A DNA stretch of 64,000 nt from Escherichia phage phiE142, in the sequence record NC_055709.1; one strand, given 5' to 3'. The translations under genes and the position numbers were made by a program. A model generated the notes under the pieces. The model ran no database searches and was not told the origin of the DNA. It saw nothing but the letters and a program-made list of their open reading frames with translations. Shown here piece after piece: positions 1 through 64,000 of the stretch (positions are counted from its first letter, which is position 1; each line of letters opens with the position of its first letter).

Positions 1-153
1 GATGTTCATGATATCAGAGAAGATTTGTTGTTCAACATCTTCTTGATTTGCAGTCATTGACCACTCACAGAGGTCTTTATCATAACCTGCTGTAACTGGA
101 GCTGGTGCACATGATACTGCGAGTAAGATTGCTGCCAATGATAACTTTTTCAT
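1..153 (-). CDS. 5' part of a secreted/lipoprotein-like protein (MKKLSLAAILLAVSC...), possibly Spackle-like; continues past window start
   Basis: rc ATG at 151-153 with AAGGAG SD upstream; signal peptide with Cys; open to position 1. Confidence 0.5.
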   Translation of the reverse strand, partial: MKKLSLAAILLAVSCAPAPVTAGYDKDLCEWSMTANQEDVEQQIFSDIMNI

Positions 154-216
154 TTTAACTCCTTAGTTGATTTAATAGGACTACTATACTATAGTCCATC
201 TATAATGTAAATAAGT

Positions 217-465
217 TTATTCTTTTTCGCGAATAATAATTACTTGTTGGGGCTGCTGAGCAGATTTCTTTTCGGCAACGATAGACCAAATTAAAGTTCC
301 AATCCAACCAACCATCGTCCAGTTAAAGAGTAAAGATACAAAGAAGATTGCTGTTGTGCTTTTTGTGCCACGAATAAGTGCGATTACCCAAGGCAACATG
401 TAAATGATGATTGAACCAATACCTGCGATTAAAACTGCTACTGAACTAGCTACGAATAATTCCAT
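217..465 (-). CDS. small inner-membrane protein (2 TM helices), 82 aa
   Basis: track ORF, ATG verified; hydrophobic segments; operon packing. Confidence 0.5.
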   Translation of the reverse strand: MELFVASSVAVLIAGIGSIIIYMLPWVIALIRGTKSTTAIFFVSLLFNWTMVGWIGTLIWSIVAEKKSAQQPQQVIIIREKE

Positions 466-526
466 GTTAATTTCCTCTTGATTTGTTATGTTTATAATAT
501 CTTGTTTTAACTTTGGCGTAAACCAA

Positions 527-895
527 TTAATTAAATTTGTTTAAACGTTCAATACACTGGACATAGTTATTCGCGATTTGTTTCTGGGAAGGCTCTTTAC
601 CAGTTGTTTCAACATAGCGAATGAATGCGATTTCAGTAGCCTGTAAGCAATGTTCTTTAACGCGTTGTTCTTTTGACAATGCTACAGTATCAGAATCACG
701 ATAACGTTGAGCATGGGCATCAGCTTGAATCATTCGATTACCTACAGTAACCGGGTCTTCCACTTCAACTTTAGGTTGGTCATACTGTTTAACATTCGGA
801 TTGTAAATCAATTGGCCAACGTTATTAGGGATAAAGCCATGGGCACCACATCCGGTTAATCCAAATACCATTGCTAAAGCGATTAATTTTTTCAT
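527..895 (-). CDS. lipoprotein (lipobox LTGC), 122 aa
   Basis: MKKLIALAMVFGLTGC signal/lipobox; ATG verified. Confidence 0.55.
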   Translation of the reverse strand: MKKLIALAMVFGLTGCGAHGFIPNNVGQLIYNPNVKQYDQPKVEVEDPVTVGNRMIQADAHAQRYRDSDTVALSKEQRVKEHCLQATEIAFIRYVETTGKEPSQKQIANNYVQCIERLNKFN

Positions 896-967
896 TTCAA
901 TTTCCTCTGTAGTTGATAGAAAGATAGTAACACAGTATGTAGTGCTTGTAAACAGCTATTTTTAAAA

Positions 968-1156
968 TTATCGAAAATCAGCTTCAAAAACTTTCTCGTC
1001 ATTAACAAATGCTTTAACTAATGCTTTGTTCACTTCAGCAAGTTGTACCGTAACCCACTCGATTTCTTCACGGTCACCTGATAACATGATATCTTTAGTG
1101 AACATCTCACCGCTTTTAAACCAACCGATAAAAGTAACTTTAGTTAATTTGCTCAT
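968..1156 (-). CDS. hypothetical protein, 62 aa
   Basis: track ORF, ATG verified, 4-nt overlap with upstream gene. Confidence 0.4.
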   Translation of the reverse strand: MSKLTKVTFIGWFKSGEMFTKDIMLSGDREEIEWVTVQLAEVNKALVKAFVNDEKVFEADFR

Positions 1157-1470
1157 ATTTCCTCACAGAACGCCCATTCAGCATGATAAACTGTAGCACC
1201 TTTAGTATTATTCATTTGAACTACGTCTACCGGAGAAATTACTCGATAGAGACGTGGTTCACCTCCATAAGAGCGTGCTGCTCGTCCTGCATAAATCTTT
1301 GCTAAACCGATATCTTCAGTAAAGAATACACGATTCAAGTTTTTCTTACGTCCGGTTTCAGACAGAACTCCTGTTTCTTCAGGAGGACAAAGCATGTTTT
1401 CGATGTTAGCTGAACTACTTGAACCGTGATAAAAAATCTTAAATTCTGCTTTACAATCGATGGTTTTCAT
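1153..1470 (-). CDS. hypothetical protein, 105 aa, with Y-H-G-S motif (possible minimal ADP-ribosyltransferase-like fold)
   Basis: ATG verified; PeSL promoter directly upstream; FYHGSSS motif by eye only. Confidence 0.45.
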   Translation of the reverse strand: MKTIDCKAEFKIFYHGSSSSANIENMLCPPEETGVLSETGRKKNLNRVFFTEDIGLAKIYAGRAARSYGGEPRLYRVISPVDVVQMNNTKGATVYHAEWAFCEEI

Positions 1471-1474
1471 TTTG

Positions 1475-1525
1475 TTCTCCAGTAGTTGATAGGTCTATAA
1501 TAACACAACTACTGGAGAAGTAAAC
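1475..1525 (-). promoter_or_regulatory. early promoter stem-loop cassette (PeSL-like): GTTTAC -35, extended -10 in loop of perfect 14-bp inverted repeat
   Basis: TTCTCCAGTAGTTG / CAACTACTGGAGAA arms flank the -10; 3' arm carries SD of downstream gene. Confidence 0.6.
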
Positions 1526-1900
1526 TTAAAAACGTAATTTAGATATATCTGCGTTGATTTCGTTTTGGTTTGCGTCGTATGCAATTAAACGAACCGCTTT
1601 AGATGGGTCATTCAATGCATAGAAATGATGGAACATTGCTCGAACGATATCACCATTTACGAGTTCTACCTGGATAGGAGAACCTTTTTCGAGTTGGAAA
1701 TGTTCATAAGCTTTAATGGTTCGCAGATAATCAAGTTTTTGATTTCCGGCTCCAACGATTTGTACGATACGTTTGCCCATGTTTTCCATACGAGATACAA
1801 TAGTTTTAGGAGCAAGAATAACGTAGGTTGCCAGCGGAGAAACTACTTCAACAGTTGTGTTTTCGGTGATTGCAGTAAAAATTGCTTGAGACATATTCAT
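1526..1900 (-). CDS. hypothetical protein, 124 aa
   Basis: ATG verified with AAGAGGA SD; early promoter upstream. Confidence 0.5.
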   Translation of the reverse strand: MNMSQAIFTAITENTTVEVVSPLATYVILAPKTIVSRMENMGKRIVQIVGAGNQKLDYLRTIKAYEHFQLEKGSPIQVELVNGDIVRAMFHHFYALNDPSKAVRLIAYDANQNEINADISKLRF

Positions 1901-1924
1901 AATGTTTTCCTCTTGGTTGGTGTA

Positions 1925-1959
1925 AGTACATCATATCATGACTAGAGGAAGATGTAAAC
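1925..1959 (-). promoter_or_regulatory. early promoter (GTTTAC -35, 17-nt spacer, ATATGAT -10)
   Basis: upstream of 1526-1900. Confidence 0.4.
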
Positions 1960-1966
1960 CCCGAAA

Positions 1967-1990
1967 GGAGACCGAAGTCTCCTTTTTATT
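1967..1990. terminator. GGAGAC-CGAA-GTCTCC hairpin with T-run, immediately after gene 41
   Basis: 6-bp GC stem with tetraloop; T-run is on plus strand so orientation ambiguous. Confidence 0.45.
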
Positions 1991-3431
1991 AAAATTTTAA
2001 CTCATTGGCTAAGCTATCTAGGTCAGCACGTGTTGCTTTGGCTTTACCTACGCGTTCCGTACGATTCACCTCTGCCTGACGCATCTGAGCACCTGCGTTT
2101 TCATTTACCGTGTTAGGTGTGTTCATGCCTTCTTGCTCAATCTCAACCCATTTCTGATTGCCTTTACGTACACCCATCAGGAATTTATTCCACTTATTCT
2201 TATCACCATATCGTGATTTGATTTGTTTGATAAGTTGTTGTTCAGCTTGTGCAAGTTCTTCGGTTTCAATTACAGCCAACATGAAATCTGCCGTTGCTGG
2301 TAAACCTGCTGATTCTGCAATATCGCTCATGTTCATGTCTGAAGCATCCCATGCTGCACGTCCTACTTGAGCTGCAGTCCATAGAACTGTTTCAGATTCT
2401 ACTGCTAATGCACGAAGTTCTTCTGCGATAGCTTTAACTAATGTGTAACTATTTTCAGTGTAAACTCTGATACGACAAGACCCACAAATACCTAAGTAAT
2501 CGACTATGATTACAGACGGCACAAAGTTCTTCTTGAGTTTCAATTCATTAAGCAATGCACGGAATGTATTAGCATTAGCTCCACCAGTAGGATACTGTTT
2601 GACTACTAAACGTCCTAATGTTGATTTTGAACGCCATTTTTCCATCTTGGCTTTATATTCAGCATAAGATACGTTACCATCATCGATATCATCGAGTGAT
2701 ACGTCAAGCATGTTTGCATCTATACGCTTAGCACAAACTTCTTCAGCCATTTCCATGGAAATATAAAGAACATTATGTCCTGTTTGAAGATAATCTGCAG
2801 CAAGTGAACAAAGGCCTAAAGATTTACCAACGTTAACACCGGCCATTAAAACGTTCAGTGTACCTGTTTCAGCACCACCTTTGGTGATTTTATTCAGAAT
2901 GTTTAATTTGAACGGGACCTTACGTGCTTTATTTAGATAAGAAAGCCAGCGTGCTTCATAGTCTTCCATCCAGTCATGACCAACATAACTATCAAACGAA
3001 ATTGAAAGTGCTTGACGCATAATATCAGGAATAGCTCCTACGTCAGGCATTTTCTTGTTACGTTGTTCTGGAGGTAGTTCGGCATTAGTCTGAATCTCAA
3101 TGATTTTGGACGTGGCATTATACATCGCTTTTTGCTGGACATATTTCTCAGTTTCTTTAACCAACCATTCGTGGTCTTCAGGAGTATCAGCCAATTTTTC
3201 AATTAGGTCTGAAGTTCCTTTATACTCTACTTCGGTTAAAGAACTGTTATCTAAAGCCACCTTTAATGCATTAATGGATGGCATTGCGTTATATTCGTTA
3301 ACGTGGTTCTTTATAATTTTAAAGACATTTTTTGCCGGTCCACGCTCAAAATACTCAGAATCCATATAAGGCCAGACCTTAGAAAAATAAGCCTGGTCAT
3401 ATACGAGATGAGACAAAATAATTTCTACCAC
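1989..3431 (-). CDS. 41: gp41 replicative DNA helicase (DnaB family)
   Basis: N-terminus MVEIILSH as in T4 gp41; Walker A GVNVGKS; GTG start codon. Confidence 0.95.
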   Translation of the reverse strand: MVEIILSHLVYDQAYFSKVWPYMDSEYFERGPAKNVFKIIKNHVNEYNAMPSINALKVALDNSSLTEVEYKGTSDLIEKLADTPEDHEWLVKETEKYVQQKAMYNATSKIIEIQTNAELPPEQRNKKMPDVGAIPDIMRQALSISFDSYVGHDWMEDYEARWLSYLNKARKVPFKLNILNKITKGGAETGTLNVLMAGVNVGKSLGLCSLAADYLQTGHNVLYISMEMAEEVCAKRIDANMLDVSLDDIDDGNVSYAEYKAKMEKWRSKSTLGRLVVKQYPTGGANANTFRALLNELKLKKNFVPSVIIVDYLGICGSCRIRVYTENSYTLVKAIAEELRALAVESETVLWTAAQVGRAAWDASDMNMSDIAESAGLPATADFMLAVIETEELAQAEQQLIKQIKSRYGDKNKWNKFLMGVRKGNQKWVEIEQEGMNTPNTVNENAGAQMRQAEVNRTERVGKAKATRADLDSLANELKF

Positions 3432-3440
3432 GATAACTCC

Positions 3441-3782
3441 TTAAAAGAATTTAAATTTTTTCTTGGTTCGTTCATTAAAAGCTTGTTGTACCTGCATTGT
3501 AACACATTTTTCAACATGTGGTGCAAGTTCTGCTTTTCTGTCCTGGTCAAGAACTGCAAAGTCCATTACGATTTTACCATCAACCCAGTCTAGTTTTGTA
3601 ATATAGACTATATGATGAGAACCGTCTTCAAGTGTAATCAGAATCTCTTGAATGACATTTTCCATTGCTGAACGGATAATTTTAAGAGATTCATTAAACA
3701 CTCGTTCTTTGCGAATGTCTTCCCCTTCCGAAGAAGGGGATTCATCAACGATTTCTAGATTTAAATCATCGAGATTATTCAT
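3441..3782 (-). CDS. 40: gp40 head vertex assembly chaperone
   Basis: position between uvsX and 41; track start is TTG, trimmed to ATG at 3782 just after uvsX stop. Confidence 0.7.
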   Translation of the reverse strand: MNNLDDLNLEIVDESPSSEGEDIRKERVFNESLKIIRSAMENVIQEILITLEDGSHHIVYITKLDWVDGKIVMDFAVLDQDRKAELAPHVEKCVTMQVQQAFNERTKKKFKFF

Positions 3783-4947
3783 CGAAATCTTCCATTTCGT
3801 CAAGGTCGTTTTCTATATCTGCTGCAGATGGAGCATCAGAAGTTTTAACCGGAACTTTAGTTGTTGCTTTGCAATTAATAAGGTCATTAACAGCGTCATC
3901 AACTTCTTTAATAGAAGAGATAGCACCTAGTTTATATTTAGTTTCAATTGCGTCACGAAAAGGTTTGTGTTTAAACAACGGACCCCAGAATTCTACACAA
4001 TCAGTAGCTTTAGCACGCCACGATTTCTCTTCACGAATCATTTCACCTGTTTCTTCGTCAAGGAATTCACGAGCATACCAACCAGCTTTAGGCTTAACAA
4101 CAAATCCAATTTCAGTTGCCATTTCTAACAAGCCACTGAATGGATCAATACCACCATCAAAATTAACTGTGATTGGGAAAGTAGATTTCTCTTTAACTGT
4201 ACGAGATTTTTCTGCTTTCAACGTGAAGTCATAACCGGTCAATTCTGTACCTTCTTTAACCTGACGTTTAGAGATAAAGAATACAGTGTTAGCAGAGTAA
4301 AGAATACCTGTACCACCACCCATAATCTCTTTAGGATATAGTCCGCCGATTTCCATTGCTGTATGGTTGATTGCAACACATGGAATATCTTTAATAGTCA
4401 GATACGGGGTCACAATACGGAAAAGAGATTTAAGTGCCTTAGCACGAGACATATCACCTACGACTTTCTCGTTCAACGCATCTTCGGTTTCTTTCTTAGA
4501 TGCAGTATTACCGATTGAATCGATAAAGATAATAACTTTATCACCGCGTTCAATTGCATCAAGCTGATTAGTCATATCAACTTTAAGTTGTTCGACAGAT
4601 TGAATCGGAGTATGAACTACACGGTCTAAATCAACACCCATTGAACGAAAATAAGATTCTGAAGCACCAAATTCTGAGTCATAGAACAAACAGATTGCAT
4701 CTTTATATTTCTTCATATAAGCTGCAACCATAGTTAGTCCAAACAATGTTTTAAAATGTTTAGAAGGTGCAGCAAAAATAGTCAAGCCTGATTGCAATCC
4801 TGCATTCAGAGCACCACCTAGTGCAATATTCAACATCGGAATACGAGTAGGGACTTCATCACGATTATTAAACAGCTTAGACTTAGTCAAGTCTGCAGTC
4901 ATTTTAGAAGTAGAAGCTTTAATCAGACGAGATTTTAAATCAGACAT
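3775..4947 (-). CDS. uvsX: UvsX RecA-like recombinase
   Basis: 390 aa RecA-fold sequence, T4 UvsX-like N-terminus; ATG verified. Confidence 0.95.
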   Translation of the reverse strand: MSDLKSRLIKASTSKMTADLTKSKLFNNRDEVPTRIPMLNIALGGALNAGLQSGLTIFAAPSKHFKTLFGLTMVAAYMKKYKDAICLFYDSEFGASESYFRSMGVDLDRVVHTPIQSVEQLKVDMTNQLDAIERGDKVIIFIDSIGNTASKKETEDALNEKVVGDMSRAKALKSLFRIVTPYLTIKDIPCVAINHTAMEIGGLYPKEIMGGGTGILYSANTVFFISKRQVKEGTELTGYDFTLKAEKSRTVKEKSTFPITVNFDGGIDPFSGLLEMATEIGFVVKPKAGWYAREFLDEETGEMIREEKSWRAKATDCVEFWGPLFKHKPFRDAIETKYKLGAISSIKEVDDAVNDLINCKATTKVPVKTSDAPSAADIENDLDEMEDFDE

Positions 4948-5046
4948 TGTATTTTTCCATAGGCATCATTATATTTTACTCATGTTTAAAAGATAAGATG
5001 ATTATATACTAATGATTATACAGCATTTAAAACTTTAAACAGGCTC

Positions 5047-5595
5047 TTAACGAGCCCATTTGATGATTTCTGTAATCAAATCATTACGTTCGCTTGCATT
5101 AAATCCTATAACTTTGTTAGCACCATCATGATTAAGTAATTGATACGTTTGGATTTTGTTATGAATTGCAAACTCTTCAAAATGTGAAATGACTGTATTA
5201 AAACCGAATGAAGACAAAGTAATAAGGTCGTCTTCAAAACTTTCAGTCATTTCGTTACGTGTTAAAATAATTGTGAACACGTCATGGTTTTGGCAAAGAC
5301 GAACATAATCCTGCTCATAAACATCAAGAACCGAGTCAGCATCTTGTCGAATACGTCCATAAACCCAGTTACTAATATATCCACGGTCTAACAGATAAAT
5401 CTTAGTAGGGTCTAAATAATTCAACATCGTTTCGAAACAGCCAACTTCATTTCGAGACTTAACATCGAAACGTCCATCAACTGTTCGTTTAGGGAAATCA
5501 ATCTTTACATATCTTTCACTAATTTCCATTATGTCATTAATGAAAGTTGTTTTACCAGCATTATCCGGGCCATCTACTAAAATAATTTTAGCCAT
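5047..5595 (-). CDS. P-loop nucleotide kinase-like protein (thymidylate-kinase-like)
   Basis: Walker A GPDNAGKTT and DRGY motif; sits in the T4 beta-gt slot. Confidence 0.55.
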   Translation of the reverse strand: MAKIILVDGPDNAGKTTFINDIMEISERYVKIDFPKRTVDGRFDVKSRNEVGCFETMLNYLDPTKIYLLDRGYISNWVYGRIRQDADSVLDVYEQDYVRLCQNHDVFTIILTRNEMTESFEDDLITLSSFGFNTVISHFEEFAIHNKIQTYQLLNHDGANKVIGFNASERNDLITEIIKWAR

Positions 5596-5596
5596 T

Positions 5597-6496
5597 TTAT
5601 TCCTCGATTACGACATCTTCGTATTTAGGTATATTATACGGCGAAGAAATTAAAGCATTAAAGTAGATGAACTCACCAAGACCTGGATGGAATACTTCTT
5701 CAGGATTTTCGAAATATTGAATCTTCGGACGTCCTTTAAGAATTTGGTAGTACTCAGTTTTAGTTGGTTTAAAAATTCTAATCAGCGCTTCTTCAGGATA
5801 CTTATTTCTGTCGAAGCTATTATTTGGATCGGTTATATAAAGCGGTTGACCTAATTGAATTGCACATTCAACCACTTGTTCAAAATGATAACACGGATCA
5901 CTAATTCGAAATGGATGAAAAATACCATCTACATGAATAGGAGCCAAATCACCTACAAGACGCTGCATGATGGAAGGACGTATAACTTTCTGCGTTACGA
6001 TAATCTTATTATCATCTGCGCCAGCGTTAACCAGCACTTCCTTTTGACGTTTATTCAACACAGTTGTTTGGATTGAACGATTAACCGACAACATGTCGGT
6101 TTTTAAGAATTCGTCAATATAAAAACGTGGTTTATTAGGGTCTGCAGTGATATTGAAATTGAATTCTACATCAAAAGCGCCGTCATATCCAGTGATATCT
6201 GTGATTAGAAAATCACAATCATAATAAGCAATTAATGAATCAACCACAAATTCATTTTCAGACCAGAAATATTTACGGGTGTTATACGCGTTATCTTTAT
6301 ACCATAATGGAACAAACTTAAATTCTGGAAAAAGACGTTCGCATTCTTTAATATCAGATGCATTACGTGGATATGTAATCACATCACCCGGATTAGCACG
6401 GTGCAAATGAAGTTGGAAGTTGCCATCCTTAAGGATAGCATACTGTCCAGTTTCATAAGACCGCATACTCAAGATAGGTACGCGGAAAATAGCCAT
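5597..6496 (-). CDS. hypothetical 299-aa protein, candidate glycosyl/arabinosyl-transferase
   Basis: occupies beta-gt position between uvsX and 42; acidic D-x-D-like motifs; function inferred from context. Confidence 0.45.
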   Translation of the reverse strand: MAIFRVPILSMRSYETGQYAILKDGNFQLHLHRANPGDVITYPRNASDIKECERLFPEFKFVPLWYKDNAYNTRKYFWSENEFVVDSLIAYYDCDFLITDITGYDGAFDVEFNFNITADPNKPRFYIDEFLKTDMLSVNRSIQTTVLNKRQKEVLVNAGADDNKIIVTQKVIRPSIMQRLVGDLAPIHVDGIFHPFRISDPCYHFEQVVECAIQLGQPLYITDPNNSFDRNKYPEEALIRIFKPTKTEYYQILKGRPKIQYFENPEEVFHPGLGEFIYFNALISSPYNIPKYEDVVIEE

Positions 6497-7212
6497 TAGT
6501 CAAGGAATCCTTTAACATAATCAAAATCACGTTCAAACACATGGGCACTTACCATGGTATGAGTATAATCACCAACTTCTACACCGCATTCGTTAGCGAT
6601 ATAATGAAGTAATTTTCCTTGGAGATAAAAATCCAACTGCATAACAACAGCACAGTTCTGAGAACGCATATGACAGTGGGTATAAAGCTTACCATCACGA
6701 ATATAATAAGTCACTGAGTCAGTACATGGATATTCAAGCGTTTCATCCGAATCAAGCAAAGCCTGATCAGAACTTTCTAGAATTTGGAACACAACTCTTC
6801 GAGAGTTAGGCTTCTCTTTAAGTTCTTTTAGAAGAGCTGGTAATTGGGCCGCAATGCGAGGACCATAGAAAGTGTTGAAGTTCGCCGGCAAAACATCTGA
6901 TTTTGGTTTAGAAATAAATTTAGCGACATTAGGATATGCCTTAAACGCTTCTTCTGCGTTGGTACCACCAGAAATCATAAACTTCCAGAAGTCTTCGGCA
7001 TATTCATAAGAGATGCGGTTAATACGTGGGTCGGTCATTTTGAATGATGATGGAGTGTCAACAACTACTGTCATAGACCCAATTTCATTACAACGTCCAA
7101 TACGAGAATCAGTTACGAATTCCGGGTTTTCTAAAATTTCACGATTGACTGCTTTAAATGCGGTTTGAAAATCTGCGGCTTTGATATATTTCATTGTGTT
7201 ATGTTTTCCCAT
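6496..7212 (-). CDS. 42: gp42 dCMP hydroxymethylase (thymidylate synthase family)
   Basis: C-terminal region PCTDSVTYYIRDG...HMRSQNCAVV resembles T4 gp42 active-site region. Confidence 0.85.
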   Translation of the reverse strand: MGKHNTMKYIKAADFQTAFKAVNREILENPEFVTDSRIGRCNEIGSMTVVVDTPSSFKMTDPRINRISYEYAEDFWKFMISGGTNAEEAFKAYPNVAKFISKPKSDVLPANFNTFYGPRIAAQLPALLKELKEKPNSRRVVFQILESSDQALLDSDETLEYPCTDSVTYYIRDGKLYTHCHMRSQNCAVVMQLDFYLQGKLLHYIANECGVEVGDYTHTMVSAHVFERDFDYVKGFLD

Positions 7213-7254
7213 GTTTACCTCAATACAATTTATTATATACTCAATTCGTAAAGC

Positions 7255-7494
7255 TTATTTGAATTTCTTGACAATGTTGATATAACGTAAAGCTTCAGCA
7301 TCGATACTTCCAAGAACACTATGAAGAAATGCATCAGCGTAGTATTCCAATTGAACAGGTTCTTTAATCACTTTAGCCGCTTTAGTTTCAAAAAGGCCCA
7401 TCAGGGCCTTTTTAAGAATTTGTTCATTAGTGTTCAGTTTCATAGTCAAAATCTCTTCATTAAGTTGGTGGTTAAAAGTTTTTCTAGAAATCAT
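7255..7494 (-). CDS. hypothetical protein, 79 aa
   Basis: track ORF, ATG verified. Confidence 0.4.
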   Translation of the reverse strand: MISRKTFNHQLNEEILTMKLNTNEQILKKALMGLFETKAAKVIKEPVQLEYYADAFLHSVLGSIDAEALRYINIVKKFK

Positions 7495-8651
7495 TCCGGG
7501 TATCTCAAAGCGTCATCAGAGTTAGTTATATCAATAATAGATATAGAGTTTTCTGCTAACCCGTTTTTAGATAATTGACGTTTATAATATCTTTCACAAT
7601 ATGTACACGTCGTCCCGCAGATTTCATTAGCACAATCGAAATCTGGATGTCTGAACCACCTTTTTTCTAAAAAGCCATCTAACAAAGAGGTTTCAATATT
7701 TACTGTATGTGAAAACTCAGTCTCATTTTCAAGAGTGAAAATAGTCTCTAAAGGCTTCCACAGTTCTAACAAATTACCTTCAAACTTTTCAGAAGCGTAT
7801 GCTTCAAGAACTTTCAAAATGTAGTCTGTGCTACCTGTACGTCCTGAAACTTTGAATTGAGTGATACCAATATCATTATAAAGTTTCAAATCTTGAGGAC
7901 GAACAAAACGAGTTCTCAACCAGTTAAATGGGTCTGTATCACGAGCTTTAATACAGTGCTGCATAGGATATCCGTTTAAGGATTTAGCATCATCAGCGGT
8001 AACATCAGTACTATGGAAAATATAGCAAGAGTCACGATAGCTACAATGTGTTGTATACCCTTTACCAGCATTAGAACAGAACTCATTTACAAGAACTTCA
8101 AATATTATATTGTTCTTATTGCAAAACTCTGCTGCACGCTTCAGGAAAGAAACTGAACGGTTCTTATGAATTCCACAGCAGACCTTTTTGATATTATACT
8201 GGTCATGCAAGTATTTGATTTGAGTTACAGCATCGACATGTAGAATTGTTGAAACTTCAATCTCAATGTCTTTATTGACTTCACGAACAATTTCCATAAC
8301 AACAGGGTTAGCGATAGTAATACGCCATACGCCTATTGACCAAAGATACTGAACATAATCCTGAATAGCTTTCTTCTTCCACTCAACTAGTTCTCTTTTT
8401 GAACCAGGATTTATCGTGTTGAGTGTATAGTTAAAGCAAATACCTAATTCGTTACAACGTTTAACGTAATCTTCTAACATCTTTTTGTCAACGTCAGGAA
8501 GCCTAAAATCAGGTCTGGCTGCTACAAAAGCCATTTCTCTTGTAGAGCCATATACTTCGTTTATCAAGCTATTAGGATAAGTTTTATTGAGCTCTACGAT
8601 TTTATCGAGAAGAGCTAAATCAAAATTCGTTCCGATTTTAAAAGTATTCAT
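7491..8651 (-). CDS. Cys-rich 386-aa protein of unknown function (possibly TIM-barrel/peptidase-U32-like); candidate modification enzyme or transferase
   Basis: track start is GTG, trimmed to ATG at 8651; Cys clusters; no confident family assignment. Confidence 0.5.
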   Translation of the reverse strand: MNTFKIGTNFDLALLDKIVELNKTYPNSLINEVYGSTREMAFVAARPDFRLPDVDKKMLEDYVKRCNELGICFNYTLNTINPGSKRELVEWKKKAIQDYVQYLWSIGVWRITIANPVVMEIVREVNKDIEIEVSTILHVDAVTQIKYLHDQYNIKKVCCGIHKNRSVSFLKRAAEFCNKNNIIFEVLVNEFCSNAGKGYTTHCSYRDSCYIFHSTDVTADDAKSLNGYPMQHCIKARDTDPFNWLRTRFVRPQDLKLYNDIGITQFKVSGRTGSTDYILKVLEAYASEKFEGNLLELWKPLETIFTLENETEFSHTVNIETSLLDGFLEKRWFRHPDFDCANEICGTTCTYCERYYKRQLSKNGLAENSISIIDITNSDDALRYPE

Positions 8652-8708
8652 TTTTTTGCATCTCACGTTAATTGATGCGATGGTTTTTTGCAGGTCTTAC
8701 TTAAATTA

Positions 8709-9110
8709 TTATAGATTCGGTTTATATGATTTAAATGTTTCGAATTCGCCTTTATTCATAAGAGCTTTGAATTCGTCAGGACGCATAGCTTTGTCGTCGA
8801 TAATCCAATCATATACTGGTTTATGTGTTAGCAAATTATGGTACTTCAAGCCAATGTTTGCCAAGTTCTGAATCAGACTTGGGAGAATGTCAATTGCTAT
8901 ACGACCAGGACCTACTGACTTCATACCGCGAGCAGTGTAAAGCGTTATGGTATGCCCTGCATCATACAGGGCATTAATGGCAGTCACCATTTCGACGTCC
9001 GGTTTGAAGTTCACGTAATCACGATTGTTATTCCACTCTGTTATACAATCATCGACGTCAAAACAAAGATTAAGCATGTTTTCTACACGGTGCATTAGAT
9101 TCGTTCCCAT
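8709..9110 (-). CDS. small HAD-like phosphatase
   Basis: motifs FDVDD, ITLYTARG, KP, IIDDK consistent with HAD motifs I-IV. Confidence 0.55.
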   Translation of the reverse strand: MGTNLMHRVENMLNLCFDVDDCITEWNNNRDYVNFKPDVEMVTAINALYDAGHTITLYTARGMKSVGPGRIAIDILPSLIQNLANIGLKYHNLLTHKPVYDWIIDDKAMRPDEFKALMNKGEFETFKSYKPNL

Positions 9111-10780
9111 TGATGAGTGATATCGCCACCGATTGGACGATAGGAAACACCAGTTTCTTTATCAGTTAGTACCCATTTACCAGGATTTTTTGTAATCAGA
9201 GTAGCCGTTACAGGTTCTGCTACGTCATAACTAATAGAGCCATCTTGAAGTACACGGCCCATGTTACGTAATTGCTTAGTCAGAAGTTCCATACCTTTAT
9301 AATATGCGGCCACCGCTTTAAGTGGATTATTCTTGAAATAACCACCTAATGCAATCCAGATAATTGCCACTGCCAAATGATGATACTCGTTAAACGAACT
9401 CATCTTTCCATATTTGTAAACTAATGGATTGATGTTAATAGTCACATTACAAGTTGTTTCATCAATAGTAAACTGGCCCCAGGTCGGATTAGCGTTGAAT
9501 TCATCATAACCTGAAACAGCATAAAGCACTTTAGCTTCATCATACAATTTTGGCCCGTAAATCTTGGTTTCGCCAAAATATCCACGAGGGTCGATAAACT
9601 TGACTTCGCCGTTATCAGTAATCATAGTATTACTGAAGTTCGGGTCACCGTGAATAACAGAGTACTGTCCCTGAGAACGGTTATGATAACGAATAAGATG
9701 TTCTAAAGCTTGTTTCAACATTGGCTTCAGACGTCCAATCTTAGTGTAGTTCACGTGTGTGATTTTACCAAATGAATCAATCAATGGCTGAATGCTTTCA
9801 CAACGATCAATAACTTTCGTATAGAACTCTTTAGTGAAATCACGACGAACAGTTTCAGGACTTACAAAATAAGTGTCTGTGCTGAATTTCAGTGCATCTA
9901 AAATTGCATCAACAATTTGTGGACGAGCAAGACTTGATTTGGATTTAATATATTCAAATGCCGGCTTACCTTTAATACGTTCCATTTCAAAATTATTTTC
10001 ATTTACCGAAACTAACTGAGGAACCGAATCTGATTTCACTTTCAAATACCATGAAATCTCATCTTTTTGAAGAGCTCGACCTTGTTCGGTTAACGCGAAT
10101 TTAGTTACAGTTTCTTCGCCAATTTCAACTGCATTAAAACTACGATTAAGTTCACGAACTTCATGAGCTTTTTCAAGTTTAGGCATATCACCTAAATCAA
10201 TTAGATTCATAAGCTCTGATTTATTGAATGCGCTGCTGTAAAGGAATTCTACGAAATCACGTCCTTTGCAGTATTCATGAATTTCCTCATCAGTAGAACC
10301 CATATAGAATTCCCAGTCTTTGAACTGATAAATTCCTACAACATTACCGCCTGTTGCACCTACATTAGTGATATTTTCACCGTCGAAATTATATCGACAT
10401 TCGTCACCCTTAACATAGATTGCGTTAACATTCCAAGACCATGAACCAAAATCAGGAATAATATCGCACCAGTTAACAACTACGTTATGCCTGTCTAAAT
10501 CTTTGTGTAATTTAGCAAGAGCATAAGCAGAACCATACGCTTCATCAACTGTACGAATAGTCACATTGAACCCTTCTTGCTCACAATAAGCTCGAACGGT
10601 TTCAGCAAATTTTGAATGAACTACTACAATAATTTCATCTGCGCCAAGGTCAGAATAAATTGTATACAAATTGCTCAGAATAGTGTCTTGTTTATAGTTA
10701 ACAAGCACCTTAGGAATATGATGCGTTATTGGATACAAACGAGTTGCCAGTCCAGCACCAAGAATAACAGCTTTTTTCAT
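9095..10780 (-). CDS. bifunctional sugar-1-phosphate nucleotidyltransferase (N-terminal) / APH-type anomeric sugar kinase (C-terminal)
   Basis: N-terminus ILGAGLATRL (G-x-G-T-R-L NTP-transferase motif); C-terminus HGDPNFSN...IDPRGYFGE kinase loops. Confidence 0.7.
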   Translation of the reverse strand: MKKAVILGAGLATRLYPITHHIPKVLVNYKQDTILSNLYTIYSDLGADEIIVVVHSKFAETVRAYCEQEGFNVTIRTVDEAYGSAYALAKLHKDLDRHNVVVNWCDIIPDFGSWSWNVNAIYVKGDECRYNFDGENITNVGATGGNVVGIYQFKDWEFYMGSTDEEIHEYCKGRDFVEFLYSSAFNKSELMNLIDLGDMPKLEKAHEVRELNRSFNAVEIGEETVTKFALTEQGRALQKDEISWYLKVKSDSVPQLVSVNENNFEMERIKGKPAFEYIKSKSSLARPQIVDAILDALKFSTDTYFVSPETVRRDFTKEFYTKVIDRCESIQPLIDSFGKITHVNYTKIGRLKPMLKQALEHLIRYHNRSQGQYSVIHGDPNFSNTMITDNGEVKFIDPRGYFGETKIYGPKLYDEAKVLYAVSGYDEFNANPTWGQFTIDETTCNVTININPLVYKYGKMSSFNEYHHLAVAIIWIALGGYFKNNPLKAVAAYYKGMELLTKQLRNMGRVLQDGSISYDVAEPVTATLITKNPGKWVLTDKETGVSYRPIGGDITHQWERI

Positions 10781-10821
10781 GTTGTGGTCCTCATTGGTAA
10801 GTAGGAGTATTGTACACTATT

Positions 10822-10965
10822 CTAGTTAAAGCATTCATACTTTGCTTGTAGTCCAATCATAATCCATCCAATTACAAGTGTTGGAATCATTACCGGAGCC
10901 GTTAAGCTCCAGTAGATAGTCATGACAAGCATCAATAGTAAAAGTCCTATTGTTATTGCTTTCAT
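10822..10965 (-). CDS. small hydrophobic membrane peptide, 47 aa, translationally coupled (ATGA overlap) to upstream SIS gene
   Basis: manual translation MKAITIGLLLLMLVM...; below track threshold. Confidence 0.35.
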   Translation of the reverse strand: MKAITIGLLLLMLVMTIYWSLTAPVMIPTLVIGWIMIGLQAKYECFN

Positions 10966-11597
10966 TGTTCGCCTCGTAACATGGCACCTAGTGCACCGCC
11001 TGGATGGAACTTAAGGAAATCATTAGAGGTAAATCCACGTTCAGACGAAAGGTTGATAGCAAACGTATCGATAAGCGCTAACAACAATGTAGTGGACATT
11101 GTCGGAGCTAAAGAGTTCTCGTCAACTTCTACCGCGATACCAGTACAGAACGTATAATCAAAAAGAGCTTCGTATTCTTGTGGAATGTCAGGGTTACAAT
11201 GTAACAGAATCTGTTTAACCTGAGGACGAATCATACGAAGATGTTTAGCAACACCTATCATTTCTTCAGTCTTACCAGAACGACTAATATGAATCAACAC
11301 ATCATTAGGCGCAATGAATCCTGCATCACCGTGAGAATAATGCCCAGTGTTCAAGTACATACTCGGGATACCGAGTGAAGCAAATGTCTCAGAAGCTTTA
11401 GTTGCGATATTAGCGTTCTTACCAACACCTGTAATAATTACACGACTTTCATAATTACTCAGTCCTGGGCGTCGAAGAGTTTCTAGAATAGCATTATAAC
11501 GAGCAGGGTTTTGACTAATTACTTTGGCCATAGCGGCCAAAGAAGAAGCTTGTTTTATGATTGCGTCAATAGCGATAGTAATAGGAGTAGTTTTCAT
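10962..11597 (-). CDS. SIS-domain sugar-phosphate isomerase, KdsD/arabinose-5-phosphate isomerase-like
   Basis: ITGVGKNANIATKASETFASLGIP...SHGDAG closely resembles the KdsD SIS core. Confidence 0.75.
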   Translation of the reverse strand: MKTTPITIAIDAIIKQASSLAAMAKVISQNPARYNAILETLRRPGLSNYESRVIITGVGKNANIATKASETFASLGIPSMYLNTGHYSHGDAGFIAPNDVLIHISRSGKTEEMIGVAKHLRMIRPQVKQILLHCNPDIPQEYEALFDYTFCTGIAVEVDENSLAPTMSTTLLLALIDTFAINLSSERGFTSNDFLKFHPGGALGAMLRGEQ

Positions 11598-11637
11598 ATT
11601 TCTCTCATTTAATTAGTTTACCGTCCATGGCATTATA

Positions 11638-14349
11638 TCAAAAATCGAACATATCGAATAGAGATGCTTTCTTCTCGTAATCGAGTTTCGCTGCTGATGT
11701 GAATCCTTCAAGTGGTTTAATAAATGTCTTCTCAAGGAGAACAGTGTAGTCCATCCAATGAAGTACGTCGTCTTTAATTAAATCTGTGATTTCAGTACCA
11801 GAAGGCCATGCGATACATTTATCACCGAATGGGTTTCCTTCACGTAAAGGCAGAACATATACTTTTTCACCTTCTACAACTTGTGGAGCATCAATATTAC
11901 CTTTGATAGCCCGGTTATACGTCAGAATTCCACGAATATGGAACGGACATTTGGGACCAGGGAATCCACCTACATCATATTTAGCAATGTTATTCGCAGA
12001 AGATACCGACGCGATGCTAATATAATTCAATTGACGGAATTCTTTTTCAAACTCTTTAAAATATTCTTGTAATGATTCTTCACCTTCTTGAAGCATACGA
12101 CGAATACATTCTTTAAGAGCTTTCTGTACCGCTTTAGGAGTTGAAGATTTCTGTGTTTCGAGACCCATGATTTTGAGTTTAGGCTCAGCGTAACGAGTAC
12201 CTTCCATATCCCACACGTTTAATGCATAACGTTTCTTACCAGTCCAGAATCCGCCAATACCTTTAGAACCAAGCGGAGGACCAGCGATAGCTTCTCGGTC
12301 CATGAACATTAAGTGTTGTTTATTGTTCATGTATTCACACATTTCACGGAAACCTTTATCAATAGCTGGTTCCATACGTTCACGTGCGAACTTATCTAAG
12401 AAGTCTACCCAATGGTTGGTATCACGGAATTTAGATTCACCAACCTTATCGATAATTTTATCAGCAGATACGTAAATAGAGTCTGTATCACCATAAAGAA
12501 CGAAAGCTTCACCTTCTGTACCACAAACTTCATTCAGATATTCATTAACTTTACGTTCAATCCACTGTAAAGCCATTTGCCCGAATGTTGTGATTGCAGT
12601 AGCATTACGCAAATCGTAATAACGGAACCATACGTTACCAAGTGCACCATAAAGCGAGTTGATAAGCAATTTACGGTTAATTTGTGCAGTCATACCTGCA
12701 ACTTCAGTACGTTGAGCTCTAAACAACATTTCATTAAGAGATTTAGCAGACAACTTTTTAATCTTTTCTTTAATCTCATCGCTGAAGTCGAAACGATAAT
12801 CAACATCTAATGGTTCGTCAACAGAAAGATTAGGATTATGCAATGCCTCTTTAATTATTTCACCATTACGTTGAGCTGCAAGCATGTAACCTTTATGTTC
12901 TTTACGCTGATTAAAGACCTTAGTGATTTCAGTTGGAACTACACCGTCACGGTCTTTATAATACATCATGCCGTTAGGAGAGCAACTGTACACATCTGAA
13001 GGACGTTCAGCGATTGCGTTAATATAATCATGCAGTGGAGCTACTTTAAACGTTCCTGCTATTGTTTCCGGGCTAATATTCACTTGGCGAATAATACTTG
13101 GATACAGAGACGTAAGGTCGAAACTCATTACATATTTGTATCGATTTGGAATAGGTTCCTTAACAAAAGCGCCAGGATAAGGTTGAACCGGGTGAGAACG
13201 ACCTTGTGGAATCACCTTGTTTTGTTCTTTAAGGCTATTAAAAATAATAGCATCCCAAGTTTTAATTGGACTGAACACAGATTGAATCTGAATTTTAGCA
13301 TAATAACCCATGTCCAAGCTCAAGTTGATGAACTGACGCTTAGAATCAATTTGCAATACACGATACACGTCGATAATGTTATAAGAAATATATCGTTGGT
13401 GATTGCTTTCACGAAGCTTAGAAATAGGGCCGTCATATTTCAGTTTACCAATGTTCAATTCAAATTCTGAAATGTAATCCAGAGAATACGACGGTTGATT
13501 GGTAAAAGAGAATTTTTTGTAAAGGTCAATGTAATCAAGAACAGAGATACCGAACAATGTAATGATTTCACGAGAACCATACATGTTTTCGATAACTTTA
13601 ACACGAGTTTTACGATGTGGTGATAAACGTTTCGCAGTAGATTCGCCAAAAATATTCTTGATTCGGTTATACACATATGGAATATCAAATGACTCAACGT
13701 TCCATCCAGTCAAAATGACAGGAGTTTTCTGTTGCCAGAAGTTGAGATATTCCATCAACAATTCTTTTTCGTTATCGAACGGCATATAAATGATTTTATC
13801 GATAATTTCGGACGGAACTTCATCACCACCTTGTTCTTGAAGCTTAGCAGCGATTTCAATAGACCATTCTTCCACATTACCATATGGAGAATTCAATAGA
13901 TCAAATACGTAGAACCTGTCGTCAATTGAGTCATAATGGGTGATAGCATCAATCGGATGTTTTGCTTGTGACGGCTCAGGGAATCCATCCGGAGATGTTA
14001 CTTCGATGTCGAAGTTAGCCACACGAATTTTTGTATGGTCGTATTTGATTTCATAGTTATAAGTGTCAGACAAATACGCCAATTTGAAATCGTCCATGCC
14101 AAGTGCTTCAAGACCGATATCTTCCATGCGTTTAATCCATTGAGACGCATCACGCATATTAGCGAACAACTTACGAGTACACGGCTTACCGTAGATATCG
14201 AAATATTTCGTAGCCTGACTTTCTGGACAATGAGCAAACAGTGATGGTTTATATTCTACTTCACGAGTACGTTCACGGCCATTAGAATCGATGTAACGTT
14301 CAAAAATTGAATCACCAATCTGTTCAACCGTTAAGTAAAATTCTTTCAT
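11638..14349 (-). CDS. 43: gp43 DNA polymerase (family B), RB69-type
   Basis: 903 aa; N-terminus MKEFYLTVEQIGDSIFERYIDSNGRERTREVEY matches recalled RB69 gp43; exonuclease and polymerase motifs. Confidence 0.97.
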   Translation of the reverse strand: MKEFYLTVEQIGDSIFERYIDSNGRERTREVEYKPSLFAHCPESQATKYFDIYGKPCTRKLFANMRDASQWIKRMEDIGLEALGMDDFKLAYLSDTYNYEIKYDHTKIRVANFDIEVTSPDGFPEPSQAKHPIDAITHYDSIDDRFYVFDLLNSPYGNVEEWSIEIAAKLQEQGGDEVPSEIIDKIIYMPFDNEKELLMEYLNFWQQKTPVILTGWNVESFDIPYVYNRIKNIFGESTAKRLSPHRKTRVKVIENMYGSREIITLFGISVLDYIDLYKKFSFTNQPSYSLDYISEFELNIGKLKYDGPISKLRESNHQRYISYNIIDVYRVLQIDSKRQFINLSLDMGYYAKIQIQSVFSPIKTWDAIIFNSLKEQNKVIPQGRSHPVQPYPGAFVKEPIPNRYKYVMSFDLTSLYPSIIRQVNISPETIAGTFKVAPLHDYINAIAERPSDVYSCSPNGMMYYKDRDGVVPTEITKVFNQRKEHKGYMLAAQRNGEIIKEALHNPNLSVDEPLDVDYRFDFSDEIKEKIKKLSAKSLNEMLFRAQRTEVAGMTAQINRKLLINSLYGALGNVWFRYYDLRNATAITTFGQMALQWIERKVNEYLNEVCGTEGEAFVLYGDTDSIYVSADKIIDKVGESKFRDTNHWVDFLDKFARERMEPAIDKGFREMCEYMNNKQHLMFMDREAIAGPPLGSKGIGGFWTGKKRYALNVWDMEGTRYAEPKLKIMGLETQKSSTPKAVQKALKECIRRMLQEGEESLQEYFKEFEKEFRQLNYISIASVSSANNIAKYDVGGFPGPKCPFHIRGILTYNRAIKGNIDAPQVVEGEKVYVLPLREGNPFGDKCIAWPSGTEITDLIKDDVLHWMDYTVLLEKTFIKPLEGFTSAAKLDYEKKASLFDMFDF

Positions 14350-14407
14350 TTAATTTCCTTTAGACGAGTTATTGTCTTTTGTTTGTTGATGAACTTATTA
14401 TACTCCA

Positions 14408-14427
14408 AATGGGACCGAAGTCCCATT
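14408..14427 (-). promoter_or_regulatory. 8-bp stem hairpin (AATGGGAC-CGAA-GTCCCATT) between regA and gene 43, followed by TATAAT; terminator/RNA-stability or operator element
   Basis: perfect palindrome 58 nt upstream of gene 43 start. Confidence 0.45.
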
Positions 14428-14430
14428 GCT

Positions 14431-14799
14431 TTAATTACCAATTGTATATTTTGCTTTCAAAGTCCAGTCATCTTTCTGTTTAAAAGAGATAACTCGGAAG
14501 TTATTAGTCAGGCTAAATAGATCTTCACGAGCAGAGTCTTCAATAACAATCAATCCCCAGTCTTCAAGCAACTGAGCAATCGAATCGCGTCGTTGATAGT
14601 CTTCACCATCAATATCAACCTGACGTCCGTCCATACGCAACATTTCTTTAAAGTGGACGATGTAATATTTACCTTGCTTTTGGAGGATATGACAGGACTG
14701 ATAAAGAACTTTATCTTTGTTATTAGCGATGCCCATACGGGTCAAAGTCTCTTTGACTTTCAGAAAATCTTCAGGGTTCTTCAATTTAATTTCAATCAT
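14431..14799 (-). CDS. regA: RegA translational repressor
   Basis: MIEIKLKNPEDFLKVKETLTRMGIANNKDKVLYQSCHILQK as in T4 RegA; start trimmed to M4. Confidence 0.9.
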   Translation of the reverse strand: MIEIKLKNPEDFLKVKETLTRMGIANNKDKVLYQSCHILQKQGKYYIVHFKEMLRMDGRQVDIDGEDYQRRDSIAQLLEDWGLIVIEDSAREDLFSLTNNFRVISFKQKDDWTLKAKYTIGN

Positions 14800-14801
14800 T
14801 T

Positions 14802-15365
14802 TTACCATTCCAATGCTAATTTTTTAAATTGTTTTTGTTCTTTTACGTTTTTAGTAACTTCTTTGAGAAATTCATCAGTGACCATGGCCTTCAGTTCTTT
14901 AAGGACTATTGGCAACTTGTTATTTTTTTCAAGGAGCCGCTTATACTCGGTAGCATCATTCATGTTGATTGTGTAATGTTTCATCAACAGTTTGATAACT
15001 AGTAACTCTGAAGTGTCTTCGACTAGTTTAGCCCATTTAGAGAATCGACGACCACGTGGAATTGCCGCCATCATATAGTTGAAGTGCGCTTCATCACTTA
15101 ATTCAGAACCGACCAAGTTCATCATGTAAACGGCTGGCATACATTCTGGAAACTGGGATAATGAGTTCTCAACCATAAATTTTGAGTAGTCTACCTGAGC
15201 AATTGACATAGATTTCTTTTCATTAATAGCATTAATGATTTTAAAGAATTCGTTCTCAGGTTTTTCTTTAAACATATCAGCACATTTTTGAATCGCATCA
15301 GCGTCATTAGACTTCCATGCAATTTGGTGCTCGTTAAGCTGGACGTCATCATCGAATAAGTTCAT
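14802..15365 (-). CDS. 62: gp62 clamp-loader small subunit
   Basis: 187 aa, position between regA and 44. Confidence 0.85.
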
Positions 15366-15366
15366 A

Positions 15367-16329
15367 TTATTTCCAAGTCAGTTCGCAGGTCAGTTGAAGA
15401 AGCATATACATAACATGTAATTCAATATTACTTGCTAGTCCATGAAACTTATTATTTTCGCCTGCAATTTCGTAAAGCGAAATAATACTTTTACCAGGTG
15501 CAACTTGGTCATAACATTCTGAAACTAATTTATCGATGAACCACGAATAATCTGCAGCATATTTTGGAGCTAATGCACGAAGCTGTTTGATATCTTTGTT
15601 CTTCATTGCTTCGATAACATCAGAGACTGTGCCACGGTCATTAATTACGATAGACAGAATACCTGCATCAAGAACACCTTTAGACGAGTACTGGTCTAAT
15701 TGACCAATTGTACGACGAAAGTCTGGGAAGTTCTTTTTAACCAGAGCTGCAACAACTTTCATATCAGCGATTTCGATATTTTCGTTCTTACAGATTTCAA
15801 CCATACGATGAATCATTTTCTTCATCATCGAGATTTTATCTTCTTCAGTCGGACGACCGAATTCGATAACTCGACAACGACTACGTAATGGTTCAATAAT
15901 TCCATCAATATTGTTAGCAGTGATAATAATAGAGCAGTTACTAGAGAATTCTTCCATAAACGTACGAAGGTGACGTTGTGATTCGGCGAGGCCACTACGG
16001 TCAAATTCATCAATAACAATAACTTTAGGCTTGCCTTCCATTGAGACTGAACGAGCGAATGCAGTTAACGGACCACGCACAAAATCAATCTTACAATCAG
16101 AACCGTTGACGAACATCATTTCGGCATTGATATCATTACATAATGCTTTTGCTACGGTTGTTTTACCGGTACCAGGAGATGGAGAGTGTAAAATAATATG
16201 AGGAAGTTTTCCTTTAGATACTAAAGACTTGAATGTTTCATGGTCATACGCAGGCAGAATACATTCGTCAATGGAAGAAGGACGATATTTCTGTTCTAGA
16301 ATGTGTTCTTTGGAATTGATAGTAATCAT
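15367..16329 (-). CDS. 44: gp44 clamp-loader ATPase (AAA+)
   Basis: Walker [15 protein letters not shown] Walker B; 320 aa. Confidence 0.9.
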
Positions 16330-16355
16330 GTAATTTTCCTCATTATCATTAAACT

Positions 16356-16371
16356 GGAGGATTTCTCCTCC
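16356..16371 (-). promoter_or_regulatory. intercistronic hairpin GGAGGA-TTTC-TCCTCC between genes 45 and 44
   Basis: stem formed by SD-like sequence and its complement. Confidence 0.35.
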
Positions 16372-16404
16372 ATAATCGTATCACATTAAACGTAAATCTT
16401 TGAC

Positions 16405-17091
16405 TTAGAAGTCGTGAGTAGAATCGGCTTCCATTGCAATAACATAACTTACTTGAGAGCTTTCAAACTTAGCTGCAACTTTATCACCAGCTCCCCACAA
16501 CATTACTTTATAGTTACCTGGCTGGATTTTCATATTAGCCATATTGATTACGAAGTTAAAGTTGTTAGAACCATCATAATCGGTAAGAGTCAAAGAATAC
16601 TTAGGACGAGTTAGACCGGAATCTTCAACTTTATTATAGCCATTGATAACAATTTTACCATCTTTATTTGTAATAGCAATTGTATCAATCTGGAGACCAC
16701 GTGAAACTCGAAGCAATTGTTGAAGGTCTTCAGCTTTAATTTCAGTAATCACAGAAGCCACTGGGAATTGAATTGGCTTATTAGGAAAAACAATGGTGCT
16801 CTTGTCGGCAGCAGGCCAATAAACTGTGGAACGTGTATCTGCAATTTTAATATTGCCATCAGTGTGCATTGAAATTTCAGCATCATCAGACACTAGACTC
16901 AAAATGCTTAAGAAGCTATTCAAATCATAAAGTGCTACGTCAAAATCAATTTCATCAGAGATATTTGCTTCCGCATAAGTGGTGCCATTAACTGCACGAG
17001 TCATAATAAATTTACCTTGACTCAGCAGAATGCCTGAGTTAATAGAGGCAAAGTTTTTCAGAATAGCGATAGTATCTTTAGACAGTTTCAT
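16405..17091 (-). CDS. 45: gp45 sliding clamp
   Basis: MKLSKDTIAILKNFASINSGI as in T4 gp45; track TTG extension trimmed to ATG. Confidence 0.9.
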   Translation of the reverse strand: MKLSKDTIAILKNFASINSGILLSQGKFIMTRAVNGTTYAEANISDEIDFDVALYDLNSFLSILSLVSDDAEISMHTDGNIKIADTRSTVYWPAADKSTIVFPNKPIQFPVASVITEIKAEDLQQLLRVSRGLQIDTIAITNKDGKIVINGYNKVEDSGLTRPKYSLTLTDYDGSNNFNFVINMANMKIQPGNYKVMLWGAGDKVAAKFESSQVSYVIAMEADSTHDF

Positions 17092-17133
17092 TTTATTTCC
17101 TTTCAAGACAATTCAAAGTTTATAACAAATTTA

Positions 17134-17550
17134 TTATGCAGCAACCATCTGCTTTTTAATAGCTTCAGGCAGTGATTCAATATATTCTGGAATTTTAGAA
17201 GCAACAATTTCGCCGGCTGCAATTAGCTGTTCGTCGGCATCAACACAGTAGAAATCTTCCAGACGCTCAGAACCATCTTTATCAAGAACGATTTTTCCAC
17301 CAGCTTCAATAGAATCTTTATAGTGCTTACGCATCAGATGAATCCACATATCAGATACATCGTTATCAATAAAACCATAAATCATAAAACGAGTTTCTTG
17401 TGGCAAAGATTGAAGCTTTTTAGCACTTGCGTCATCACAATGCAGGACCCATGCTTTACGAACACGATTATGGTTATGCGGGTTAGCGTCAGTACGGATA
17501 GAAGTAACTTTCAGATCAGCAGCAGTAAAACCTTTAGCAGTGGTAAACAT
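17134..17550 (-). CDS. rpbA: RpbA RNA polymerase-binding protein
   Basis: position after gene 45; 138 aa. Confidence 0.65.
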   Translation of the reverse strand: MFTTAKGFTAADLKVTSIRTDANPHNHNRVRKAWVLHCDDASAKKLQSLPQETRFMIYGFIDNDVSDMWIHLMRKHYKDSIEAGGKIVLDKDGSERLEDFYCVDADEQLIAAGEIVASKIPEYIESLPEAIKKQMVAA

Positions 17551-17562
17551 ATTATTTCTCTC

Positions 17563-17763
17563 TTATTCGTAGAAGTCGGTAACTGTCCATGCGGAATTGC
17601 GATTAGACATTATTTTATTATACTCATCTTTAAAAGCAGATTTGAGCATTTGTTCAGTAACAATATGTTCTTCACCTGAAAACGTATTGGTCAAAACATA
17701 TTTTTTAATTTCAGGGACAACGAGAAGATGTTGTCCGGTTGAATACTCCATGTTGTTCTCCAT
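17563..17763 (-). CDS. hypothetical protein (45.2-like position)
   Basis: track ORF, ATG verified. Confidence 0.4.
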   Translation of the reverse strand: MENNMEYSTGQHLLVVPEIKKYVLTNTFSGEEHIVTEQMLKSAFKDEYNKIMSNRNSAWTVTDFYE

Positions 17764-17805
17764 TTAATTTGATGTGGTCATTATAACCACATCATGTTAA
17801 AGCGT

Positions 17806-19494
17806 TTATGAAACAGTCATCACAGTAAATCGTCCAACTTTGCTCATTTGAAGATGTTGTCCATAACGTTGAGGGTCATGGTCTCGATGAGAGATAATGA
17901 ACACATTAGTATTTTGTAAACTTCCAAGAATGGTATCTATAGCCTTAACAGCTTCAGAATCAACTGCCCCATCAAAAACCTCATCAAGAATCAACGTGTT
18001 GATTTTAACACCAGAAACTTTTTCAGCAATATCTCGCCATGTAAACAACAATGCGATATCGATACGTGCCTTTTCACCTTGACTAAATGAAGCATAACTA
18101 AAATCTTCACGGCCACGTGATTTTATAGATTCATTGAATTCTTCGTCAATAGAAAACACGTAATCAGCTTCCATGATTTTAAGATAATGGTTAATCTGCT
18201 TGTTGAACAGAGGCACATATTTTTTAATGATAGCACCTTTAATACCAGAATCTTTTAACATATCTGTGATAATACCACGATGGTATTTTTCAAGAACAAT
18301 ATCCGATTTTGTTTTAATGATTTTATCAAGTTCTTTTTGAAGCAAAGCTATCTCATCGGCATGGTCGATAAATTCTGCTGAGGCTTGCTCTATTGCAGCT
18401 TTAACTTTCTTAGCTTTATCAATAGTGGCAATCATTGCTTGTTTCTTGGTACGAATATCAGATGCAAGGTCCTGTTTAGTCTTAACATTAGCTCTATATT
18501 CGTCCACTAGGACACTCAGATTATCTCTGTGGCAGGTAAGTTGCTCGAATGAGTGATTACATTCATGAAGCTTATCGGTAATCTTAGAGACAATAGGATC
18601 ACCCTGGTGCAACTGTGATGCGCAAGTAGGACATGTACCGCCATCATGATACATCTTAATAACTTTGTTGTATGAGTCAATTTTAGATTTAATCAAGAAT
18701 GCTTCTTGTCCTATCTTGTTGAATGCCTCAGTAGGGTCTTCATCAAGAACGATATTAAGTAGTCGCTCATTAGCTTCTTCGATCTCTGCTTTTAATGAAC
18801 GAGCTTCTTTGGCTAGGTCGTCATACATATTCTGTAGACGCGCTACATTATCACCAGATAATTTCTTTTGACGTTCGATATTCTCGTTATAAATCTTAAT
18901 TTGTTGGATAATACCATCTTTCTTGGCATCGAGAACTTGTCCCTGGGAATTAAGTTCTCGAACTTGAGACTTATTGATTTTATCCATTTCAGCGAGTGTG
19001 CCGACTTCTAAAAGGTCTTCGACAAGTTTTCTACGAGCAGGGGTGCTAAGAGCCATGAAAGGGGTATACCCTGCCGTCCCAAGCACAACGATCTGTTTAA
19101 AAGACGCGTATGACATTCCGATGCTACGTTCAAATTCTTCTTGGAAGTCACGACTGCTGGCAGATTCATCAAGACGAACACCGTCAACGGAGATTTCGAA
19201 AATATTGGGCTTTTGGCCACGTTTAATGAAGTATTTTTTATCATCGAATTCCATCCAAAGCTCAACTAAGAGCTCTTTCTTGTTCGTGCTATTAATGATT
19301 TGTCCTTTCTTAACATCACGAAATGGTTTACCGAAAAGTCCGAAAGTAATGGCTTCTAACATCGTAGATTTACCACCGCCATTTTTACCGGTGATTAATG
19401 TCTTTTGGACTTTATCTAATTGGATATCAATAGGATTCCCACCTACCGACATGATGTTTTGATAACGAACACGATTTAATTTAAATGATTTCAT
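17806..19494 (-). CDS. 46: gp46 recombination nuclease subunit (Rad50/SbcC-like ATPase)
   Basis: Walker A GKNGGGKST, coiled-coil middle, C-terminal signature/D-loop; 562 aa. Confidence 0.9.
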   Translation of the reverse strand: MKSFKLNRVRYQNIMSVGGNPIDIQLDKVQKTLITGKNGGGKSTMLEAITFGLFGKPFRDVKKGQIINSTNKKELLVELWMEFDDKKYFIKRGQKPNIFEISVDGVRLDESASSRDFQEEFERSIGMSYASFKQIVVLGTAGYTPFMALSTPARRKLVEDLLEVGTLAEMDKINKSQVRELNSQGQVLDAKKDGIIQQIKIYNENIERQKKLSGDNVARLQNMYDDLAKEARSLKAEIEEANERLLNIVLDEDPTEAFNKIGQEAFLIKSKIDSYNKVIKMYHDGGTCPTCASQLHQGDPIVSKITDKLHECNHSFEQLTCHRDNLSVLVDEYRANVKTKQDLASDIRTKKQAMIATIDKAKKVKAAIEQASAEFIDHADEIALLQKELDKIIKTKSDIVLEKYHRGIITDMLKDSGIKGAIIKKYVPLFNKQINHYLKIMEADYVFSIDEEFNESIKSRGREDFSYASFSQGEKARIDIALLFTWRDIAEKVSGVKINTLILDEVFDGAVDSEAVKAIDTILGSLQNTNVFIISHRDHDPQRYGQHLQMSKVGRFTVMTVS

Positions 19495-19730
19495 ATGTAT
19501 TCTCTTCGAATGAAGTCCTCTACATATTTTAACATGTCATCTCTATCAGCAAAATATTCATCTAGTTCTGCATACATAACAACACCTGGTGCGTACTCGC
19601 AGGTAACATACATTGTTCCAAAGAAACGAGGAGTTGATTCCTCGTAATTCTCAGTCCATTCAACGATGCCAATATAACCGTCACCAATACTAAATTCATG
19701 ACGATGGATTTCATAATCAGTCTTCGTCAT
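19491..19730 (-). CDS. hypothetical protein (46.1 position)
   Basis: track start TTG; trimmed to ATG with GAGGA SD. Confidence 0.4.
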   Translation of the reverse strand: MTKTDYEIHRHEFSIGDGYIGIVEWTENYEESTPRFFGTMYVTCEYAPGVVMYAELDEYFADRDDMLKYVEDFIRREYI

Positions 19731-19974
19731 TATACGCATCCTCAATACACGCTTCAGCCATTTTAAGAATAGAGCCAGGAGTATCGTTGTCCATTACATT
19801 AAAGCTAAATTCAATAGCCCAGTCGGTGCAGACATGAACTGCTTTAACTTCATTGCCTTCAACGCGTAATGGCTCAATCCAATACTTGATAGTGTTCTCG
19901 AATCCATCATCATCTTTAACGTCTATTTCAACTTCAAGCCCGAGCCCAGCATTGTTAAATTCATCTAAAGTCAT
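19717..19974 (-). CDS. hypothetical acidic protein (46.2 position)
   Basis: track ORF, ATG verified. Confidence 0.4.
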   Translation of the reverse strand: MTLDEFNNAGLGLEVEIDVKDDDGFENTIKYWIEPLRVEGNEVKAVHVCTDWAIEFSFNVMDNDTPGSILKMAEACIEDAYNDED

Positions 19975-20990
19975 TGTGTTGCCTCAATATAAAGTTCGTT
20001 GGAATATTTGACCAGCGCTTCTCTGTCTTCGTCTGAGATATCTGGAATCGCGTCAATATATTCTTTAATGATATCTTGAAGTGATTTAATCTCGATTTCC
20101 TGGTCGTCATCAGATTCAACACTGTTATCAACTTTAGAAACCATACGAAGAGAGTGAACTACTTTTTCAAGTTCAGATTCAAACTTAGTCAACTCTGAAT
20201 CAATTTCTGATACTATAACACGTAAGGCTAGATTAGTATAATCAGAATAATTGATTTTGCCTTTAAACGGATAAGTGATTCGTCGATGCCATGTTGTTTC
20301 ATTAGGAATAAATTCCATACGTTCAACGTCAGTGTCAAATACCCAGAATCCGCGAGGATCATTCTCATCACCTGCAGTAAGGGTCCATGGTGTCCCAATA
20401 TATTTGACGTTAGCAGCTTCAGAGATTGTGTGGAAGTGGCCGGACCAGACTTGTTTATAGGTCTTTAAGAAATCAGGTTCAAGCCCATGAGACTTCATTC
20501 CTTTATAGAAATAGAAGCCGTTCAGTTCCCAGTGTCCAACACAATACGCAGCAGAAGAAGTCTTGATGTGCTCTAAGATTTCACCTGTATTTTCTTCACA
20601 CATCCATGGAACGATATCAATCAGACATCCGTCAAAATCTACAGTAGTTGGATGTTCATAAATAGTAAAGTTTTCAAATTGAGTTAACAATTCAGAAACA
20701 GTGTTAGGTGTTATTGTATTCTTAAACGCCATGTCATGGTTTCCTATCGTGACATGAACGTGAATGCCTGCTTTAGAAATCATATCAACGATTTCACGAT
20801 TGAATTCCATTGTACGATGTGTTATTGCTTTACGGACGTCAAACCAATCACCGTACTGAATCCAAGTTTTAATCCCGTGTTTCTTAGAGTATTCAATTGC
20901 TTGTCGAATACCATCACGTTGAATATCTTGAACCCACGGGTCGTCTTGTTTGACTCCGATATGGAAGTCGCCTAAGTGCAAAATTTTCAT
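19971..20990 (-). CDS. 47: gp47 recombination nuclease subunit (Mre11/SbcD-like phosphoesterase)
   Basis: MKILHLGDFHIG metallophosphatase motif; 339 aa. Confidence 0.9.
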   Translation of the reverse strand: MKILHLGDFHIGVKQDDPWVQDIQRDGIRQAIEYSKKHGIKTWIQYGDWFDVRKAITHRTMEFNREIVDMISKAGIHVHVTIGNHDMAFKNTITPNTVSELLTQFENFTIYEHPTTVDFDGCLIDIVPWMCEENTGEILEHIKTSSAAYCVGHWELNGFYFYKGMKSHGLEPDFLKTYKQVWSGHFHTISEAANVKYIGTPWTLTAGDENDPRGFWVFDTDVERMEFIPNETTWHRRITYPFKGKINYSDYTNLALRVIVSEIDSELTKFESELEKVVHSLRMVSKVDNSVESDDDQEIEIKSLQDIIKEYIDAIPDISDEDREALVKYSNELYIEATQ

Positions 20991-21036
20991 ATTATTTCCT
21001 CATTAGTTAATTCATTCTATCATCCGTTTATAAAGC

Positions 21037-21060
21037 AAAAAAGGAACTCCGAAGAGTTCC
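21037..21060 (-). terminator. rho-independent terminator (GGAACTC-CGAA-GAGTTCC + U-run on minus strand)
   Basis: hairpin followed by six T on transcribed strand; upstream of gene 47 promoter region. Confidence 0.6.
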
Positions 21061-21272
21061 TATCCACATAGTACACCATACAGAGGCTCATTTGAACTTT
21101 TAAATCGAATGGGCTTGTACGTAATAGTTCCTTCGGCTTTAGCTTTATCATAAGACTCTTTAAAACGTCTCATTCTTTCTGCTTTGCCTTTACGGATTTT
21201 ATCGAAATTTTCAGAAGTCGGGATGTTCGTCATGCATAAGCACCTCTCAGAAAATGTCTAAATCAATTTCTC

Positions 21273-21479
21273 TCATCGTTTCCACCATTTCTTAACTTGA
21301 AATGAATCGACCCACACGAGTTGTTTTGGGTCTGCCTTTACAATAGGCGGACAAATTTCTGTAATAGAACCATCATGATATTCCTTTTCAGAAATTTTAA
21401 CACAAAGAGGACCTCCCAATTTAATGGTGAACCCCGCGTTCAGCTTCAGACGTTTAAACTTTGTTTGAACTAGCGCCAT
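21273..21479 (-). CDS. hypothetical protein
   Basis: track ORF, trimmed from TTG to ATG. Confidence 0.3.
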   Translation of the reverse strand: MALVQTKFKRLKLNAGFTIKLGGPLCVKISEKEYHDGSITEICPPIVKADPKQLVWVDSFQVKKWWKR

Positions 21480-21777
21480 TAATAATGTCCTCAATAGCCT
21501 GACGAGTAGTAACCCATTGGATTTTAATTAACTTGTCATTATATGGTTGTCGTAGAATATCCCGAGATTTCTTAATAGCATATTCGTAAGCTTCGAAGTT
21601 GTTTTGAATTGCTGCTTCTTGAGCATGAGCATAAAGACGGTTTAGTTCAAAACGATTCTTTTTAAGAATCTTTTCGGATTTTTTACGTGCTTCAGCTTCA
21701 TTTTTCTTTTGGATTTCTTGTAGCATTTTAGCTACTGCATCTTCTGCTTCTTTATTTTCAATAATCTCAGTATTCAT
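21454..21777 (-). CDS. hypothetical charged coiled-coil protein, 107 aa
   Basis: track ORF, ATG verified. Confidence 0.4.
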   Translation of the reverse strand: MNTEIIENKEAEDAVAKMLQEIQKKNEAEARKKSEKILKKNRFELNRLYAHAQEAAIQNNFEAYEYAIKKSRDILRQPYNDKLIKIQWVTTRQAIEDIINGASSNKV

Positions 21778-21778
21778 A

Positions 21779-21994
21779 TTATCTCATTAAATTAAAATAA
21801 AAACGTCCATCCTCTTCAATACAGAACTCATACTCAACTGGAGTCCCATTTATCGAAAATGACACGTCATGTGGGTTCAAAGGGTCGATGTCAAAATTAA
21901 TTTTAAATTCACGACCCAACAGTTTTACCAAATAAGGGATTGCTTCGTCAAAAGGTTCTTCTAAGTAGTTAGAGATGTCAATTGTCATCCTCAT
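21779..21994 (-). CDS. hypothetical protein
   Basis: track ORF trimmed to internal ATG; overlaps 3' end of gene 55. Confidence 0.3.
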
Positions 21995-22535
21995 ATAAAA
22001 AATCCAAACTAGGCGAATCGCTAACAACTTCCTTCTTTTCAGCCCCAGGAGCTTTATAAGCGGATTCTTCATAATGCGTCATTTTATCGTAGATGTCTTG
22101 AATAAACGTTTCATCTACCAACGCTACCATATCATCGTCATGACTGTCGTAGACATTATGAACGAAGTAACTATATTTCTTTGCAACTTCCTTACGCTCT
22201 TTTTTGATACGTTGGACAAAAGCATTAAAACAAGCTCGAGTTATGTATGCATGTGGGTTATTGTACTTAGTTTCGTCGAAATTATGAAGTCCCTTAATAG
22301 AGGCTTCAATCCCATCTGCAATCATCTCCTGCTTCCAAGACTGGGTATATCCTGAAAAGTTGAAACGTTTGGACAGGCCTTCGGCGATAAGCATAATTGC
22401 TAAACCGATGGTATCATTCTGACGAATAATTTTGTTTGGGTCTTTATTATTTAAGAGCTCCTTTTTCCACTCGATTATAGCGGCGAGAAGCTCTTTATTA
22501 TTCACATAGTTATTTTTAGGTTTTTGTTCAGTCAT
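21978..22535 (-). CDS. 55: gp55 late-transcription sigma factor
   Basis: [20 protein letters not shown]...[34 protein letters not shown] as in T4 gp55; TTG extension trimmed to ATG, giving 185 aa. Confidence 0.9.
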
Positions 22536-22557
22536 AAGTACCTCTTGGCTCAATTCA

Positions 22558-22590
22558 TAGGTCTATTATATCATAATATTTAGAGACCTA
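22558..22590 (-). promoter_or_regulatory. promoter for gene 55 (TATAAT -10 inside TAGGTCT/AGACCTA inverted repeat)
   Basis: -10 hexamer about 30 nt upstream of ATG. Confidence 0.4.
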
Positions 22591-22690
22591 TTTTAAAGCA
22601 CGAGATACTATCAAAGATACGTAACTTTCATAAAGTTGACGACTTAAAATTAACCAAACTTTTCTTCGGTTATAGCAATTCGAGATAGTT

Positions 22691-22918
22691 TCATTCTAAT
22701 TCCTTTGCTGCAAATAAGGCAGCATCCAATGAATCAAATTGATCGACGAAATCAATATTCAACGCATCGTCAACCGTAGCATATAACCACCATTGTTTGA
22801 ATTCGTATTCTAGAATAAATCCAGGACCTTCAATCTGAGGAAGACCTAGACTATTTGTACCAACTTCGTAACCAGCTAGACGCAGGTCATTAATCAAAGT
22901 TTCTGTTAATACGCTCAT
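22691..22918 (-). CDS. hypothetical protein, 75 aa
   Basis: track ORF, ATG verified. Confidence 0.4.
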   Translation of the reverse strand: MSVLTETLINDLRLAGYEVGTNSLGLPQIEGPGFILEYEFKQWWLYATVDDALNIDFVDQFDSLDAALFAAKELE

Positions 22919-23247
22919 TTTGCCGCCTTAACAATTTTCAGGTCAACGAATTTTTTCTTACGTTGATTTTTCATACGACGGATAGTCTTTTCAGAGATTT
23001 CATGTTTCTGATAAGCTTTAGATTCAACACCAAATGCAGCAACGTCAAATTCAGAAAGAATATATTGTACTAGAATTTCACGAATAGAATTACGTCCAAT
23101 TTTCTGGTCGTGTTTTTGCATGATTTCATAAAGACGGAATTCCCACGCATCAAGAACTTGAGGAGTAACAATATTGCCAGATTCCAGAAGAGCAACAACT
23201 TTATCGAAAGCGAAAGAATTAACTACGTTTTTGATTTTAGTAGACAT
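22915..23247 (-). CDS. hypothetical protein
   Basis: trimmed to ATG with GAGGA SD. Confidence 0.4.
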   Translation of the reverse strand: MSTKIKNVVNSFAFDKVVALLESGNIVTPQVLDAWEFRLYEIMQKHDQKIGRNSIREILVQYILSEFDVAAFGVESKAYQKHEISEKTIRRMKNQRKKKFVDLKIVKAAK

Positions 23248-23266
23248 ATTATTTTCCTCGGTTATT

Positions 23267-23554
23267 TTAATATCCAACGAGAGAATTATACTCATCTCTC
23301 AAGAGTTTGTATACTATTTTTTTAAGCATGAAAAGTAAGTAATTTGTATCACGTGGAGTAATATCAACACCCATATCAAAGATGCCTTTATGGATTGGGT
23401 ATTTGTTTTCGGTTGTATCGAAGCTGAAACTATTTCCATCACATCTAACAGTAATAGCATCTGTTAAAATGTCATACTCAATCCTAACAATTGAATCCCC
23501 AATTTTAACGTCGAGGTGTTTTTTGAATTTGATAAAATCTAATTCTTGGGCCAT
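23267..23554 (-). CDS. hypothetical protein, 95 aa
   Basis: track ORF, ATG verified. Confidence 0.4.
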   Translation of the reverse strand: MAQELDFIKFKKHLDVKIGDSIVRIEYDILTDAITVRCDGNSFSFDTTENKYPIHKGIFDMGVDITPRDTNYLLFMLKKIVYKLLRDEYNSLVGY

Positions 23555-23617
23555 GATATTTTCCTCATTTTAAGACGATAGGAAGTCATGTTATTATCTT
23601 CCTATCGTTGTACATTA

Positions 23618-23818
23618 TTAACCGAACTTTTTAGCGCCTTTCCAGCCTTCGTACATAACTGCGCAAGTCAATAGCACAGCATGTTGACATTCTTTGTATT
23701 TGTAAATCCAGAACCAGCGTAAAAAGTCTTCATCCTCAACGCCGTTGAGTTTCATGTTGGCAAAGAATTCGGCACGTTCTTCACGAAGTTGCCATGACAC
23801 AATATTTTCAGGATTCAT
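23618..23818 (-). CDS. hypothetical protein
   Basis: track GTG start trimmed to ATG. Confidence 0.35.
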   Translation of the reverse strand: MNPENIVSWQLREERAEFFANMKLNGVEDEDFLRWFWIYKYKECQHAVLLTCAVMYEGWKGAKKFG

Positions 23819-23956
23819 TTTGTGTTCCACGCCCCGTTTTCATCGATGAACTTAATCCAGTCATTTACAGGCCATTTAGTTGTATCACCCTTTGGATTAA
23901 CATTTAAAGTATATAATCCCTGCTTAAAAAGCATTCGTTTGATATTCATAATTTCC

Positions 23957-24250
23957 TCAACTGTAACGGTAACATTCGTTAGCTTTACGTTTGGCTTCAG
24001 TATGAGAAGTATTATAATCATACTCTTCTTTACTGTAAACATCTTTTTTCAACTTACGAACTTCTTTGCGGAGTTGTCGATTCATTTCATTCTTGACTTC
24101 AGAATCAACGCCTTTCATACGTTTCCATTTATCTGAGCGGAAGATGTTTTCAACCATGTCTTTGTGGCTAACACCGTCAGGAGCTTTACGTTTACCAAAA
24201 TAGTCGTAATCACGAACTTTCAAATCTTTACGACGATACGTTTTACCCAT
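23957..24250 (-). CDS. hypothetical basic protein
   Basis: trimmed to ATG at 24250. Confidence 0.35.
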   Translation of the reverse strand: MGKTYRRKDLKVRDYDYFGKRKAPDGVSHKDMVENIFRSDKWKRMKGVDSEVKNEMNRQLRKEVRKLKKDVYSKEEYDYNTSHTEAKRKANECYRYS

Positions 24251-24257
24251 AAGTACC

Positions 24258-24506
24258 TCAGAGGTTGATTGATACAATGCGTTTGATAAAATTCACTTCA
24301 CTTACTGAAAGGTCTTTAAGACCGATTGATTCTAAACGCTGAGTAAGCGTCAACATCGGGATATAATCCCAATGAGTTTTATTTGCTTGATAAGTACGAA
24401 CGCCATTAGCAATTTCAACATGCAAATCGGAAATGGTAACGAATACCAGACGCTCGTCATTAACTTTAAGGGTTAGAACAACTTTCTTTGAATCTAAACT
24501 AATCAT
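24258..24506 (-). CDS. hypothetical protein, 82 aa
   Basis: track ORF, ATG verified. Confidence 0.35.
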   Translation of the reverse strand: MISLDSKKVVLTLKVNDERLVFVTISDLHVEIANGVRTYQANKTHWDYIPMLTLTQRLESIGLKDLSVSEVNFIKRIVSINL

Positions 24507-24724
24507 GTCTTAATTTCCTTCGCAATTGAACAGAAGATACCACGGTCACAAAGCATTTCACCAATTTCTGGATATTTGATTGAACGGTACCAAACATCCA
24601 GGCTTGAAACTTTGGTTATCTGTACTGCATTACCGTTGACCGAATAGTACTGGTCAACCTTAATTTCTTTATCTTCAATTGTCATTTTATTTTCCTCTAT
24701 AGTAGATGGTGTTAATCTTAACAT
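24503..24724 (-). CDS. hypothetical protein, 73 aa
   Basis: track ORF, ATG verified. Confidence 0.35.
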   Translation of the reverse strand: MLRLTPSTIEENKMTIEDKEIKVDQYYSVNGNAVQITKVSSLDVWYRSIKYPEIGEMLCDRGIFCSIAKEIKT

Positions 24725-24820
24725 ATCTATCGAGGATGTAAACTGTTTTATGAAAATATTTTTTGATTTGAGAGGGGCACAAGGAGATAGTGAAGTGAAG
24801 ATTCCAATGGATTATATTAG

Positions 24821-24854
24821 AAATGAGATAAAGAAGACCAGGCGGCACCTGGTC
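24821..24854 (-). terminator. rho-independent terminator (GACCAGG-CGGCA-CCTGGTC + U-rich tail)
   Basis: 7-bp GC-rich stem overlapping stop of nrdH-like gene. Confidence 0.55.
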
Positions 24855-25176
24855 AATCTTCTATGATATCAGAGTCATATCCTAATGAAATCAAGGACTT
24901 TTTAAACTCTGCAATATTCTTTTGTTTCTTATCATTTAAAAATATGACAGGATAACGAATATTAAGTGAAGTGAATCCTGCACGTTTAGCAAGAGATACG
25001 ATTAAAGGACGGTCATATTCAATCTTACCATTATTAGTGAGGACTTTATAAAATGTATAAGGAGCATTGAGCTCCTTTAAAAGTTTTGTAACAGTATAAC
25101 ATCCTGGACAACGTCCAACTTCTTCAGGGATGCCGTAGATTTCAATCTTATTCTTTAAGTTCGAGTTTTGTTCCAC
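24853..25176 (-). CDS. NrdH-like glutaredoxin (CPGC active site)
   Basis: IEIYGIPEEVGRCPGCY motif; proposed GTG start at 25176 with AAGGA SD; long track N-extension judged spurious. Confidence 0.5.
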   Translation of the reverse strand: MEQNSNLKNKIEIYGIPEEVGRCPGCYTVTKLLKELNAPYTFYKVLTNNGKIEYDRPLIVSLAKRAGFTSLNIRYPVIFLNDKKQKNIAEFKKSLISLGYDSDIIED

Positions 25177-25459
25177 GAGAAATAATTCCTTGGTAAGCCC
25201 AATAAGGAGGATTAACAGAATCCTCACCAGAGTTTTCTTCAGGAAAATAAACCTGGATAACGAAGCCGGATTCATCAAAGGTAAAATAAACCGTAGGCAG
25301 TTCACCTAACAAATCGGCACGAGCGTTGATTTCTTCGAGGTCTTGTTCACGTCCAGCCCAGAAGCTTGGGTTCAGACTACATTCATAGAAATAATAGTCA
25401 TTACCGAACATATCAAAACCATTCCAACTCTCTACCACATACCGCTCAAAACTAATCAT
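25148..25459 (-). CDS. hypothetical protein, 103 aa
   Basis: track ORF, ATG verified. Confidence 0.4.
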   Translation of the reverse strand: MISFERYVVESWNGFDMFGNDYYFYECSLNPSFWAGREQDLEEINARADLLGELPTVYFTFDESGFVIQVYFPEENSGEDSVNPPYWAYQGIISRGTKLELKE

Positions 25460-25461
25460 AA

Positions 25462-25677
25462 TTAAGCCTTTTTATCAAGAACAGAATTCAGTTTATTAGT
25501 AATTTTGTCCAAACGTTCATTGAATTCGCTGGAGGATAAACCCTTTTCTGGAGAAATTAAACTAATCACGAAAAATACACCAGTAAAAGGAATAAGAAAA
25601 ATAGCTCCAACTGCCATAAACAAAAAGAACGTTACAGTTGTAAGAAAATCAGCTAAACCTTTACGAAATTTGTACAT
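25462..25677 (-). CDS. small membrane protein, 71 aa
   Basis: hydrophobic core; ATG verified. Confidence 0.4.
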   Translation of the reverse strand: MYKFRKGLADFLTTVTFFLFMAVGAIFLIPFTGVFFVISLISPEKGLSSSEFNERLDKITNKLNSVLDKKA

Positions 25678-25787
25678 ATTTACCCTTAATTAACTAAGCA
25701 TTGATAATCATTAAACTATATTGCGAATAAAATTCTGGACCAAAACGAAAAATCATATCATTTATAGTATCCATAATGTAATTCAAT

Positions 25788-26258
25788 TTAATCATGTTTC
25801 CACACCCCATCGGTATTTGACCAAAGACGCTGATTATCTGATCCTCGCCACAGTTTTTTGGTCGGAAGATTTTTCTCATACTTCCCATCAATAATAACAT
25901 CAACATATTTAAGCATTTCTAGTTGTTTAATATCTTCAAACTTATATCCTGTCCACAACCAAATGCTTTTATTAGGATAAAGATTTTTTACTGTTTGAGC
26001 AATGCGATGAATAACATCTCGGTTATCAGGATAGAGAGGGTCTCCTCCGGTTATAGTTAATCCTTCTATATAATCATTATTCAAACATTCAATCAATTGT
26101 TCTAGTGTTTCACCAGTGAATGGAATACCATTTCTAGCATTCCATGTTGATTTATTATAACACCCTTCGCATTTATGCAAACAACCTGTAACGAAAAGAA
26201 CGACCCTGCATCCAGGGCCATTCACAAAATCGCAAGGATAAAATCTATCATAATTCAT
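25788..26258 (-). CDS. nrdG: NrdG anaerobic ribonucleotide reductase activase (radical SAM)
   Basis: Cys cluster CLHKCEGC; 156 aa; adjacent to nrdD. Confidence 0.9.
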   Translation of the reverse strand: MNYDRFYPCDFVNGPGCRVVLFVTGCLHKCEGCYNKSTWNARNGIPFTGETLEQLIECLNNDYIEGLTITGGDPLYPDNRDVIHRIAQTVKNLYPNKSIWLWTGYKFEDIKQLEMLKYVDVIIDGKYEKNLPTKKLWRGSDNQRLWSNTDGVWKHD

Positions 26259-28072
26259 TGGTGTTTAACCCTATGCATGATTTCTTTATTTTTACCGAGA
26301 TTAAATCCGCGTTCGTTCGGATTTCCCAAATAACCGCATGTTCTTCTTATGGTGTTCATCTTTTTAGGATCAGTTTCTCCACAAACTGAACAAACAAATC
26401 CGTTTTCAGTAGGAGTCATTTCATGAGTACTTCCGCATGTAAAACATTTATCCACTGGCATATTAACACCAAAATAATCTAAATGTTGTGCAGCATAATC
26501 CCAGACGGCCTCAAGTCCTTTTAAGTTATTTTTCATATCAGGAAGTTCAACATAAGAAATGTGACCACCTGTCGCAATGAAATGATATGGCGCTTCACGA
26601 GAAATCTTTTCAAACGGAGTAATATTTTCTTCTACTGAAACGTGGAAACTATTAGTGTACCAGCCTTTATCGGTAACATCTTTTACGCTTCCATATTTTT
26701 CTGTATCAAGTTTACAGAAGCGATAACACAAGTTTTCAGCAGGAGTAGAATACAAGCTAAAAGCAAATCCAGTTCTTTCAGTCCACTGTTTAAGATGAGC
26801 ATTCATTTTAGTTAAAATTTCTTGCCCAATATCACGACCGACAAGAATATTCAATTCATGAATACCAATATATCCTAAAGACACTGAACTTCTACCGTTT
26901 TTAAATAACTCAATTATGTCGTCATCAGGTTTAAGACGAACACCGAATGCACCTTCTTGGTAAAGAATAGGAGCAACAGTCGCTTTAACTCCTTTTAAGG
27001 AACTAATTCTACACATCAAAGCTTCAAAACATAAATCCATTCGTTCATTGAATAATTCAACAAATTTCTGTTCGTTAAATTGCGTTCCAATATAAGAATC
27101 TAATGCGATACGAGGAAGATTCAGTGTTACAACACCGAGATTATTACGTCCATCAAGAATTTCATTACCAGTCGAATCTTTCCATACGCTCAAGAAACTA
27201 CGACAGCCCATTGGAGAAACAGGAATAGATGAGCCAGTGATAGCTTTATTATTCTTAACAGAAATAATGTCAGGATACATTCTTTTGCTTGCACACTCTA
27301 GAGCGAGTTGCTTAATATCATAGTTCGGATCGTCTTTATAAAGATTAACACCCTCTTCGACAAACATAACAAGTTTAGGGAAAATAGGAGTTATTCCATC
27401 ACGACCAAGTCCTTTAATCCGATTTTTCAGAATTGCTTTCTGAATCATTCGTTCAGTCCAATCAGTTCCAGTACCAAATGTAATTGTTACAAAAGGCGTT
27501 TGTCCGTTTGAACTAAAGAGAGTATTTACTTCATATTCATAAGCTTGAAATGCGTCATATACATCTTTTTCTGTTTTAGATTGAGCATAATTCAGAATGT
27601 CTGGTATTTGCCATTTTTCTGCATCTTCAACATGTTTAGCGTATGTACGTTTAACATAAGGAGAAAGAACTTTATCGACATTCGCAAATGTAGTTCCGCC
27701 GTACTGATGTGAAGCAACTTGTGCAGTAATTTGTGCCATAATTGCAGTAGCAACACCAATCGATTTAGGCGTTTCAATTTGAGCATTGCCTAATTTAAAT
27801 CCGTTCTCAAGCATCCCCTTTAAATCGACTAAACAGCAATTGGTAAACGGAAGAGCAGGAGAATAATCAATATCATGCATGTGAATGATTCCGCTTTCAT
27901 GCGCATGCATAATAAAAGACGGGACCATATTTTTAGCAATGTGCTTAGACACAATACCAGCCATAAGGTCCCGTTGAGTTGGAAAAACACGAGAATCTTT
28001 ATTAGCATTCTCGTTCAAAAGATCTTTATTAGTTTTATAAATTAATCCTTCAATTTCTTTTTCAATTTTCAT
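26255..28072 (-). CDS. nrdD: NrdD anaerobic (class III) ribonucleotide reductase, uninterrupted
   Basis: 605 aa; C-terminal glycyl-radical motif RTCGY and Zn-ribbon Cys. Confidence 0.95.
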   Translation of the reverse strand: MKIEKEIEGLIYKTNKDLLNENANKDSRVFPTQRDLMAGIVSKHIAKNMVPSFIMHAHESGIIHMHDIDYSPALPFTNCCLVDLKGMLENGFKLGNAQIETPKSIGVATAIMAQITAQVASHQYGGTTFANVDKVLSPYVKRTYAKHVEDAEKWQIPDILNYAQSKTEKDVYDAFQAYEYEVNTLFSSNGQTPFVTITFGTGTDWTERMIQKAILKNRIKGLGRDGITPIFPKLVMFVEEGVNLYKDDPNYDIKQLALECASKRMYPDIISVKNNKAITGSSIPVSPMGCRSFLSVWKDSTGNEILDGRNNLGVVTLNLPRIALDSYIGTQFNEQKFVELFNERMDLCFEALMCRISSLKGVKATVAPILYQEGAFGVRLKPDDDIIELFKNGRSSVSLGYIGIHELNILVGRDIGQEILTKMNAHLKQWTERTGFAFSLYSTPAENLCYRFCKLDTEKYGSVKDVTDKGWYTNSFHVSVEENITPFEKISREAPYHFIATGGHISYVELPDMKNNLKGLEAVWDYAAQHLDYFGVNMPVDKCFTCGSTHEMTPTENGFVCSVCGETDPKKMNTIRRTCGYLGNPNERGFNLGKNKEIMHRVKHQ

Positions 28073-28542
28073 TTTAAACTCTTTCTAAGCTGCTTTTTGA
28101 ATGAAGCTATTAATTGTGTTTTAGTATCAGATTCATTATATTCAAATCCTCTTTGAAGCATCTCGGTCATCATTTCCTCTTTACCTAGTCTTGAGAACTC
28201 TTTAGTTTTGTCTGGAACAAAATTAGGATGGATATTATTATCAGAATAATCTTGTTTCAAATAAGCAAGAAGAGCTTCAAGCCATTCGAGGTAATCAACG
28301 TTTTGACCTTTAAGACCAGAACGGTTGAACTTATGCTTCATTTGACCTTCTGCTGCGTTGCACAGATTACAGAGTAATCCACGAACCTTACCAGCTTTTG
28401 GCCCGTTTAACTCGTGGTCGTGGTCAAGATGGTTACCTTGAACATCAGGGTCTAATTCACGGTGGCAAATAGGACACTTACCGTTCTGTGCATCATAAAA
28501 TTTTTGTTTTTCTTCTTTATATTTTGCGCCTGATAATAACAT
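28069..28542 (-). CDS. 49: gp49 endonuclease VII (Holliday junction resolvase)
   Basis: 157 aa near-identical in pattern to T4 EndoVII (MLL.GAKYKEEKQKFYDAQNGKC...HLDHDHELNGPKAGKVRGLLCNLCN). Confidence 0.95.
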   Translation of the reverse strand: MLLSGAKYKEEKQKFYDAQNGKCPICHRELDPDVQGNHLDHDHELNGPKAGKVRGLLCNLCNAAEGQMKHKFNRSGLKGQNVDYLEWLEALLAYLKQDYSDNNIHPNFVPDKTKEFSRLGKEEMMTEMLQRGFEYNESDTKTQLIASFKKQLRKSLK

Positions 28543-28571
28543 GATAAACCCTTACCTTAAATAGATAAGGG

Positions 28572-28579
28572 TATTTATA
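28572..28579 (-). promoter_or_regulatory. T4-type late promoter TATAAATA upstream of gene 49
   Basis: exact TATAAATA on minus strand about 30 nt before ATG. Confidence 0.5.
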
Positions 28580-28880
28580 ATTTAGTAAACGTTATAAAAG
28601 TTACGATGAGAACGTTTAGCTTTGCGAAGCTGACGTTTAGTAGGACGAACTGTAAATGGTTGTCCAGAGAAAAAATTCGGATCGGTTTTAATAAGCAAAT
28701 ACCAATCACGCTTGCCATTTTTTAATAAACGGTACAATAATTTAACTTGCATAATAATCTCTTCCCATTTCCATATCAATTAATTCATTTATTGAAGGTT
28801 CATCATAACATGGTTCTTCGTCGTTGTAAACCGTTTCGACGTCTGGCTCGACAGTCTCCCATCGAGCAGAATACCACGGT

Positions 28881-29237
28881 TTAACCCCGGAGTTTATTGA
28901 GCTCTTCATAATCAATCCAGGATTCTAGCCCTGACGGCAGGTCACATTCAATGTTCCACAGAAGCTCTTCAATGGCTTGCAGGCGATTATATTCTTCAAC
29001 GGTAATGGTAACCATTGGTGCAACCGGTTCTGCCTTTTTAACCATCATGTCATTCATCAGGACATACAAGTCATCACGAACAACAGTATCATTCCATCCC
29101 CATGATTTGGCTTCATACGCTAATGATGAAGGGAGCACATTTAAAACTTCAATAATAGATGGAGATTCAGGACCAAGCTCTGATACACAAACTTCGTATG
29201 CATCTTGGAAATCTTTAAGATTTAATGAATATGTCAT
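28881..29237 (-). CDS. hypothetical protein, 118 aa
   Basis: track ORF, ATG verified. Confidence 0.4.
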   Translation of the reverse strand: MTYSLNLKDFQDAYEVCVSELGPESPSIIEVLNVLPSSLAYEAKSWGWNDTVVRDDLYVLMNDMMVKKAEPVAPMVTITVEEYNRLQAIEELLWNIECDLPSGLESWIDYEELNKLRG

Positions 29238-29255
29238 TTAAAATATTCTCGCAGT

Positions 29256-29552
29256 TTATTGTTCTACCCAGGCATAGGAAACTTCGAAATCAGGACCACC
29301 GTATTCCCAGTGATATTCACCAACAGGAATCCAGTCACCGTGCTCGTTTTCTTCATAGTCCTCAGCCTCAAGGCCAACGAATCGCCATTGGACACCGATG
29401 ATTCGATTACCCATCATTACTCTAAATTCACCCCATGGATTATCGATAGCATATTGGATATCGTTCTTAGCACGAGAACACATTTCTTGATATAACAAAG
29501 CTTCTAATTTACCCTGGTCATAAGAGCCCGGGAAAGTTAAATCAATACTCAT
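29256..29552 (-). CDS. hypothetical protein, 98 aa
   Basis: track ORF, ATG verified. Confidence 0.4.
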   Translation of the reverse strand: MSIDLTFPGSYDQGKLEALLYQEMCSRAKNDIQYAIDNPWGEFRVMMGNRIIGVQWRFVGLEAEDYEENEHGDWIPVGEYHWEYGGPDFEVSYAWVEQ

Positions 29553-29812
29553 TTAAAATATTCTCGCAGTTGGTCAAATCCACCAATATGACTTCCATCA
29601 GGAGCAAATATCTGTGGCATAGTCAATCCGACTTGTGATTCACGTCCAAGCTTAACCAGAAGCTCAGCAATTTTCTCATCATCGAACACACCTTTTTCTG
29701 GCATAACATTAATGAATTCGAATGGTTGTTTTTTAACAGTCAGCAATCGTTTCGCATTATCACAATAAATGCATTTATGAATAGTAGAGTCATACCCGTA
29801 CACTTTAAACAT
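29549..29812 (-). CDS. nrdC: NrdC thioredoxin/glutaredoxin
   Basis: MFKVYGYDSTIHKCIYCDNAKRLL as in T4 NrdC; start trimmed to M6. Confidence 0.85.
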   Translation of the reverse strand: MFKVYGYDSTIHKCIYCDNAKRLLTVKKQPFEFINVMPEKGVFDDEKIAELLVKLGRESQVGLTMPQIFAPDGSHIGGFDQLREYFK

Positions 29813-30218
29813 TATTTTTCCTTTCATCGATTAAATATGCAATGCCAAATACAATACATGTAATAAAACCTGTGATACAGATAGAAACCAACAACACTGT
29901 ACCAAAGAACCAAATCAAGTTATCTTTAGTAGTTTGTTTGATATCCATCTCACGAATTTCTATAGCTATCGTATCACCTTTATTCAGAAGCGTATAAAAC
30001 GACGGTGATACACGCCTGTCAAAAACTCGTCCTTGCTCATCTTTATAGACTGCAATAAATTCTAATTTAGAATATTTTCCTGTAGATTGGCCTGAGATTA
30101 ATTCCACTACCTCCACAGGAATTACTTTAGTTTCCATGTAAGTATTCTGGCTGTTCCAAATGAATGGAATAATAGCAAAAACTAAAGCTGCGATAAAACA
30201 ACGAAGGCTATATCTCAT
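29805..30218 (-). CDS. membrane protein, 137 aa
   Basis: N- and C-terminal TM helices; ATG verified. Confidence 0.45.
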   Translation of the reverse strand: MRYSLRCFIAALVFAIIPFIWNSQNTYMETKVIPVEVVELISGQSTGKYSKLEFIAVYKDEQGRVFDRRVSPSFYTLLNKGDTIAIEIREMDIKQTTKDNLIWFFGTVLLVSICITGFITCIVFGIAYLIDERKNNV

Positions 30219-30523
30219 TATAATGTTCTCTCAAATTTGTGGAAGCATTTACGGCATTTCAATTTCAAGTTATCAGTGGTCCAGTTAACCAGTTGGACTT
30301 GGATAGTTCCACATTCCGGACATGGATGTTTTGCTGCCGATTTGGCAGCATTTTCACGTCGTTCAACCATTTTCATGATTTCGTTCCATGCCGGAGGAAC
30401 GAACTCTTCTTCATCGTGGATATTATCTCGCTGAACAAATTCAATCTTTGAACTATCATCAATAAACTTAACCAAGCTGTTATTAGTGCTCATATCAATA
30501 TCCTCTAAAAGACGTAGGTTCAT
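30218..30523 (-). CDS. zinc-ribbon protein, 101 aa
   Basis: CPEC...CRKC pairs; ATG verified. Confidence 0.45.
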   Translation of the reverse strand: MNLRLLEDIDMSTNNSLVKFIDDSSKIEFVQRDNIHDEEEFVPPAWNEIMKMVERRENAAKSAAKHPCPECGTIQVQLVNWTTDNLKLKCRKCFHKFERTL

Positions 30524-31473
30524 TATAACACCTCAATGGCATTTCGTAAACCATCCGCTTTCGCATTCAGAGCTTTTAACGATTTAGTTTGTTCTGCAAT
30601 CTGGGCTTCGACTTCTTTCAGACGAGATTTGAGATATTCGCGTTCTTCTCTTAAGTTATCAACTTTTTCTGCTTTAGGTTCTTTAATAGGCTTAGGCTTA
30701 TACTCGTTAGGGTTCTTCAACTTAATTTGAATGCGAGAACTGTATAACATTGAACCATTATCTTCGGTTTCATCATACATTTCTACCACGTCCATGATTC
30801 TTAACATCATGCGAAGTTTATAAGACAGCGAACGAATGGTTTTGTTGCGCTTATTAATTTCTTCGGCTTTCATAGTACCGAGATTACGTGAGTAATAATA
30901 AGGAACCTGGATATCAATTGATAACGACGCGGTGCCATTACCGGTTGGTTTGAATACTGCAGTAACCCAATCTTTAACATGAACTTTATTTGTACGATCA
31001 TCACCGCCTGTGAATAATTTACGTGAATGTTTAAAAAGCATATTCACTTGGTTATTGAATTCACAAGCAAATTTATCAGCAAATTTAGTTTCAGGAATGG
31101 TAGATAACCAATCAGCCAAATGAGTCTTTTTAACATCATTAACAATAGTGAATTCAACCAAATCTGTTTTAGATGTCACAGATTTAATAAAGCTCGGTTT
31201 CATAAAGTTTTTAATGTTATCGCGAGCTACAGTAGAAGATAATAAACGAGAACGTTTAAACCATTGAAGCAGCGTCCCTAATGAATGAGAATACGCATTT
31301 TGAGTATCTTTACAGATATGATTTTCTTGGCCTGTGTATGTACCAAAATCGCGAAGAATACCACTTACTACATCTCGGTGTGGAACATCAAATCCTAGTG
31401 CGCCAACAGCGCGCTGGGCGTGAACGTTAGCGATAAGTCCTGCAAAGTAATCAATGTAATGTGAACGTGTCAT
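30523..31473 (-). CDS. hypothetical 316-aa protein with C-terminal coiled coil
   Basis: ATG verified; own PeSL promoter. Confidence 0.5.
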   Translation of the reverse strand: MTRSHYIDYFAGLIANVHAQRAVGALGFDVPHRDVVSGILRDFGTYTGQENHICKDTQNAYSHSLGTLLQWFKRSRLLSSTVARDNIKNFMKPSFIKSVTSKTDLVEFTIVNDVKKTHLADWLSTIPETKFADKFACEFNNQVNMLFKHSRKLFTGGDDRTNKVHVKDWVTAVFKPTGNGTASLSIDIQVPYYYSRNLGTMKAEEINKRNKTIRSLSYKLRMMLRIMDVVEMYDETEDNGSMLYSSRIQIKLKNPNEYKPKPIKEPKAEKVDNLREEREYLKSRLKEVEAQIAEQTKSLKALNAKADGLRNAIEVL

Positions 31474-31501
31474 AATATTTTCCTCTCGTTAAGATAGATT
31501 C

Positions 31502-31531
31502 ATTATACTCCAACCATCCTTGGTTGTAAAC
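31502..31531 (-). promoter_or_regulatory. PeSL cassette: GTTTAC, stem-loop CAACCA-TCCT-TGGTTG, TATAAT
   Basis: 27-bp core identical to copy at 32522. Confidence 0.6.
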
Positions 31532-31535
31532 TATT

Positions 31536-32495
31536 TTATGATTTTAATGCATTCATTGCGTTAAAAAGTTTAGAATACTGCAACTGGAGATTCGTTACAA
31601 CACTTTGAGCATCACGAAGCTTAGCTTGTGCTTTGTCAAGTTCAACAGACAGTTGGTCTACAGTAGCCTTGATTTGATTGTAATGGTAATCTTCGGCCGG
31701 AATAAGGTCATTAGAAACATTTAGTTTTACTGCAGACAGTTTGCACACATTTGGCAAACCTTTAAACATTGATTTACCCGAAGTAGAATAAGCACTTAGG
31801 ACTTCGGCCTGTTCAATTGGGGTCCCAGTAAGCGATGCTTCAAACAATGCATTTTCTTTTTTAAGATTTTGATAGTATTCAGAGTCTTTGTGCCACCATG
31901 GCGCAGGAACCTTTTTACCAATAGATACACGAGCCTGGATAGCGATATGGCCCTTATTCTTGATAGGGTCGATAATATTAAGCTCACGAGAATAAATTGC
32001 TTTAATCTGGTGAATATTATCACCTAACACTTCCAACGCTTGGTGGAATACACGAGCAACGTTATCATTCTTAGGTTTATACGTAAGAGTGAACTCGTTC
32101 TCACTGATAACCATGATTTCTAACTTATCATAAGTATATTTCAAATGTTTCATGTTAATTGCTTGAGGACGAATACGAGAAGCAATGGCCATCAGATTGT
32201 TAAGGTTATTCCGGAACTGCTTAGCGAAATATTGTCCTTCACCGCCAATACAAAAATTACGAAGTTTCTGTTTGGCTAATAAACGGCTGAACTCGCCATT
32301 TTTAATGAACTCTTTAACTGGTGTGTTAGTAACGCATTCAAATTGAGTAAACTTACGAGAAGTAATCCCATAATATGAACAGACTTCCTCAATCTCTTCA
32401 GGAGTCTTTACAGGCATACGGATAGGATTAGGTCCTGGAGTATATGCGTTCGAGGTAAATTCTTTGATAAGTTCTTTACGTGTAATAAAAGCCAT
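31536..32495 (-). CDS. hypothetical 319-aa protein with C-terminal coiled coil
   Basis: ATG verified; own PeSL promoter. Confidence 0.5.
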   Translation of the reverse strand: MAFITRKELIKEFTSNAYTPGPNPIRMPVKTPEEIEEVCSYYGITSRKFTQFECVTNTPVKEFIKNGEFSRLLAKQKLRNFCIGGEGQYFAKQFRNNLNNLMAIASRIRPQAINMKHLKYTYDKLEIMVISENEFTLTYKPKNDNVARVFHQALEVLGDNIHQIKAIYSRELNIIDPIKNKGHIAIQARVSIGKKVPAPWWHKDSEYYQNLKKENALFEASLTGTPIEQAEVLSAYSTSGKSMFKGLPNVCKLSAVKLNVSNDLIPAEDYHYNQIKATVDQLSVELDKAQAKLRDAQSVVTNLQLQYSKLFNAMNALKS

Positions 32496-32521
32496 TTTAT
32501 ATTCCTCATGTTGAAAAATTT

Positions 32522-32551
32522 ATTATACTCCAACCATCCTTGGTTGTACAT
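32522..32551 (-). promoter_or_regulatory. PeSL cassette, near-identical copy of 31502-31531
   Basis: ATTATACTCCAACCATCCTTGGTTGTA repeated. Confidence 0.55.
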
Positions 32552-33546
32552 CATTCCTTAAGAAGTTTTACTACTTGAATAAGATTAGCTCGTTCTGTTT
32601 TATTTTTACCATTTAAGCCTGCTAATCGTGAGATTTCATCGTCAGTCTGTTGAATAGTTACATTAAGTTCGTTAATCAAAGCTTCAAAGTATTTGATTTG
32701 CTCAGCATGTTTTGATTCAAATTTCTGAACAGGAATAACGTCTTGGTTCAGTTCATCAATAAGGTCTTTAAGAGCATCTTCTTGGTTGATATCATATTCA
32801 ACTTCTTTTATTTCTTCAACGAGCTCGTCTTTATATCTAACGTCTTTTAGTCCTGGTGCTGGTCCTGAAATCTCTTCTTTAAGAGTACAAACATATCCAA
32901 TACGGTATCCAGTTCCGTCTCGCTTGATATCAACTTCGTCGATAAATCCACAATGTTTAAGCCCGGAGCCGATTATGTCAAAATATCCTTGACGTCGTCC
33001 TTCAAACGTTACACGAACTACTAAGACAGTTTTACCTGCAACCTTTTGAAGCTCACATTTATAAAAGTCAGTTGAACCTGAATAACGTGGATGAGTTTTA
33101 AAGTTCATCTGACGATCTAGGCCCATTTGTAAGCGTGCTGTTACGGCCATAAAACGTGTTTGGTTCTCGTTAAGATGAGCAACAATCCATTTCAAAGGCA
33201 TTTTACACTGTTCACGGCCGAACAAATCAGTACGTCCTAGATTACGCAGGATGTTGTTAGAGTTAATCATCGACAGAACGTTAAGTTTATTCAGCGCGCT
33301 GAAGATTCCATCAGCCATTGATTTTCCATAACCTTTACACGCTTTAATAAGTGCTCGCGGCAGATTAGTATAGATTTCAGACGGCATATGAAAATCAAAT
33401 TTACTAGTCAGTAATTGATGAACTTGGATAGCAATTTGTTCATAATTAAGTGCCCTGCGATCATTATGGTCTTTAAACCATACTTTAATCTGTGAAGCAC
33501 ATAAACCGTTAATTTCATGTTTTACCGCATCAGATGTAATGCTCAT
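32551..33546 (-). CDS. hypothetical 331-aa protein with C-terminal coiled coil
   Basis: ATG verified. Confidence 0.5.
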   Translation of the reverse strand: MSITSDAVKHEINGLCASQIKVWFKDHNDRRALNYEQIAIQVHQLLTSKFDFHMPSEIYTNLPRALIKACKGYGKSMADGIFSALNKLNVLSMINSNNILRNLGRTDLFGREQCKMPLKWIVAHLNENQTRFMAVTARLQMGLDRQMNFKTHPRYSGSTDFYKCELQKVAGKTVLVVRVTFEGRRQGYFDIIGSGLKHCGFIDEVDIKRDGTGYRIGYVCTLKEEISGPAPGLKDVRYKDELVEEIKEVEYDINQEDALKDLIDELNQDVIPVQKFESKHAEQIKYFEALINELNVTIQQTDDEISRLAGLNGKNKTERANLIQVVKLLKE

Positions 33547-33608
33547 AACTATTTCCTCAGATTGAATTGGAACTCAAAACCATTATAACCCGTCCTTGGG
33601 TAAAGCGT

Positions 33609-34136
33609 TTATGCGTGAACCGTCTTTAAACGTTCTTCAAATTTCCGAAGAGTACTAATACGTTCTGCTTTCTGTTTTGTATAGTTTGCAATACGTTCTG
33701 AAGTGAGAGCGTATCGTTCGTTTACTGATTCTTTCATGAAGTCAGGGATTTCACGAGAAGCTTTAATTTCATCAAACTTATCGAGTACTGCCTGGTCTTC
33801 AGCAATTAAATTTTCGTACATCTCGATATCTTTCTTGATGAAGTCGATATCTTCCTGGGTTACTTTGGATAAACGAGATGCTTTATCCTTTTTGTACTGT
33901 TCGTTAGTTTCACGAGACCAGAATAATGTACGTTTTTTGTTAGTGTTTTTATAGACTTCCACAATTCCAACTGAATCGATGATAACAATCCAATTCCAGC
34001 GAGATTTGAAAATCTGACCTCCGTCCACGGTAATCTCGTTACCATAAGCAACGTCATTAAAGAACTTGCTTTGTGCTTCAGATTTAAATTTACCGTCGTT
34101 ATAATTTACCAGGTTGAAAATATCTTTAGCGTTCAT
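33609..34136 (-). CDS. hypothetical protein, 175 aa
   Basis: ATG verified; PeSL upstream. Confidence 0.45.
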   Translation of the reverse strand: MNAKDIFNLVNYNDGKFKSEAQSKFFNDVAYGNEITVDGGQIFKSRWNWIVIIDSVGIVEVYKNTNKKRTLFWSRETNEQYKKDKASRLSKVTQEDIDFIKKDIEMYENLIAEDQAVLDKFDEIKASREIPDFMKESVNERYALTSERIANYTKQKAERISTLRKFEERLKTVHA

Positions 34137-34149
34137 GTTTTACCTCCAG

Positions 34150-34192
34150 TAGTTGATAGGTCTATAATAACATAACCATAGACCTTGTAAAC
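34150..34192 (-). promoter_or_regulatory. PeSL cassette (GTTTAC, AGGTCTAT/ATAGACCT inverted repeat around TATTAT -10)
   Basis: upstream of 33609-34136. Confidence 0.55.
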
Positions 34193-34194
34193 AA

Positions 34195-34470
34195 CTAAAA
34201 GAAACTTTTTTCGGTATTTTTTCCACTGAACCAAACAGACTTCGGGATTTTTTGTAATTTTTCAGATTTAAGTTTCTCTTCCTGTTCTTTCTTATATACA
34301 CTCTTGTCGTACTGGAGCATCTCTATGGCATTCTTTTGCAAACGATCTAAGGTAATTAAGGCTTTAGTTTTTCCTTTCAAGGAAGAGTCCTGGCGAACCT
34401 CCTCGCTATATTGTTCTGTTGCACTAATCATACGATGGGCATATAATTCACGACTGGCTTGGATATTCAT
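34195..34470 (-). CDS. hypothetical protein, 91 aa
   Basis: track ORF, ATG verified. Confidence 0.35.
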   Translation of the reverse strand: MNIQASRELYAHRMISATEQYSEEVRQDSSLKGKTKALITLDRLQKNAIEMLQYDKSVYKKEQEEKLKSEKLQKIPKSVWFSGKNTEKSFF

Positions 34471-34477
34471 AATTTCC

Positions 34478-35458
34478 TCATTTCAGTAAAGTAACTTCCG
34501 AGATTTCCTCCCAACCATCTTTATCGGTTGAAATAAAATCTGCTACATAAAGAGCCGTACGTAATGATACATTGCGAAGACGAGATACGTTAGCCTTCAT
34601 CCAGGACAATGCTTTGTACGTTTCAGCATCAGTCAAGCCACGTTTCTGCATCATGTCAGTAGATAATATTACATCTTCAACTCGAACCATAATCTCTTCA
34701 TTAGAGTGTACTCCAAGGTCGAGATACACTGAACGAGATACTAAAGCTTGAAGGTGCGGAGCAAGTTTCGAACCGCGTTCTAACTCTTTATCAATATCAA
34801 CGTTTGTAATGAAAACGATAGTACCTTCAAACTCAAATTCTTTATCAATACCCTTATCATCAAGATAAGATGACGCAGTGCTCCAGCAAACTTTGCGTTT
34901 ATCGCCAGTATCTAATGCGGCTTTAAGAAGGTTCAAGATGTCCATATCCGAGAATACGTCAACGTCGTCGATTAAGAGAACGCTGTCTGCATCACGGTTG
35001 AGCCAAAGTTGTTCGTAAAGGCCAATACCTGAGATTTTACCATTAATGCTTTTGTATTTGATGAAACCATTATCATTAGCATTATTAAGCGCTTTATCCA
35101 GAGAATACGTCTTACCAATACCTGCTGCACCTGAAATAATGAGTGAACGAATTTTGCCATCGATAATGCCATTCGTCATCATGTTCATTACTTTAAAGCG
35201 TTTGTTGATACGAGTTTTCATATCTTCCGCGTTTTCAACAACTGCAACTGGTGATGTCTCAACTCCTTCCATTACGATGTCTGATTTGAAGACCCATACT
35301 CCACGTTCAGAACCATCAATCATAACGAAAATTTTACCGTCACCTAAGTGGGAACATTCAGGATTAAGCTTTGCCGGGAACCATGTCTTTGTGGCAACAT
35401 AAGAACCAGAGATTTCGTTATTACGATAGATACCTTTTTTGATTTGAACGTTGAACAT
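34478..35458 (-). CDS. AAA+ ATPase
   Basis: Walker A GAAGIGKTY, Walker B LLIDDVD; TTG extension trimmed to ATG with GGAGA SD. Confidence 0.65.
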   Translation of the reverse strand: MFNVQIKKGIYRNNEISGSYVATKTWFPAKLNPECSHLGDGKIFVMIDGSERGVWVFKSDIVMEGVETSPVAVVENAEDMKTRINKRFKVMNMMTNGIIDGKIRSLIISGAAGIGKTYSLDKALNNANDNGFIKYKSINGKISGIGLYEQLWLNRDADSVLLIDDVDVFSDMDILNLLKAALDTGDKRKVCWSTASSYLDDKGIDKEFEFEGTIVFITNVDIDKELERGSKLAPHLQALVSRSVYLDLGVHSNEEIMVRVEDVILSTDMMQKRGLTDAETYKALSWMKANVSRLRNVSLRTALYVADFISTDKDGWEEISEVTLLK

Positions 35459-35489
35459 TTTATTCTCCAAATTTACTCATTTCGTTTCG

Positions 35490-35526
35490 ATAGGTCTATA
35501 ATAACATGTTTAAAGCAAAAGTAAAC
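35490..35526 (-). promoter_or_regulatory. early promoter (GTTTAC, 17-nt spacer, TATTAT)
   Basis: upstream of AAA+ ATPase gene. Confidence 0.5.
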
Positions 35527-35528
35527 AA

Positions 35529-35747
35529 TTATTTGCGATGAGATTTTTTGGTAAGAGGTTGAAAGAACACTGCTTTACCAGCAGGAGTCAAAGTGACTCG
35601 TAATGCATTACCGATTCCCAAGGATGCTTTAACCAGACCTTTAGATTTCAGTTCACCGAATGCTTGTCGTTGGTCTGCATCACGAGTGTTAACCATAAGT
35701 CCTTTATCACCAGCTTCACGAATCATTTCTAACATTTTGGTTTTCAT
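35529..35747 (-). CDS. hypothetical small basic protein, 72 aa
   Basis: track ORF, ATG verified. Confidence 0.35.
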   Translation of the reverse strand: MKTKMLEMIREAGDKGLMVNTRDADQRQAFGELKSKGLVKASLGIGNALRVTLTPAGKAVFFQPLTKKSHRK

Positions 35748-35769
35748 TTTGTTTTCTCCTCTTGTTTTG

Positions 35770-35806
35770 ATAGGTCTATAATAACATATCCTAAAAGCAT
35801 GTACAC
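35770..35806 (-). promoter_or_regulatory. early promoter variant (GTGTAC -35, TATTAT -10)
   Basis: same GATAGGTCTATAATAACAT core as other cassettes. Confidence 0.4.
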
Positions 35807-35853
35807 TACTTTTTAAAAATATTTTGACCCCCTAAAGGGCCCGAAGGCCCTTA

Positions 35854-36840
35854 TCATTTATAGTATGAATTGTGATTTTCTAAGTAGACTTGCTCAAGGA
35901 AGTCATCCCAGAAACTCATATCTACTTTTTGCTGCATACCGTTCTTAGCAGCTTGTTCTGCCGCATGTTCAACTTGGTCAACGATATCTTCTAAGAATTC
36001 TTGTACGGTTTTAAACGTATGTTTACCAAGCTTAACATCGAGAATAAATGGAGCATCCTGAAGCGGGTAAACCAGGTCGCCGGTTTTGTAAATTTCTAAG
36101 AGCTGAAGTCCACCACGGCACGCGTGACTCAATGCTTTCCAATCAATACCTTCATTGGCTTCTGCCTTACGAGCACGTTCACCGTAGTTCTCTTCAAGTT
36201 TAACCAGGATGGCATTGAACTCTTTGTTAGTTAACGTATCTTGGAATTTACGGTCTAACAGACTATAGAATGTTTGCTTACCTGTTTTCTCGTTTTCAGT
36301 TTCAACCCATGAAGCAAATTCACTTACAGGCAGAACATTCTTCATATGTGATAAACGAATTACTGCACCATTATCAAAGTATTGTCCCCATTCATTAGAA
36401 CGTTTAAGGGCTTGACGAAGAACAGCCAGTCGAGAACCCTTGACGCCATATTTAGAAGCTTGCTTACGGACATACCCTAAATAAGATTTCATGTTAGTGG
36501 TATAGAAACGAGACCTGTTGTCTTGAATATACTTCCATACATCAGGCAAATCAGATTTAACTACTAGACTTTGTGGAGTGTGAAGCATATCTAATGCGAC
36601 GGTTTCACCGTCTGCAGCTAGTTTAAAGAAATATTTGAGACTATACAACTCATGATCCACGTCGTCTTTTGTGTTCTTAGAAGCAGTGTTATTCGTGTTC
36701 TTGCTCATGTGTTCTTTAACGTTACCGGTCAAGATATCACGAGCATGAGGGACATAAATTTCTTTAAAATCGACGTCAGATTCAGGAGTAGACGTTCCAT
36801 AAAGGTGGCTACCAAAGTAAGCCTTAACAATCGTTTTCAT
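35854..36840 (-). CDS. Pol-beta superfamily nucleotidyltransferase
   Basis: N-terminal YFGSHLYGTSTPESDVDF (G-S...D-x-D) motif; 328 aa. Confidence 0.6.
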   Translation of the reverse strand: MKTIVKAYFGSHLYGTSTPESDVDFKEIYVPHARDILTGNVKEHMSKNTNNTASKNTKDDVDHELYSLKYFFKLAADGETVALDMLHTPQSLVVKSDLPDVWKYIQDNRSRFYTTNMKSYLGYVRKQASKYGVKGSRLAVLRQALKRSNEWGQYFDNGAVIRLSHMKNVLPVSEFASWVETENEKTGKQTFYSLLDRKFQDTLTNKEFNAILVKLEENYGERARKAEANEGIDWKALSHACRGGLQLLEIYKTGDLVYPLQDAPFILDVKLGKHTFKTVQEFLEDIVDQVEHAAEQAAKNGMQQKVDMSFWDDFLEQVYLENHNSYYK

Positions 36841-37313
36841 TATTTAGCCTTATATTCAAGAGTAGGACAGACTTTTTCTTTACGAGCTTTAAGGTATTCA
36901 CCTATTAATGATTTCTTACGTTCAATAGGCTCAAGTCCATTTTTAATTCGTTCTTGGTTTTGTGCAATGAGCTCAACTTCTTTATAATACTTCCGCTCTC
37001 TGTATAAGTCGATTAGCCACGGTATGCCTAATACTAAAACTATAGAAATACCAACACATAATGCAATGAATAAAACACCTACACCAATTGAGGCCGGAAC
37101 CAATGTCCATAAACTACTAAAGACAAAGAATTTAGTTAAAATTTCCTGGCCAATGATTGTGACTGCTGCTAAAATCGCAAATCCAATAATTGAAGCAGCC
37201 AATACCGGGATTAACGTTTTCCAAAAATAAGCACACAACGTTTTCGGACGATTCCATGTACTATTGAACGCGGCATAAATTTTAAAGTGCCAAGAGTTTT
37301 CATTGATAATCAT
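36840..37313 (-). CDS. membrane protein, 157 aa
   Basis: multiple TM helices. Confidence 0.45.
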   Translation of the reverse strand: MIINENSWHFKIYAAFNSTWNRPKTLCAYFWKTLIPVLAASIIGFAILAAVTIIGQEILTKFFVFSSLWTLVPASIGVGVLFIALCVGISIVLVLGIPWLIDLYRERKYYKEVELIAQNQERIKNGLEPIERKKSLIGEYLKARKEKVCPTLEYKAK

Positions 37314-37322
37314 AATAATTCC

Positions 37323-37853
37323 TTATTTCAAAGTTGGGATAATGGAATCGAGATAAGCTTTAAGAGCTACAGCTTCGTCTTTGGTAAATGTAGTAACATG
37401 TGAACGTAAATCATCATTTTGGCGAATAGTTACTACATCACCATCTTCATAAGAATTCATGACAGCCAAAGTCGTGGTATAGTTTGGAGCTATTGGATTA
37501 ATAATGTAAGCACCACGACTGATACCCCATTTAAGTTTAGCCTTTTCAGGTGGTTCGGATTCCAAGAATTCTTTCACCTTAGCAACGAATGTTTTCCAGT
37601 TATCGATAGAAAGGCATTTGTCTTCAGTTTCGATATTAGCACCGTTATAAAGCCCATGATAAAAACGAGCCTGAAGGTCTCCACCAATATTAATTGCCGA
37701 TGCATGACCAGGCGGATTGAGTTTCAAAATCTCGTCTAGTTCCATAGGACAAATAGTAATACCATCATCTTCCTGAGTCAGAACGTATACATTACCACGT
37801 TTTTCGATAGTCAAATCACCGAACAGTTCGGTTGTTTCAATTACAGTTTTCAT
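37323..37853 (-). CDS. hypothetical protein
   Basis: TTG extension trimmed to ATG. Confidence 0.45.
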   Translation of the reverse strand: MKTVIETTELFGDLTIEKRGNVYVLTQEDDGITICPMELDEILKLNPPGHASAINIGGDLQARFYHGLYNGANIETEDKCLSIDNWKTFVAKVKEFLESEPPEKAKLKWGISRGAYIINPIAPNYTTTLAVMNSYEDGDVVTIRQNDDLRSHVTTFTKDEAVALKAYLDSIIPTLK

Positions 37854-38161
37854 ATTATTCACCAATTAAAGTTTCAACAAAATTCACCAAATCATTCTGA
37901 CGAGCATCAACTTGTTTTTCATAAAAGTCTCCATAGTCATTTACTGCATGATAAGCTACATCATTTAAATCTGAATCAGCTTCACGTAAGTCATGGATAA
38001 GGTCCATCAATTTATTAGCTTGTTCGCGTGTCATTTTACCATACTCGCTTCAATAAGATTCACTATGCCGTTTACCATGTTATAAGTAAACATCGGATAA
38101 TTGTATTGTACTACAACATAAGCGATAAGCAAAAGTTTCATTTTGTTCTCCGTTCGTTTTG

Positions 38162-38199
38162 GTAGGACTACTATAACATAATCCTACCAAGATGTAAAC
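38162..38199 (-). promoter_or_regulatory. PeSL cassette (GTTTAC; TAGGACTA/TAGGATTA imperfect inverted repeat around -10)
   Basis: member of AGGACTACTATAACATAGTCCT family. Confidence 0.5.
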
Positions 38200-38432
38200 T
38201 ACCGATTGTGTTTTAAATGTTGATAAAGTTCTTCAACTTGTTTAGGGTCCAAAACAATTAGGTCATTTTCTTGACGAAGATAAATCCATCCCTTATCCCC
38301 AGGTCCATTTTTACAAAACATCACCACCGTATCATCATCTTCAGCGCTTTCAGGTAAAAGTTCAAGTACACCGTCTTCAGATTTTCCAGTATAATCGTAA
38401 AGCATAATATCCTCACATAATCTCGTTAACAT
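38199..38432 (-). CDS. hypothetical protein, 77 aa
   Basis: track ORF, ATG verified. Confidence 0.35.
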   Translation of the reverse strand: MLTRLCEDIMLYDYTGKSEDGVLELLPESAEDDDTVVMFCKNGPGDKGWIYLRQENDLIVLDPKQVEELYQHLKHNR

Positions 38433-38592
38433 ACATTTGCAATTCGGTGTGGGCTTCGGCCATCTTTTTCATAGCTCTGTTAATGTCGATGTCTCCATCT
38501 TCGCAACCATGAGCATTTTCCCAATCAGATACCGCATTAGCGTACTCTTCAATCAAAAACATCAACTTAGAAATCTTTTCTTTACGTGTCAT
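38413..38592 (-). CDS. hypothetical protein, 59 aa
   Basis: internal ATG with AGAGGAGA SD; track N-extension overlaps promoter cassette. Confidence 0.3.
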   Translation of the reverse strand: MTRKEKISKLMFLIEEYANAVSDWENAHGCEDGDIDINRAMKKMAEAHTELQMYVNEIM

Positions 38593-38599
38593 AGCGTTC

Positions 38600-38648
38600 T
38601 CCTCTAGTAAGTAAGGTTTACTATAACACAACCTGAGGAGAAGTAAAC
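38600..38648 (-). promoter_or_regulatory. PeSL cassette (GTTTAC, CTCCTC/GAGGAG arms)
   Basis: upstream of 38413-38592. Confidence 0.45.
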
Positions 38649-38658
38649 TGATAGATGC

Positions 38659-38687
38659 CAAAAAGCCCCAACCATAAGGAAGGGGCT
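38659..38687 (-). terminator. rho-independent terminator after rI (AGCCCC...GGGGCT hairpin + U-run)
   Basis: GC stem followed by TTTTT on minus strand. Confidence 0.55.
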
Positions 38688-38693
38688 AGTAAA

Positions 38694-38996
38694 TTAGATA
38701 GATGTAGGCTCTAATTTTATTTTCATGAACTCGGCAAATTGTCTGGCAGTTTTTATGCCTTGTTCATGACATTCAAATGCATCATCACAGAGGCTATTTT
38801 TGTAATGCTTTGCCATATACTTATAGAATTTTTCAGAATTCTCAACATTTTGAATTTCGAACAAAGTATATACGTTTTTAATCCCTGATTCCATAAAGTT
38901 ATCAAAGTATGGGTCAACATATGCAGTACCAACGATAGGAGTTGTTGCTGCAAAAAACCCTAGCATCGCCATGACAGCTATCGCTCTTAAGGCCAT
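38694..38996 (-). CDS. rI: rI lysis-inhibition regulator (periplasmic)
   Basis: MALRAIAVMAMLGFF...VDPYFDNFMESGIKNVYTLFE resembles T4 rI; signal peptide. Confidence 0.8.
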   Translation of the reverse strand: MALRAIAVMAMLGFFAATTPIVGTAYVDPYFDNFMESGIKNVYTLFEIQNVENSEKFYKYMAKHYKNSLCDDAFECHEQGIKTARQFAEFMKIKLEPTSI

Positions 38997-39008
38997 ATAG
39001 GCCTCCTG

Positions 39009-39221
39009 TTAATTTTGGCCAGTATTTATTTTTCGCCTTTGGACGGCCTTAACATCTGTGAGGTATTTTTCCAGCTTGCGCTTGCGTGTATAATCAGCTT
39101 TAGAACCAGTTTGACGGATATCCTCGTTTAAATGAGAAATAGAATGTCCTAATTCTCTTCGGATTTCATCCAATTGGGTTACAGTAAGATTACGAAGTTG
39201 TCTTTCGTTTAATTGCTGCAT
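39009..39221 (-). CDS. hypothetical protein, 70 aa
   Basis: track ORF, ATG verified. Confidence 0.4.
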
Positions 39222-39248
39222 ATATACCTCTTGGTTAGATATTAGTAT

Positions 39249-39830
39249 TTATAACAACCCTGTCAAATCATTCCAATGCTTCCGGCATAATGACACGTAT
39301 CTATCGGTATCACCAATTTCAATTTGACTGCCATCTGTAATTGGAAGTCCGTCTTCCGTGACTCTAGCTACCATTGTGGCCTTTTTACCACAATGACAGA
39401 CACCTTTAAGTTCAACAAGCTTATCGGCAATAGCCATTAATGCTTGAGAACCTTCAAATAGATTACCTTTAAAATCTGTTCGTAGTCCGTATGCCATTAC
39501 CGGCACATTGTATACGTCAACAATACGACTAAGTTGATACACCTTTTCAGTAGTTAAGAACTGAGCTTCGTCAACAAATACACAGTGAATATCCTTTTGT
39601 GCTGCAGCCCATTTATAAAATTCAAAGATATCCATGTCTTTTGTAATTATATTGGCATCCTGACGAATACCAATACGAGAGACTATTTCACCTTTTGAAT
39701 CGCGAGTATCAATAGCCGGTTTAAGAACTAATACACCCATGCCACGTTCTTTATAGTTATGTGCGGCAGTAAGTAATGAAGCAGACTTACCAGCGTTCAT
39801 AGCGGCATAGGTAAAAATTAAACTAGCCAT
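39249..39830 (-). CDS. tk: thymidine kinase
   Basis: P-loop MNAGKSASL, C-terminal Zn-binding Cys pairs; 193 aa. Confidence 0.9.
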   Translation of the reverse strand: MASLIFTYAAMNAGKSASLLTAAHNYKERGMGVLVLKPAIDTRDSKGEIVSRIGIRQDANIITKDMDIFEFYKWAAAQKDIHCVFVDEAQFLTTEKVYQLSRIVDVYNVPVMAYGLRTDFKGNLFEGSQALMAIADKLVELKGVCHCGKKATMVARVTEDGLPITDGSQIEIGDTDRYVSLCRKHWNDLTGLL

Positions 39831-39839
39831 AAGAGTCCC

Positions 39840-40022
39840 TTATAGTGAATTCACGTAGTCAATGAGTTCTTGTTCTTTCCTGTCAAATGATTCCATCAAT
39901 GCTTGATATTCTTCGTCTGTTAAAGGAGCATATTCATCGTACGCATTGGTGGCTGCTTGCTCATCCAATAGGTCATGGATAAGTTCGAACAGTTTAGTTT
40001 TCTCTTCTTTAGTCAATTTCAT
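39840..40022 (-). CDS. hypothetical acidic protein, 60 aa
   Basis: track ORF, ATG verified. Confidence 0.35.
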   Translation of the reverse strand: MKLTKEEKTKLFELIHDLLDEQAATNAYDEYAPLTDEEYQALMESFDRKEQELIDYVNSL

Positions 40023-40225
40023 TTAGGTTCACCTTCTTTAACGAAATCTGGGTAAGGGTAAAATCCTGAGTAAAACCCTTCACCTTTATGATTGCTACAA
40101 CCTTTGTTCGAACAGTAACACCAATAATCAAAATCACAAGCCATTTCGTCATTGCATAAAGCAAAAACTACAGGCCATTCGCATTTTTCGCATTTAGCAC
40201 CTGTAAGAATTTTTGTTTGGCTCAT
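40019..40225 (-). CDS. hypothetical Cys-rich small protein
   Basis: trimmed to ATG at 40225. Confidence 0.35.
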   Translation of the reverse strand: MSQTKILTGAKCEKCEWPVVFALCNDEMACDFDYWCYCSNKGCSNHKGEGFYSGFYPYPDFVKEGEPK

Positions 40226-40434
40226 AACCATTTGACCTGCATGCAATATTCTTCGACATGCTTTTTACGACCTTTCTTATCAATAAAGGTATATTCCATA
40301 AAGCGTCCATGATAACGACGTTCAACATCGTGAGGGGTGTTAATAGGACACTTAGTCTGACGAATTTCTTCCCATTCACGAATAATAACTGCTTTATTCT
40401 TTGGGTCATACGGGTGAGGATAATGCACATTCAT
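40222..40434 (-). CDS. hypothetical protein
   Basis: trimmed to ATG at 40434; competing overlapping frame 40194-40430 rejected. Confidence 0.35.
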   Translation of the reverse strand: MNVHYPHPYDPKNKAVIIREWEEIRQTKCPINTPHDVERRYHGRFMEYTFIDKKGRKKHVEEYCMQVKWL

Positions 40435-40898
40435 AACAATGGTTCCCAATCAACAATCACAATTTCTAGTTTAGTGGAATATGTATCAAGAATTTCTTCA
40501 ATGATATCCCAGTTTCCACCACCTATACCTGCTCCAATTCTTGGCATGTAAATCACAGGCTTTGTTATCTTATTTTTTCCGAATTCATTTAATTCTATTA
40601 TACAATTCATTAAAGCAGAGTACTCAAAATTAGGTCCCGGCTCAAACTGAGTATAAAGATTAAAGCAATAAGCTTTATGAGTCTTAAAATATTTTTCATA
40701 AACCGAATAAGTCCCAAGTTTAGACTCGTCTCCGAATTCAGTTTGAAGTTTATCGGCTTCCAGAATTTTTGGATAAGCCTTTGCCAATTGACCTGCTACA
40801 CCGGCGCCCATTGTATGAAAACAATTGCACCCATGAGCAATATTATTACCTTTAGAAAACAGGGCGACAATATCGCCCTTGATATAGTTTTTAATCAC
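40431..40898 (-). CDS. macrodomain protein (ADP-ribose binding/hydrolase fold)
   Basis: HGCNCFHTMGAGVAGQ and PRIGAGIGGGNW motifs; GTG start. Confidence 0.65.
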   Translation of the reverse strand: MIKNYIKGDIVALFSKGNNIAHGCNCFHTMGAGVAGQLAKAYPKILEADKLQTEFGDESKLGTYSVYEKYFKTHKAYCFNLYTQFEPGPNFEYSALMNCIIELNEFGKNKITKPVIYMPRIGAGIGGGNWDIIEEILDTYSTKLEIVIVDWEPLL

Positions 40899-41238
40899 TT
40901 GCTACAAGTCCTCTAGTATAAGAGTCAACTAGACGGTCCACCATAGAATTGCATGCTGCCTTATCTTTAGGTTCCGCCACCGAGCATTCTAATATTTGCC
41001 ATTTTTTATGATATCGTTTAATTAAGGTAGACGCCTTGAACCTACTAGACGCCCCATCTTTTTCTCCGTCTTTATACGCATATAACAATTTTTGTGAAAA
41101 ATCTACTTTACACTCTTGACTTTTACCACAGTAATCAGACGCCGTTCTGTTTGTATACTCCGTTACATCAGTATATGTAGTATTAGCAAGAGCGTTAAAT
41201 GAAACCAAGCTAACTATTAAAGCCAACATTTTGGTCAT
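40891..41238 (-). CDS. secreted Cys-containing protein, 115 aa
   Basis: N-terminal signal peptide; ATG verified. Confidence 0.45.
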   Translation of the reverse strand: MTKMLALIVSLVSFNALANTTYTDVTEYTNRTASDYCGKSQECKVDFSQKLLYAYKDGEKDGASSRFKASTLIKRYHKKWQILECSVAEPKDKAACNSMVDRLVDSYTRGLVASD

Positions 41239-41777
41239 TCTTTTATTTCCAGTAGTTTATTTGATTTAAGGTAATTAGCCTTTTCTAGGACTTCAGAAGC
41301 ATATTTACTTCCAGCACTTGTCTTCCATCCCGCATTATATGAGGATATAGCTTTTCTTATATCCCCGTTATGTATATTTAACCAATAAGAAAATTCGATA
41401 TAAGCCCATCTGGCTGAATTAGACCGCTTAGATAGCATTTTCTTAATTTGGGCATCAGTCATATTATAACCAAGCTGGTTAATTCTTGCCCTCATTGTTG
41501 GTAGATAGTTTTGGAACATTCCATACGCATGGTGACCTTTCTTATCTTTAAGATTAATACCGGCAGATGATTCTTGCCATAGTATTGCGGCCATTATGTA
41601 TCCAAGTCCTTTCTTATGCATATTTTCATGCGTTTTAAATTTTCCGTCCTTAGAAAACTGTTCCCCAAACTGATAAGCATAATTTAAGTTATCGAGTTGG
41701 ACATTACTAAAAGTATGCTCGGAGCTATGTGCTGATAATGAAAGAGCAAATAGACCAGCGAGTAGTGCTTTTCTCAT
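41235..41777 (-). CDS. periplasmic lytic-transglycosylase-like protein
   Basis: signal peptide; LWQESSAG catalytic-Glu-like motif. Confidence 0.5.
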   Translation of the reverse strand: MRKALLAGLFALSLSAHSSEHTFSNVQLDNLNYAYQFGEQFSKDGKFKTHENMHKKGLGYIMAAILWQESSAGINLKDKKGHHAYGMFQNYLPTMRARINQLGYNMTDAQIKKMLSKRSNSARWAYIEFSYWLNIHNGDIRKAISSYNAGWKTSAGSKYASEVLEKANYLKSNKLLEIKE

Positions 41778-41785
41778 GTTTACCT

Positions 41786-42244
41786 CTAGATTTTAATCAC
41801 TGCTTTAGAAGCTTTTCCTGGTAGTCGTTTACTGTTAATAATAGCCATTCTACATTGAAGAGTCTTCATTTTGAATGCCGGATTTTCACGACAAACTGTA
41901 AGGCCTAACCAAAGATTTCCATCAGTTATTTCTAAACGGCCTGGGCGGTATTCGACACCTTCGACAAAATCTTCGTCAACATCTGGACGTGCAGGCATTG
42001 ATAAAAATTCTGCAACTTCTTTAACGTGATTTTTTACTTTACGAAATAATTCAAAAACGTAATTCTCATCTATTTCTCTCTGGATGGCACGATCTAAGAG
42101 ATGTTGAGAATACTTGATATGAAAGCCTGGTAGTCCAAGAGACTCTGCAGCATCTTTTATACCGGCATTGATTTGACGAAACTCCGTTTCAAAGATTCGA
42201 CGGAGTTTATTGCGACGGATAAAAACTTCCGAATTGATAGTCAT
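41786..42244 (-). CDS. regB: RegB endoribonuclease
   Basis: MTINSEVFIRRNKLRR...HLLDRAIQREIDE...RLEITDGNLWLG as in T4 RegB. Confidence 0.9.
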   Translation of the reverse strand: MTINSEVFIRRNKLRRIFETEFRQINAGIKDAAESLGLPGFHIKYSQHLLDRAIQREIDENYVFELFRKVKNHVKEVAEFLSMPARPDVDEDFVEGVEYRPGRLEITDGNLWLGLTVCRENPAFKMKTLQCRMAIINSKRLPGKASKAVIKI

Positions 42245-42251
42245 TTTTATT

Positions 42252-42301
42252 TCTCCTCTAGTTGACAGGTCTATAGTAACACAACTAGAGGAGAAGTAAA
42301 C
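42252..42301 (-). promoter_or_regulatory. PeSL cassette upstream of regB (13-bp perfect inverted repeat CTCCTCTAGTTG/CAACTAGAGGAG)
   Basis: GTTTAC -35 plus TGTTACTAT -10 in loop. Confidence 0.6.
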
Positions 42302-42305
42302 TACT

Positions 42306-42521
42306 TTATTGATAAAATGGAGTTAAAGCCCAAGATTCTTTAGATACTATATTAGCGAAATGCCTCATCTCTTCGATTTGGCGACGACGCTGGTCAGCAT
42401 AATCTTCTTCGCCTTCTTCCTTACAATCTTCAAGGTCTTCTTCAAGATACTTTAAGTATTCACTACAAATTTTGTTAACCTTTTCTTGGAAGTCCAACAA
42501 CCCAGTAATAGTAGAAGCCAT
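42306..42521 (-). CDS. hypothetical acidic protein, 71 aa
   Basis: track ORF, ATG verified. Confidence 0.35.
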   Translation of the reverse strand: MASTITGLLDFQEKVNKICSEYLKYLEEDLEDCKEEGEEDYADQRRRQIEEMRHFANIVSKESWALTPFYQ

Positions 42522-42787
42522 TAGTATTTTTCCTCAGGACGAAATACTGCACGACAGGCCCACATGCTGGCTTCTTTTAGATGTTGCTTAGCGTACTTAA
42601 GAGCCTGCACTGCATCCATATCTTCTTTGGTTTGATGCTCTGTTTCATTTTCTTTCAAGATATAGGCTTCTTCAATCAGAGCATCAAACATCAATCCAAG
42701 ACGGACTTCTGCATCTTTAATAGCGTTCACTTTACCTATTTTATCGTCGGTATGTGGCTTGTAGCCTTTAATATCTTCAATCGACAT
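42521..42787 (-). CDS. hypothetical protein
   Basis: internal ATG with GAGGA SD; longer track ORF overlaps neighbour. Confidence 0.3.
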   Translation of the reverse strand: MSIEDIKGYKPHTDDKIGKVNAIKDAEVRLGLMFDALIEEAYILKENETEHQTKEDMDAVQALKYAKQHLKEASMWACRAVFRPEEKY

Positions 42788-43001
42788 AAGGAATTTCCTC
42801 ATCGGTGGCAAGGTCATATTCGACCAATTGGATAGGCTCATTAATACCATATCCACGTACAATGATATCAGTTGTCGGATAGTTTCCAGTAATATCACCC
42901 ATTCTAAATGCTTCAGTGAATGATTGCTCGCCTGAGCAACTAAACCAGGCGGCAAAACATTTTAAAACATCTTCAGACCCTTCTATAATCAATTTAGCCA
43001 T
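42777..43001 (-). CDS. hypothetical protein, 74 aa
   Basis: track ORF, ATG verified. Confidence 0.35.
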   Translation of the reverse strand: MAKLIIEGSEDVLKCFAAWFSCSGEQSFTEAFRMGDITGNYPTTDIIVRGYGINEPIQLVEYDLATDEEIPYVD

Positions 43002-43363
43002 TATAGACTCTCAGTAAAGGTACGAGCGATAACGTCGCGCTGCTGTTCCGGAGTCAGAGAGTTAAAGCGAACTGCATAACCGGATACACGGATGGTCAGC
43101 TGCGGATATTTTTCCGGATGCTTAACTGCATCTTCCAGAGTTTCACGACGCAGAACGTTAACGTTCAGGTGTTGACCACCTTCAATTTTAACTTTAGGTT
43201 GATGTTCAATTTCAATTTCACGGGCATTCAAACCGTAGAAAATTTCCGGGTCTACAATAGCGTCTTCTTTAAAAGTCTTAGAGACAATAATCCGGGCTTG
43301 AGTACCGTCTTCAAAATAAATAGTGCCTTTGTGTGTGCCTTCAAGAATTTGATATGCTTTCAT
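43001..43363 (-). CDS. GrcA/YfiD-like autonomous glycyl radical cofactor
   Basis: C-terminal [11 protein letters not shown]...[11 protein letters not shown] glycyl-radical motif; 120 aa. Confidence 0.75.
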
Positions 43364-43369
43364 ATAACC

Positions 43370-43678
43370 TCAATTAGAAAATAAATTTATCCAAGTTTTT
43401 TCTTTAATCAAAAATGGGACGGAATTAAACGCCATTAAACTTTGAGTGATTAATCCCTTAAATGGCCCATCAATAAATTCCATTTTGAAATGTGGAATAC
43501 TAGTCATCAACCGTGCATTAGGAGCAGTACAAAGAACCTGCTGCCCTGCGAACGGACCTTTAGTCAAACGATATCGTTTAGGTTTAAAATGGTAAATCTC
43601 GTAATTTTCTACAAGAGCCCTTTTATTGCATACTGGGCTGTTATAACAATACTCAAAAACTTCAATAGTGGTCATCAT
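43370..43678 (-). CDS. hypothetical Cys-rich protein
   Basis: trimmed to ATG at 43678 (ATGA overlap with upstream gene). Confidence 0.35.
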   Translation of the reverse strand: MMTTIEVFEYCYNSPVCNKRALVENYEIYHFKPKRYRLTKGPFAGQQVLCTAPNARLMTSIPHFKMEFIDGPFKGLITQSLMAFNSVPFLIKEKTWINLFSN

Positions 43679-44214
43679 TGCATTCCAATCACAAAAAATT
43701 GAGGACGAGCAATACCACCGATGCAATATTTGCTTTTGCAACAGTGTTGGACTGTTTTAATATGTATGTCGTAAATCTTATCCATATCAGGAGCTTTAAT
43801 AGGCTCGTCAATTATATACAGAATACGAGAAAGCGTTAATCCACGGAATTTAGAACCTTCATTGCCAATAAAACTACGAACAGAATCAGTAAATAAACGG
43901 AATCGAATATCATCGCTAGAATAACGAGAAAATTCTTTTTTAATGTTGCCAACAGAAATTTTAGCATAAGCTGAAGTATTAGAAAGAACAATAACTGTTC
44001 CACCATCATACAGCCAATTAACAGCAAAATTAGTTACTGCGGTCGATTTACCTGATTGTCTGCCGCCGTCTAAACGAAGTGTACAGTACTGCTTGAGTAC
44101 GTCTTCAAATAGTGGGGCATAACCGTTCTTACAAATTTCTTCTACTCTAGCATCAGAATGGTGTGTAAAAGCATTCATCAGGGATAGATAAGGTCCAGTT
44201 AAAAACGTTCTCAT
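43675..44214 (-). CDS. P-loop NTPase-like protein, 179 aa
   Basis: GGRQSGKST Walker A-like motif. Confidence 0.45.
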   Translation of the reverse strand: MRTFLTGPYLSLMNAFTHHSDARVEEICKNGYAPLFEDVLKQYCTLRLDGGRQSGKSTAVTNFAVNWLYDGGTVIVLSNTSAYAKISVGNIKKEFSRYSSDDIRFRLFTDSVRSFIGNEGSKFRGLTLSRILYIIDEPIKAPDMDKIYDIHIKTVQHCCKSKYCIGGIARPQFFVIGMQ

Positions 44215-44372
44215 ATTATTTCTCTTAAGGTTTGGGCCGTTCCGTGGCGCATGAATTGTCCATTTCTGTATTTACCCATTACCGCACTTGGGCTCGACCT
44301 TATTACAGGTTGGCGGGAATCCCTCATAGAATCATGAGGTCCAGGTTGTTCTTATTTTATTTGAATGTAAAT

Positions 44373-44390
44373 AGGCCTAAGTATAGGCCT
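44373..44390 (-). promoter_or_regulatory. AGGCCT-AAGTAT-AGGCCT hairpin just downstream of IPIII-like gene
   Basis: palindromic 6-bp stem adjacent to stop codon. Confidence 0.35.
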
Positions 44391-44392
44391 TA

Positions 44393-44971
44393 TTAATTAC
44401 CACGGGCTGCATTAGCAACGGCGTAAGCATACTGAATATTAGCGTCTTTAAACGTACCTTTAGAGGTATCTATTTCCGCCTTAAAGCCGCCTTTAGCCAT
44501 AACATCGGCAAATTCTTTACGGAAAGCCATTGCATCAAGACCTTTCCATGATGATTTATGCTTGGCAAATTCAAGACCAGCGTAGTTGACAGCTTTAGCC
44601 AATTTATTATCAATGACCCATTTACCTGCTTTAGGCACAAACTTCGGGCCTTTTTGTTTAGAGAACAGTTTTAAATTCCAGCGACGAAGGTCACTGTCGG
44701 CTTTAACAAAAGCTGCGTCTAAGTTACTAGCAACGACATCTTCAATATGAGCAAATTTAAGTCCGTCAACTTCAATATTTAGATCGTTACGCCAGCGTAG
44801 TCCTTCCCAAGCGAAGGCTTTAAAATCAGAAGCTTTTGTGGCTAGATATCGTTCAAGTGGAGCAGTTTTAGGGTCAAAACCATTTCCGCCACGATAATTC
44901 CACTCGTCCTTATTAATGCCTTGGACTTTTCCTGCAAAGGCCTCGGCGATAAATTCTTTATATGTTTTCAT
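44393..44971 (-). CDS. internal (injected) head protein, IPIII-like, with capsid-targeting sequence
   Basis: N-terminus MKTYKEFIAEA; Lys/Ala-rich; early promoter upstream. Confidence 0.7.
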   Translation of the reverse strand: MKTYKEFIAEAFAGKVQGINKDEWNYRGGNGFDPKTAPLERYLATKASDFKAFAWEGLRWRNDLNIEVDGLKFAHIEDVVASNLDAAFVKADSDLRRWNLKLFSKQKGPKFVPKAGKWVIDNKLAKAVNYAGLEFAKHKSSWKGLDAMAFRKEFADVMAKGGFKAEIDTSKGTFKDANIQYAYAVANAARGN

Positions 44972-44999
44972 TTTTGTTTCCTTGTTTGTTTTGATAGAG

Positions 45000-45031
45000 T
45001 AATTATACCATATTAATACTTAAGCGTAAAC
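45000..45031 (-). promoter_or_regulatory. early promoter for IPIII-like gene (GTTTAC, 18-nt spacer, TATAAT)
   Basis: consensus hexamers with correct spacing. Confidence 0.55.
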
Positions 45032-45034
45032 AAT

Positions 45035-45295
45035 TTAAGCTTTACCGCCAGAAATAATTCCGAAGTTGTTAAAATCGTATCCAATATCGTCAGCATCTAC
45101 TTTAGGACTTGCTACAACATAAGCAATTTCACGACGTTTTGCATAGGTGTTTATTTCTTTACCGTTGCCACCTAAGAAAGAATACCCATTACGTTTTAAT
45201 GAGCCAAAGTCTTCGGCATCACCAACGAAAGCTTTAACTTTAAATTTGGGGTCTTTGGCATCCGCTTCAGTGATAAATTCTTGATACATTTTCAT
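45035..45295 (-). CDS. internal head protein, IPII-like, with capsid-targeting sequence
   Basis: N-terminus MKMYQEFITEA. Confidence 0.65.
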   Translation of the reverse strand: MKMYQEFITEADAKDPKFKVKAFVGDAEDFGSLKRNGYSFLGGNGKEINTYAKRREIAYVVASPKVDADDIGYDFNNFGIISGGKA

Positions 45296-45301
45296 TTTTC
45301 C

Positions 45302-45715
45302 TTAGTAAATTGATTTACCATAGTATTTGTACCAAGTGGGACGTTGAGCAATTTTTTCATCTAAGCGTGCTTGACTTATCGCAATGGACGCTTCGGACGG
45401 GACATAATTATTACGAAATTCTACAGGAATGTCGGAAATATCCTGGACTGTCGTGTCCTTGATTTTGAAACCACGTTTCAAACATTCAGCTATTAGCTCG
45501 ATTTGACGTAAACGTAAAAATTCGAGTTTGTCGTAAAAGAATGTTACGTGGCCCGTGCCTAAAATAAATGTTGGAGAGATTTTAAAATCTTTTACACGTT
45601 TACCATTTTGAACATGTTTACGGACTGCACCGAATACACGAGGTAATTCACGATACTCAGCCATAAGATGTTGGTCGGTCAGTTCAGAAACAAGTGTTAA
45701 ATTGATACGAGTCAT
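45302..45715 (-). CDS. denV: DenV endonuclease V (pyrimidine-dimer DNA glycosylase)
   Basis: [35 protein letters not shown] as in T4 DenV; start trimmed to M5. Confidence 0.9.
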
Positions 45716-45720
45716 AATTT

Positions 45721-45772
45721 CCTCCAAGTAGTTGATAGATGTATAGTATCAAAACCCTTGGAGGAAGTAAAC
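45721..45772 (-). promoter_or_regulatory. PeSL cassette upstream of denV (CCTCCAAG/CTTGGAGG arms)
   Basis: GTTTAC + TATACAT-type -10 in loop. Confidence 0.55.
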
Positions 45773-45773
45773 A

Positions 45774-46055
45774 CTATTTTTCTGAAGCGCCTGAAATATA
45801 TTTTTCAAGACGTTGTTTCATTAACGAGCCGTTCTTAGCGATTTCTTCCGGTTTATCGCACATACGCAGCAGTGCTTCAAGCTTAACGATATCACTGGTG
45901 CGCTCAAATTTGCGAGTATCTATCTTACTGGCAAGTTCAGAAATACGTGCTAATAGACTTTCAGCTTCAACTAAAGCTGCACCTAGCTTAGTTGCAAATG
46001 TGTCAGTAGCTTCATTAAGAATAGATTCTGATAAAAATTCATTATATGTTTTCAT
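45774..46055 (-). CDS. internal-protein-like small protein with capsid-targeting sequence
   Basis: N-terminus [11 protein letters not shown] after trimming to ATG at 46055. Confidence 0.5.
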
Positions 46056-46540
46056 ATATACGCTTTCCAAGTTCCTGTTTTAAATGTTGAGATTACGCGT
46101 TTCGCGCGATTAGGCGTCTGACGATACCATTTAGATTGGGCTAGATTTACTGCCGCTTCATCCCAACGTTTCTGTTGAAGCATACGAAGAGAATTAGTAA
46201 AACCGGCGACGCCTGATACGCCCATTTGGAAGACCATATTGACCAATGCACATCGACGAACCGCATCTAAAGAATCATATACCGGTTTAAGTTTAGCATT
46301 ACCCAAGATTCCGCGAATGGCTTTATCGACGTCTTCATTAAATAACTTTTCAGCCTCATCAAGGGTAATTGTACCGTTGCATTTACGACCGATCATCCTG
46401 TCAAGTTCAGCTTTAGCTACGGCTAAAGACGGGTTCTTTGTTACTAAATGGCCTATGCCAATCGTCCAAAAGCCTTCGGTGTCTTTGTATAAAGTCAGTC
46501 TAAGACCTTCGTCATTACGAAGCATTTCAAATATATTCAT
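46052..46540 (-). CDS. e: e lysozyme (endolysin, T4L family)
   Basis: [23 protein letters not shown]...catalytic E11/D20/T26 context; 162 aa. Confidence 0.95.
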
Positions 46541-46574
46541 AATACCTCCTACGTTTATAGGAGGTATTTATTAC

Positions 46575-47033
46575 TTATAGGATGGTAGTGAGCACCTTAT
46601 ATAATGATTTGCCCATTACATATTCCCATTGAGAAGGTTTAATTAAAGCGAATGCATCAAATTCAGGAATCTGTCGTCCGTCTGGGAATGTATGATAGGA
46701 ATTACAAACACTGTTTCTGAATTGCTCGTGCTCTACAGGGATGGTATATTGGAATAGATGAATATTCTTATTGTCTGAGTAATGATGTTCGCCTAGGTCT
46801 TTCAGGAAGGCAGGGTCATATTGTGTAAACCCAGTTTCTTCTTCGCATTCACGAATAGCGGCTTCAATAGGAGATTCACCTGGCTCGACACGGCCTTTAG
46901 GAATATCCCACCGATGAGCTAATGCACCTTTAGGACGAGAACCAGTTACACGGCCCATGAATAACTCTTTATCTTTTGTCATGAAGATAATACCGGCTGA
47001 TAGTTCTTTCACTTTATTTTTCTTACTCATCAT
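46575..47033 (-). CDS. nudE: NudE Nudix hydrolase
   Basis: Nudix box GRVEPGESPIEAAIRECEEETG. Confidence 0.8.
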   Translation of the reverse strand: MMSKKNKVKELSAGIIFMTKDKELFMGRVTGSRPKGALAHRWDIPKGRVEPGESPIEAAIRECEEETGFTQYDPAFLKDLGEHHYSDNKNIHLFQYTIPVEHEQFRNSVCNSYHTFPDGRQIPEFDAFALIKPSQWEYVMGKSLYKVLTTIL

Positions 47034-47274
47034 CTCGGTCCCATGATTTGGCCATTAATTCGGACATAAATTCTTCAATGCGCGTTTCTTTAGATGGACT
47101 TTCACTATTAGAAACCGCAAGTTTGTAATCTGCAATAGGACAGAACATATCAAGGTCCATATTAAGATCGTCTTTGATTTTTTCTTCTGACACATCTTTA
47201 TCATATGTGTACAGATAACTATCACATGATTCTGATTTAATGTAAATTGCTATACTCATCTCAAATTCCTGCAT
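47023..47274 (-). CDS. hypothetical acidic protein, 83 aa
   Basis: track ORF, ATG verified. Confidence 0.35.
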   Translation of the reverse strand: MQEFEMSIAIYIKSESCDSYLYTYDKDVSEEKIKDDLNMDLDMFCPIADYKLAVSNSESPSKETRIEEFMSELMAKSWDRDDE

Positions 47275-47747
47275 TCGGTAATAAAACGTTCAACTTCATT
47301 ATTCTTGGCCTTTATCTTGTCTTTACGTTCCTGTAAACTACTTTTAACAAGATTAATAATGATGCCTATAGTACCTCCACCAATAATACCACCAATAATA
47401 CTTACGATAGTAGATGCTAATAATATAGCGATAATATCTGGTATGGCAAAGGCACTTACTTTAGTACTAAAAAACCATACCGACGGTACAAATATAATCC
47501 ATCCTGTTATCCATTGGCACTTATTGAAAAACTTTTCAAGCTCAGCTTGAGTTGTTCTTATTACTTCATCGATAGGTTGATATCCATTAATGTATCTGTT
47601 CACGATAATACCTGCTGGCTGGTCGATTTTAAATTCTTGGCAAATACGTTTCACTAAGTAGGATGGACATCCTGTCCAATCTACTGAGTAGTACGAAATA
47701 CCTTCATTACCGTCGTCTATATTAGACCAATATGTTTTGTTAATCAT
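47256..47747 (-). CDS. membrane protein, 163 aa
   Basis: TM helices with Gly-rich segment. Confidence 0.4.
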   Translation of the reverse strand: MINKTYWSNIDDGNEGISYYSVDWTGCPSYLVKRICQEFKIDQPAGIIVNRYINGYQPIDEVIRTTQAELEKFFNKCQWITGWIIFVPSVWFFSTKVSAFAIPDIIAILLASTIVSIIGGIIGGGTIGIIINLVKSSLQERKDKIKAKNNEVERFITECRNLR

Positions 47748-48433
47748 TACCAGCCTTCCATAGGGAATTCCAGATAAACTTGAGCATTGACACGAATTTC
47801 ATTGGTAATCTTTTTAACTCGGTCTGTATTACGAGATACACGTCCGAACCAACGCCATCCATTACTAATTGCACGAGATCCAGTGTGCCATGTTTGCCAA
47901 TCAAACTGAAGAAGAGTACGGTCTGGAGCTTCCCATTTCTCTAGTTCACCTTTTTCAATTTTTTCGAGGACTTCTTTGTGCCACTGGCGATAGATAAGTT
48001 CGCCATCAGGAATCTGACTGAACTCTGCAGTTCCTGTTGCAAAATGAGTAGGACACACGTCAGCGTTAACAAGGCCAAGAATATGTTCAGACAAATAGCG
48101 AGGATTGTCATAGTCAGGTTGTCCTGCAGTAATAAAATGTTGACCAACTGGAATATCCGGGCGTGGTACATCGTCATGGTGATAACCTGGGATAGCAGGG
48201 TACCAACCAGGCATCAGCATGTGGACTCGTGAATCAAATACTACATCCGAGCCTTTCCAATCGTCAGGGAGATTTTGGATAAAGCTACGAGTAATTGGAC
48301 CGCCATTATTAAAAGCAAAATTCAAATCGCAGTTAAAGAACATAGGCTCGTTTTTAATCTGGTCATTTTTAATCTCATGAGCAAAACCACCTACTGCACG
48401 AGCTTGACTATTAAACACTTTAGAACTATTCAT
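47747..48433 (-). CDS. 2OG-Fe(II) oxygenase-like protein
   Basis: candidate H-x-D (GYHHDD) ... H ... R-x-S arrangement; by-eye only. Confidence 0.4.
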   Translation of the reverse strand: MNSSKVFNSQARAVGGFAHEIKNDQIKNEPMFFNCDLNFAFNNGGPITRSFIQNLPDDWKGSDVVFDSRVHMLMPGWYPAIPGYHHDDVPRPDIPVGQHFITAGQPDYDNPRYLSEHILGLVNADVCPTHFATGTAEFSQIPDGELIYRQWHKEVLEKIEKGELEKWEAPDRTLLQFDWQTWHTGSRAISNGWRWFGRVSRNTDRVKKITNEIRVNAQVYLEFPMEGW

Positions 48434-48434
48434 A

Positions 48435-48740
48435 TTATTTTCCTCGACATTCTTTAATGAAATTTTCTAGATTGGTAGATTCAATAGCTTTTTTACGAGC
48501 TTCTGCATGTTCTTCTTCAGACAATTTACATTTATAATTAACCCAGACGTTATGGTCAAAACTAGTCGTGGCATATAATAACAAAGCCCCGACGAATAAT
48601 AAAAATGGTGATAAGAATACAAAACCAGGAGCACCATCCATATCGTAAGCCTTTTGTAATACTGCAACAGAAAGAGCTGCGTAAAAAGGTGATGCAAATA
48701 TTGTAAAAAGACCAATTCGGTTGGTTTCGCCTAATTTCAT
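48435..48740 (-). CDS. membrane protein, 101 aa
   Basis: two TM helices; PeSL upstream. Confidence 0.4.
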   Translation of the reverse strand: MKLGETNRIGLFTIFASPFYAALSVAVLQKAYDMDGAPGFVFLSPFLLFVGALLLYATTSFDHNVWVNYKCKLSEEEHAEARKKAIESTNLENFIKECRGK

Positions 48741-48758
48741 AATATTCTCCTCATGTTT

Positions 48759-48796
48759 TAATAGGACTACTATAACATAGTCCTATAATTGTGTAA
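48759..48796 (-). promoter_or_regulatory. PeSL cassette (ATAGGACTA/TAGTCCTAT arms)
   Basis: identical core to 57541 and 57870 copies. Confidence 0.55.
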
Positions 48797-48810
48797 ACAG
48801 TTTTGCGAAA

Positions 48811-49767
48811 TTATTTGAAAGGTTTTACCATATGGAAATTTTGTTTGAAACGTTTGACGTAATCATCATGTCCTAAGCTTTTATACATACTTACTACTTT
48901 GCTGTAGTTTTCCCAGGCGTATTCACGAAACCAACCGGAGGTGATGCTTGTACAGACTTTTTCCAATGCCATCATAAAACTATCACGTGGATGGATTTTA
49001 AAGTCATTAGGAATCTGAGAACGTTCTAATGCTAGTACACATGATTCTTCGTATACACCGGCCAATTTGACCATTTCTGGTAATGATTCGAACTTCTCGC
49101 GTGAGGTCATGACTTCAGAACCATCTTTCATATAAAATGTATACGCTGGACGGTCCGTTAGTGCAATGGCTTCGTGAATAGTATCATGATCGTATGTGTA
49201 GATATCATCTTTAAAGAATGCGCTTTTAGAAGTGTCAAGAACTGGGTGAGCATAGTTCAAGGTTTCTTTCTGGCGTTTCAGCATAATTTCAGTAAGTTCA
49301 TCGTTCAGTTTAACACCTTTACCACGAAGATACTGAATATGGTTCATAGTCTTTAAAAAGAATGGATTATTTTTCTTGAAACGATGAGACATCTTAATTG
49401 CAAGACACATCTCAGGAGTTGCCCAGTAAAACCCGTTCAAACGGTCTTTAGTCAAATTTTTCTTGGCGTATTTTAAAAGGTCATAAGAAGACGTGAAATC
49501 TTCAGGAGTGAGTTCACCGACTAATTCACGGACATTAGTGATTGCCGGAACAATATATGCTTCAAAATGAGTTTCGCGTCCATTATGGAAGCATTTGAAA
49601 ACTTGGACATCAGGGTTATCTTGGTGAACATATACGCCCATCATTTGATTTTTGAATGCATTCCAAGAACCTTGGTCCGCAATAAAGTCCCAATCACTGT
49701 TTTTGATAGCGCTAGAATCAATAAGGCCGTGATAGTGAAGTGCACGAGAACCAATAACTAACATCAT
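48811..49767 (-). CDS. hypothetical 318-aa protein, possible nucleotidyltransferase fold
   Basis: N-terminal LVIGSRALHYHG...DWDFIAD (G-S...D-x-D) pattern; weak. Confidence 0.4.
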   Translation of the reverse strand: MMLVIGSRALHYHGLIDSSAIKNSDWDFIADQGSWNAFKNQMMGVYVHQDNPDVQVFKCFHNGRETHFEAYIVPAITNVRELVGELTPEDFTSSYDLLKYAKKNLTKDRLNGFYWATPEMCLAIKMSHRFKKNNPFFLKTMNHIQYLRGKGVKLNDELTEIMLKRQKETLNYAHPVLDTSKSAFFKDDIYTYDHDTIHEAIALTDRPAYTFYMKDGSEVMTSREKFESLPEMVKLAGVYEESCVLALERSQIPNDFKIHPRDSFMMALEKVCTSITSGWFREYAWENYSKVVSMYKSLGHDDYVKRFKQNFHMVKPFK

Positions 49768-49795
49768 AATATTTTCCTCTGATTAATTCATTAAC

Positions 49796-50047
49796 TTAAA
49801 TTTCACGACATGCGATATTATATTCATCCCAGAGGTCGTCATGTGAAGCCTCTACCAATGGAACGATTGTACCGTTTATGTCTTCATTATAAGGACAAAT
49901 TGTACAGTGCGCATCTTCGAATCGTATGCCTTTGTGTTCAGATTTTTTATAACGCATATCGAATATCTTTGCAAACTTTTCACGAGTAATAGTTTTAGCA
50001 ACTACTTCGGTTCCGATACTTTCGTAATAAATCATTGTAGACTCCAT
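49796..50047 (-). CDS. hypothetical protein, 83 aa
   Basis: track ORF, ATG verified. Confidence 0.35.
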   Translation of the reverse strand: MESTMIYYESIGTEVVAKTITREKFAKIFDMRYKKSEHKGIRFEDAHCTICPYNEDINGTIVPLVEASHDDLWDEYNIACREI

Positions 50048-50054
50048 TTAATTT

Positions 50055-50093
50055 GATAGGACTACTATAACATAGCCCTATCTTGTTGTAAAC
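50055..50093 (-). promoter_or_regulatory. PeSL cassette (imperfect AGGACT/AGGGCT arms)
   Basis: GTTTAC + TGTTATAGT. Confidence 0.5.
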
Positions 50094-50097
50094 TGTT

Positions 50098-50295
50098 TTA
50101 GCAAGAATAACTAGACGATACCCAGCCTTGAACAGTAATACTATTATTTGATAACGAGATTGCGTCCTGGAGATTAAGACCTGCGTTATCTTCAATCCAC
50201 AATGTAACTTCTTCACGCTCTTCGGTTGCAATCTGGAACAGGTTTTCTAGAGCAGCTACTGCGGTACGTACAGCACAATCTAATTCACGAGACAT
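50098..50295 (-). CDS. small protein, paralog family member (C-terminus ...GWVSSSYSC)
   Basis: tandem paralogs share C-terminal W-V-S/A-S-S-x-x-C tail. Confidence 0.45.
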   Translation of the reverse strand: MSRELDCAVRTAVAALENLFQIATEEREEVTLWIEDNAGLNLQDAISLSNNSITVQGWVSSSYSC

Positions 50296-50304
50296 ATGGT
50301 TTCC

Positions 50305-50577
50305 TTAGCAAGTGTGAGAAGATGCAACCCAACCGCCATCTTCAAGGCTCAAGTTGTAGTCGTATTGGTAAACATCGGCCCATTCAGCATAACCGTTTTT
50401 TGTACAACGTTCAAGATCGGCTTTAAGATGTCCGGGTGAATGATAGGTTCCACCCATACCATAAGCTGGATACAAGTCGAATGTTGTGTTTTGTTTATTA
50501 GCAATTTCTTTGGCAGCCTCAATAGCTGCATAGATTTTTGCTACGGCTTCAGCCAGTTCGGTTTGTTCTTTAGACAT
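50305..50577 (-). CDS. small protein, paralog family member (C-terminus ...GWVASSHTC)
   Basis: as above. Confidence 0.45.
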   Translation of the reverse strand: MSKEQTELAEAVAKIYAAIEAAKEIANKQNTTFDLYPAYGMGGTYHSPGHLKADLERCTKNGYAEWADVYQYDYNLSLEDGGWVASSHTC

Positions 50578-50586
50578 AATGATTCC

Positions 50587-50892
50587 TTAGCACAATGCAG
50601 AAGACGAAACCCAAGCACCTTCAGTAATAACATAACCATTACCTTCACGCTTAACATCACCACCATTATTTTCAATTTCATCTTTCATCCACTGGGATAC
50701 AATTTCACCCTTAGGATAATAAGTACGACCGCTACCATAATCACCTACAGAAAACGATACGGCGTATTGGTCTGCGATCTTTGTTGCTTCTTCTTCGATA
50801 CGTTCAGCTTGATTCAGAAGTTTATAAATTGCATCTGAAGCGGATTTGGCATCATTAAACTCTGGTACTTTAATTTCAATAATCTTACTCAT
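50587..50892 (-). CDS. small protein, paralog family member (C-terminus ...AWVSSSALC)
   Basis: as above. Confidence 0.45.
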   Translation of the reverse strand: MSKIIEIKVPEFNDAKSASDAIYKLLNQAERIEEEATKIADQYAVSFSVGDYGSGRTYYPKGEIVSQWMKDEIENNGGDVKREGNGYVITEGAWVSSSALC

Positions 50893-50990
50893 TTTCTACA
50901 TTCCTTAATAAAGTTTTCGATTGTTTCATTTTCACGTCTAGCTAGGAGTTCATTATAACTAATCATTTGAGAAGCGTAAACAGCATAAAT

Positions 50991-51383
50991 TCAGTTCAGG
51001 CTTTTGCATCTTATTTCCTTAACGAATTCCATAGCTTCTTCATATTCATACTTTTTAACAGCTTCATCATACTGAGCTTGGGCTTTTGCGCACTGAACTT
51101 TCCATTCTCTTAATCGGGCTCTGTGATGACGGCCTTGGTGCCAATATCCTACCCAATTAATAGGCATTAATAAAAACGGTACAATAAGTGGTGCGACGAA
51201 CATTAATGAAAACGCTGCATCAGACGATATAACTTTATTGGAATCTAAAATAGCTCCTATAATCATAAAGATTAAAAATGCTAAAGCTAAAATAGGACCA
51301 AATAGTACTTCATTTGGGATTAATTTACGCTTGTATTCATACGCCCAGGGCTTAATTGGCATGTATAGGGTTGGCTTTGACAT
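50991..51383 (-). CDS. membrane protein
   Basis: TM helices; start uncertain (track start is TTG). Confidence 0.35.
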   Translation of the reverse strand: MSKPTLYMPIKPWAYEYKRKLIPNEVLFGPILALAFLIFMIIGAILDSNKVISSDAAFSLMFVAPLIVPFLLMPINWVGYWHQGRHHRARLREWKVQCAKAQAQYDEAVKKYEYEEAMEFVKEIRCKSLN

Positions 51384-51948
51384 ATTCTCTACATTCCATA
51401 ATAAATTGCTCAAGGATTAAATTGTTAGTGAAATTAGGACTAACAACCATAGTTTCATAAAGCGCATCAATAGCACTTAAAGCATCAACTCTTTTAAGCA
51501 AAGGCTTGCCTTCATACATAGTTTCAGAATCGACGATTAACGTAAAGTAATATTTTTTATTATCGACTAGAACTTCTGTATCGATATAAAACATATTAGA
51601 CCTCAGAAGCTTATCTCTAAAACCATAATAATCTTCAGAGCGTTCGCTGATATATTCCAATTCAGTGTTTAAACAACAAACAGACCATGTAGGAGCAACG
51701 AAATCAGTGAATCTAATATCATGATCTGCAACTAGTTTAGCAATAGCTCCGATATCATGAATCATAATACCTGGGGCTAATAAAGATTTTCGGTTATTTG
51801 CATATTCAGTTGTCTCATAAGAAGACGACCAATACCATTTACGTCCAGTTGCAACATATCGTAATGAATCAACTAAAGACGTAGGTGGATTTACCTTATC
51901 TCGGAACTCTTCGAACATTGAGTCAATATCATTATTTTGGTTTCGCAT
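51352..51948 (-). CDS. hypothetical protein
   Basis: trimmed to ATG with AAGGAG SD. Confidence 0.4.
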   Translation of the reverse strand: MRNQNNDIDSMFEEFRDKVNPPTSLVDSLRYVATGRKWYWSSSYETTEYANNRKSLLAPGIMIHDIGAIAKLVADHDIRFTDFVAPTWSVCCLNTELEYISERSEDYYGFRDKLLRSNMFYIDTEVLVDNKKYYFTLIVDSETMYEGKPLLKRVDALSAIDALYETMVVSPNFTNNLILEQFIMECREYVKANPIHAN

Positions 51949-51997
51949 GTTAACTCCTTTATTATCCAAAAGGAGGACCGGAGTCCTCCGTATTATT

Positions 51998-52591
51998 TTA
52001 TTTCAAAGAGTTAATATATTCTTGTACATCAGCAGAAGTGGTTTCAACACCGGCTGGAGTGCCATTGAATGTTTCAACACGAGTCAGAGTGTCTTCGATA
52101 TCAACCTTAGTCAGTGCAGCAATTTCGATTACATCATCAGCCGTAGAGATACCAAGGGCATTGGCTGCTCGAGTTTCGCGGATGTATTCAAGTTTGATTG
52201 CCAGATTCTGACGAGCATCATCAAGTTCAACCACCTTACGAGCAATTTCAATTCGCATGGCGGCATACCCGTCAGCTTTTGTATTAAGTTGTTCGGCGGT
52301 TCGACGATACAGAAGACCAAGCTTAGCATGCATGGTAACATCTTGTCCTTCAGCCAGGAGCTTACGAATTTCACGTTCCTTAGAAGCGGCTTGCTTGTTC
52401 TTTTCATTAACAAGTTCGCGAATACGTTTTTCTTCATTAATAGATTTAATAGAAGCAGTTTTTAGTTCTTTGATTTGGGTAATCAACTTATCTGCAGCTG
52501 CGTTATACTGTTCTTCGACAGTCAGATTTTTAGCCATAGCAGTACCCAGTTTAGTGCGGATGAATTCAACAAGTTTCTTCAGTGTGTTCAT
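51998..52591 (-). CDS. coiled-coil protein (PspA-like architecture, uncertain)
   Basis: long heptad-like helical sequence; trimmed to ATG. Confidence 0.4.
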
Positions 52592-52662
52592 ATTATTACC
52601 TTTCAATTGGTGGTTTTATTATCCAACGAGAGCATTATACTCTGCTCTCAAGAGTTTGTAAA

Positions 52663-52890
52663 TTATTTTTTAATCAAATTGACATAAAACTTGGCGTCTT
52701 CTGGGTGCATGCCTTCGCAGTATTCTTCAACCATGAACTTCTTAACAGCTTCATAAGGACCACTCAGATTAAGCTCAGTTGTCCAGAACTTGGAATCTTG
52801 GACTGAATCGATACGAACTTCAGGGTGACGGTTGCGAATAACTTCTTCGGTGTATTCATAATCAACGACATCAATACTAACTGTAGCCAT
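52663..52890 (-). CDS. hypothetical protein, 75 aa
   Basis: track ORF, ATG verified. Confidence 0.35.
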   Translation of the reverse strand: MATVSIDVVDYEYTEEVIRNRHPEVRIDSVQDSKFWTTELNLSGPYEAVKKFMVEEYCEGMHPEDAKFYVNLIKK

Positions 52891-52910
52891 TTTGTTTCTC
52901 CTCTTGATTT

Positions 52911-52948
52911 GATAGGTCTATAGTAACACCGTCCATGGTGTTTGTACA
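52911..52948 (-). promoter_or_regulatory. promoter-like cassette (TGTACA -35-like, TGTTACTAT -10)
   Basis: GATAGGTCTATAGTAACAC core. Confidence 0.35.
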
Positions 52949-53479
52949 TCATTTATTTTTAATTTTGCAAATTTTTCCAGCTTCGATACATGCAGCATAG
53001 ATGATGCTCTGGGCAATTTTATTGCTAGTAGACCTTGCAATCACACTAAGAACAATTTCTTTTTCTTCACCACCACAACCCCAGGACCTTTGCTCATGAG
53101 TACCTTTAACTACGGCTGAAACTTCAACAGAACGTCCGCCATCAGAAGTTTTAACATCTACAACCCAATCGCCATCTTTCTCTTCAACCTGTGGTTTATC
53201 CCAAGAAATACTAATATATGATTCACTGTCAATAGAAGTCGCCGGGTTTTTCTTTACTGTAAGACCTTCACTTTCCAGCCATTCAATAGTATTTGCGCAT
53301 AAATCAGAAGAACACCTCATCGGAAACTGGCAAGATTTTTCACCTTTAGCTGCAGCGTTATACATCTTTTCTAAAATACGCTTTTGCACGTTTTTAAAAA
53401 TAGTTTCAGCAGATTCTTCAGATTTTTTATTCAGTTCAGTATAAAGACTCATAACATTCTTCTCATTAATAGGGCTCAT
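52949..53479 (-). CDS. hypothetical protein, 176 aa
   Basis: track ORF, ATG verified. Confidence 0.4.
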   Translation of the reverse strand: MSPINEKNVMSLYTELNKKSEESAETIFKNVQKRILEKMYNAAAKGEKSCQFPMRCSSDLCANTIEWLESEGLTVKKNPATSIDSESYISISWDKPQVEEKDGDWVVDVKTSDGGRSVEVSAVVKGTHEQRSWGCGGEEKEIVLSVIARSTSNKIAQSIIYAACIEAGKICKIKNK

Positions 53480-53509
53480 AATATCTCAATCATAAGCCCA
53501 TGTACGCAT

Positions 53510-53773
53510 TTATTTCATATTATCGAAATATTCTTCAGCGATTTCGACATTATCATGGTAAACTTTAGAAGACAGTTTAACATAACCTTCTGCTGCGAAC
53601 ATATTAATCACAACCTTTACAGTATACCATTGTCCGTCTTCATTACCCATTACTGCGTAAGTTTCAAACATCGGATGGTTAGGTCCAATAACTTTAATAT
53701 CATTCACCGTACGTCCGAAATCTTCTGGAACGCATTTCATAAAGAAATTGAACAGTTCACCGTAATTATCCAT
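53510..53773 (-). CDS. hypothetical protein
   Basis: trimmed from TTG to ATG with GGAGA SD. Confidence 0.35.
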   Translation of the reverse strand: MDNYGELFNFFMKCVPEDFGRTVNDIKVIGPNHPMFETYAVMGNEDGQWYTVKVVINMFAAEGYVKLSSKVYHDNVEIAEEYFDNMK

Positions 53774-53804
53774 TTCATTCTCCAAGGTTTTTCTGTATCA
53801 GTGG

Positions 53805-53845
53805 TTGATAGTTGTATAGTACCACGGAAGAACAGGGATGTAAAC
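53805..53845 (-). promoter_or_regulatory. early promoter (GTTTAC, TACTATAC -10)
   Basis: upstream of 53510-53773. Confidence 0.45.
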
Positions 53846-53981
53846 AGTTTTGTGAAAAAAAATTTAAAAAGTTTTTTTGGGGAATTCTAGAGCAGGGAGG
53901 GGAAATCAAAGGATAGAATAATATATTATAAAGGGCAGAAACTAAATGATGCCTAGAGAGGCCTGGAAAGGCCTAGATACC

Positions 53982-54006
53982 AAAAAGCCCTATCTAAATG
54001 ATAGGG
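53982..54006 (-). terminator. rho-independent terminator (CCCTATC-TAAAT-GATAGGG + U-run) after IP-like gene
   Basis: 7-bp stem + CTTTTTG on minus strand. Confidence 0.55.
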
Positions 54007-54014
54007 ATTTAAAA

Positions 54015-54578
54015 TTATTTACCTAGTTTAGTTATTATAGCTTCGGCAGCAGCTTTTAGCTTAGATGCAGTGTTAATACGATTTTTAATTTCAGTATACG
54101 CATCGCCAAGAACATCAAGGCTATCAGAATAAACACTTACACTATTGCGTTCGCTATTTGAAATAGAACCTTTAGTTTTACGATCAAAATCAGTGTACAC
54201 GTCTTGAAGATCACGGGCCGCCTTCTTTGCATCATCCAATGCATCAAGAGCTTTATTCAAAGCATTGACATATTTTTTAGTGTCAAACATATTCTTAGAA
54301 ATTTTAACGGGTGCACGTTCAGGAGTAGCTAAGGCGGATTTAGGAACCTGCGTGCCAGATGCCAGTTTCTTAGAAATTTTGAAAAACGCTTTATTGAAAC
54401 TATTTTCTTGACTCATCGTAAAAGAACTAGTATCGATGTTATACATTTCAATAGCTTTAGCTTTCCACTTAAGAAAATCGCCACGGTCTTTTGGATCCAA
54501 GTTGAAGAATACTTTAGTAAGATCTGCTTCAGATGGTAATTTTGCTGCTTCGGTTAAAAATTCGGCGTAGGTTTTCAT
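54015..54578 (-). CDS. internal-protein-like protein with capsid-targeting sequence, 187 aa
   Basis: N-terminus MKTYAEFLTEA; terminators on both sides. Confidence 0.55.
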   Translation of the reverse strand: MKTYAEFLTEAAKLPSEADLTKVFFNLDPKDRGDFLKWKAKAIEMYNIDTSSFTMSQENSFNKAFFKISKKLASGTQVPKSALATPERAPVKISKNMFDTKKYVNALNKALDALDDAKKAARDLQDVYTDFDRKTKGSISNSERNSVSVYSDSLDVLGDAYTEIKNRINTASKLKAAAEAIITKLGK

Positions 54579-54666
54579 TTAAAATCCTTGAAATAATTTA
54601 TCGGTTGGTTATTAATTATTTATTACTTTGGTATTATCAGTAACAGCATTCTCTGAGAGATTCAAA

Positions 54667-54696
54667 CTAAAAAGCCCCAACCTTTTGGCTAGGGCT
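54667..54696 (-). terminator. rho-independent terminator after IP-like gene
   Basis: AGCCC...GGGCT hairpin + U-run. Confidence 0.5.
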
Positions 54697-54703
54697 AAGA
54701 ATG

Positions 54704-55168
54704 TTATTTGATTTGTTTAGCAGACCAAATGCGGTCTTTAATAAGTTTTTGGATATCTTCAACATACTCAAGGCTATGAGCGTGAGGATTATCTTTGAAG
54801 CTATGTGCTCGTGCCAGTTTCTGGCCTTCAGTTTTGATTACCAAAAGTTCTTTAAGAATTGCTTCATACTTAGAAATAATTCCTTTGGCGATATTTTTTT
54901 CTTGAGCTGCTTTAGGGCCCGCTTTTGGTGCTGGTGCTTTACCTGTAGCTTTCTGGAACAATTCACCTGATGCAGCTAGGCTTTTAAAAACTCGGCTAAC
55001 AGTATTAGCATTAGTAAAACCTTCGGCTTTAAAATCTCTAATAAAACGGAAACGTTCTTCATCAGAGGCGTCTTTGTAAGAATATTTACCTGCTTGAATT
55101 GCTGCAATCGCAGCGGCTTTTACATCTGAACTAGATTGTTCAGTCAAAAATTCTGCATATGATTTCAT
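54704..55168 (-). CDS. internal-protein-like protein with capsid-targeting sequence, 154 aa
   Basis: N-terminus MKSYAEFLTEQ. Confidence 0.55.
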   Translation of the reverse strand: MKSYAEFLTEQSSSDVKAAAIAAIQAGKYSYKDASDEERFRFIRDFKAEGFTNANTVSRVFKSLAASGELFQKATGKAPAPKAGPKAAQEKNIAKGIISKYEAILKELLVIKTEGQKLARAHSFKDNPHAHSLEYVEDIQKLIKDRIWSAKQIK

Positions 55169-55214
55169 GTTACTTTTCCTAAGTTAATTAACTTATCTAT
55201 TTATTATTATTATG

Positions 55215-55244
55215 CAAAAAAGCCCCAACCTTTCGGAAGGGGCT
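55215..55244 (-). terminator. rho-independent terminator closing the tRNA/stable-RNA islet
   Basis: bulged 9-bp GC stem + TTTTTT on minus strand. Confidence 0.55.
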
Positions 55245-55295
55245 AAGCCTTGCGGCAGCCTTGTCGGGGTTCCACCTGCTAAGGCAAGTGTTTGT

Positions 55296-55386
55296 ACGAA
55301 ACGCCGGGATTCGAACCCGGTTATTAAGCAGTTGACGCTACTCAATATTTTTAAAGGCCATATCTCGACCATATCCGAACGTTCCG
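55296..55386 (-). other. tRNA-like fragment: T-arm plus acceptor 3' half without a canonical cloverleaf (possible tRNA remnant or stable-RNA 3' domain)
   Basis: minus-strand CCGGGTTCGAATCCCGG T-arm followed by 7-nt acceptor-like strand; no foldable D/anticodon arms. Confidence 0.3.
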
Positions 55387-55556
55387 TCAAAAACGCTACT
55401 CGGCTTACGGCAAAGATATTTCCTCGAATCGATAATTCTGTGCGCCGTTTCTGCTGTGATGTAAGGGGATATTAACGAATCATAAAGATTTATTAAGACC
55501 AGTCCTTACTCAGGGAACATCAGTCCGACGACTTGCCGGTAGCGACCCGGCTTCTC

Positions 55557-55901
55557 TTATTTTGGCATATCATCAATTTGCTCTCTACGCCGACGCCATA
55601 GATTAATCGCTTCATAGGCACATTCTGCGTTTGGTATATGACGGCAATAATATAATGATTCACGTTTCTGAAACCGATGTTGCAATGGGATTTCGTTTAA
55701 AAGGTCTTTGCGATCAAAGTATTCAAAACTAGTTAACCCGGAACGGTTTTTAATGAACTTCCAATGACCGAATTCATTTTGAACATAGATGTAATCGGCA
55801 TGCTGATAAAGTGAATTAATCAATCGATGAGAAATAACTGTATCATATTCATTAAAATAAAACGTTAAATCATGAACTACTAAGTAAACATTACCTTTCA
55901 T
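55557..55901 (-). CDS. hypothetical protein embedded in the tRNA islet
   Basis: ATG at 55901 with GAGGA SD; track TTG extension would overlap tRNA-Arg. Confidence 0.35.
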   Translation of the reverse strand: MKGNVYLVVHDLTFYFNEYDTVISHRLINSLYQHADYIYVQNEFGHWKFIKNRSGLTSFEYFDRKDLLNEIPLQHRFQKRESLYYCRHIPNAECAYEAINLWRRRREQIDDMPK

Positions 55902-55919
55902 ATTTTCCTCACTTATAAT

Positions 55920-55996
<77 letters not shown>

Positions 55997-56002
55997 AATA
56001 TA

Positions 56003-56076
56003 TGACCCAGACCAGATTCGAACTGGTAACCTTTCCCTTATGAGGGGACTGCTGCTAACCGTTGAGCTACAGGGCC
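56003..56076 (-). tRNA. probable tRNA with CAU anticodon (Met or Ile2-type)
   Basis: T-arm ACCAG-TTCGAAT-CTGGT, anticodon loop CTCATAA; acceptor has one mismatch and D-arm is atypical. Confidence 0.5.
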
Positions 56077-56155
56077 TAAATAACTTTCTATTATGAAAGG
56101 CACTTTAGAGCACCTTTGGTAATAGAGGGTATGAATTAATAATAACACATAATTC

Positions 56156-56671
56156 TTAAAGCAAATCAATCATTTTAACAGTCGGCAAAATGATTTCTTC
56201 TTCAATATAAGCAAATTCAACACATTCAACTACACGCAAGAAATCATAATCATAATATTCAGAAGCATGGCCAAGAATATCAATGAGACCTTCTGATACT
56301 AAATATCCATTCTCACGGAACAGGTCAAATACACGTGATTCGTCTTCTTCAGATTTATTACCAAGGTCGACTTCAATATCAAAGACCTTTTTAATGAATT
56401 CTGGATAAAGCTGGTCTGAGAACAGTCCTTCAACCAGATATTCGTAGATAATAAGCGAGCAATCACTGAATGGTGTATTACCGCAATAACGTTCGGCTTT
56501 GGTGCTAGAATGACGACTCTTAAATTTCTTCAAAAGATATTTAAACTGTTGGAGCTCATGCTCTTCCACTTCAAACAATGTTTTGGTTTTATAGTTGTCA
56601 CCATCGTTTTCATAGGTAGTGACATCAATTACGTAACCTTTAGGTATTGTACTGCCTAAACAAATATTCAT
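56156..56671 (-). CDS. hypothetical acidic protein, 171 aa
   Basis: track ORF, ATG verified. Confidence 0.4.
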   Translation of the reverse strand: MNICLGSTIPKGYVIDVTTYENDGDNYKTKTLFEVEEHELQQFKYLLKKFKSRHSSTKAERYCGNTPFSDCSLIIYEYLVEGLFSDQLYPEFIKKVFDIEVDLGNKSEEDESRVFDLFRENGYLVSEGLIDILGHASEYYDYDFLRVVECVEFAYIEEEIILPTVKMIDLL

Positions 56672-56675
56672 TTAC

Positions 56676-56966
56676 TCACCGTACCATATTAATGTAATTA
56701 TATTCAATGCAACGTAATTTCAAAGGATTCTTGAAAATATCATATTCAAGAGGGCCTTTTTCTGTTTCAATAAAGAAATCAAAGTTAACTGTGTTAAATT
56801 TATAATCTTCACAGAGTAATTTAACTTGCGAAGACGAACGGTCGATATAAACCTTTTCAACCTCAAAGTTAGTCAGAATACCGTAGTCATCAACTAGTGC
56901 TTTAGCTGCACGTTGATCGCTTTCGTATCCGTTCTCAATAGATGACACTTTAGCATAAAGAATCAT
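56676..56966 (-). CDS. hypothetical protein, 96 aa
   Basis: track ORF, ATG verified. Confidence 0.35.
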   Translation of the reverse strand: MILYAKVSSIENGYESDQRAAKALVDDYGILTNFEVEKVYIDRSSSQVKLLCEDYKFNTVNFDFFIETEKGPLEYDIFKNPLKLRCIEYNYINMVR

Positions 56967-57325
56967 GAATGTTCCACCACTTCAAAGCTATGGGCATCAA
57001 CAATATGATACCAGTCAAAATTTTCTTCTGCGTTTTTATAAATTTCGCGAAGAGCCTCAACGGTTTTTCCTGTAGCAACAAGGTCGTCAATACCACCAAG
57101 AGGATAACAGTCGTAACCAGCAAACAGAAGGAAATTAATAGTTTCTGTAGGTTCTGGATGCAGAACACCGTTATCATCTACCACTTCAAAGAAAGTGTAA
57201 GAAGGAGTACAAGTTTTAATCCAAGCCCATGCTTGAGCTGCCGAATCAAATGGTCTACGTATCAAACGACAATCAGGGTCTTTAGAAGGATTTGCTTCAA
57301 AATCTGCATATACATGATATTTCAT
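56963..57325 (-). CDS. hypothetical protein, 120 aa
   Basis: track ORF, ATG verified. Confidence 0.4.
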   Translation of the reverse strand: MKYHVYADFEANPSKDPDCRLIRRPFDSAAQAWAWIKTCTPSYTFFEVVDDNGVLHPEPTETINFLLFAGYDCYPLGGIDDLVATGKTVEALREIYKNAEENFDWYHIVDAHSFEVVEHS

Positions 57326-57532
57326 TTACTCACCTTTTGCAATTTTATCCATAACAATAGCGATTAAACCGATTAGAAATGCTACTACCAATGAGATAGA
57401 ATTTTCGGTTGTTGTCAGTAGTCCGCAAATGAATCCTACAAACATCGAAAAACTAAAAGCCATTGAAGCAATTACTACAGCAACATTACGAATCAGTTCA
57501 GCGCGTTTCATTTTATTTCTCCATTTACTCAT
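57326..57532 (-). CDS. small membrane protein, 68 aa
   Basis: TM helices; PeSL upstream. Confidence 0.35.
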   Translation of the reverse strand: MSKWRNKMKRAELIRNVAVVIASMAFSFSMFVGFICGLLTTTENSISLVVAFLIGLIAIVMDKIAKGE

Positions 57533-57540
57533 TTTGTTTT

Positions 57541-57579
57541 GATAGGACTACTATAACATAGTCCTATAGGCTTGTATAC
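57541..57579 (-). promoter_or_regulatory. PeSL cassette (ATAGGACTA/TAGTCCTAT arms, GTATAC -35-like)
   Basis: family member. Confidence 0.5.
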
Positions 57580-57581
57580 CT

Positions 57582-57845
57582 TTATTTCAAATATATTGCG
57601 TATTTTTTATAGCCACCAGGCTCATGTCGAAGACCTTTATCATTCGCAAAACGTTGAATGTTATTGAACTGATTTTCGTCAAGTTCGGATGTGTTAAATA
57701 TGAAAAAGTTTCGTTTGTTACCAAGCGTGATATGCGGAGTTAAGTCAATGTTATACAAATTAAGAATATCAGCAATAACCTGATTGACCGCTTTGTTAAT
57801 TTTCACACCAGACGATTCTGAGATGAATTCGTTGAAAGTTTTCAT
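57582..57845 (-). CDS. internal-protein-like small protein with capsid-targeting sequence
   Basis: N-terminus MKTFNEFISES after trimming to ATG. Confidence 0.5.
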   Translation of the reverse strand: MKTFNEFISESSGVKINKAVNQVIADILNLYNIDLTPHITLGNKRNFFIFNTSELDENQFNNIQRFANDKGLRHEPGGYKKYAIYLK

Positions 57846-57869
57846 TTTAGGTTCCATTTTGTTGTTTTG

Positions 57870-57907
57870 TTAGGACTACTATAACATAGTCCTACCAAGA
57901 TGTAAAC
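57870..57907 (-). promoter_or_regulatory. PeSL cassette (TAGGACTAC/TAGTCCTA arms, GTTTAC)
   Basis: family member upstream of IP-like gene. Confidence 0.55.
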
Positions 57908-58218
57908 TATTTTATGCCTTTAGATGAAATAGTGTTCTGGCGTTTAACCCCAGTTTGTGAAAAATCATGGTTATCAATTTGGTCAACTCGCATAACACCA
58001 AACGCAGATTTAATTTTGGCCTTTGAACCTTTTTTGATACTAATTACCATATAAGTGTCATTTTTCTTATATTCGTAATTTGATACTTCAACGCCTTGAT
58101 TAGAAATTGACTTAATAATAGCATTAGCGTATTCATCATCTAATGGGCCGTTAGTGTTAATAACAAAATTTTTATCCGCTTTAGTAGCTTCAGCGATGAA
58201 TTCTTTATAGGTTTTCAT
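57907..58218 (-). CDS. internal-protein-like protein with capsid-targeting sequence (IPI-like position)
   Basis: N-terminus MKTYKEFIAEA; adjacent to acb1/57A as ipI is in T4. Confidence 0.55.
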   Translation of the reverse strand: MKTYKEFIAEATKADKNFVINTNGPLDDEYANAIIKSISNQGVEVSNYEYKKNDTYMVISIKKGSKAKIKSAFGVMRVDQIDNHDFSQTGVKRQNTISSKGIK

Positions 58219-58243
58219 TTTATTTCCTTGAGGCTGTTTATTT

Positions 58244-58282
58244 GATAGGATGATAGTAACACACCATCATCTTTATGTAAAC
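58244..58282 (-). promoter_or_regulatory. PeSL cassette (GATGAT/ATCATC arms, GTTTAC)
   Basis: upstream of IPI-like gene. Confidence 0.5.
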
Positions 58283-58295
58283 TGTTTTGTGAAAA

Positions 58296-58981
<686 letters not shown>

Positions 58982-58985
58982 TTTA

Positions 58986-59720
58986 TTACCTTAAGATTTT
59001 TTCAATTTTAGAATAAAGCTCTTCTAACGAGCCGTCGTTTGTAATAACTAAGTCGCCTTCTTCAATAGGCAACCCAGCTTCTGTAATATGTTTATCAGTG
59101 GATTCCGTACCAGAGCGAACCACATGAATAACTGTAGCACCCATCGCTCTAGCGGTTTCCATTTCATGGACTTGGCGTGTATCGGTCACAACGTAGTAAT
59201 CGAAATCACTTCCAATATAATCCATATAATTTAATGCAAAAAGCTTAACCCAATACATACGGTCAAATAAATTAACGACAACATCCGTACCGAGGGCTTG
59301 CATAAGACGGCGGATCGACCATGTGTCGTTGATATTATTTATAGCTTCACGCAAGGCTTCGTACGGTTTAATATCTAGATATGAATATCCACCTTCTAAC
59401 GATGATAATACTTTAACATTATTAATTGGTAAATATTGACTTTGCAAATAAATTAGCGCTTCTTCCAATAATTCAATAACATCCAACTTATTGAGATTTA
59501 ATGGTGTTTCACGGTCGTATCCAATGCCTTCAAAGTATTCATATTTCAACTCGGTGAATACATCAGGGTTTTCGACATGTTTACGCTCCCAAGCTATTGC
59601 TAGAGCGTCTTTAATTGGATATGCTAATTGATATTTTATGGATTTAAAGTTTGAATTGATGTAATCAGCAGTAGTGTCTTTACCACTACGTTTGATGCCG
59701 CTTAAAAAGATTAGCTCCAT
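58986..59720 (-). CDS. 1: gp1 deoxynucleoside monophosphate kinase
   Basis: MELIFLSGIKRSGKDTTADYI P-loop; 244 aa. Confidence 0.9.
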   Translation of the reverse strand: MELIFLSGIKRSGKDTTADYINSNFKSIKYQLAYPIKDALAIAWERKHVENPDVFTELKYEYFEGIGYDRETPLNLNKLDVIELLEEALIYLQSQYLPINNVKVLSSLEGGYSYLDIKPYEALREAINNINDTWSIRRLMQALGTDVVVNLFDRMYWVKLFALNYMDYIGSDFDYYVVTDTRQVHEMETARAMGATVIHVVRSGTESTDKHITEAGLPIEEGDLVITNDGSLEELYSKIEKILR

Positions 59721-59773
59721 AGGTTTTCCTCATATAATTTATGAACGATTATAACATATGGAGCTAGAAGCGA

Positions 59774-60358
59774 TTAGCGCAAGGAAGGGTGTCTAGAAAT
59801 GGATTTAGATTCGGCAGCCTGACGTGGTTGTTGAGATACAATGACTTCACCGTCTTTTTCTATCGTCATATACGCGTAATGAATAGTTGCTACGCAAGTA
59901 ACGGCAGGGTCAGAGTCTTCAGTGTAACTAAATTCAATTTCGCTCAAATCAGAAATCCATGGTTTATAGAAATTTGCCGTCAAAACCACTTCAGTCTTAT
60001 TGTTGTTTAAAATGTGTAAAGTAACAAACTCAGGACCATCGGCATGGGCTGTATTATGACCGGTTATATAGTTATTAGTGCTGAGCATCCATTTATACAT
60101 GTTCATCCAGGACGTCATGTCTTCATCAACTATAAATCGTACAATAAAAGGGTCATATTCAAATGTTGTGCCTGCACGCATTGCACGCCCTAGCCCCATT
60201 GTGCCAGTCACAGTTTCAACAACAGGAATTCTCACACCAGGTAATGGAGCTGTTTGAGCATTAAGCACAAAACCTGAAGTTCGTGTACTATCCGGGATAT
60301 CCACAACAAAGTTTGTTATATTTGTTTGGTTAAAAATCTGTCTCGCTGGACGAGTCAT
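59774..60358 (-). CDS. 3: gp3 tail completion / sheath stabiliser
   Basis: position between 1 and 2; GTG extension trimmed to ATG. Confidence 0.7.
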   Translation of the reverse strand: MTRPARQIFNQTNITNFVVDIPDSTRTSGFVLNAQTAPLPGVRIPVVETVTGTMGLGRAMRAGTTFEYDPFIVRFIVDEDMTSWMNMYKWMLSTNNYITGHNTAHADGPEFVTLHILNNNKTEVVLTANFYKPWISDLSEIEFSYTEDSDPAVTCVATIHYAYMTIEKDGEVIVSQQPRQAAESKSISRHPSLR

Positions 60359-60460
60359 AAGCACCTCAAAAACGCTTTAATAAAAATGCAGTATAATGGT
60401 TTTAGGTCTCTTCCATTAATCCGGTTTAGCAGAATATCAGAAGAACGGAAGAGAATAGAA

Positions 60461-61282
60461 TTAAGATTTCCAAACAGTATTCGCAGAGAAACGTTTTCCT
60501 TTTGACATAAACTGCTGAGTAGGTAACATGATTATGTTAGCCCAGTCTTTAGGAGCTATTTCTGTTATTGTTCCTCTAATGTGGCCTGGCAGGTATGCTT
60601 TAATCATTTTGTCAGCACCTTGAAATCCTTTCACCTTGCTCCAGTCTATCTTCAACTTTGTGTTATTAGTAATAGTAGTTGTGCTAGCATATTGCTTCAG
60701 CAATTCTTCAAGAAACTGTTGACGTGCTTTAGGCGGGATATAGTGCAAGTTTAGCCCATACATCAAATTATGTTTACCTAATCCTAAATAAATAATCAAA
60801 GGATATCTGTCCCAATACGGCAGAGTATCTTTATGTTTAGCATCATACACGTAAGTATAAATTTTGCCTGGCGTAGGCTTGACTACTTTATGACCTTTTA
60901 CACTTTTCTTAATTGTTTCAACAAACCATTTAGATGATTTGTTGTTTACTGCTGCGCCTTCATTTCTAATCTTTTCTCGTATTGAACTGCGAAACGAGTT
61001 TATCATCAGAAGTTGACGTTCTTGCTTATTGAGTTTATTTTTAGGTTTAGATTCAAGCGTTTCAATTTTCTGTGCAGTCTTAATAGATGATGCATATCTA
61101 GACATTGCAGATGTAAACGACGAGTATTTTATTCCTTTTGATTCTGCAAATGCTTTTGCGGTGATTCCTTTCTCTTTAGCTTTCTTGTATTCTAATCCTA
61201 TCTCAATCCATTTTCTTTCATTCATAGACTGAGCAATCTTAGGGGCTTGTACGCCTTCAGATATAATTTGGAATATGCTCAT
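60461..61282 (-). CDS. 2: gp2 DNA end-protector protein
   Basis: 273 aa, position and composition as T4 gp2. Confidence 0.85.
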
Positions 61283-61284
61283 AA

Positions 61285-61734
61285 TTACCCCTTGTATCCG
61301 AGTTTCCTAAGTCCGTCTTCGGTTAGAACTCGAAATTTTATATTTCTCTTTTCTGCGACAGCAGAAGCAGCTTTCCATTTGTCACAATTCACAGACCAGG
61401 TGTATATTTCATTCATATAACGTTTCTTTGCTGCGGTCGTAAGATTTGCAGGCTTAATAGGTGGCTGAGTTTCTTTCTTTGGTTTTATTTCTACAAAGAA
61501 CTCTTGACCTGATGCATCTTTCATCCATATATCCATAAAGTATCGACGTTTTTTACCTTCTGCGTTACAGAAATATGGAATTACTGCCGTTTCGCTGCCC
61601 CATGCAATAATTTCTGGATTTTTATCTAACCATTCGAAAAAGAATTTTTCCCAGTTTGAACGATACGTTATTTTGGTATGGTCTCCACGGTATTTTTTTA
61701 AATTTTTTGGGACCCATTTACCAGAGTAGGCCAT
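61285..61734 (-). CDS. 4: gp4 head completion protein
   Basis: [19 protein letters not shown]...; internal ATG with AGGAGG SD; track N-extension crosses the divergent promoter region. Confidence 0.85.
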
Positions 61735-61745
61735 GTTGTCCTCCT

Positions 61746-61753
61746 TATAAATA
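61746..61753 (+). promoter_or_regulatory. T4-type late promoter TATAAATA for gene 53
   Basis: exact consensus upstream of SD/start of gene 53. Confidence 0.6.
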
Positions 61754-61760
61754 GTATTAT

Positions 61761-61768
61761 TATTTATA
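61761..61768 (-). promoter_or_regulatory. T4-type late promoter TATAAATA for gene 4 (divergent from the gene 53 promoter)
   Basis: exact consensus on minus strand about 25 nt upstream of gene 4 ATG. Confidence 0.55.
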
Positions 61769-61795
61769 CCAATTTCATATTGGAAGGAGACTATC

Positions 61796-62371
61796 TTGTT
61801 ATTTACATTCTTCGACCCAATAGGATATAGTGCTAAAACCATTAATAAGAATGCACCTACTATTCCTATGACAGACATATTTCGTAATTATAAAGAGTAC
61901 TTTAAACGTGTTGCGACCAACTATAGATTACAAACTTATTATATTAAAGGTTCTCCACGCCCAGAAGAACTAGCAAATATCATTTATGGTAATCCACAAT
62001 TATACTGGGTCCTTTTGATGTGTAATGACAATTACGACCCGTATTATGGTTGGATTACATCTCAGGAAGCAGCGTATCAAGCGTCTATTCAGAAATATGC
62101 AAATGCTGGCGGAGACCAAATTCTTTATCATATTAACGAAAAACGCGAGAAATTTTATAACTTAGTTTCATATCCAGATGAGCCATTAGTATGGTATGAT
62201 AAAGGCGATAAAGCTCGTAAGTATCCACAATATAAAGGACCTTTAGCTGCAGTAGATACTTATGAAGCTGCTGTACTAGATAATGAAAAACTTCGTAAAA
62301 TAAAAATTGTTGCAAAAGAAGATATAAACTCGTTTATTACTGATTTGATTCGTGAGATGGAGATTGCATAA
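61796..62371 (+). CDS. 53: gp53 baseplate wedge protein
   Basis: (M)LFTFFDPIGYSAKTINKNAPTIPMTDIF as in T4 gp53; apparent TTG start with GGAGA SD. Confidence 0.85.
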   Translation: MLFTFFDPIGYSAKTINKNAPTIPMTDIFRNYKEYFKRVATNYRLQTYYIKGSPRPEELANIIYGNPQLYWVLLMCNDNYDPYYGWITSQEAAYQASIQKYANAGGDQILYHINEKREKFYNLVSYPDEPLVWYDKGDKARKYPQYKGPLAAVDTYEAAVLDNEKLRKIKIVAKEDINSFITDLIREMEIA

Positions 62372-64000
62372 TGGAAATGATTAGTAGTAGCCTTAATTGG
62401 TTCGTGGGTGTTGTCGAGGACAGAATGGACCCATTGAAACAAGGGCGTGTTCGAGTACGAGTCGTAGGACTTCATCCAGCGCAGAGAGCACAAGGTGACG
62501 TACAAGGTATTCCTACCGAAAAACTTCCATGGATGACTGTTATTCAACCTATTACATCGGCATCAATGTCGGGTATTGGTGGTTCTGTTACAGGCCCTGT
62601 CGAAGGAACTCGAGTATATGGTCATTTCTTAGACAAATGGAAAACAAACGGTATTGTACTCGGTACATATGGTGGAATTGTACGCGAAAAGCCTAATAGA
62701 CTCGAAGGTTTTTCCGACCCTACAGGTCAATATCCACGACGTTTAGGTAATGATACGAACGTATTAAACCAAGGTGGTGAAGCTGGTTATTATTCGAATT
62801 CTAACGTAATTCAAGACAACAACTTGGATTATGGTATAAACCCAGATGATACAGATTTAGCAAATATTCCAGAAGATGATGACCCTAATTTTACAATAAC
62901 AGAAATGTTACGTCGTGATGAAGGTCTTCGTGATAAAGTGTATTGGGACCATCTAGGGTATCCTACAGTAGGTATTGGACACCTTATCGTAATGGAAAAG
63001 ACCCGAGACATGACTCGAATTAATAAATTGTTATCCGATCAAGTAGGGCGTGAAGTAACAGGAAATCCAGGAACTATTACATTAGAAGAAGCAACAGCTC
63101 TATTTGAGAAGGACCTTGCTAAGATGCAGAAAGACATTCGTTCTAATTCTAAAGTAGGTCCTGTTTATGCTAAAATGAACAGGTCTCGTCAAATGGCATT
63201 AGAAAACATGTGCTTCCAAATGGGCGTTGGCGGTGTAGCAAAATTCAATACTATGCTTAAAGCAATGGCCACAGGTGATTGGAAAACTGCATACAAATCT
63301 GGGCGTGATTCATTATGGTTCCAACAGACTAAAGGGCGTGCTTCACGTGTAACAACAATTATTTTAACTGGTAATATGGAATCATATGGCGTTCCTGTTA
63401 AAACACCACCTTCACCAGGAGTCGGTGCCGATTTAGTTACTAGAAATACCGATCCAGAAGACCCGGCTGGTCCTCCTGTTCCATTAGATTCACGCATCCT
63501 TTTTAAAGAACCGGAATCAAGTTATCGTGGTGAGTATCCATACGTTCATGCTATGGAAACAGAAAGTGGTCATATCCAAGAATTTGACGATACTCCAGGT
63601 AATGAACGTTATCGCTTAGTTCATCCAACAGGGTCATATGAGGAAGTTTCTCCATCCGGGCGTCGTACTCGTAAAACTGTAGAAGACCTTTTTGACATCA
63701 CTAATGGTGATGGGAACTTTTTGATTTCTGGCGATAAGCTTGTTAACGTTGGTGCTAATGAAATATATTATAACATGGCAGACCGCCTCCATCAAATAGA
63801 TGGCAATGACACAATCTTTATTCGTGGCAACCAAGTTAAAACTGTTGAAGGCGATGGAACTCTTTACGTTAAGGGCAATATCAAAATAGTCGTTGACGGG
63901 AATGCAGATATTCTTGTTAAAGGCGATGCTAAAACTCAAGTTGAAGGGAATCATGACTATACTGTCAATGGTAATGTTAAATGGACTGTTAATGGTAATG
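62371..64000 (+). CDS. 5: gp5 baseplate hub + tail lysozyme, 3' truncated by window end
   Basis: not in ORF track (no stop); MEMISSSLNWFVGVVEDRMDP OB-fold N-terminus, T4L-like lysozyme domain, beta-helix VxGxxxxxV repeats; TAATG overlap with gene 53. Confidence 0.9.
   Translation, partial: MEMISSSLNWFVGVVEDRMDPLKQGRVRVRVVGLHPAQRAQGDVQGIPTEKLPWMTVIQPITSASMSGIGGSVTGPVEGTRVYGHFLDKWKTNGIVLGTYGGIVREKPNRLEGFSDPTGQYPRRLGNDTNVLNQGGEAGYYSNSNVIQDNNLDYGINPDDTDLANIPEDDDPNFTITEMLRRDEGLRDKVYWDHLGYPTVGIGHLIVMEKTRDMTRINKLLSDQVGREVTGNPGTITLEEATALFEKDLAKMQKDIRSNSKVGPVYAKMNRSRQMALENMCFQMGVGGVAKFNTMLKAMATGDWKTAYKSGRDSLWFQQTKGRASRVTTIILTGNMESYGVPVKTPPSPGVGADLVTRNTDPEDPAGPPVPLDSRILFKEPESSYRGEYPYVHAMETESGHIQEFDDTPGNERYRLVHPTGSYEEVSPSGRRTRKTVEDLFDITNGDGNFLISGDKLVNVGANEIYYNMADRLHQIDGNDTIFIRGNQVKTVEGDGTLYVKGNIKIVVDGNADILVKGDAKTQVEGNHDYTVNGNVKWTVNGN

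What the first reader, a model, noticed from the sequence alone, without database searches (positions are those of the whole stretch)
40431..41777. Macrodomain protein with secreted neighbours in the tk-regB region
40431-40898 has the macrodomain nucleotide-binding motifs (NIAHGCNCFHTMGAGVAGQ, PRIGAGIGGGNW), implying ADP-ribose binding or removal. It sits next to two signal-peptide proteins, one with an SLT-like ESS motif. A phage macrodomain could reverse host ADP-ribosylation-based defence (DarT-like DNA ADP-ribosylation) or degrade ADP-ribose-derived immune signals. Separately, 1153-1470 at the window start has a Y-H-G-S motif reminiscent of ART folds.
Basis: partly seen in the sequence, partly recalled or inferred. 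Interest (0 to 1): 0.5.

Follow-up and report, generated by a model that had tools for sequence, protein, structure and literature searches.

The report
Phage anti-DarT macrodomain, T4 Tk.4 ortholog

Summary

The window comes from an RB69-like T-even phage. The ORF is the syntenic ortholog of T4 Tk.4: 85% identity, same length, dN/dS 0.07. A November 2025 preprint renamed T4 tk.4 as adfM, because its knockout sensitises T4 to DarTG2.

One detail appears in neither of the two AdfM papers I searched. The Tk.4 family has an invariant Gln84 where DarG has catalytic Lys80, TARG1 has Lys84 and PhiKZ-type AdfM has Lys78. It therefore resembles SCO6735/Bt_1257, a Gln-type enzyme shown to cleave thymidine-linked ADP-ribose on DNA.

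The two neighbours are Vs and Vs.1. Both have signal-peptide-like N-termini, and Vs.1 is a remote SLT-family homolog. The linkage is lineage synteny, with no sign of a shared function.

The side remark also holds. ORF 1153-1470 (RB69ORF040c) models as a minimal Arr/Tpt1-like ADP-ribosyltransferase. I found no characterisation of it, and it is the more novel lead.

Verdict: already known, low interest.

The parts
40431..40898 (-). tk.4 / adfM ortholog: a 155-aa stand-alone ALC1-like macrodomain of the Gln type (N25, Q84, loop PRIGAGIGGGNW). It has no signal peptide, so it is cytoplasmic.
40909..40913 (-). GAGGA Shine-Dalgarno-like sequence 10 nt upstream of the GTG start of tk.4. It lies inside the 3' end of vs, which suggests translational coupling.
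   Evidence: sequence read directly. T4 uses ATG at the same position.
40861..40879 (-). 8-bp GC-rich hairpin followed by a U-rich tract, inside codons 7-13 of tk.4. Possibly a terminator-like or mRNA-stability element. Function unresolved.
   Evidence: terminator-like hit. (MFE -13 kcal/mol, z -3.5). (23 nt identical in T4; kept in SP18 and W115, lost in CC31 and KEN25).
40891..41238 (-). vs ortholog, annotated as 'valyl-tRNA synthetase modifier' (115 aa). It has a signal-peptide-like N-terminus and four conserved Cys. It is a neighbour and not functionally tied to the macrodomain.
   Evidence: PHROG 1256, E 4.3e-35. (66% identity to T4 Vs). (n/h/c regions, ALA|N site, Cys 37/43/85/96). (794 phage records).
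41235..41777 (-). vs.1 ortholog (180 aa) with a signal-peptide-like N-terminus. It is a remote SLT (family-1 lytic transglycosylase-like) domain carrying E69-S70-S71, G86-M-F-Q89 and Y147-N148-A-G150.
   Evidence: 83% identity to T4 Vs.1. (SLT E 0.0013, below cut-off). (45 of 48 family members hit SLT, best 1.3e-7). (invariant residues). (no PDB hit by sequence profile).
39249..39830 (-). tk (thymidine kinase), the downstream synteny anchor.
   Evidence: PF00265, E 7.3e-57. (T4 gene order).
41786..42244 (-). regB (endoribonuclease), the upstream synteny anchor.
   Evidence: PF10715, E 1e-68..
1153..1470 (-). RB69ORF040c ortholog: a 105-aa minimal Arr/Tpt1-like ADP-ribosyltransferase fold. H15 and Y60 are invariant and E103 nearly so. 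It lies between gene 41 and dmd and is absent from T4.

Best explanation
The ORF at 40431-40898 (-) is the ortholog, in an RB69-like phage, of T4 tk.4 (adfM).

Proposed mechanism: it is made early, as part of the tightly packed regB-vs.1-vs-tk.4-tk.3-tk gene string, and stays in the cytoplasm. When a host DarT2 toxin ADP-ribosylates thymidines in single-stranded phage DNA, this macrodomain binds the ADP-ribose through its two glycine-rich loops (MGAGVAG and PRIGAGIGGG). It then hydrolyses the thymine-ribose bond, which restores replicable DNA and neutralises DarTG2.

Catalysis is probably lysine-independent, as in SCO6735. Gln84, held in place by Asn25, would position the distal ribose for attack by an activated water.

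Shown here or in the cited papers: the macrodomain fold, the orthology to T4 Tk.4, the residue equivalences, the T4 knockout phenotype, and the activity of the Gln-type relative SCO6735.

Inferred: that this particular protein protects its phage from DarTG2, and that it does so by hydrolysing thymidine-linked ADP-ribose.

The flanking Vs and Vs.1 proteins are exported and play no part in this.
For: Orthology:
- 85% identity over 155/155 aa with no gaps, and the same tk-tk.1-tk.2-tk.3-tk.4-vs-vs.1-regB order.
- dN/dS 0.074 at dS 1.2.

Macrodomain fold:
- Pfam Macro above its cut-off.
- AF2 pLDDT 96.2.
- Family profile against PDB: Bt_1257 1.2e-17, TARG1 1.1e-16, DarG 3.9e-15, SCO6735 1.5e-14.
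- DarG models hit weakly: NCBIfam 1.8e-7, PADLOC 1.4e-8.

Genetics in T4: tk.4 was the single Tn-seq hit on a DarTG2 host, and a clean knockout was sensitised. T4 lacking adfA and adfN is still DarTG2-resistant, which had predicted a further factor.

Active site:
- N25 aligns with DarG N22 and SCO6735 N27. Q84 aligns with SCO6735 Q85, DarG K80 and TARG1 K84.
- Q84 is invariant and N25 is conserved in at least 90% of 79 family members.

Precedent: SCO6735 cleaves thymidine-linked ADP-ribose faster than DarG or TARG1. Q85A/E abolishes activity and N27S nearly does (PMC9411070).

Localisation: no signal peptide.
Against: - No enzymatic assay exists for any Tk.4-type protein. The T4 preprint infers hydrolysis from structural similarity only.
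- The protein lacks the DarG/TARG1 catalytic lysine and TARG1 Asp125 (G126 here).
- It also lacks several SCO6735 features: the 5-6-residue longer 'mobile loop', Lys89 and Lys34 (implicated in DNA handling), and Val25 (Gly23 here).
- SCO6735 Q85A still blocks DarT by binding, so protection without catalysis is possible.
- The T4 phenotype was scored under special conditions (30 C) and has not been shown for an RB69-like phage.
- The T4 evidence is a preprint.
Confidence: 0.7

Rival explanations
1. The protein protects against DarT2 mainly by binding, not by catalysis. It would sequester ADP-ribosylated DNA or directly inhibit the DarT2 toxin.
For: The catalytically dead SCO6735 Q85A inhibits DarT in vitro more strongly than DarG K80A or TARG1 K84A. 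AdfA and AdfB, the other phage anti-DarT factors, act by binding the toxin. No hydrolysis has been shown for Tk.4. The DarG catalytic lysine is absent.
Against: The residues needed for SCO6735 catalysis (the Asn27 and Gln85 equivalents) are 90-100% conserved across 79 diverse Tk.4 homologs. That is expected for an enzyme. A toxin binder facing diverse DarT variants should evolve fast, yet dN/dS is 0.074. The family also occurs in 2797 phage records on many hosts.
Confidence: 0.12
2. It is a housekeeping enzyme for free ADP-ribose metabolites, either an ADP-ribose-1''-phosphate phosphatase or an O-acetyl-ADP-ribose deacetylase. This is what the database names 'phosphatase', 'A1pp' and 'Poa1p-like' imply.
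Against: These names are transferred by homology and were never tested. As far as I know, T4 RNA repair (Pnkp/Rnl1) produces no 2'-phosphate and so no Appr>p (own knowledge). The only phenotype found for tk.4 is DarTG2-specific. At the position of Gln84, Poa1p has Ser (alignment).
Confidence: 0.06
3. Its main substrates are ADP-ribosylated proteins or RNA. The marks could be written by the phage's own transferases (Alt/ModA/ModB-type, or the 105-aa mini-ART of RB69-like phages) or by other host ART defences. The DarTG2 phenotype would then be one facet of a broader eraser role.
For: SCO6735 and TARG1 act on both protein-linked and DNA-linked ADP-ribose. A 2026 paper that cites these enzymes reports reversible ADP-ribosylation of RNA uracil (title and abstract only). 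This window also encodes a predicted mini-ART.
Against: T4 has tk.4 but no mini-ART at this locus, so the two are not an obligate pair. T4 Alt and Mod enzymes modify arginine, which macrodomains are not known to reverse (own knowledge). I did not check whether Alt, ModA or ModB are encoded in this window. No phenotype other than DarTG2 has been reported.
Confidence: 0.08
4. It degrades ADP-ribose-derived immune signals such as Thoeris gcADPR.
Against: I found no macrodomain of the ALC1-like class reported to cleave cyclic ADP-ribose isomers. The T4 screen recovered tk.4 only with DarTG2. The closest characterised relatives act on 1''-linked conjugates.
Confidence: 0.02
5. tk.4, vs and vs.1 form one functional module, a macrodomain working together with secreted partners, as the finding's title hints.
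For: The three genes overlap or abut: ATGA between vs.1 and vs, and 8 nt between vs and tk.4. The order is kept in T4 and CC31, and vs.1 lies within about 1 kb of tk.4 in Aeromonas phage PX29.
Against: The predicted compartments differ: periplasm against cytoplasm. The macrodomain occurs in 2797 phage records and Vs in only 794. The rV5-like phage has the macrodomain with no annotated Vs or Vs.1 nearby. In T4 the phenotypes are separate: tk.4 with DarTG2, vs with minimal medium. An apparent macro+SLT pairing on a distant contig involves an unrelated SLT protein.
Confidence: 0.02

Closest known systems
Phage T4 Tk.4 = AdfM (anti-DarT factor Macrodomain; NP_049723; bioRxiv 10.1101/2025.11.20.689424)
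   Same: Both are 155 aa and align at 85% identity without gaps. Both have the same flanking genes (tk.3 downstream, vs upstream), all family-invariant residues, and the same 5' hairpin.
   Different: There are 23 substitutions, including Gly127 here against Lys127 in T4 in the second glycine-rich loop. The start codon is GTG here and ATG in T4. The anti-DarTG2 phenotype has been shown only for T4.
SCO6735 (Streptomyces coelicolor, PDB 5e3b) and Bt_1257 (PDB 2fg1/2afc): Gln-type ALC1-like macrodomains
   Different: Identity is only about 27-30%. Tk.4 lacks the 5-6-residue longer mobile loop with Lys89, has Ala32 instead of Lys34, and has Gly23 instead of Val25. It is a phage protein, whereas these are cellular.
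DarG antitoxin macrodomain (T. aquaticus 5m31/5m3e, M. tuberculosis 5m3i) and the PhiKZ-type 'AdfM' (gp104; PhiPA3 gp108; PMC13309987)
   Different: The catalytic Lys80 (Lys78 in PhiKZ AdfM) is Gln here. There is no C-terminal DarT-binding domain, and no darT was seen in the annotated 7-kb stretch around tk.4. The NCBIfam DarG score is 30.8 against a cut-off of 250. tblastn with Taq DarG finds 291 phage records, and the 40 sampled rows are jumbo, N4-like and other phages, none T4-like. The two phage groups therefore recruited different subclasses under the same name.
Human TARG1/OARD1 (PDB 4j5r, 4j5s)
   Different: The TARG1 catalytic dyad Lys84/Asp125 corresponds to Gln84/Gly126 here.
Yeast Poa1p (ADP-ribose-1''-phosphate phosphatase, PDB 6lfq-6lfu)
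   Different: Poa1p has Ser at the Gln84 position and extra insertions (180 aa). Its metabolic role has no supporting evidence in T-even phages.

Membership tests
Macro domain superfamily (Pfam PF01661) | Sequence scores above the curated Pfam gathering score | tested here: met
   28.6 bits against a cut-off of 22, E 1.5e-6, covering profile positions 2-117 of 118.
Macro domain superfamily (Pfam PF01661) | Three-layer alpha/beta/alpha macro fold with two glycine-rich ADP-ribose-binding loops | tested here: met
Macro domain superfamily (Pfam PF01661) | Actual binding of ADP-ribose | not testable with these tools
   Needs ITC, thermal shift or a co-crystal. No ligand modelling was available.
T4 Tk.4 / AdfM orthologous group | Full-length high identity and conserved gene neighbourhood | tested here: met
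   85% identity over 155/155 aa. The order tk-tk.1-tk.2-tk.3-tk.4-vs-vs.1-regB is the same as in T4.
T4 Tk.4 / AdfM orthologous group | Required for plating on DarTG2-expressing hosts | not testable with these tools
   Shown only for T4. Needs a deletion in this phage or in RB69.
ALC1-like macrodomain class (TARG1 / DarG / SCO6735 / ALC1 / Poa1p group) | Closest structural and profile neighbours all belong to this class | tested here: met
Gln-type subclass (SCO6735 / Bt_1257) | Gln at the position of DarG Lys80 / TARG1 Lys84, positioned by a conserved Asn (SCO6735 Gln85, Asn27) | tested here: met
   Q84 is invariant and N25 is conserved in at least 90% of 79 homologs. The equivalence comes from HMM and MAFFT alignments.
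Gln-type subclass (SCO6735 / Bt_1257) | Mobile loop five residues longer than in DarG/TARG1, carrying Lys89; Val/Ile25 described as subclass-specific (PMC9411070) | tested here: not met
   Tk.4 has the short loop (a 5-6-column gap against SCO6735/Bt_1257), no Lys in it, and Gly23 at the Val25 position. It is therefore a distinct short-loop Gln-type lineage and not a member of the SCO6735 subclass in the strict sense.
DarG antitoxin (NCBIfam NF048014, type II TA DarTG2) | Score above the equivalog cut-off | tested here: not met
   30.8 bits against a cut-off of 250. Only the macro part of the 338-position model is matched.
DarG antitoxin (NCBIfam NF048014, type II TA DarTG2) | Catalytic lysine (Taq/Mtb Lys80) | tested here: not met
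   The aligned residue is Gln84, and it is invariant in the family.
DarG antitoxin (NCBIfam NF048014, type II TA DarTG2) | C-terminal DarT-binding domain and an adjacent darT gene | tested here: not met
   The protein is 155 aa, macro domain only. Its neighbours are tk.3 and vs.
Poa1p-type ADP-ribose-1''-phosphate phosphatase (basis of the 'phosphatase' annotation) | Phosphatase activity on Appr1p | not testable with these tools
   There is only fold and sequence similarity. No assay has been reported for Tk.4.
SLT / family-1 lytic transglycosylase (for the neighbour Vs.1) | Pfam SLT match, and the E-S, G-x-x-Q and Y-N-x-G motifs with the catalytic Glu | tested here: inconclusive
   The window protein scores 18.8 bits, below the 21.3 cut-off. 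However, 45 of 48 homologs match SLT at E <= 0.01, best 1.3e-7. E69, S71, G86, Q89, Y147, N148 and G150 are invariant. The family profile finds no PDB hit.
H-Y-[ED] ADP-ribosyltransferases, Arr/Tpt1-like (for ORF 1153-1470) | ART fold with a conserved His, an aromatic residue and an acidic residue; match to an ART family model | tested here: inconclusive

The most novel reading that the evidence does not exclude
The T-even 'AdfM' may not be a captured DarG. It may be a separate short-loop, lysine-free (Gln84) lineage of ALC1-like macrodomains, present in about 2800 phage genomes. Phages would then have recruited two mechanistically different macrodomain subclasses against the same toxin: the Gln type in T-even, rV5-like and other phages, and the Lys type in PhiKZ-like and N4-like phages. 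Such an enzyme could have a wider substrate range than thymidine-DNA. In RB69-like phages that range might include marks written by the phage's own uncharacterised 105-aa Arr/Tpt1-like mini-ART (RB69ORF040c), which would make a phage-encoded writer/eraser pair.
Probability: 0.12. Interest if true: 0.55.

Novelty: already known. Interest (0 to 1): 0.25.

Why it matters
The gene itself adds little. It is one more copy of a widespread T-even early gene whose anti-DarTG2 role was reported for T4 in 2025.

Three small points may be useful to specialists:
1. The T4-type AdfM lacks the catalytic lysine that defines DarG, TARG1 and the PhiKZ-type AdfM. It carries the Gln/Asn pair of SCO6735 instead. 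Mechanistic work on AdfM should therefore use Q84 and N25 mutants, not a 'K80-like' mutant. The shared name AdfM also hides two different enzyme lineages.
2. The family's breadth (about 2800 phage records) suggests that thymidine ADP-ribosylation, or a related mark, is a common pressure on large lytic phages.
3. The 105-aa mini-ART next to dmd, absent from T4 and uncharacterised in the literature I could search, is the more promising lead in this finding.

Tried and rejected
- **Distant macro+SLT contig.** A 'Nitrospirae' MAG contig (L005) has a Tk.4-like macro gene followed two genes later by an SLT protein. This looked like conserved macro-SLT linkage. BLASTP shows no similarity to Vs or Vs.1 (E 7.7 and 2.0), and the SLT protein hits endolysin and tail PHROGs, so the pairing is a coincidence.
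- **PDB profile searches.** Sequence-profile searches with the Vs.1 family (A4) and the mini-ART family (A3) returned nothing. phmmer of Vs and Vs.1 against PDB also returned nothing.
- **Promoters and terminators.** The scan of 38500-43500 gave 14 promoter-like sites against 15.7 expected, and 6 terminator-like sites against 3.0 +/- 1.8 expected. No operon boundaries can be claimed.
- **Rfam.** The whole window gave only two tRNAs at 55923-56076 and nothing near the finding.
- **PADLOC and NCBIfam.** Vs, Vs.1 and the mini-ART gave no hits.
- **Literature.** I found nothing on T4 Vs or Vs.1 export, and nothing on an Arr-like ART in T-even phages. The original DarTG phage-defence paper (LeRoux et al. 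2022) is not in the searchable library, so I could not check whether RB69 is DarTG2-resistant.
- I replaced it with database cluster P0004.
- **'Dead macrodomain' reading.** I considered that loss of the DarG/TARG1 lysine makes this a non-catalytic reader domain, and rejected it as the default. The Gln is invariant and has a proven catalytic-site role in SCO6735.
Full report
**What is in the sequence.** The window is AT-rich (about 37% GC), and its genes in this region lie on the minus strand. Bases 39000-43000 are 99.5% identical to Escherichia phages Av-05 and phiC120, and about 96-97% identical to many RB69-like T-even phages.

On the minus strand the ORFs run in this order:
- regB, 41786-42244
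- a 180-aa ORF, 41235-41777
- a 115-aa ORF, 40891-41238
- the 155-aa ORF of the finding, 40431-40898
- three small ORFs
- tk, 39249-39830

The genes abut or overlap. The 180-aa and 115-aa ORFs share ATGA. The 115-aa ORF's stop overlaps the GTG start of the 155-aa ORF by 8 nt, with GAGGA 10 nt upstream. The 155-aa ORF's stop overlaps the next start. Both quoted motifs are present.

**Identity of the 155-aa ORF.**
- It passes Pfam's Macro gathering score (28.6 against 22 bits).
- Its AlphaFold2 model, built on 79 homologs, is very confident (pLDDT 96.2).
- Against the T4 reference genome, the ORF is 85% identical over all 155 residues to Tk.4 (NP_049723). The gene order tk, tk.1, tk.2, tk.3, tk.4, vs, vs.1, regB is the same.
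- Synonymous sites are near saturation (dS 1.2) while dN/dS is 0.074, so the gene is under strong purifying selection.
- tblastn finds the family in 2797 phage records on many hosts.

**What is already known.** A bioRxiv preprint of November 2025 (10.1101/2025.11.20.689424) screened a T4 transposon library on a DarTG2-expressing host.
- It found tk.4 as the single significant hit.
- A clean knockout sensitised T4 to DarTG2.
- It noted structural similarity to M. tuberculosis DarG, and it renamed the gene adfM.
- Enzymatic removal of ADP-ribose from DNA was described as likely but was not shown.

This filled a gap left by earlier work: T4 lacking adfA and adfN remained DarTG2-resistant (PMC11825919).

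Independently, a Cell Reports 2026 paper used the same name, AdfM, for PhiKZ gp104. That protein removes ADP-ribose from a TNTC oligonucleotide in vitro and has active-site residues Asn23 and Lys78, matching T. aquaticus DarG Asn22 and Lys80 (PMC13309987).

**The active site is not DarG-like.** Across 79 family members the invariant residues are C26, G33, A35, D49, G62, N80, Y82, Q84, P119, I121, G122 and G124. N25 is conserved in at least 90%.

I obtained true PDB sequences for DarG, TARG1, Bt_1257 and SCO6735 from the alignments printed by the tool. I then aligned them to the family profile and with MAFFT. The equivalences are:
- Asn25 aligns with DarG Asn22.
- Gln84 aligns with DarG Lys80 and TARG1 Lys84.
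- TARG1 Asp125 corresponds to Gly126.
- PhiPA3 gp108, the PhiKZ-type AdfM, keeps the lysine (FPTKERW).

tblastn with the T. aquaticus DarG macrodomain finds 291 phage records. The 40 sampled rows are jumbo, N4-like and other phages, none of them T4-like. The DarG equivalog model scores 30.8 bits against a cut-off of 250. The T4-type and PhiKZ-type 'AdfM' proteins are therefore different subclasses.

**Why loss of the lysine does not argue against activity.** SCO6735 (PDB 5e3b, 54% identical to Bt_1257) has Gln85 at this position. According to PMC9411070:
- It cleaves thymidine-linked ADP-ribose on DNA faster than DarG or TARG1.
- It rescues E. coli from DarT.
- Q85A and Q85E abolish activity, and N27S nearly does.
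- The authors propose a water-mediated mechanism in which Gln85, held by Asn27, positions the distal ribose.

The window protein keeps both residues and a nearly identical second loop, PRIGAGIGGGNW against PRIGCGLAGGTW. It differs in several ways: it lacks the 5-6-residue longer mobile loop with Lys89, it has Ala32 for Lys34, and it has Gly23 for Val25. I therefore class it as a short-loop Gln-type lineage that probably works like SCO6735. It is not a strict member of that subclass, and it is not a DarG.

The same paper shows that the dead Q85A mutant still inhibits DarT by binding. This keeps a binding-only rival alive.

**The neighbours.**
- The 115-aa protein is the Vs ortholog (66% identity to T4; PHROG 'valyl tRNA synthetase modifier').
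- The 180-aa protein is the Vs.1 ortholog (83% identity).
- Both have a basic n-region, a hydrophobic core and a small-residue cleavage site. These features are conserved in T4, and the macrodomain has none of them.
- Vs.1 is a remote SLT homolog. It scores below the Pfam cut-off itself, but 45 of 48 homologs hit SLT (best 1.3e-7). The invariant residues fall on E-S, G-x-x-Q and Y-N-x-G motifs. That these motifs define family-1 lytic transglycosylases is my own knowledge.

The linkage looks like lineage synteny:
- The order is kept in CC31, and vs.1 lies about 1 kb from tk.4 in Aeromonas phage PX29.
- An rV5-like phage has the macrodomain in a different context.
- Vs occurs in only 794 records, against 2797 for the macrodomain.

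In T4 the phenotypes are also separate: tk.4 with DarTG2, and vs with growth on minimal medium. I find no support for a joint function.

**The side remark (1153-1470).** This 105-aa ORF lies between gene 41 and dmd. T4 has nothing there. It is 99% identical to RB69ORF040c and is present in 608 phage records.
- H15, G16, Y60 and R63 are invariant. Y14 and E103 are conserved in at least 90%.
- Pfam Arr-ms is only marginal for this protein (E 0.077). It is significant for a few homologs, and for larger proteins that carry the same domain.
- A profile search of 1.84 billion representatives found 245 hits. Several are embedded in proteins of 500-3900 aa, and two of those carry polyvalent-protein domains: ART-PolyVal and NUDIX in one, ddrB-ParB and NUDIX in the other.

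I found no functional study of this protein.

**Seen in passing.** An 8-bp GC-rich hairpin with a U-rich tail sits in codons 7-13 of tk.4 (40861-40879; -13 kcal/mol; z -3.5). The 23 nt around it are identical in T4 despite saturated synonymous divergence. It is kept in SP18 and W115, with a U.G to U-A change in W115, and it is lost in CC31 and a Klebsiella phage. Its role is unresolved.

**Verdict.** Interest is low (0.25). What remains of value is the Gln-for-Lys active-site distinction, the naming collision, and the uncharacterised mini-ART.

Noticed in passing
window 40861-40879 (- strand), inside codons 7-13 of tk.4: An 8-bp GC-rich hairpin (AGGGCGAU-AUU-GUCGCCCU) followed by a U-rich tract. 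MFE is -13 kcal/mol and z is -3.5. The surrounding 23 nt are identical in T4 although the gene's dS is 1.2. The hairpin is kept in SP18 and W115 (one U.G to U-A change) and lost in CC31 and Klebsiella phage KEN25. It could be a terminator/attenuator or an mRNA-stability element..
   Followed up: partly
window 1153-1470 (- strand): The 105-aa mini-ART domain (RB69ORF040c family) is not only a stand-alone phage protein. It also occurs inside or at the C-terminus of large proteins (511-3924 aa). Some of these pass the Pfam Arr-ms cut-off, and two carry polyvalent-protein domains (ART-PolyVal and NUDIX in one; ddrB-ParB and NUDIX in the other). This suggests an effector module delivered early in infection..
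   Followed up: partly
window 40891-41238 (- strand), vs ortholog: The 'valyl-tRNA synthetase modifier' has a signal-peptide-like N-terminus (MTKMLALIVSLVSFNALA|N) and four Cys conserved with T4. That fits a periplasmic disulfide-bonded protein and sits oddly with a cytoplasmic ValRS-binding role. The T4 preprint reports that vs is needed for plaque formation on M9-glucose..
   Followed up: partly
literature; L004 592-1074 (PhiPA3 gp108) compared with window 40431-40898: The name AdfM is in use for two different macrodomain lineages: T4 Tk.4 (Gln at the catalytic position) and PhiKZ gp104 / PhiPA3 gp108 (Lys, DarG-like). The PhiKZ paper contains no mention of 'phage T4', 'Tk.4' or 'HIDEN'..
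   Followed up: yes
L002 3736-4278 (Shigella phage JK45); L006 714-1262 (CC31): Public records label the Vs.1 ortholog 'endoribonuclease RegB' or 'predicted endoribonuclease RegB motif'. This looks like annotation spill-over from the adjacent regB gene. The family matches SLT, not RegB..
   Followed up: yes
window 1526-1900 (- strand) and 527-895 (- strand): Two further ORFs flank the mini-ART and dmd. One is a 124-aa protein of PHROG 10668 (unknown function). The other is a 122-aa protein with a lipobox-like LTGC after a hydrophobic N-terminus (DUF5481). T4 has no gene between 41 and dmd, so the 124-aa ORF (like the mini-ART) is absent there; the 122-aa ORF lies downstream of dmd and was not compared with T4 61.4/sp..
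   Followed up: no
window 40019-40246 and 40222-40449 (- strand): The small ORFs between tk and tk.4 match recently created Pfam families: Phage_zn_bind (tk.2-like, E 5e-29) and DUF7202 (tk.3-like, E 1.6e-37). Their function is unknown..
   Followed up: no
window 55923-55996 and 56003-56076 (- strand): Two adjacent tRNA genes, the only Rfam matches in the window..
   Followed up: no

Follow-up and report, generated by a model that had tools for sequence, protein, structure and literature searches.

The closest described system is the set of internal proteins (Ips) of phage T4, which have an N-terminal capsid-targeting sequence (CTS) with an (I/L)-x-E motif followed by small basic bodies, and which are encoded by genes with early-type promoters next to e/denV and 57B. 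The same features are found in the DNA analysed here, a stretch of 64 kb from Escherichia phage phiE142 (NC_055709.1) referred to as the window. The two systems differ in that only Ip3 is common to both, six of the seven bodies in the window having no T4 counterpart, and in that the leader of T4 IPI is longer (19 residues). Targeting by the CTS depends on an aromatic residue 4 and on Phe7 (Mullaney & Black 1996, summarised in PMC9026906), and mutagenesis, as outlined in the same summary, shows that cleavage by gp21 needs I or L as residue 8 and Glu as residue 10, for which Asp is no substitute. The presence of IPIII in the mature T4 head is classically established. The three T4 proteins Ip1, Ip2 and Ip3 are inhibitors of GmrSD-family type IV restriction enzymes, each acting on a different one; the target of Ip3 is the two-gene GmrSD of ECOR17, and IPIII is active from a plasmid without its CTS.

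The polymorphic T-even proteins Ip4-Ip13 (Repoila et al. 1994; curated entries of RB32, RB15 and K3) are also close, since the window has Ip5-, Ip9- and Ip7-like members and the loci in both cases are bracketed by repeated early-promoter/stem-loop elements; RB32 Ip5, however, is at the ipI locus, whereas the Ip5 of the window lies between denV and e. The number of Ip variants reported in the literature exceeds 30. PeSL-like repeat elements at Ip loci were described by Arbiol 2010 and Repoila 1994, and PeSL cassettes as outlined by Arbiol et al. (2010) resemble the window in carrying small accessory genes between promoter/stem-loop repeats that allow excision, insertion and shuffling. The Dar proteins of phage P1 and the ejection proteins of giant phage SPN3US are likewise head-packaged and injected, the former guarding against restriction and the latter having propeptides removed by the prohead protease. 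As far as the available descriptions go, their sequences and targeting signals are unrelated to those of the Ips and the analogy is a functional one only.

Seven genes with a T4-type leader

With 98.6% identity to Mosigvirus phiC120, about 96% to RB69 and a gene order as in T4, the window is that of an RB69-like Mosigvirus, and the seven proteins described below are all identical to phiE142 proteins. The genes for the prohead core/scaffold and the gp21 protease, located outside the window, are core genes of T4-like phages and are presumably present. The first-pass annotation had claimed a T4 CTS leader for seven ORFs, and a six-frame scan of the 64-kb window with the pattern MK[TMS][YF]xEF[IL][ATS]E returned exactly these seven, all on the minus strand:

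44393-44971, minus strand: Ip3 (IPIII orthologue), 192 aa; leader MKTYKEFIAE, then A; PHROG 5341
45035-45295, minus strand: RB69ORF125c-type internal protein, 86 aa; leader MKMYQEFITE, then A
45774-46055, minus strand: Ip5-family internal protein, 93 aa; 10-residue leader, then S; PHROG 3499
54015-54578, minus strand: CTS protein of PHROG 2280, 187 aa; leader MKTYAEFLTE, then A; no Ip annotation
54704-55168, minus strand: CTS protein of PHROG 2280, 154 aa, RB32ORF133c / fD1 g140 type; leader MKSYAEFLTE, then Q
57582-57845, minus strand: Ip9-family internal protein, 87 aa; leader MKTFNEFISE, then S; PHROG 7673
57907-58218, minus strand: Ip7-family internal protein, 103 aa; leader MKTYKEFIAE, then A; PHROG 2667

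Two looser leader patterns gave the same ORFs, as did a scan of the whole window for MK.[YFW]..F in ORFs of at least 40 aa, which found none besides. Shuffling the window 200 times gave an average of 0 leaders with the strict pattern and of 0.045 with the loosest. A Shine-Dalgarno-like (SD) sequence precedes each of the seven starts by 6-13 nt. Residue 4 is Y or F and residue 7 is F in every leader, in agreement with the targeting rule, and the cleavage motifs (in order IAE, ITE, LSE, LTE, LTE, ISE and IAE) all agree with the rule for gp21. The residue after the predicted cut is A in four proteins, S in two and Q in one (54704-55168). The conserved stretch spans the SD-to-ATG region and the first 10 codons; since the codon for Thr3 varies from gene to gene (ACA, ACC or ACT), the leader is conserved as protein. 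The mature bodies are predicted to be of 8-20 kDa with a pI of 8.2-9.7 in six and 6.3 in Ip5, and the set has the small, basic, accessory character expected of Ips, the T4 IPs being likewise basic. Searches of Pfam and NCBIfam found no enzymatic domain in any of the seven. The bodies had also been claimed to differ from each other, which agrees with a best body-to-body BLAST match of E=0.002 but needs qualifying, since two pairs share a PHROG, namely 2280 and 2667 (the latter matched by both 45035-45295 and 57907-58218).

Five of the ORFs are already named internal head/virion protein in the phiE142 annotation, as are the PHROGs that they match, and belong to described families (Ip3, Ip5, Ip7, Ip9 and the RB69ORF125c type). 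These five lie in the canonical loci vs.8 to e or trna.4 to 57B and the other two outside them; locus position is a descriptive feature of the Ip family and not a mechanistic requirement.

At vs.8 to e, Ip3 is 92% identical to T4 IPIII and 98% to phiC120 c236, matches PHROG 5341 (internal virion protein) with E=3e-117 and belongs to a family of 259 phage records; the identical phiE142 protein ALY07944 is annotated internal virion protein. A T4 early-type promoter, GTTTAC-N17-TATAAT, lies about 60 nt upstream and a weak hairpin (44373-44390) directly 3'. The ORF125c-type gene is without a promoter of its own and immediately 3' of denV (45302-45727). Its product is 92% identical to RB69ORF125c, matches PHROG 2667 (internal head protein) with E=1.5e-21 and is found in 216 phage records, part of which, like phiE142 ALY07945, are labelled internal head protein. 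The ATG of Ip5 overlaps the stop of the lysozyme gene e (ATGA). Ip5 is 48% identical to RB32 Ip5 and 92% to RB69ORF127c, which the curated RB32 annotation ties to Ip5; it matches PHROG 3499 (internal head protein; E=1e-46; 495 records) and has a second L-x-E site, LNE then A, at residues 13-15.

At trna.4 to 57B, Ip9 is 71% identical to RB32 Ip9, in a family that includes RB15 Ip9 (Q38376), and matches PHROG 7673 (internal head protein); it fills the slot of Ip1 in RB69 and phiC120. An alternative ATG upstream at 57857 (MEPK-MKTF...) is the start chosen for this ORF in the phiE142 RefSeq record. Ip7, which adjoins gene 57B, is 68% identical to RB32 Ip7 and 97% to RB69ORF156c and matches PHROG 2667 with E=2e-38, the protein occurring in 276 records including T2. 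Early-type promoters with a palindrome are found upstream of both Ip9 (57863-57929, the palindrome being internal) and Ip7 (58238-58304), and GTTTAC lies about 60 nt upstream of Ip3, Ip9 and Ip7, as for T4 ipI, ipII and ipIII. A repeat search and promoter scan gave the following:

57535-58304, minus strand: early-promoter-plus-palindrome element in three copies, GTTTACA...TAGGACTATGTTATAGTAGTCCTA, bracketing Ip7 and Ip9

The RB32 annotation has a 43-bp direct repeat on both sides of Ip7 and Ip9, and the elements of the window correspond to the PeSL-like elements known from Ip loci. Homologues of the Ip9 body without the leader were found in unrelated, non-T4 phages. Since these begin 5-8 residues past the predicted Ip9 cut site, Ip9 in its mature form is more or less comparable to a protein that stands by itself, which supports the view that Ip9 may be a portable leader joined to an autonomous effector.

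The description of this repertoire as expanded holds against T4, with three IPs, but not against the sister Mosigviruses, which have six or seven CTS proteins; RB69, phiC120 and ChristianSchoenbein also have seven, and seven Ips is the usual count for a Mosigvirus. Ip1 and Ip2 are absent from the window. Across the eight genomes compared there are 12 CTS families, and slot occupancy varies among close relatives, the Ip5 locus differing between RB32 and Mosigvirus. Each family of the window is found in only 163-510 phage records, compared with 991 records matching the region at the DNA level. Variable injected Ip sets are well documented, and the fresh point is that two CTS genes lie at a third site and are not labelled as Ips in the annotations examined.

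Two PHROG 2280 genes at the rnaC terminator

Both genes are located between rnaC and e.8, where rnaC and rnaD (55295-55556) mark the upstream border of the site:

53991-55216, minus strand: insertion of about 1.2 kb compared with T4, placed at the T-tract of the rnaC terminator (alignment to T4)
55295-55432, minus strand: rnaC, 98% identical to T4 rnaC
55440-55556, minus strand: rnaD, 86% identical to T4 rnaD

ARAGORN calls part of rnaC a tRNA-Stop. The 3' end and terminator of T4 rnaC align to 55340-55217 and the adjoining T4 sequence to 53990-53741. The insertion contains both PHROG 2280 cassettes, and its borders are repeated GCCCC...GGGGC terminator hairpins, the terminator copies being 87% identical over 31 nt. 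The upstream cassette consists of the rnaC terminator (55217-55247), a late-type AATAAATA box 29 nt before the ATG, the SD, ORF 54704-55168 and a terminator copy (54673-54696); the downstream one consists of a terminator copy (54669-54699), a AATAAATA box 38 nt before the ATG, the SD, ORF 54015-54578 and a terminator (53988-54006). In RB32 and fD1 the orthologous box reads exactly TATAAATA, and the core ATAAATA is kept in all ten loci compared. The timing expected of a late-type promoter would fit a head component. This site differs from PeSL, where the repeated element is an early promoter plus stem-loop, in that a GC-rich rho-independent terminator is repeated and precedes a late-type promoter.

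Both proteins match the PHROG 2280 HMM over their full length (E about 1e-53 each). BLASTP between the two bodies gave no match, and hhalign gave 32% probability over 26 C-terminal columns. Both are predicted to form a helical bundle, a Pro/Ala/Lys linker and a helical hairpin, the AlphaFold2 (AF2) model of 54015-54578 (pLDDT 62) having a helical N-domain, a disordered linker and a C-terminal helical hairpin, and that of 54704-55168 having a pLDDT of 74; comparison of these folds gave no functional lead. The families comprise 163 phage records for 54015-54578 and 510 for 54704-55168, and among the matches listed (40 for the former) all are hypothetical or unannotated; 54015-54578 is itself labelled hypothetical in phiE142 (KNT13_gp160). 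No Ip name for PHROG 2280 proteins was found in the annotations or cluster names examined, and the third site is absent from the Ip-locus descriptions covered, a set outside which Repoila 1994 and Comeau 2007 fall.

A close comparison for 54704-55168 is provided by two hypothetical proteins, RB32ORF133c and Gp140 of Yersinia phage fD1, to which it is 75-76% identical (76% for Gp140) and with which it shares the rnaC-to-e.8 site, the kind of leader and the repeated terminator flanks. In these relatives the leader is of 15 residues and contains two L-x-E sites, the box is the canonical TATAAATA and there is a single cassette, whereas the window copy has 10 residues and AATAAATA, and the window has two cassettes. 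Gp140 was found in purified fD1 virions by LC-MS/MS along with Ip4 and Ip1, in a permissive data set that flagged 113 of 277 proteins, including a chaperone; the neighbours g128, g138, g139 and g145 were not detected in it.

Proposed role and alternatives

We consider it likely that these seven genes make up the Ip complement of an RB69-like Mosigvirus, in exchangeable cassettes encoding proteins that would be packaged, cleaved and injected. The 10-residue leader would dock the protein on the scaffolding core of the assembling prohead, gp21 would cleave after Glu10 of the (I/L)-x-E motif, and the freed, mostly basic body of 8-20 kDa would remain in the DNA-filled head and enter the cell with the DNA. 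There it may act at once; the most plausible role is that of a protein that specifically inhibits a first-response defence of the host, the precedent targets being GmrSD-type type IV restriction enzymes that attack sugar-modified hmC DNA. Three hot spots would serve for the exchange of cassettes, namely vs.8 to e (with Ip3, the ORF125c type and Ip5), trna.4 to 57B (Ip9, Ip7) and the rnaC terminator to e.8 (the two PHROG 2280 proteins). We base this on what was observed here (the leader with its key residues, the families, the make-up of the cassettes, the promoter and terminator signals, the patchiness of the distribution and the Ip9 relatives that lack a leader), together with the literature on the CTS rules, on GmrSD inhibition by T4 Ip1-3 and on the detection of fD1 Gp140 in virions. 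The Gln after the cut in 54704-55168, compared with Ala or Ser in the other six, was counted against this explanation.

Current literature treats T4-type CTS internal proteins as injected anti-defence effectors, in line with the first-pass annotation, which had further presented the repertoire as expanded and the targets as unknown. A reading of the set as new or unusual, with targets unknown, is not supported, since five of the families are described, seven members are usual and T4 Ip3 has the ECOR17 GmrSD as its target. Similarity to an Ip with a proven GmrSD target is confined to 44393-44971 (92% to T4 Ip3), the other six bodies showing no likeness to Ip1, Ip2 or Ip3 beyond the leader, and any anti-defence target of these six would be presumed from their membership of the set. 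Since no reproducible inhibition by Ip4-10, a range of names that covers Ip5, Ip7 and Ip9, was seen with a panel of GmrSD variants (Silas et al., whose test set was ip1-10 only against few variants out of a very large diversity), a GmrSD target is established for Ip1-3 only.

[quoted passage not shown] We regard this as rather unlikely, however, since none of the seven has a detectable enzymatic domain in Pfam or NCBIfam, all three Ips of known function inhibit GmrSD-family enzymes, and the GmrSD variants assayed are few.

Less probable still is that the seven proteins are mainly structural or physical parts of the head (DNA counter-ions or accessory scaffold), their diversity reflecting weak constraint and not an arms race. 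Six of the bodies are basic, the T4 IPs occur in about 300 copies each and bind DNA under low-salt conditions, internal-protein lysines touch DNA phosphates, and IPIII mutants show slower head assembly and a smaller burst. Nevertheless, T4 can do without its IP genes on laboratory hosts, Ip1, Ip2 and Ip3 each neutralise one specific GmrSD, and host-expressed IPIII lacking the CTS restores plating; furthermore, each family is patchy among near-identical genomes and the leaderless Ip9 body occurs in phages with unrelated heads.

In RB69ORF127c and ORF123c the leader has decayed to a degenerate form and the gene has been retained; the leader is therefore not always maintained and can persist or decay independently of the body. 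Together with conservation that takes in both the SD-to-ATG interval and the first 10 codons, and with the unusual Gln of 54704-55168, this might suggest that in some ORFs, especially the PHROG 2280 pair, the leader is a recombination relic carried with a gene-start module and the protein is not packaged, which we find improbable given the synonymous codon variation within the leader, the late-type promoter suited to a head protein, the invariance of M1, K2, Y4, F7 and E10 in the 54704-55168 family despite bodies diverged to 77-79% identity, the L-x-E then A site retained in its longer leader variants, and the detection of fD1 Gp140 in virions.

Seven genes with a capsid-targeting leader

The window contains seven minus-strand open reading frames whose products start with a capsid-targeting sequence (CTS), the 10-residue N-terminal leader of the T4 internal proteins (Ip) that is cleaved by gp21 after Glu10. 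The coordinates proposed in the first-pass annotation were confirmed both by listing the ORFs at 43-60 kb and by a six-frame motif scan of the whole window, in which the strict motif and two looser versions returned the same seven and no others, as did the still looser pattern MK.[YFW]..F. The strict motif was absent from all 200 shuffles, in which the loosest pattern averaged 0.045 occurrences.

Genes with a CTS leader in the window, and matching records among 50,697 phage records
44393-44971, minus strand: IPIII orthologue (Ip3), 92% to T4; 259 records
45035-45295, minus strand: RB69ORF125c type, named "internal head protein" in several records; 216 records
45774-46055, minus strand: Ip5-like, 48% to RB32 Ip5 and 92% to RB69ORF127c; 495 records
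54015-54578, minus strand: PHROG 2280, "unknown function"; 163 records
54704-55168, minus strand: PHROG 2280, "unknown function"; 510 records, the most widespread CTS family measured
57582-57845, minus strand: Ip9-like, 71% to RB32 Ip9, with RB15 Ip9 (Q38376) in the family; 171 records
57907-58218, minus strand: Ip7-like, 68% to RB32 Ip7 and 97% to RB69ORF156c; 276 records

According to PMC9026906, mutants of the IPIII leader show that residues 4 and 7 mainly determine targeting and residues 8 and 10 determine processing, and Asp at position 10 blocks cleavage while targeting is kept. Each of the seven leaders carries Y or F at position 4, Phe at position 7, I or L at position 8 and Glu at position 10. 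Four leaders are followed at the predicted cut by Ala, two by Ser and one, that of 54704-55168, by Gln. Codon choice varies at Thr3 (ACA, ACC or ACT) and at I/L8 (ATC, TTA or TTG), so the leader is conserved at the protein level. Chance or a DNA-level artefact as the origin of the motif was ruled out, since no occurrences are expected by chance, the leaders vary synonymously and the key residues are invariant family-wide.

An exact-sequence look-up found all seven proteins to be identical to phiE142 proteins in the range ALY07944 to ALY07973. The Ip3, Ip5, Ip9, Ip7 and ORF125c-type genes fall in internal head/virion protein families in PHROGs and are so named in the phiE142 RefSeq record; the PHROG-2280 pair is there called "hypothetical protein". 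Neither of the two was labelled an internal protein in any of 30 named cluster members, nor was 54015-54578 in the 40 tblastn matches listed or 54704-55168 in the 16 matches listed. None of the seven proteins gave a Pfam or NCBIfam match above threshold, and a solved-structure sequence search with Ip3 gave no match. The 90%-identity protein cluster of 45035-45295 also holds DenV endonuclease V sequences (137 aa), which looks like a clustering artefact, perhaps from fused or misannotated neighbours. The Ip9 gene has an in-frame ATG four codons upstream of its start (57846-57857, minus strand; MEPK-MKTF...), at which phiE142 RefSeq starts the Ip9-type protein (91 aa), and RB69 ipI has been treated likewise. 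This ATG is without an obvious SD sequence and the MK start agrees with T4; if the 91-aa form were made, the CTS leader of 57582-57845 would not be N-terminal.

Repertoire, canonical loci and previous work

Among Mosigvirus phages, the region shares 98.6% identity with phiC120 and about 96% with RB69, and its gene order (vs.8, ip genes, denV, e, nudE ... e.8, small RNAs/tRNAs and trna.2-4, followed after trna.4 by ip genes, 57B, 57A, gene 1 and gene 3) agrees with RB69 and T4. Every ORF with a CTS-like start was taken from the corresponding region in eight genomes, and clustering of the bodies gave 12 CTS families. Such ORFs number seven in the window, RB69, phiC120 and ChristianSchoenbein, six in Shf125875, five in RB32, four in p000v and three in T4. 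Seven CTS genes are therefore the genus norm; the count rules out an expansion peculiar to this phage, and the repertoire that the first-pass annotation called "expanded" is so only by comparison with T4. Ip1 and Ip2 are absent from the window, where Ip9 fills the slot held by Ip1 in RB69 and phiC120, and Ip5 maps to the denV-e interval in Mosigvirus and to the ipI locus in RB32. All seven genes are intact in the window, whereas three of those in RB69 look decayed (positions in the RB69 region, L001): ORF127c (7815-8096) has the leader MKTYMNFYQN, ORF123c (6342-6671) has Ala in place of Glu10, and ORF149c/148c (16321-16883) is an apparent frameshifted split copy that matches 54015-54578 in two pieces.

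At the canonical loci, a T4 early-type promoter (GTTTAC-N17-TAnnnT, extended by TG) stands 60-64 nt upstream of Ip3, of Ip9 and of Ip7; the same hexamer lies 61 nt upstream of T4 ipI and about 80 nt upstream of T4 ipII and ipIII. Neither the ORF125c-type gene nor Ip5 has its own promoter; they lie directly downstream of denV and e, respectively, the Ip5 ATG overlapping the e stop codon. The promoters at Ip7 and Ip9, which contain an 8-bp palindrome (TAGGACTA...TAGTCCTA), occur as three repeats between 57535 and 58304 and correspond to the PeSL-like elements previously described at Ip loci. Six repeat elements in the window (48754-48820, 50049-50115, 52898-52928, 57535-57601, 57863-57929 and 58238-58304) resemble the PeSL-like shuffling elements of the literature, and precede several small accessory genes, not ip genes alone. 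Three tandem small ORFs on the minus strand (50098-50295, 50305-50577 and 50587-50892; 65, 90 and 101 aa), in the RB69ORF136c-139c region, all terminate in GWV(A/S)SSxxC with a DNA repeat spacing of 282 nt and look like a small paralogous family.

More than 30 IP variants are known, as cited by Arbiol et al. (2010). IPIII is required on ECOR17, and CTS-free IPIII works when expressed in the host (Srikant et al. 2022). Ip1, Ip2 and Ip3 are inhibitors of GmrSD enzymes, type IV restriction systems acting on sugar-modified hmC DNA, each Ip having a different one as its target, while ip4-10, the set into which Ip5, Ip7 and Ip9 fall by name, gave no reproducible hits against further GmrSD variants (Silas et al. 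2025). Published inhibitor screens have been limited to ip1-10; our own literature search on Ip5, Ip7 and Ip9 returned inositol-phosphate papers only, and Petrov 2010 contains no discussion of IPs. In view of the Arbiol, Srikant and Silas results, the earlier proposal that the seven are injected effectors is of the right kind and fits the accepted model, but it is not new; five of the seven were already annotated as internal head/virion proteins in phiE142. Nor are their targets all unknown, as had been stated, since that of Ip3 is already known (GmrSD). The seven genes are an instance of a well-known system, within which packaging, cleavage and any targets beyond that of Ip3 are predictions. 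Since variable injected anti-restriction sets sharing only the leader were already established, the genes add little conceptually. The new points are modest ones: a third site for CTS cassettes, located at the rnaC terminator; its two members with putative late promoters, which are widespread but unrecognised; and relatives of Ip9 that lack the leader and belong to unrelated phages. Their practical value lies in correcting annotation and in providing a short candidate list, and the PHROG-2280 and Ip9 results bear on host-range prediction for therapeutic T4-like phages.

The interval between the rnaC terminator and e.8

The PHROG-2280 pair lies outside the two canonical Ip loci (vs.8 to e and trna.4 to 57B). 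Upstream of 54704-55168 is rnaC (55295-55432, minus strand; 98% to T4 species-1 RNA) and then rnaD (55440-55556, minus strand; 86% to T4 by direct comparison). Rfam matched no family to the small RNA upstream of this gene, and the T4 stable RNAs rnaC and rnaD appear to be without an Rfam family; ARAGORN labels a stretch of rnaC "tRNA-Stop, anticodon tta". In the alignment, the rnaC terminator of T4 runs straight into the e.8 upstream region, and relative to this empty site the window has an insertion of about 1.2 kb (53991-55216) at the terminator T-tract. A 31-nt GC-rich terminator hairpin stands ahead of each PHROG-2280 gene (copies at 55217-55247 and 54669-54699, 87% identical), and a terminator is also found 3' of each gene. 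The cassette junctions (53991-55216 compared with 8625-8908 of the T4 region, L003) are at GCCCC...GGGGC hairpins, each with a T-tract after it, which resemble the GGGC/GCCC motifs that Mosig 1998, cited by Arbiol 2010, reported for T4 deletion end-points. The site is empty in T4, holds one cassette in RB32, fD1, Shf125875 and RB69 (where the copy is apparently frameshifted), and holds two in phiC120, ChristianSchoenbein and the window. P0009, a metagenomic protein of 94 aa, joins an N-terminal part resembling the trna.3-type protein (window 56963-57325) to a final ~30 residues that share about 90% identity with the C-terminus of 54704-55168; such a chimera shows directly that recombination has taken place within these cassettes.

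A AATAAATA box lies upstream of the ATG of both genes, at 29 nt in 54704-55168 and 38 nt in 54015-54578. At the corresponding position the Tequatrovirus orthologues (RB32ORF133c and fD1 g140) carry the T4 late promoter TATAAATA without mismatch, and the ATAAATA core is kept in all ten aligned loci; no exact TATAAATA was found near any of the seven window genes. The 7/8 match, together with the canonical boxes in the orthologous loci, points to putative late promoters for the pair, and no MotA-type middle promoters were seen by eye upstream of them.

The 54704-55168 family is narrow, being confined to T4-like enterobacterial phages. M1, K2, Y4, F7 and E10 are invariant within it, and its longer leader variants (MKSYAQFLNEAVLNE before the cut, A after it) retain the L-x-E site followed by A. 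Gp140 of Yersinia phage fD1 is 76% identical to 54704-55168 and was particle-associated in published LC-MS/MS on purified virions, as were Gp129 (Ip4) and Gp146 (Ip1), and the neighbours g128, g138, g139 and g145 were not flagged. Since that data set is permissive, with 113 of 277 proteins flagged and the 57A chaperone among them, detection of Gp140 is supportive rather than decisive. A literature search found no virion proteomics for Mosigviruses (PhAPEC2, fPS-65/90). AlphaFold models (pLDDT 74 for 54704-55168 and 62 for 54015-54578) predict a shared layout, in which a small helical bundle at the N-terminus is joined through a disordered Pro/Ala/Lys linker to a helical hairpin at the C-terminus, and hhalign related the pair weakly (32% probability). 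Foldseek searches with these models gave generic helical matches only in the PDB (ferritins, E above 0.4, TM about 0.3) and, in BFVD, only their own family and one uncharacterised Serratia phage PS2 protein, so that neither database pointed to a function. The solved-structure sequence search with 54015-54578 found just two weak ETV6-fusion matches (E=0.04-0.08) in the N-terminal 50 residues.

It is very probable that these "hypothetical" proteins, common in T4-like coliphages with 163 and 510 records, belong to the injected-protein class. We further propose, tentatively and as a reading that falls just short of probable, that rnaC-e.8 is an unrecognised third Ip hot spot holding zero to two late-promoter, terminator-bounded cassettes, and that the two-domain helical CTS proteins of PHROG 2280 are packaged, injected effectors whose targets are possibly not GmrSD. 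The site is not counted among the Ip loci in the literature found, and Repoila 1994 or Comeau 2007 may mention it.

Relatives of Ip9 that lack the leader

Eleven relatives of Ip9 came out of an exhaustive HMMER search across 1.84 billion representatives; four have a CTS-like leader (P0130, P0135, P0136 and P0138) and five have none (P0131, P0132, P0134, P0137 and P0139). Among the latter, P0131, P0132, P0137 and P0139 are homologues from non-T4 phages. By tblastn, Ip9 also matches non-T4 phages of 44-58 kb, from about residue 14 onwards. Two such proteins, SHAK7858_0056 of vB_EcoM_SHAK7858 (L005 4007-4225) and SHIN8_0081 of Seuratvirus SHIN8 (L006 3992-4216), are 72-74 aa long without a leader and are 57% and 43% identical, respectively, to the Ip9 body. 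In the alignment the leaderless relatives start 5-8 residues past the predicted Glu10 cut, and therefore mature Ip9 is essentially a free-standing phage protein that has been given a targeting tag. This resemblance favours an effector role over a structural role in the head. Taken together, the proposed third hot spot and the leaderless relatives of Ip9 suggest, equally tentatively, that a T4-like phage need only add the 10-residue leader to bring a free-standing accessory protein into its head. The leaderless relatives also offer a route to the function of Ip9; in those phages the same body presumably has a cytoplasmic action.

Both SHAK7858_0056 and SHIN8_0081 are annotated "internal head protein". 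Their neighbours are small hypothetical genes and not annotated head genes, and the label is probably a misleading annotation transfer.

What the first reader, a model, noticed from the sequence alone, without database searches (positions are those of the whole stretch)
47747..49767. 2OG-Fe(II)-oxygenase-like protein and a second nucleotidyltransferase-like protein downstream of nudE
47747-48433 shows a possible H-x-D ... H ... R-x-S arrangement typical of 2-oxoglutarate/Fe(II) dioxygenases. Together with 48811-49767 (G-S...D-x-D N-terminus) these lie in an expanded nudE-to-tRNA region that is larger here (about 8 kb) than I recall for T4. A dioxygenase in an hmC-modifying phage could act on nucleic acid bases (AlkB/TET-like) or on a small molecule.
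Basis: inference. Interest (0 to 1): 0.45.

Follow-up and report, generated by a model that had tools for sequence, protein, structure and literature searches.

The report
Uncharacterised phage dioxygenase and nucleotidyltransferase genes
Two real, conserved but never-studied early genes of an RB69-like phage encode an iron/2-oxoglutarate dioxygenase and a polymerase-beta-type nucleotidyltransferase; they are not part of the phage's DNA-modification pathway, and their substrates are unknown.

Summary
Both ORFs exist exactly where stated, on the minus strand. They are the homologues of RB69 ORF132c (228 aa) and ORF134c (318 aa).

The DNA-base idea is not supported. The phage is RB69-type, whose arabinosyl-5-hydroxycytosine pathway is assigned to other genes. 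The dioxygenase also occurs in actinophages, prophages and a phage-plasmid.

Two things stand out:
- The dioxygenase is far more conserved than core replication proteins (82% versus 26-53% against Aeromonas phages, with synonymous sites saturated).
- In about a fifth of unrelated loci it sits beside NAD+ salvage genes (Nampt) or RNA-repair genes (RtcB, RNA ligase).

Substrates remain unknown. I rate this a new member of known kinds, of moderate interest.

The parts
47747..48433 (-). Gene for a 228-aa stand-alone Fe(II)/2OG dioxygenase-like protein (RB69ORF132c homologue, phrog_1843).
48173..48181 (-). Codons for H85-H86-D87, the proposed proximal iron ligands (HxD).
   Evidence: H85 and D87 are invariant in 85 diverse homologues. 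Residue positions checked.
47840..47887 (-). Codons for H183 (proposed distal iron ligand), R194 (proposed 2OG C5-carboxylate binder, His+11) and R198 (His+15).
   Evidence: All three are invariant. H183 lies in strand 182-185 and R194/R198 in strand 192-201 of the model.
48811..49767 (-). Gene for a 318-aa Pol-beta-fold nucleotidyltransferase-like protein (RB69ORF134c homologue): DUF7277 at the N-terminus and DUF7275 at the C-terminus.
49561..49752 (-). Codons spanning G6-S7, D25-x-D27 and E69, the proposed nucleotidyltransferase catalytic motif.
   Evidence: G6, S7, D25, D27 and E69 are invariant in 59 homologues. The strand-GS-helix-strand(DxD) topology is present in the model.
48435..48740 (-). 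101-aa predicted membrane protein (RB69ORF133c homologue). Its stop codon is 1 nt from the dioxygenase start codon.
   Evidence: sequence TAA-T-ATG.
48769..48797 (-). T4-early-type promoter-like site (GTTTACA, 17 nt, TATAGT, with TG) in the gap between the nucleotidyltransferase gene and ORF133c.
   Evidence: This is a consensus match only. The number of such matches in the region is not above shuffled sequence.
50064..50092 (-). Second early-promoter-like site (TTTACA, 17 nt, TATAGT, with TG), upstream of ORF135c and the nucleotidyltransferase gene.
   Evidence: Consensus match only.
49796..50047 (-). 83-aa ORF135c homologue, the first gene of the putative unit that contains the nucleotidyltransferase.
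47256..47747 (-). e.2 membrane protein. Its start codon overlaps the dioxygenase stop codon by 1 nt.
47023..47274 (-). ORF130c homologue. It overlaps e.2 on one side and nudE on the other.
46575..47033 (-). nudE Nudix hydrolase, the last gene of the tightly packed string ORF133c-dioxygenase-e.2-ORF130c-nudE.
   Evidence: Pfam NUDIX E 1.3e-15. Annotation.

Best explanation
These are two separate, catalytically intact accessory enzymes. Relative to T4 they lie in an insertion between e.2 and e.3 in RB69-like and many other T4-like phages, and they are probably expressed early.

(1) The dioxygenase. The 228-aa protein is a stand-alone Fe(II)/2-oxoglutarate dioxygenase of the PhyH/EctD-like structural type.
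- Inferred chemistry: H85, D87 and H183 hold Fe(II). R194 anchors the C5 carboxylate of 2OG. O2 activation gives an Fe(IV)-oxo species that hydroxylates a C-H bond of the substrate.
- The second invariant arginine (R198, His+15) matches, from memory, the spacing of the TauD arginine that binds its anionic substrate. With the many other invariant Arg, Tyr and Trp residues, this suggests an anionic, possibly nucleotide-like, substrate.
- It appears to be transcribed from a T4-early-type promoter as part of a packed string: ORF133c, dioxygenase, e.2, ORF130c, nudE.

(2) The nucleotidyltransferase. The 318-aa protein is a Pol-beta-superfamily nucleotidyltransferase. D25, D27 and E69 would bind two metal ions and transfer an NMP from an NTP to a hydroxyl group. 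Its large, highly conserved helical C-terminal domain (DUF7275) presumably holds the acceptor.

Neither enzyme belongs to the cytosine-modification pathway.

Tentative role (context only). Both belong to the phage's host-takeover or counter-defence repertoire and act on RNA or on NAD+/ADP-ribose-type molecules. Shown here: genes, folds, invariant catalytic residues, gene packing, distribution and selection. Inferred: cofactor use, early expression and every statement about substrate.
For: Genes and identity.

Dioxygenase, fold and residues:
- AF2 pLDDT 95.3, pTM 0.91.
- H85, D87, H183, R194 and R198 are invariant down to 33% identity.
- H183 and R194 lie on consecutive strands of the model, 11 residues apart.

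Dioxygenase, selection:
- 82% amino-acid identity to Aeromonas phage homologues. In the same pair of genomes gp45 is 28%, gp44 42%, gp62 26%, RegA 53% and the nucleotidyltransferase 46%.
- Synonymous sites are saturated, with dN 0.15-0.30. This points to strong purifying selection, not recent transfer.

Nucleotidyltransferase:
- pLDDT 93.6.
- G6, S7, D25, D27 and E69 are invariant, as are more than 40 positions in DUF7275.

Expression: promoter-like sites fall in the only two intergenic gaps, and the coding sequences touch or overlap.

Not part of DNA modification: PMC13326640 assigns the pathway to gp3 and gp45-55. The family occurs in actinophages, a prophage and a phage-plasmid.

Context theme:
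- Conserved order nucleotidyltransferase, dioxygenase, (e.2), nudE in 24 enterobacterial T4-like loci. The nucleotidyltransferase-dioxygenase pair is also kept in Aeromonas phages, without nudE.
- In 63 other loci, a Nampt-family gene lies within 3 kb in 7. In 4 of these the Nampt stop overlaps the dioxygenase start by 4 nt. The Nampt gene is paired with a PRS-like gene in L040 and L073, and with an NMNAT-Nudix gene in L051, L069, L075, L082 and L085.
- RtcB, an RNA ligase or a HAD_SAK RNA-repair domain lies within 3 kb in L006, L007, L009, L057, L069, L085 and L088.
- DUF4326, SLOG or Macro genes lie nearby in L007, L010, L059, L069 and L082.
Against: - I could not superpose coordinates, so ligand geometry is inferred from motif spacing and strand positions only.
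- About 78% of non-T4-like dioxygenase loci show no NAD or RNA-repair neighbour.
- None of 80 sampled viral Nampt loci carries the dioxygenase within 10 kb. It is therefore not a core part of NAD+ reconstitution, and the association could simply reflect accessory genes clustering in islands.
- The loci are not phylogenetically independent.
- The promoter calls are consensus matches, and their number is not above shuffled sequence.
- The two genes appear to be in different transcription units. Each family occurs widely without the other.
Confidence: 0.68

Rival explanations
1. The dioxygenase acts on nucleic-acid bases. It would be an AlkB-like oxidative repair enzyme or a TET/JBP-like modifier of phage DNA, or of RNA/tRNA.
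For: - The gene often lies near RNA-repair genes and tRNA clusters, which would suit an RNA-directed AlkB-like repair role.
- The many invariant Arg and aromatic residues fit a nucleotide substrate.
Against: - No TET/JBP structure is in the top 60, and AlkB-type hits rank below PhyH-type small-molecule hydroxylases.
- No hit to any Pfam model, including the AlkB-type 2OG-FeII_Oxy_2, among 85 members.
- The arginines follow the distal His at +11 and +15. From memory, AlkB has them at +17 and +23.
- The RB69 cytosine pathway is accounted for without this gene.
- The family occurs in phages and elements with very different DNA chemistry.
Confidence: 0.12
2. The dioxygenase is a protein hydroxylase that modifies a universally conserved host protein, such as a translation factor, a ribosomal protein or RNA polymerase, as part of host takeover.
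For: - Conservation along the whole protein is extreme across phages of Escherichia, Aeromonas and Klebsiella and in a prophage, with saturated synonymous sites. This fits a large, invariant macromolecular partner.
- The gene is usually a stand-alone early-region gene without a metabolic partner.
Against: - The best structural matches are small-molecule enzymes.
- There is no extra substrate-docking domain in a 228-aa protein.
- Where neighbours are informative, they are nucleotide, NAD or RNA enzymes, not translation factors.
Confidence: 0.15
3. The two genes form a two-enzyme pathway on one substrate. For example, the nucleotidyltransferase nucleotidylates a molecule that the dioxygenase hydroxylates, or the reverse.
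For: - The order nucleotidyltransferase then dioxygenase, on the same strand and 17-2000 bp apart, is kept in 27 T4-like loci. These include Aeromonas phages, where the flanking genes differ and nudE is absent.
- Both families are present in Gordonia phage ClubL.
- A different Pol-X-like nucleotidyltransferase lies next to the dioxygenase in L082, and within 2.2 kb in L070.
Against: - None of 63 non-T4-like dioxygenase loci has the DUF7275 gene within 10 kb.
- The DUF7275 family is broader (733 versus 471 phage records) and is mostly found without the dioxygenase, including in giant viruses.
- The two proteins evolve at very different rates (46% versus 82% identity).
- A promoter-like site separates them.
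- In ClubL they are about 44 kb apart.
- One relative (L012) keeps ORF133c and the dioxygenase but has no nucleotidyltransferase hit.
Confidence: 0.12
4. The nucleotidyltransferase is a MenT/AbiEii-like tRNA-modifying enzyme or an RlaP-like RNA-end repair enzyme. It would add nucleotides to tRNA 3' ends, either to shut off host translation or to repair tRNAs trimmed by host ribotoxins.
For: - The best structural matches are the tRNA-nucleotidylating toxins MenT1, MenT3 (TglT) and MenT4.
- The architecture, an N-terminal nucleotidyltransferase domain plus a C-terminal helical domain, is the one described for RlaP, which adds 1-2 NMP to damaged RNA 3' ends. T4 NrdC.11 is an RlaP (PMC12776372).
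- In Aeromonas phages the gene lies about 3.5 kb from rnlA.
- The invariant K125, R129, K139 and nearly invariant D143 downstream of the core recall, from memory, the K..R..KD..D motif of DUF1814 proteins.
Against: - No sequence match to PF08843 (AbiEii), PF10127 (RlaP) or any other nucleotidyltransferase Pfam model in 59 members, and none to PADLOC models.
- DUF7275 has no recognisable structural counterpart.
Confidence: 0.3

Closest known systems
PhyH-type Fe(II)/2OG hydroxylases (ectoine hydroxylase EctD, EasH, PhyH-family proline hydroxylase, phytanoyl-CoA hydroxylase)
   Different: Sequence identity is only 8-15%. PF05721 is not matched: 1 of 85 members at E 0.068. The phage protein is shorter (228 aa versus 250-310) and has a long, invariant loop (residues 74-115) around the HxD. 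Its substrate is unknown.
TauD / clavaminate-synthase-like 2OG oxygenases
AlkB family and TET/JBP nucleic-acid dioxygenases
   Different: No TET/JBP match in the top 60. No AlkB-type HMM match. The arginine spacing differs. There is no evidence of a DNA or RNA substrate.
MenT/AbiEii (DUF1814) nucleotidyltransferase toxins and minimal antibiotic nucleotidyltransferases (ANT(2'')-Ia, LnuA)
   Different: Identity is 7-12%, and only the N-terminal half aligns. No Pfam or PADLOC match. The gene is phage-borne, not part of a toxin-antitoxin pair. The C-terminal DUF7275 is a distinct, virus-centred domain also found in giant viruses.
RlaP (PF10127), RNA-ligase-associated Pol-beta nucleotidyltransferase, including T4 NrdC.11
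   Same: Same two-domain layout, a nucleotidyltransferase domain plus a helical domain. It is also phage-encoded and found near RNA-repair genes (PMC12776372).
   Different: No PF10127 match in any of 59 members. No RlaP or NrdC.11 relative appears among the significant BFVD matches, which are all DUF7275 proteins or unnamed. Activity is untested.
Phage NAD+ reconstitution pathways NARP1 (Adps + Namat) and NARP2 (Nampt + Nmnat)
   Same: In 7 loci the dioxygenase gene lies within 3 kb of the Nampt-family gene of such a cluster, and in 4 of them the genes overlap. Both cluster types are represented. In this window it shares a packed gene string with the Nudix hydrolase NudE.
   Different: Neither the NARP preprint (10.1101/2024.02.11.579819) nor the survey PMC9503650 mentions any dioxygenase. 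None of 80 sampled Nampt loci carries it. This window has no Nampt gene near it.

Membership tests
Fe(II)/2-oxoglutarate-dependent dioxygenase superfamily | Double-stranded beta-helix (jelly-roll) core fold | tested here: met
Fe(II)/2-oxoglutarate-dependent dioxygenase superfamily | HxD/E...H iron-binding facial triad, conserved across the family | tested here: met
   H85, D87 and H183 are invariant in 85 homologues down to 33% identity. Their three-dimensional arrangement could not be checked.
Fe(II)/2-oxoglutarate-dependent dioxygenase superfamily | Basic residue binding the 2OG C5 carboxylate on the strand after the distal His | tested here: met
   R194 (His+11) is invariant and lies on the next strand, 192-201. 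The assignment is by spacing only.
Fe(II)/2-oxoglutarate-dependent dioxygenase superfamily | Fe(II)- and 2OG-dependent oxidation with succinate and CO2 release | not testable with these tools
   Needs an enzyme assay.
Pfam 2OG-oxygenase families (2OG-FeII_Oxy, 2OG-FeII_Oxy_2/AlkB, PhyH, TauD and others) | Score above the family's gathering threshold | tested here: not met
   No Pfam family for the window protein at E<=1. Among 85 members there is one PhyH hit at E 0.068 and three AraC_binding (cupin) hits at E>=0.003. NCBIfam and PADLOC also gave nothing.
TET/JBP 5-methylpyrimidine dioxygenases | Structural or sequence similarity to the TET/JBP catalytic domain | tested here: not met
AlkB family | AlkB-type HMM match and nucleotide-recognition lid | tested here: not met
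Pol-beta nucleotidyltransferase superfamily | Nucleotidyltransferase fold with hG[GS], then [DE]h[DE]h on the next strand, plus a third carboxylate | tested here: met
Pol-beta nucleotidyltransferase superfamily | NMP transfer from NTP to an acceptor hydroxyl | not testable with these tools
   Needs an enzyme assay.
MenT/AbiEii (DUF1814, PF08843) toxins | HMM match, plus a toxin-antitoxin gene pair | tested here: not met
   No Pfam or PADLOC match. The neighbours are phage early genes with no AbiEi-like antitoxin. The resemblance is at fold level only.
RlaP (PF10127) | HMM match to PF10127 | tested here: not met
   No match in 59 members at E<=1.
Pfam DUF7277 + DUF7275 | Scores above the gathering threshold for both domains | tested here: met
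   DUF7277 97.3 bits and DUF7275 265.9 bits, cut-off 27 for each. 58-59 of 59 homologues match both.

The most novel reading that the evidence does not exclude
The 228-aa protein could be a previously unrecognised oxidative counter-defence enzyme working in the NAD+/ADP-ribose and RNA-damage conflict. It might destroy an NAD+-derived immune signal, or oxidatively remove an ADP-ribosyl or alkyl group from RNA or DNA. That would explain three observations: its translational coupling to Nampt/Namat genes of both NARP types, its adjacency to RtcB and RNA ligases in unrelated phages, and its exceptional sequence conservation. The DUF7275 nucleotidyltransferase could be a second, independent RNA-end-directed enzyme of the same repertoire.
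Probability: 0.15. Interest if true: 0.8.

Novelty: new member of a known kind. Interest (0 to 1): 0.42.

Why it matters
Both proteins belong to large virus-centred families with no characterised member. The dioxygenase family has 471 phage records, about 1,300 clusters at 90% identity and no Pfam model. DUF7275 has 733 phage records and also occurs in giant viruses.

The dioxygenase is under stronger constraint than the sliding clamp or the clamp loader. For a non-essential accessory gene this is unusual. It implies a precise and important interaction with something conserved from Aeromonas to Escherichia.

Its repeated placement beside NAD+-reconstitution and RNA-repair genes gives a concrete, testable lead in a very active field, phage counter-defence. 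If the lead is wrong, these are still ordinary uncharacterised accessory enzymes, and the DNA-modification idea can be set aside.

Tried and rejected
Searches that found nothing:
- Pfam, NCBIfam and PADLOC scans of the dioxygenase, and of all 85 aligned members.
- Profile searches of both families against PDB sequences: only chance hits at E>1.
- Pfam scan of all 59 nucleotidyltransferase homologues for known nucleotidyltransferase families: only the two DUFs.
- Literature searches for DUF7275, DUF7277, ORF132c/134c, phrog_1843 and phage dioxygenases in anti-defence: no paper on either family.

- BFVD returned only family members.
- One paper search and one in-paper search failed on syntax.

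Ideas considered and rejected:
- The dioxygenase makes 5-hydroxycytosine. Rejected because a ThyA homologue does this, and because the family occurs in unrelated phages.
- The dioxygenase is a core NARP component. Rejected because none of 80 sampled Nampt loci has it. That scan was cut at 600 stretches and did not even recover the seven original loci, so it is only a sample.
- Vs.1 is the Macro-domain neighbour. Wrong: the Macro protein in the window is the Tk.4 homologue at 40431-40898.
- The Pol-X-like neighbour in L082 is related to the DUF7277/7275 protein. No: hhalign probability 0.1%.
- The ARAGORN 'tRNA-Stop' at 55294-55387 is a real tRNA. Rfam does not support it.
Full report
WHAT THE WINDOW IS
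The region 46000-51000 is 96-98% identical to Mosigvirus genomes: RB69 96.0%, phiC120 98.2%. All genes in this part of the window run on the minus strand. From right to left on the plus strand, which is the direction of transcription, the order is: ORF135c homologue (49796-50047), the 318-aa ORF (48811-49767, RB69ORF134c), a 101-aa membrane ORF (48435-48740, ORF133c), the 228-aa ORF (47747-48433, ORF132c), e.2, ORF130c, nudE (46575-47033) and e. The two genes of the finding are 98% and 97% identical to their RB69 counterparts.

CHECKING THE OBSERVATION
The coordinates are exact. The 228-aa protein contains H85-H86-D87, H183 and R198-V-S200. The 318-aa protein starts MMLVIGS and has G6-S7...D25-W-D27.

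As bare patterns these are weak. The dioxygenase pattern occurs in 4% of shuffles of the same protein, and an N-terminal GS...DxD occurs in 0.6%. Conservation and structure carry the weight, as described below.

The nudE-to-tRNA interval is 8.9 kb to the first Rfam-supported tRNA, or 8.3 kb to an ARAGORN-only call. In T4 it is 3.7 kb. RB69ORF130c, 132c-139c and 145c-150c have no T4 counterpart, and the two genes sit between e.2 and e.3. In the transcriptional sense, however, the genes are upstream of nudE.

THE 228-AA PROTEIN
It matches phrog_1843 (unknown function) and nothing in Pfam, NCBIfam or PADLOC.
- A word-indexed search found 1,294 relatives.
- An exhaustive HMMER search of 1.84 billion representatives found 624 clusters at 50% identity.
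- In an 85-sequence alignment reaching 33% identity, the only invariant columns are G83, H85, D87, H183, R194 and R198.
- Profile searches against PDB sequences gave only chance hits.
- Scanning all 85 members against Pfam gave one PhyH hit at E 0.068 and three cupin (AraC_binding) hits.

H183 lies in strand 182-185, and R194 and R198 lie in the following strand 192-201. The His-to-Arg spacing of 11 is what I recall for PhyH and EctD. The pair at +11 and +15 is what I recall for TauD, where the second arginine binds the anionic substrate. That comparison is from memory and was not tested here.

I conclude that this is a catalytically intact Fe/2OG dioxygenase of a family that no curated model covers. 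I could not inspect coordinates, so the geometry of the metal site is inferred.

THE 318-AA PROTEIN
It matches Pfam DUF7277 (residues 2-101, E 8.7e-28), DUF7275 (120-305, E 2.7e-79) and phrog_2141. A homologue search found 2,214 relatives.

In 59 diverse homologues G6, S7, D25, D27 and E69 are invariant. So are more than 40 positions of the C-terminal domain, including K125, H128, K139, R165, H174, H194, D195, H198, E240-E241, E248-R249 and S274-R281.

No known nucleotidyltransferase Pfam family, RlaP or AbiEii is matched by any of the 59 members, and PADLOC gives nothing. BFVD returns only DUF7275 proteins, including two from giant viruses, Sylvanvirus and Satyrvirus.

This is a Pol-beta-fold nucleotidyltransferase with an intact catalytic triad and a distinctive, highly constrained acceptor-side domain. 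The acceptor is unknown.

GENE ORGANISATION
The only sizeable intergenic gaps are upstream of ORF135c and between the nucleotidyltransferase gene and ORF133c. Each gap holds a match to the T4 early promoter type, (G)TTTACA, 17 nt, TATAGT, preceded by TG. From the second promoter onward the genes are packed:
- The ORF133c stop is 1 nt from the dioxygenase ATG.
- The dioxygenase stop overlaps the e.2 start by 1 nt.
- e.2 overlaps ORF130c by 19 nt, and ORF130c overlaps nudE by 11 nt.

The dioxygenase and the Nudix hydrolase NudE therefore probably share a transcript, while the nucleotidyltransferase is in the preceding unit. The promoter calls are consensus matches only, and their number in the region is not above shuffled sequence.

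NOT PART OF DNA MODIFICATION
The window is collinear with RB69 at 97% identity across RB69ORF045c-055c. A 2026 paper shows that RB69 DNA carries mono- and poly-arabinosylated 5-hydroxycytosine. A ThyA homologue (gp48) makes 5-hydroxy-dCMP. UDP-arabinose comes from gp51, gp52:53 and gp55, and transfer is by gp46:47 and gp3. ORF132c and ORF134c are not in the scheme (PMC13326640).

The dioxygenase family is found in 471 phage records. These include Aeromonas, Klebsiella, Enterobacter and Yersinia T4-like phages, Certrevirus, and Gordonia and Mycobacterium phages. It is also found at the edge of a prophage in a 611-kb bacterial contig and in a Klebsiella contig with Rep3, gp32 and RecA genes that looks like a phage-plasmid. 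A role tied to one DNA chemistry is unlikely.

AN UNUSUAL DEGREE OF CONSERVATION
Against Aeromonas T4-like phages the dioxygenase is 82% identical. In the same genome pair gp45 is 28%, gp44 42%, gp62 26%, RegA 53%, the N-terminus of gp43 37%, e.6 50% and the nucleotidyltransferase 46%. Synonymous divergence is saturated, while dN is 0.15-0.30. This is long-term purifying selection, not recent transfer. Homologues in unrelated metagenomic phages and in the prophage are still about 71% identical.

GENOMIC CONTEXT
I collected 80 viral loci with a profile of the family, plus loci from GenBank phages and metagenomes.

In T4-like phages:
- In enterobacterial phages the order nucleotidyltransferase, small ORFs, dioxygenase, e.2, nudE, e is conserved.
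- In Aeromonas phages the nucleotidyltransferase-dioxygenase pair persists 1-2 kb apart. nudE is absent there, and rnlA lies a few kilobases upstream.

In the other 63 loci the DUF7275 gene is never within 10 kb. Two themes recur in these loci.

First theme, NAD+ salvage:
- A Nampt-family gene (PF04095 + PF18127) lies within 3 kb in seven loci.
- In L040, L051, L075 and L082 its stop codon overlaps the dioxygenase start by 4 nt.
- In L040 and L073 it is paired with a ribose-phosphate-pyrophosphokinase-like gene, the NARP1 layout.
- In L051, L069, L075, L082 and L085 it is paired with an NMNAT-Nudix fusion, the NARP2 layout.
- The seven Nampt proteins are only 29-42% identical to one another.

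Second theme, RNA repair:
- RtcB is immediately upstream in Gordonia phage ClubL, 1 kb away in Yvonnetastic and 1.9 kb away in Mycobacterium phage GardenSalsa, next to a 13-tRNA cluster.
- An RNA ligase (phrog_548) lies within 3 kb in L069, L057 and L088.
- A HAD_SAK RNA-repair domain gene is adjacent in L085.
- Metallophosphoesterase, SLOG (YAcAr), DUF4326 and Macro genes also recur.

Overall, about 14 of 63 loci (22%) carry one of these within about 3 kb.

Published figures put NARP1 plus NARP2 in about 5% of phage genomes. Seven of 63 within 3 kb is well above a naive expectation of roughly 0.5% or less. However, the loci are not independent, accessory genes cluster in islands, and most loci show nothing recognisable. 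In the reverse direction, none of 80 sampled Nampt loci (74 of them with NMNAT-Nudix) has the dioxygenase within 10 kb. The dioxygenase is therefore at most an occasional add-on, not a pathway component. That scan was truncated at 600 stretches and is only a sample.

Neither the NARP preprint nor Aravind's survey of viral NAD+-ADPr systems mentions a dioxygenase. Neighbours of the nucleotidyltransferase in other phages also include Sir2, SLOG and ADP-ribosyltransferase genes. The window itself carries Acb2 (vs.4, 42521-42787) and a Macro-domain protein (tk.4, 40431-40898) a few kilobases away.

INTERPRETATION
What is shown:
- Two real genes.
- Confident fold assignments.
- Invariant catalytic residues.
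- Tight packing of the dioxygenase gene with nudE.
- A wide, virus-centred distribution.
- Very strong purifying selection on the dioxygenase.

What is inferred: Fe/2OG and NTP chemistry, early expression, and a role in the phage-host conflict over RNA integrity and NAD+/ADP-ribose.

The dioxygenase substrate could be a nucleotide-type small molecule, RNA or a conserved host protein. I cannot discriminate between these with the available tools. The two enzymes are more likely independent than a coupled pathway.

VERDICT
The fold interpretation is supported, and the DNA-base hypothesis is not. These are new, uncharacterised members of known enzyme superfamilies. Interest is moderate. It is raised by the conservation anomaly and the Nampt/RtcB adjacency, and limited by the absence of any direct evidence for function.

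Noticed in passing
window 975-22612, especially about 5050-11600: The window is collinear with RB69 at 97% identity across RB69ORF045c-055c. A 2026 paper assigns that cluster to arabinosyl-5-hydroxycytosine synthesis. This phage probably does not carry glucosyl-hmC, and the 'first' nucleotidyltransferase implied by the finding's title may be the sugar-1-phosphate nucleotidyltransferase ORF052c/053c.
   Followed up: partly
window 55294-55387 (-): ARAGORN calls a 94-nt 'tRNA-Stop' with anticodon TTA. Rfam's tRNA model supports only the Arg and Met tRNAs at 55923-56076 at gathering score. The call falls inside the RB69ORF150c homologue and is probably a false positive.
   Followed up: partly
window 42521-42787 (-), 40431-40898 (-), 43001-43363 (-): Other conflict-related genes lie nearby: the vs.4 homologue has the Acb2/Tad1 hairpin domain (E 6e-18), the tk.4 homologue is a Macro-domain protein (E 1.5e-6) and the vs.6 homologue has a glycyl-radical domain (E 2e-18).
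   Followed up: no
window 48435-48740 and 47256-47747 (-): The small membrane proteins flanking the dioxygenase gene (ORF133c and e.2) share a C-terminal motif, E-x-F-I-x-E-C-R (BLASTP E 0.002). ORF133c also weakly matches the C-terminal end of the e.2 family, phrog_2203. A similar FIMECRE occurs in the 205-aa ORF at 51352-51969.
   Followed up: partly
L008 2342-4354, also L040, L050, L057, L069: A 660-700-aa protein family (phrog_1735, no Pfam hit) recurs 1.6-4 kb upstream of the dioxygenase gene in five non-T4-like loci. Its function is unknown.
   Followed up: no
L012 (IMG/VR copy of Escherichia phage Av-05, 120,938 bp), 9694-10684: This close relative keeps ORF133c and the dioxygenase (97-99% identical) but has no nucleotidyltransferase hit within 10 kb upstream. 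This is either a natural deletion or an assembly artefact in a short record.
   Followed up: no
BFVD entries A0A3G5AJ90 (Sylvanvirus) and A0A3G5AE53 (Satyrvirus): DUF7275-domain proteins of 508 and 571 aa occur in giant viruses of eukaryotes and match the phage model at TM 0.69-0.72 over the query. The family therefore spans phages and nucleocytoplasmic large DNA viruses.
   Followed up: no
window 46541-46568: An 11-bp-stem hairpin lies in the 34-nt gap between nudE and e. The terminator scan called it on the plus strand, opposite to the genes. It may mark the end of the early unit or be an RNA-processing or regulatory element upstream of the lysozyme gene.
   Followed up: no
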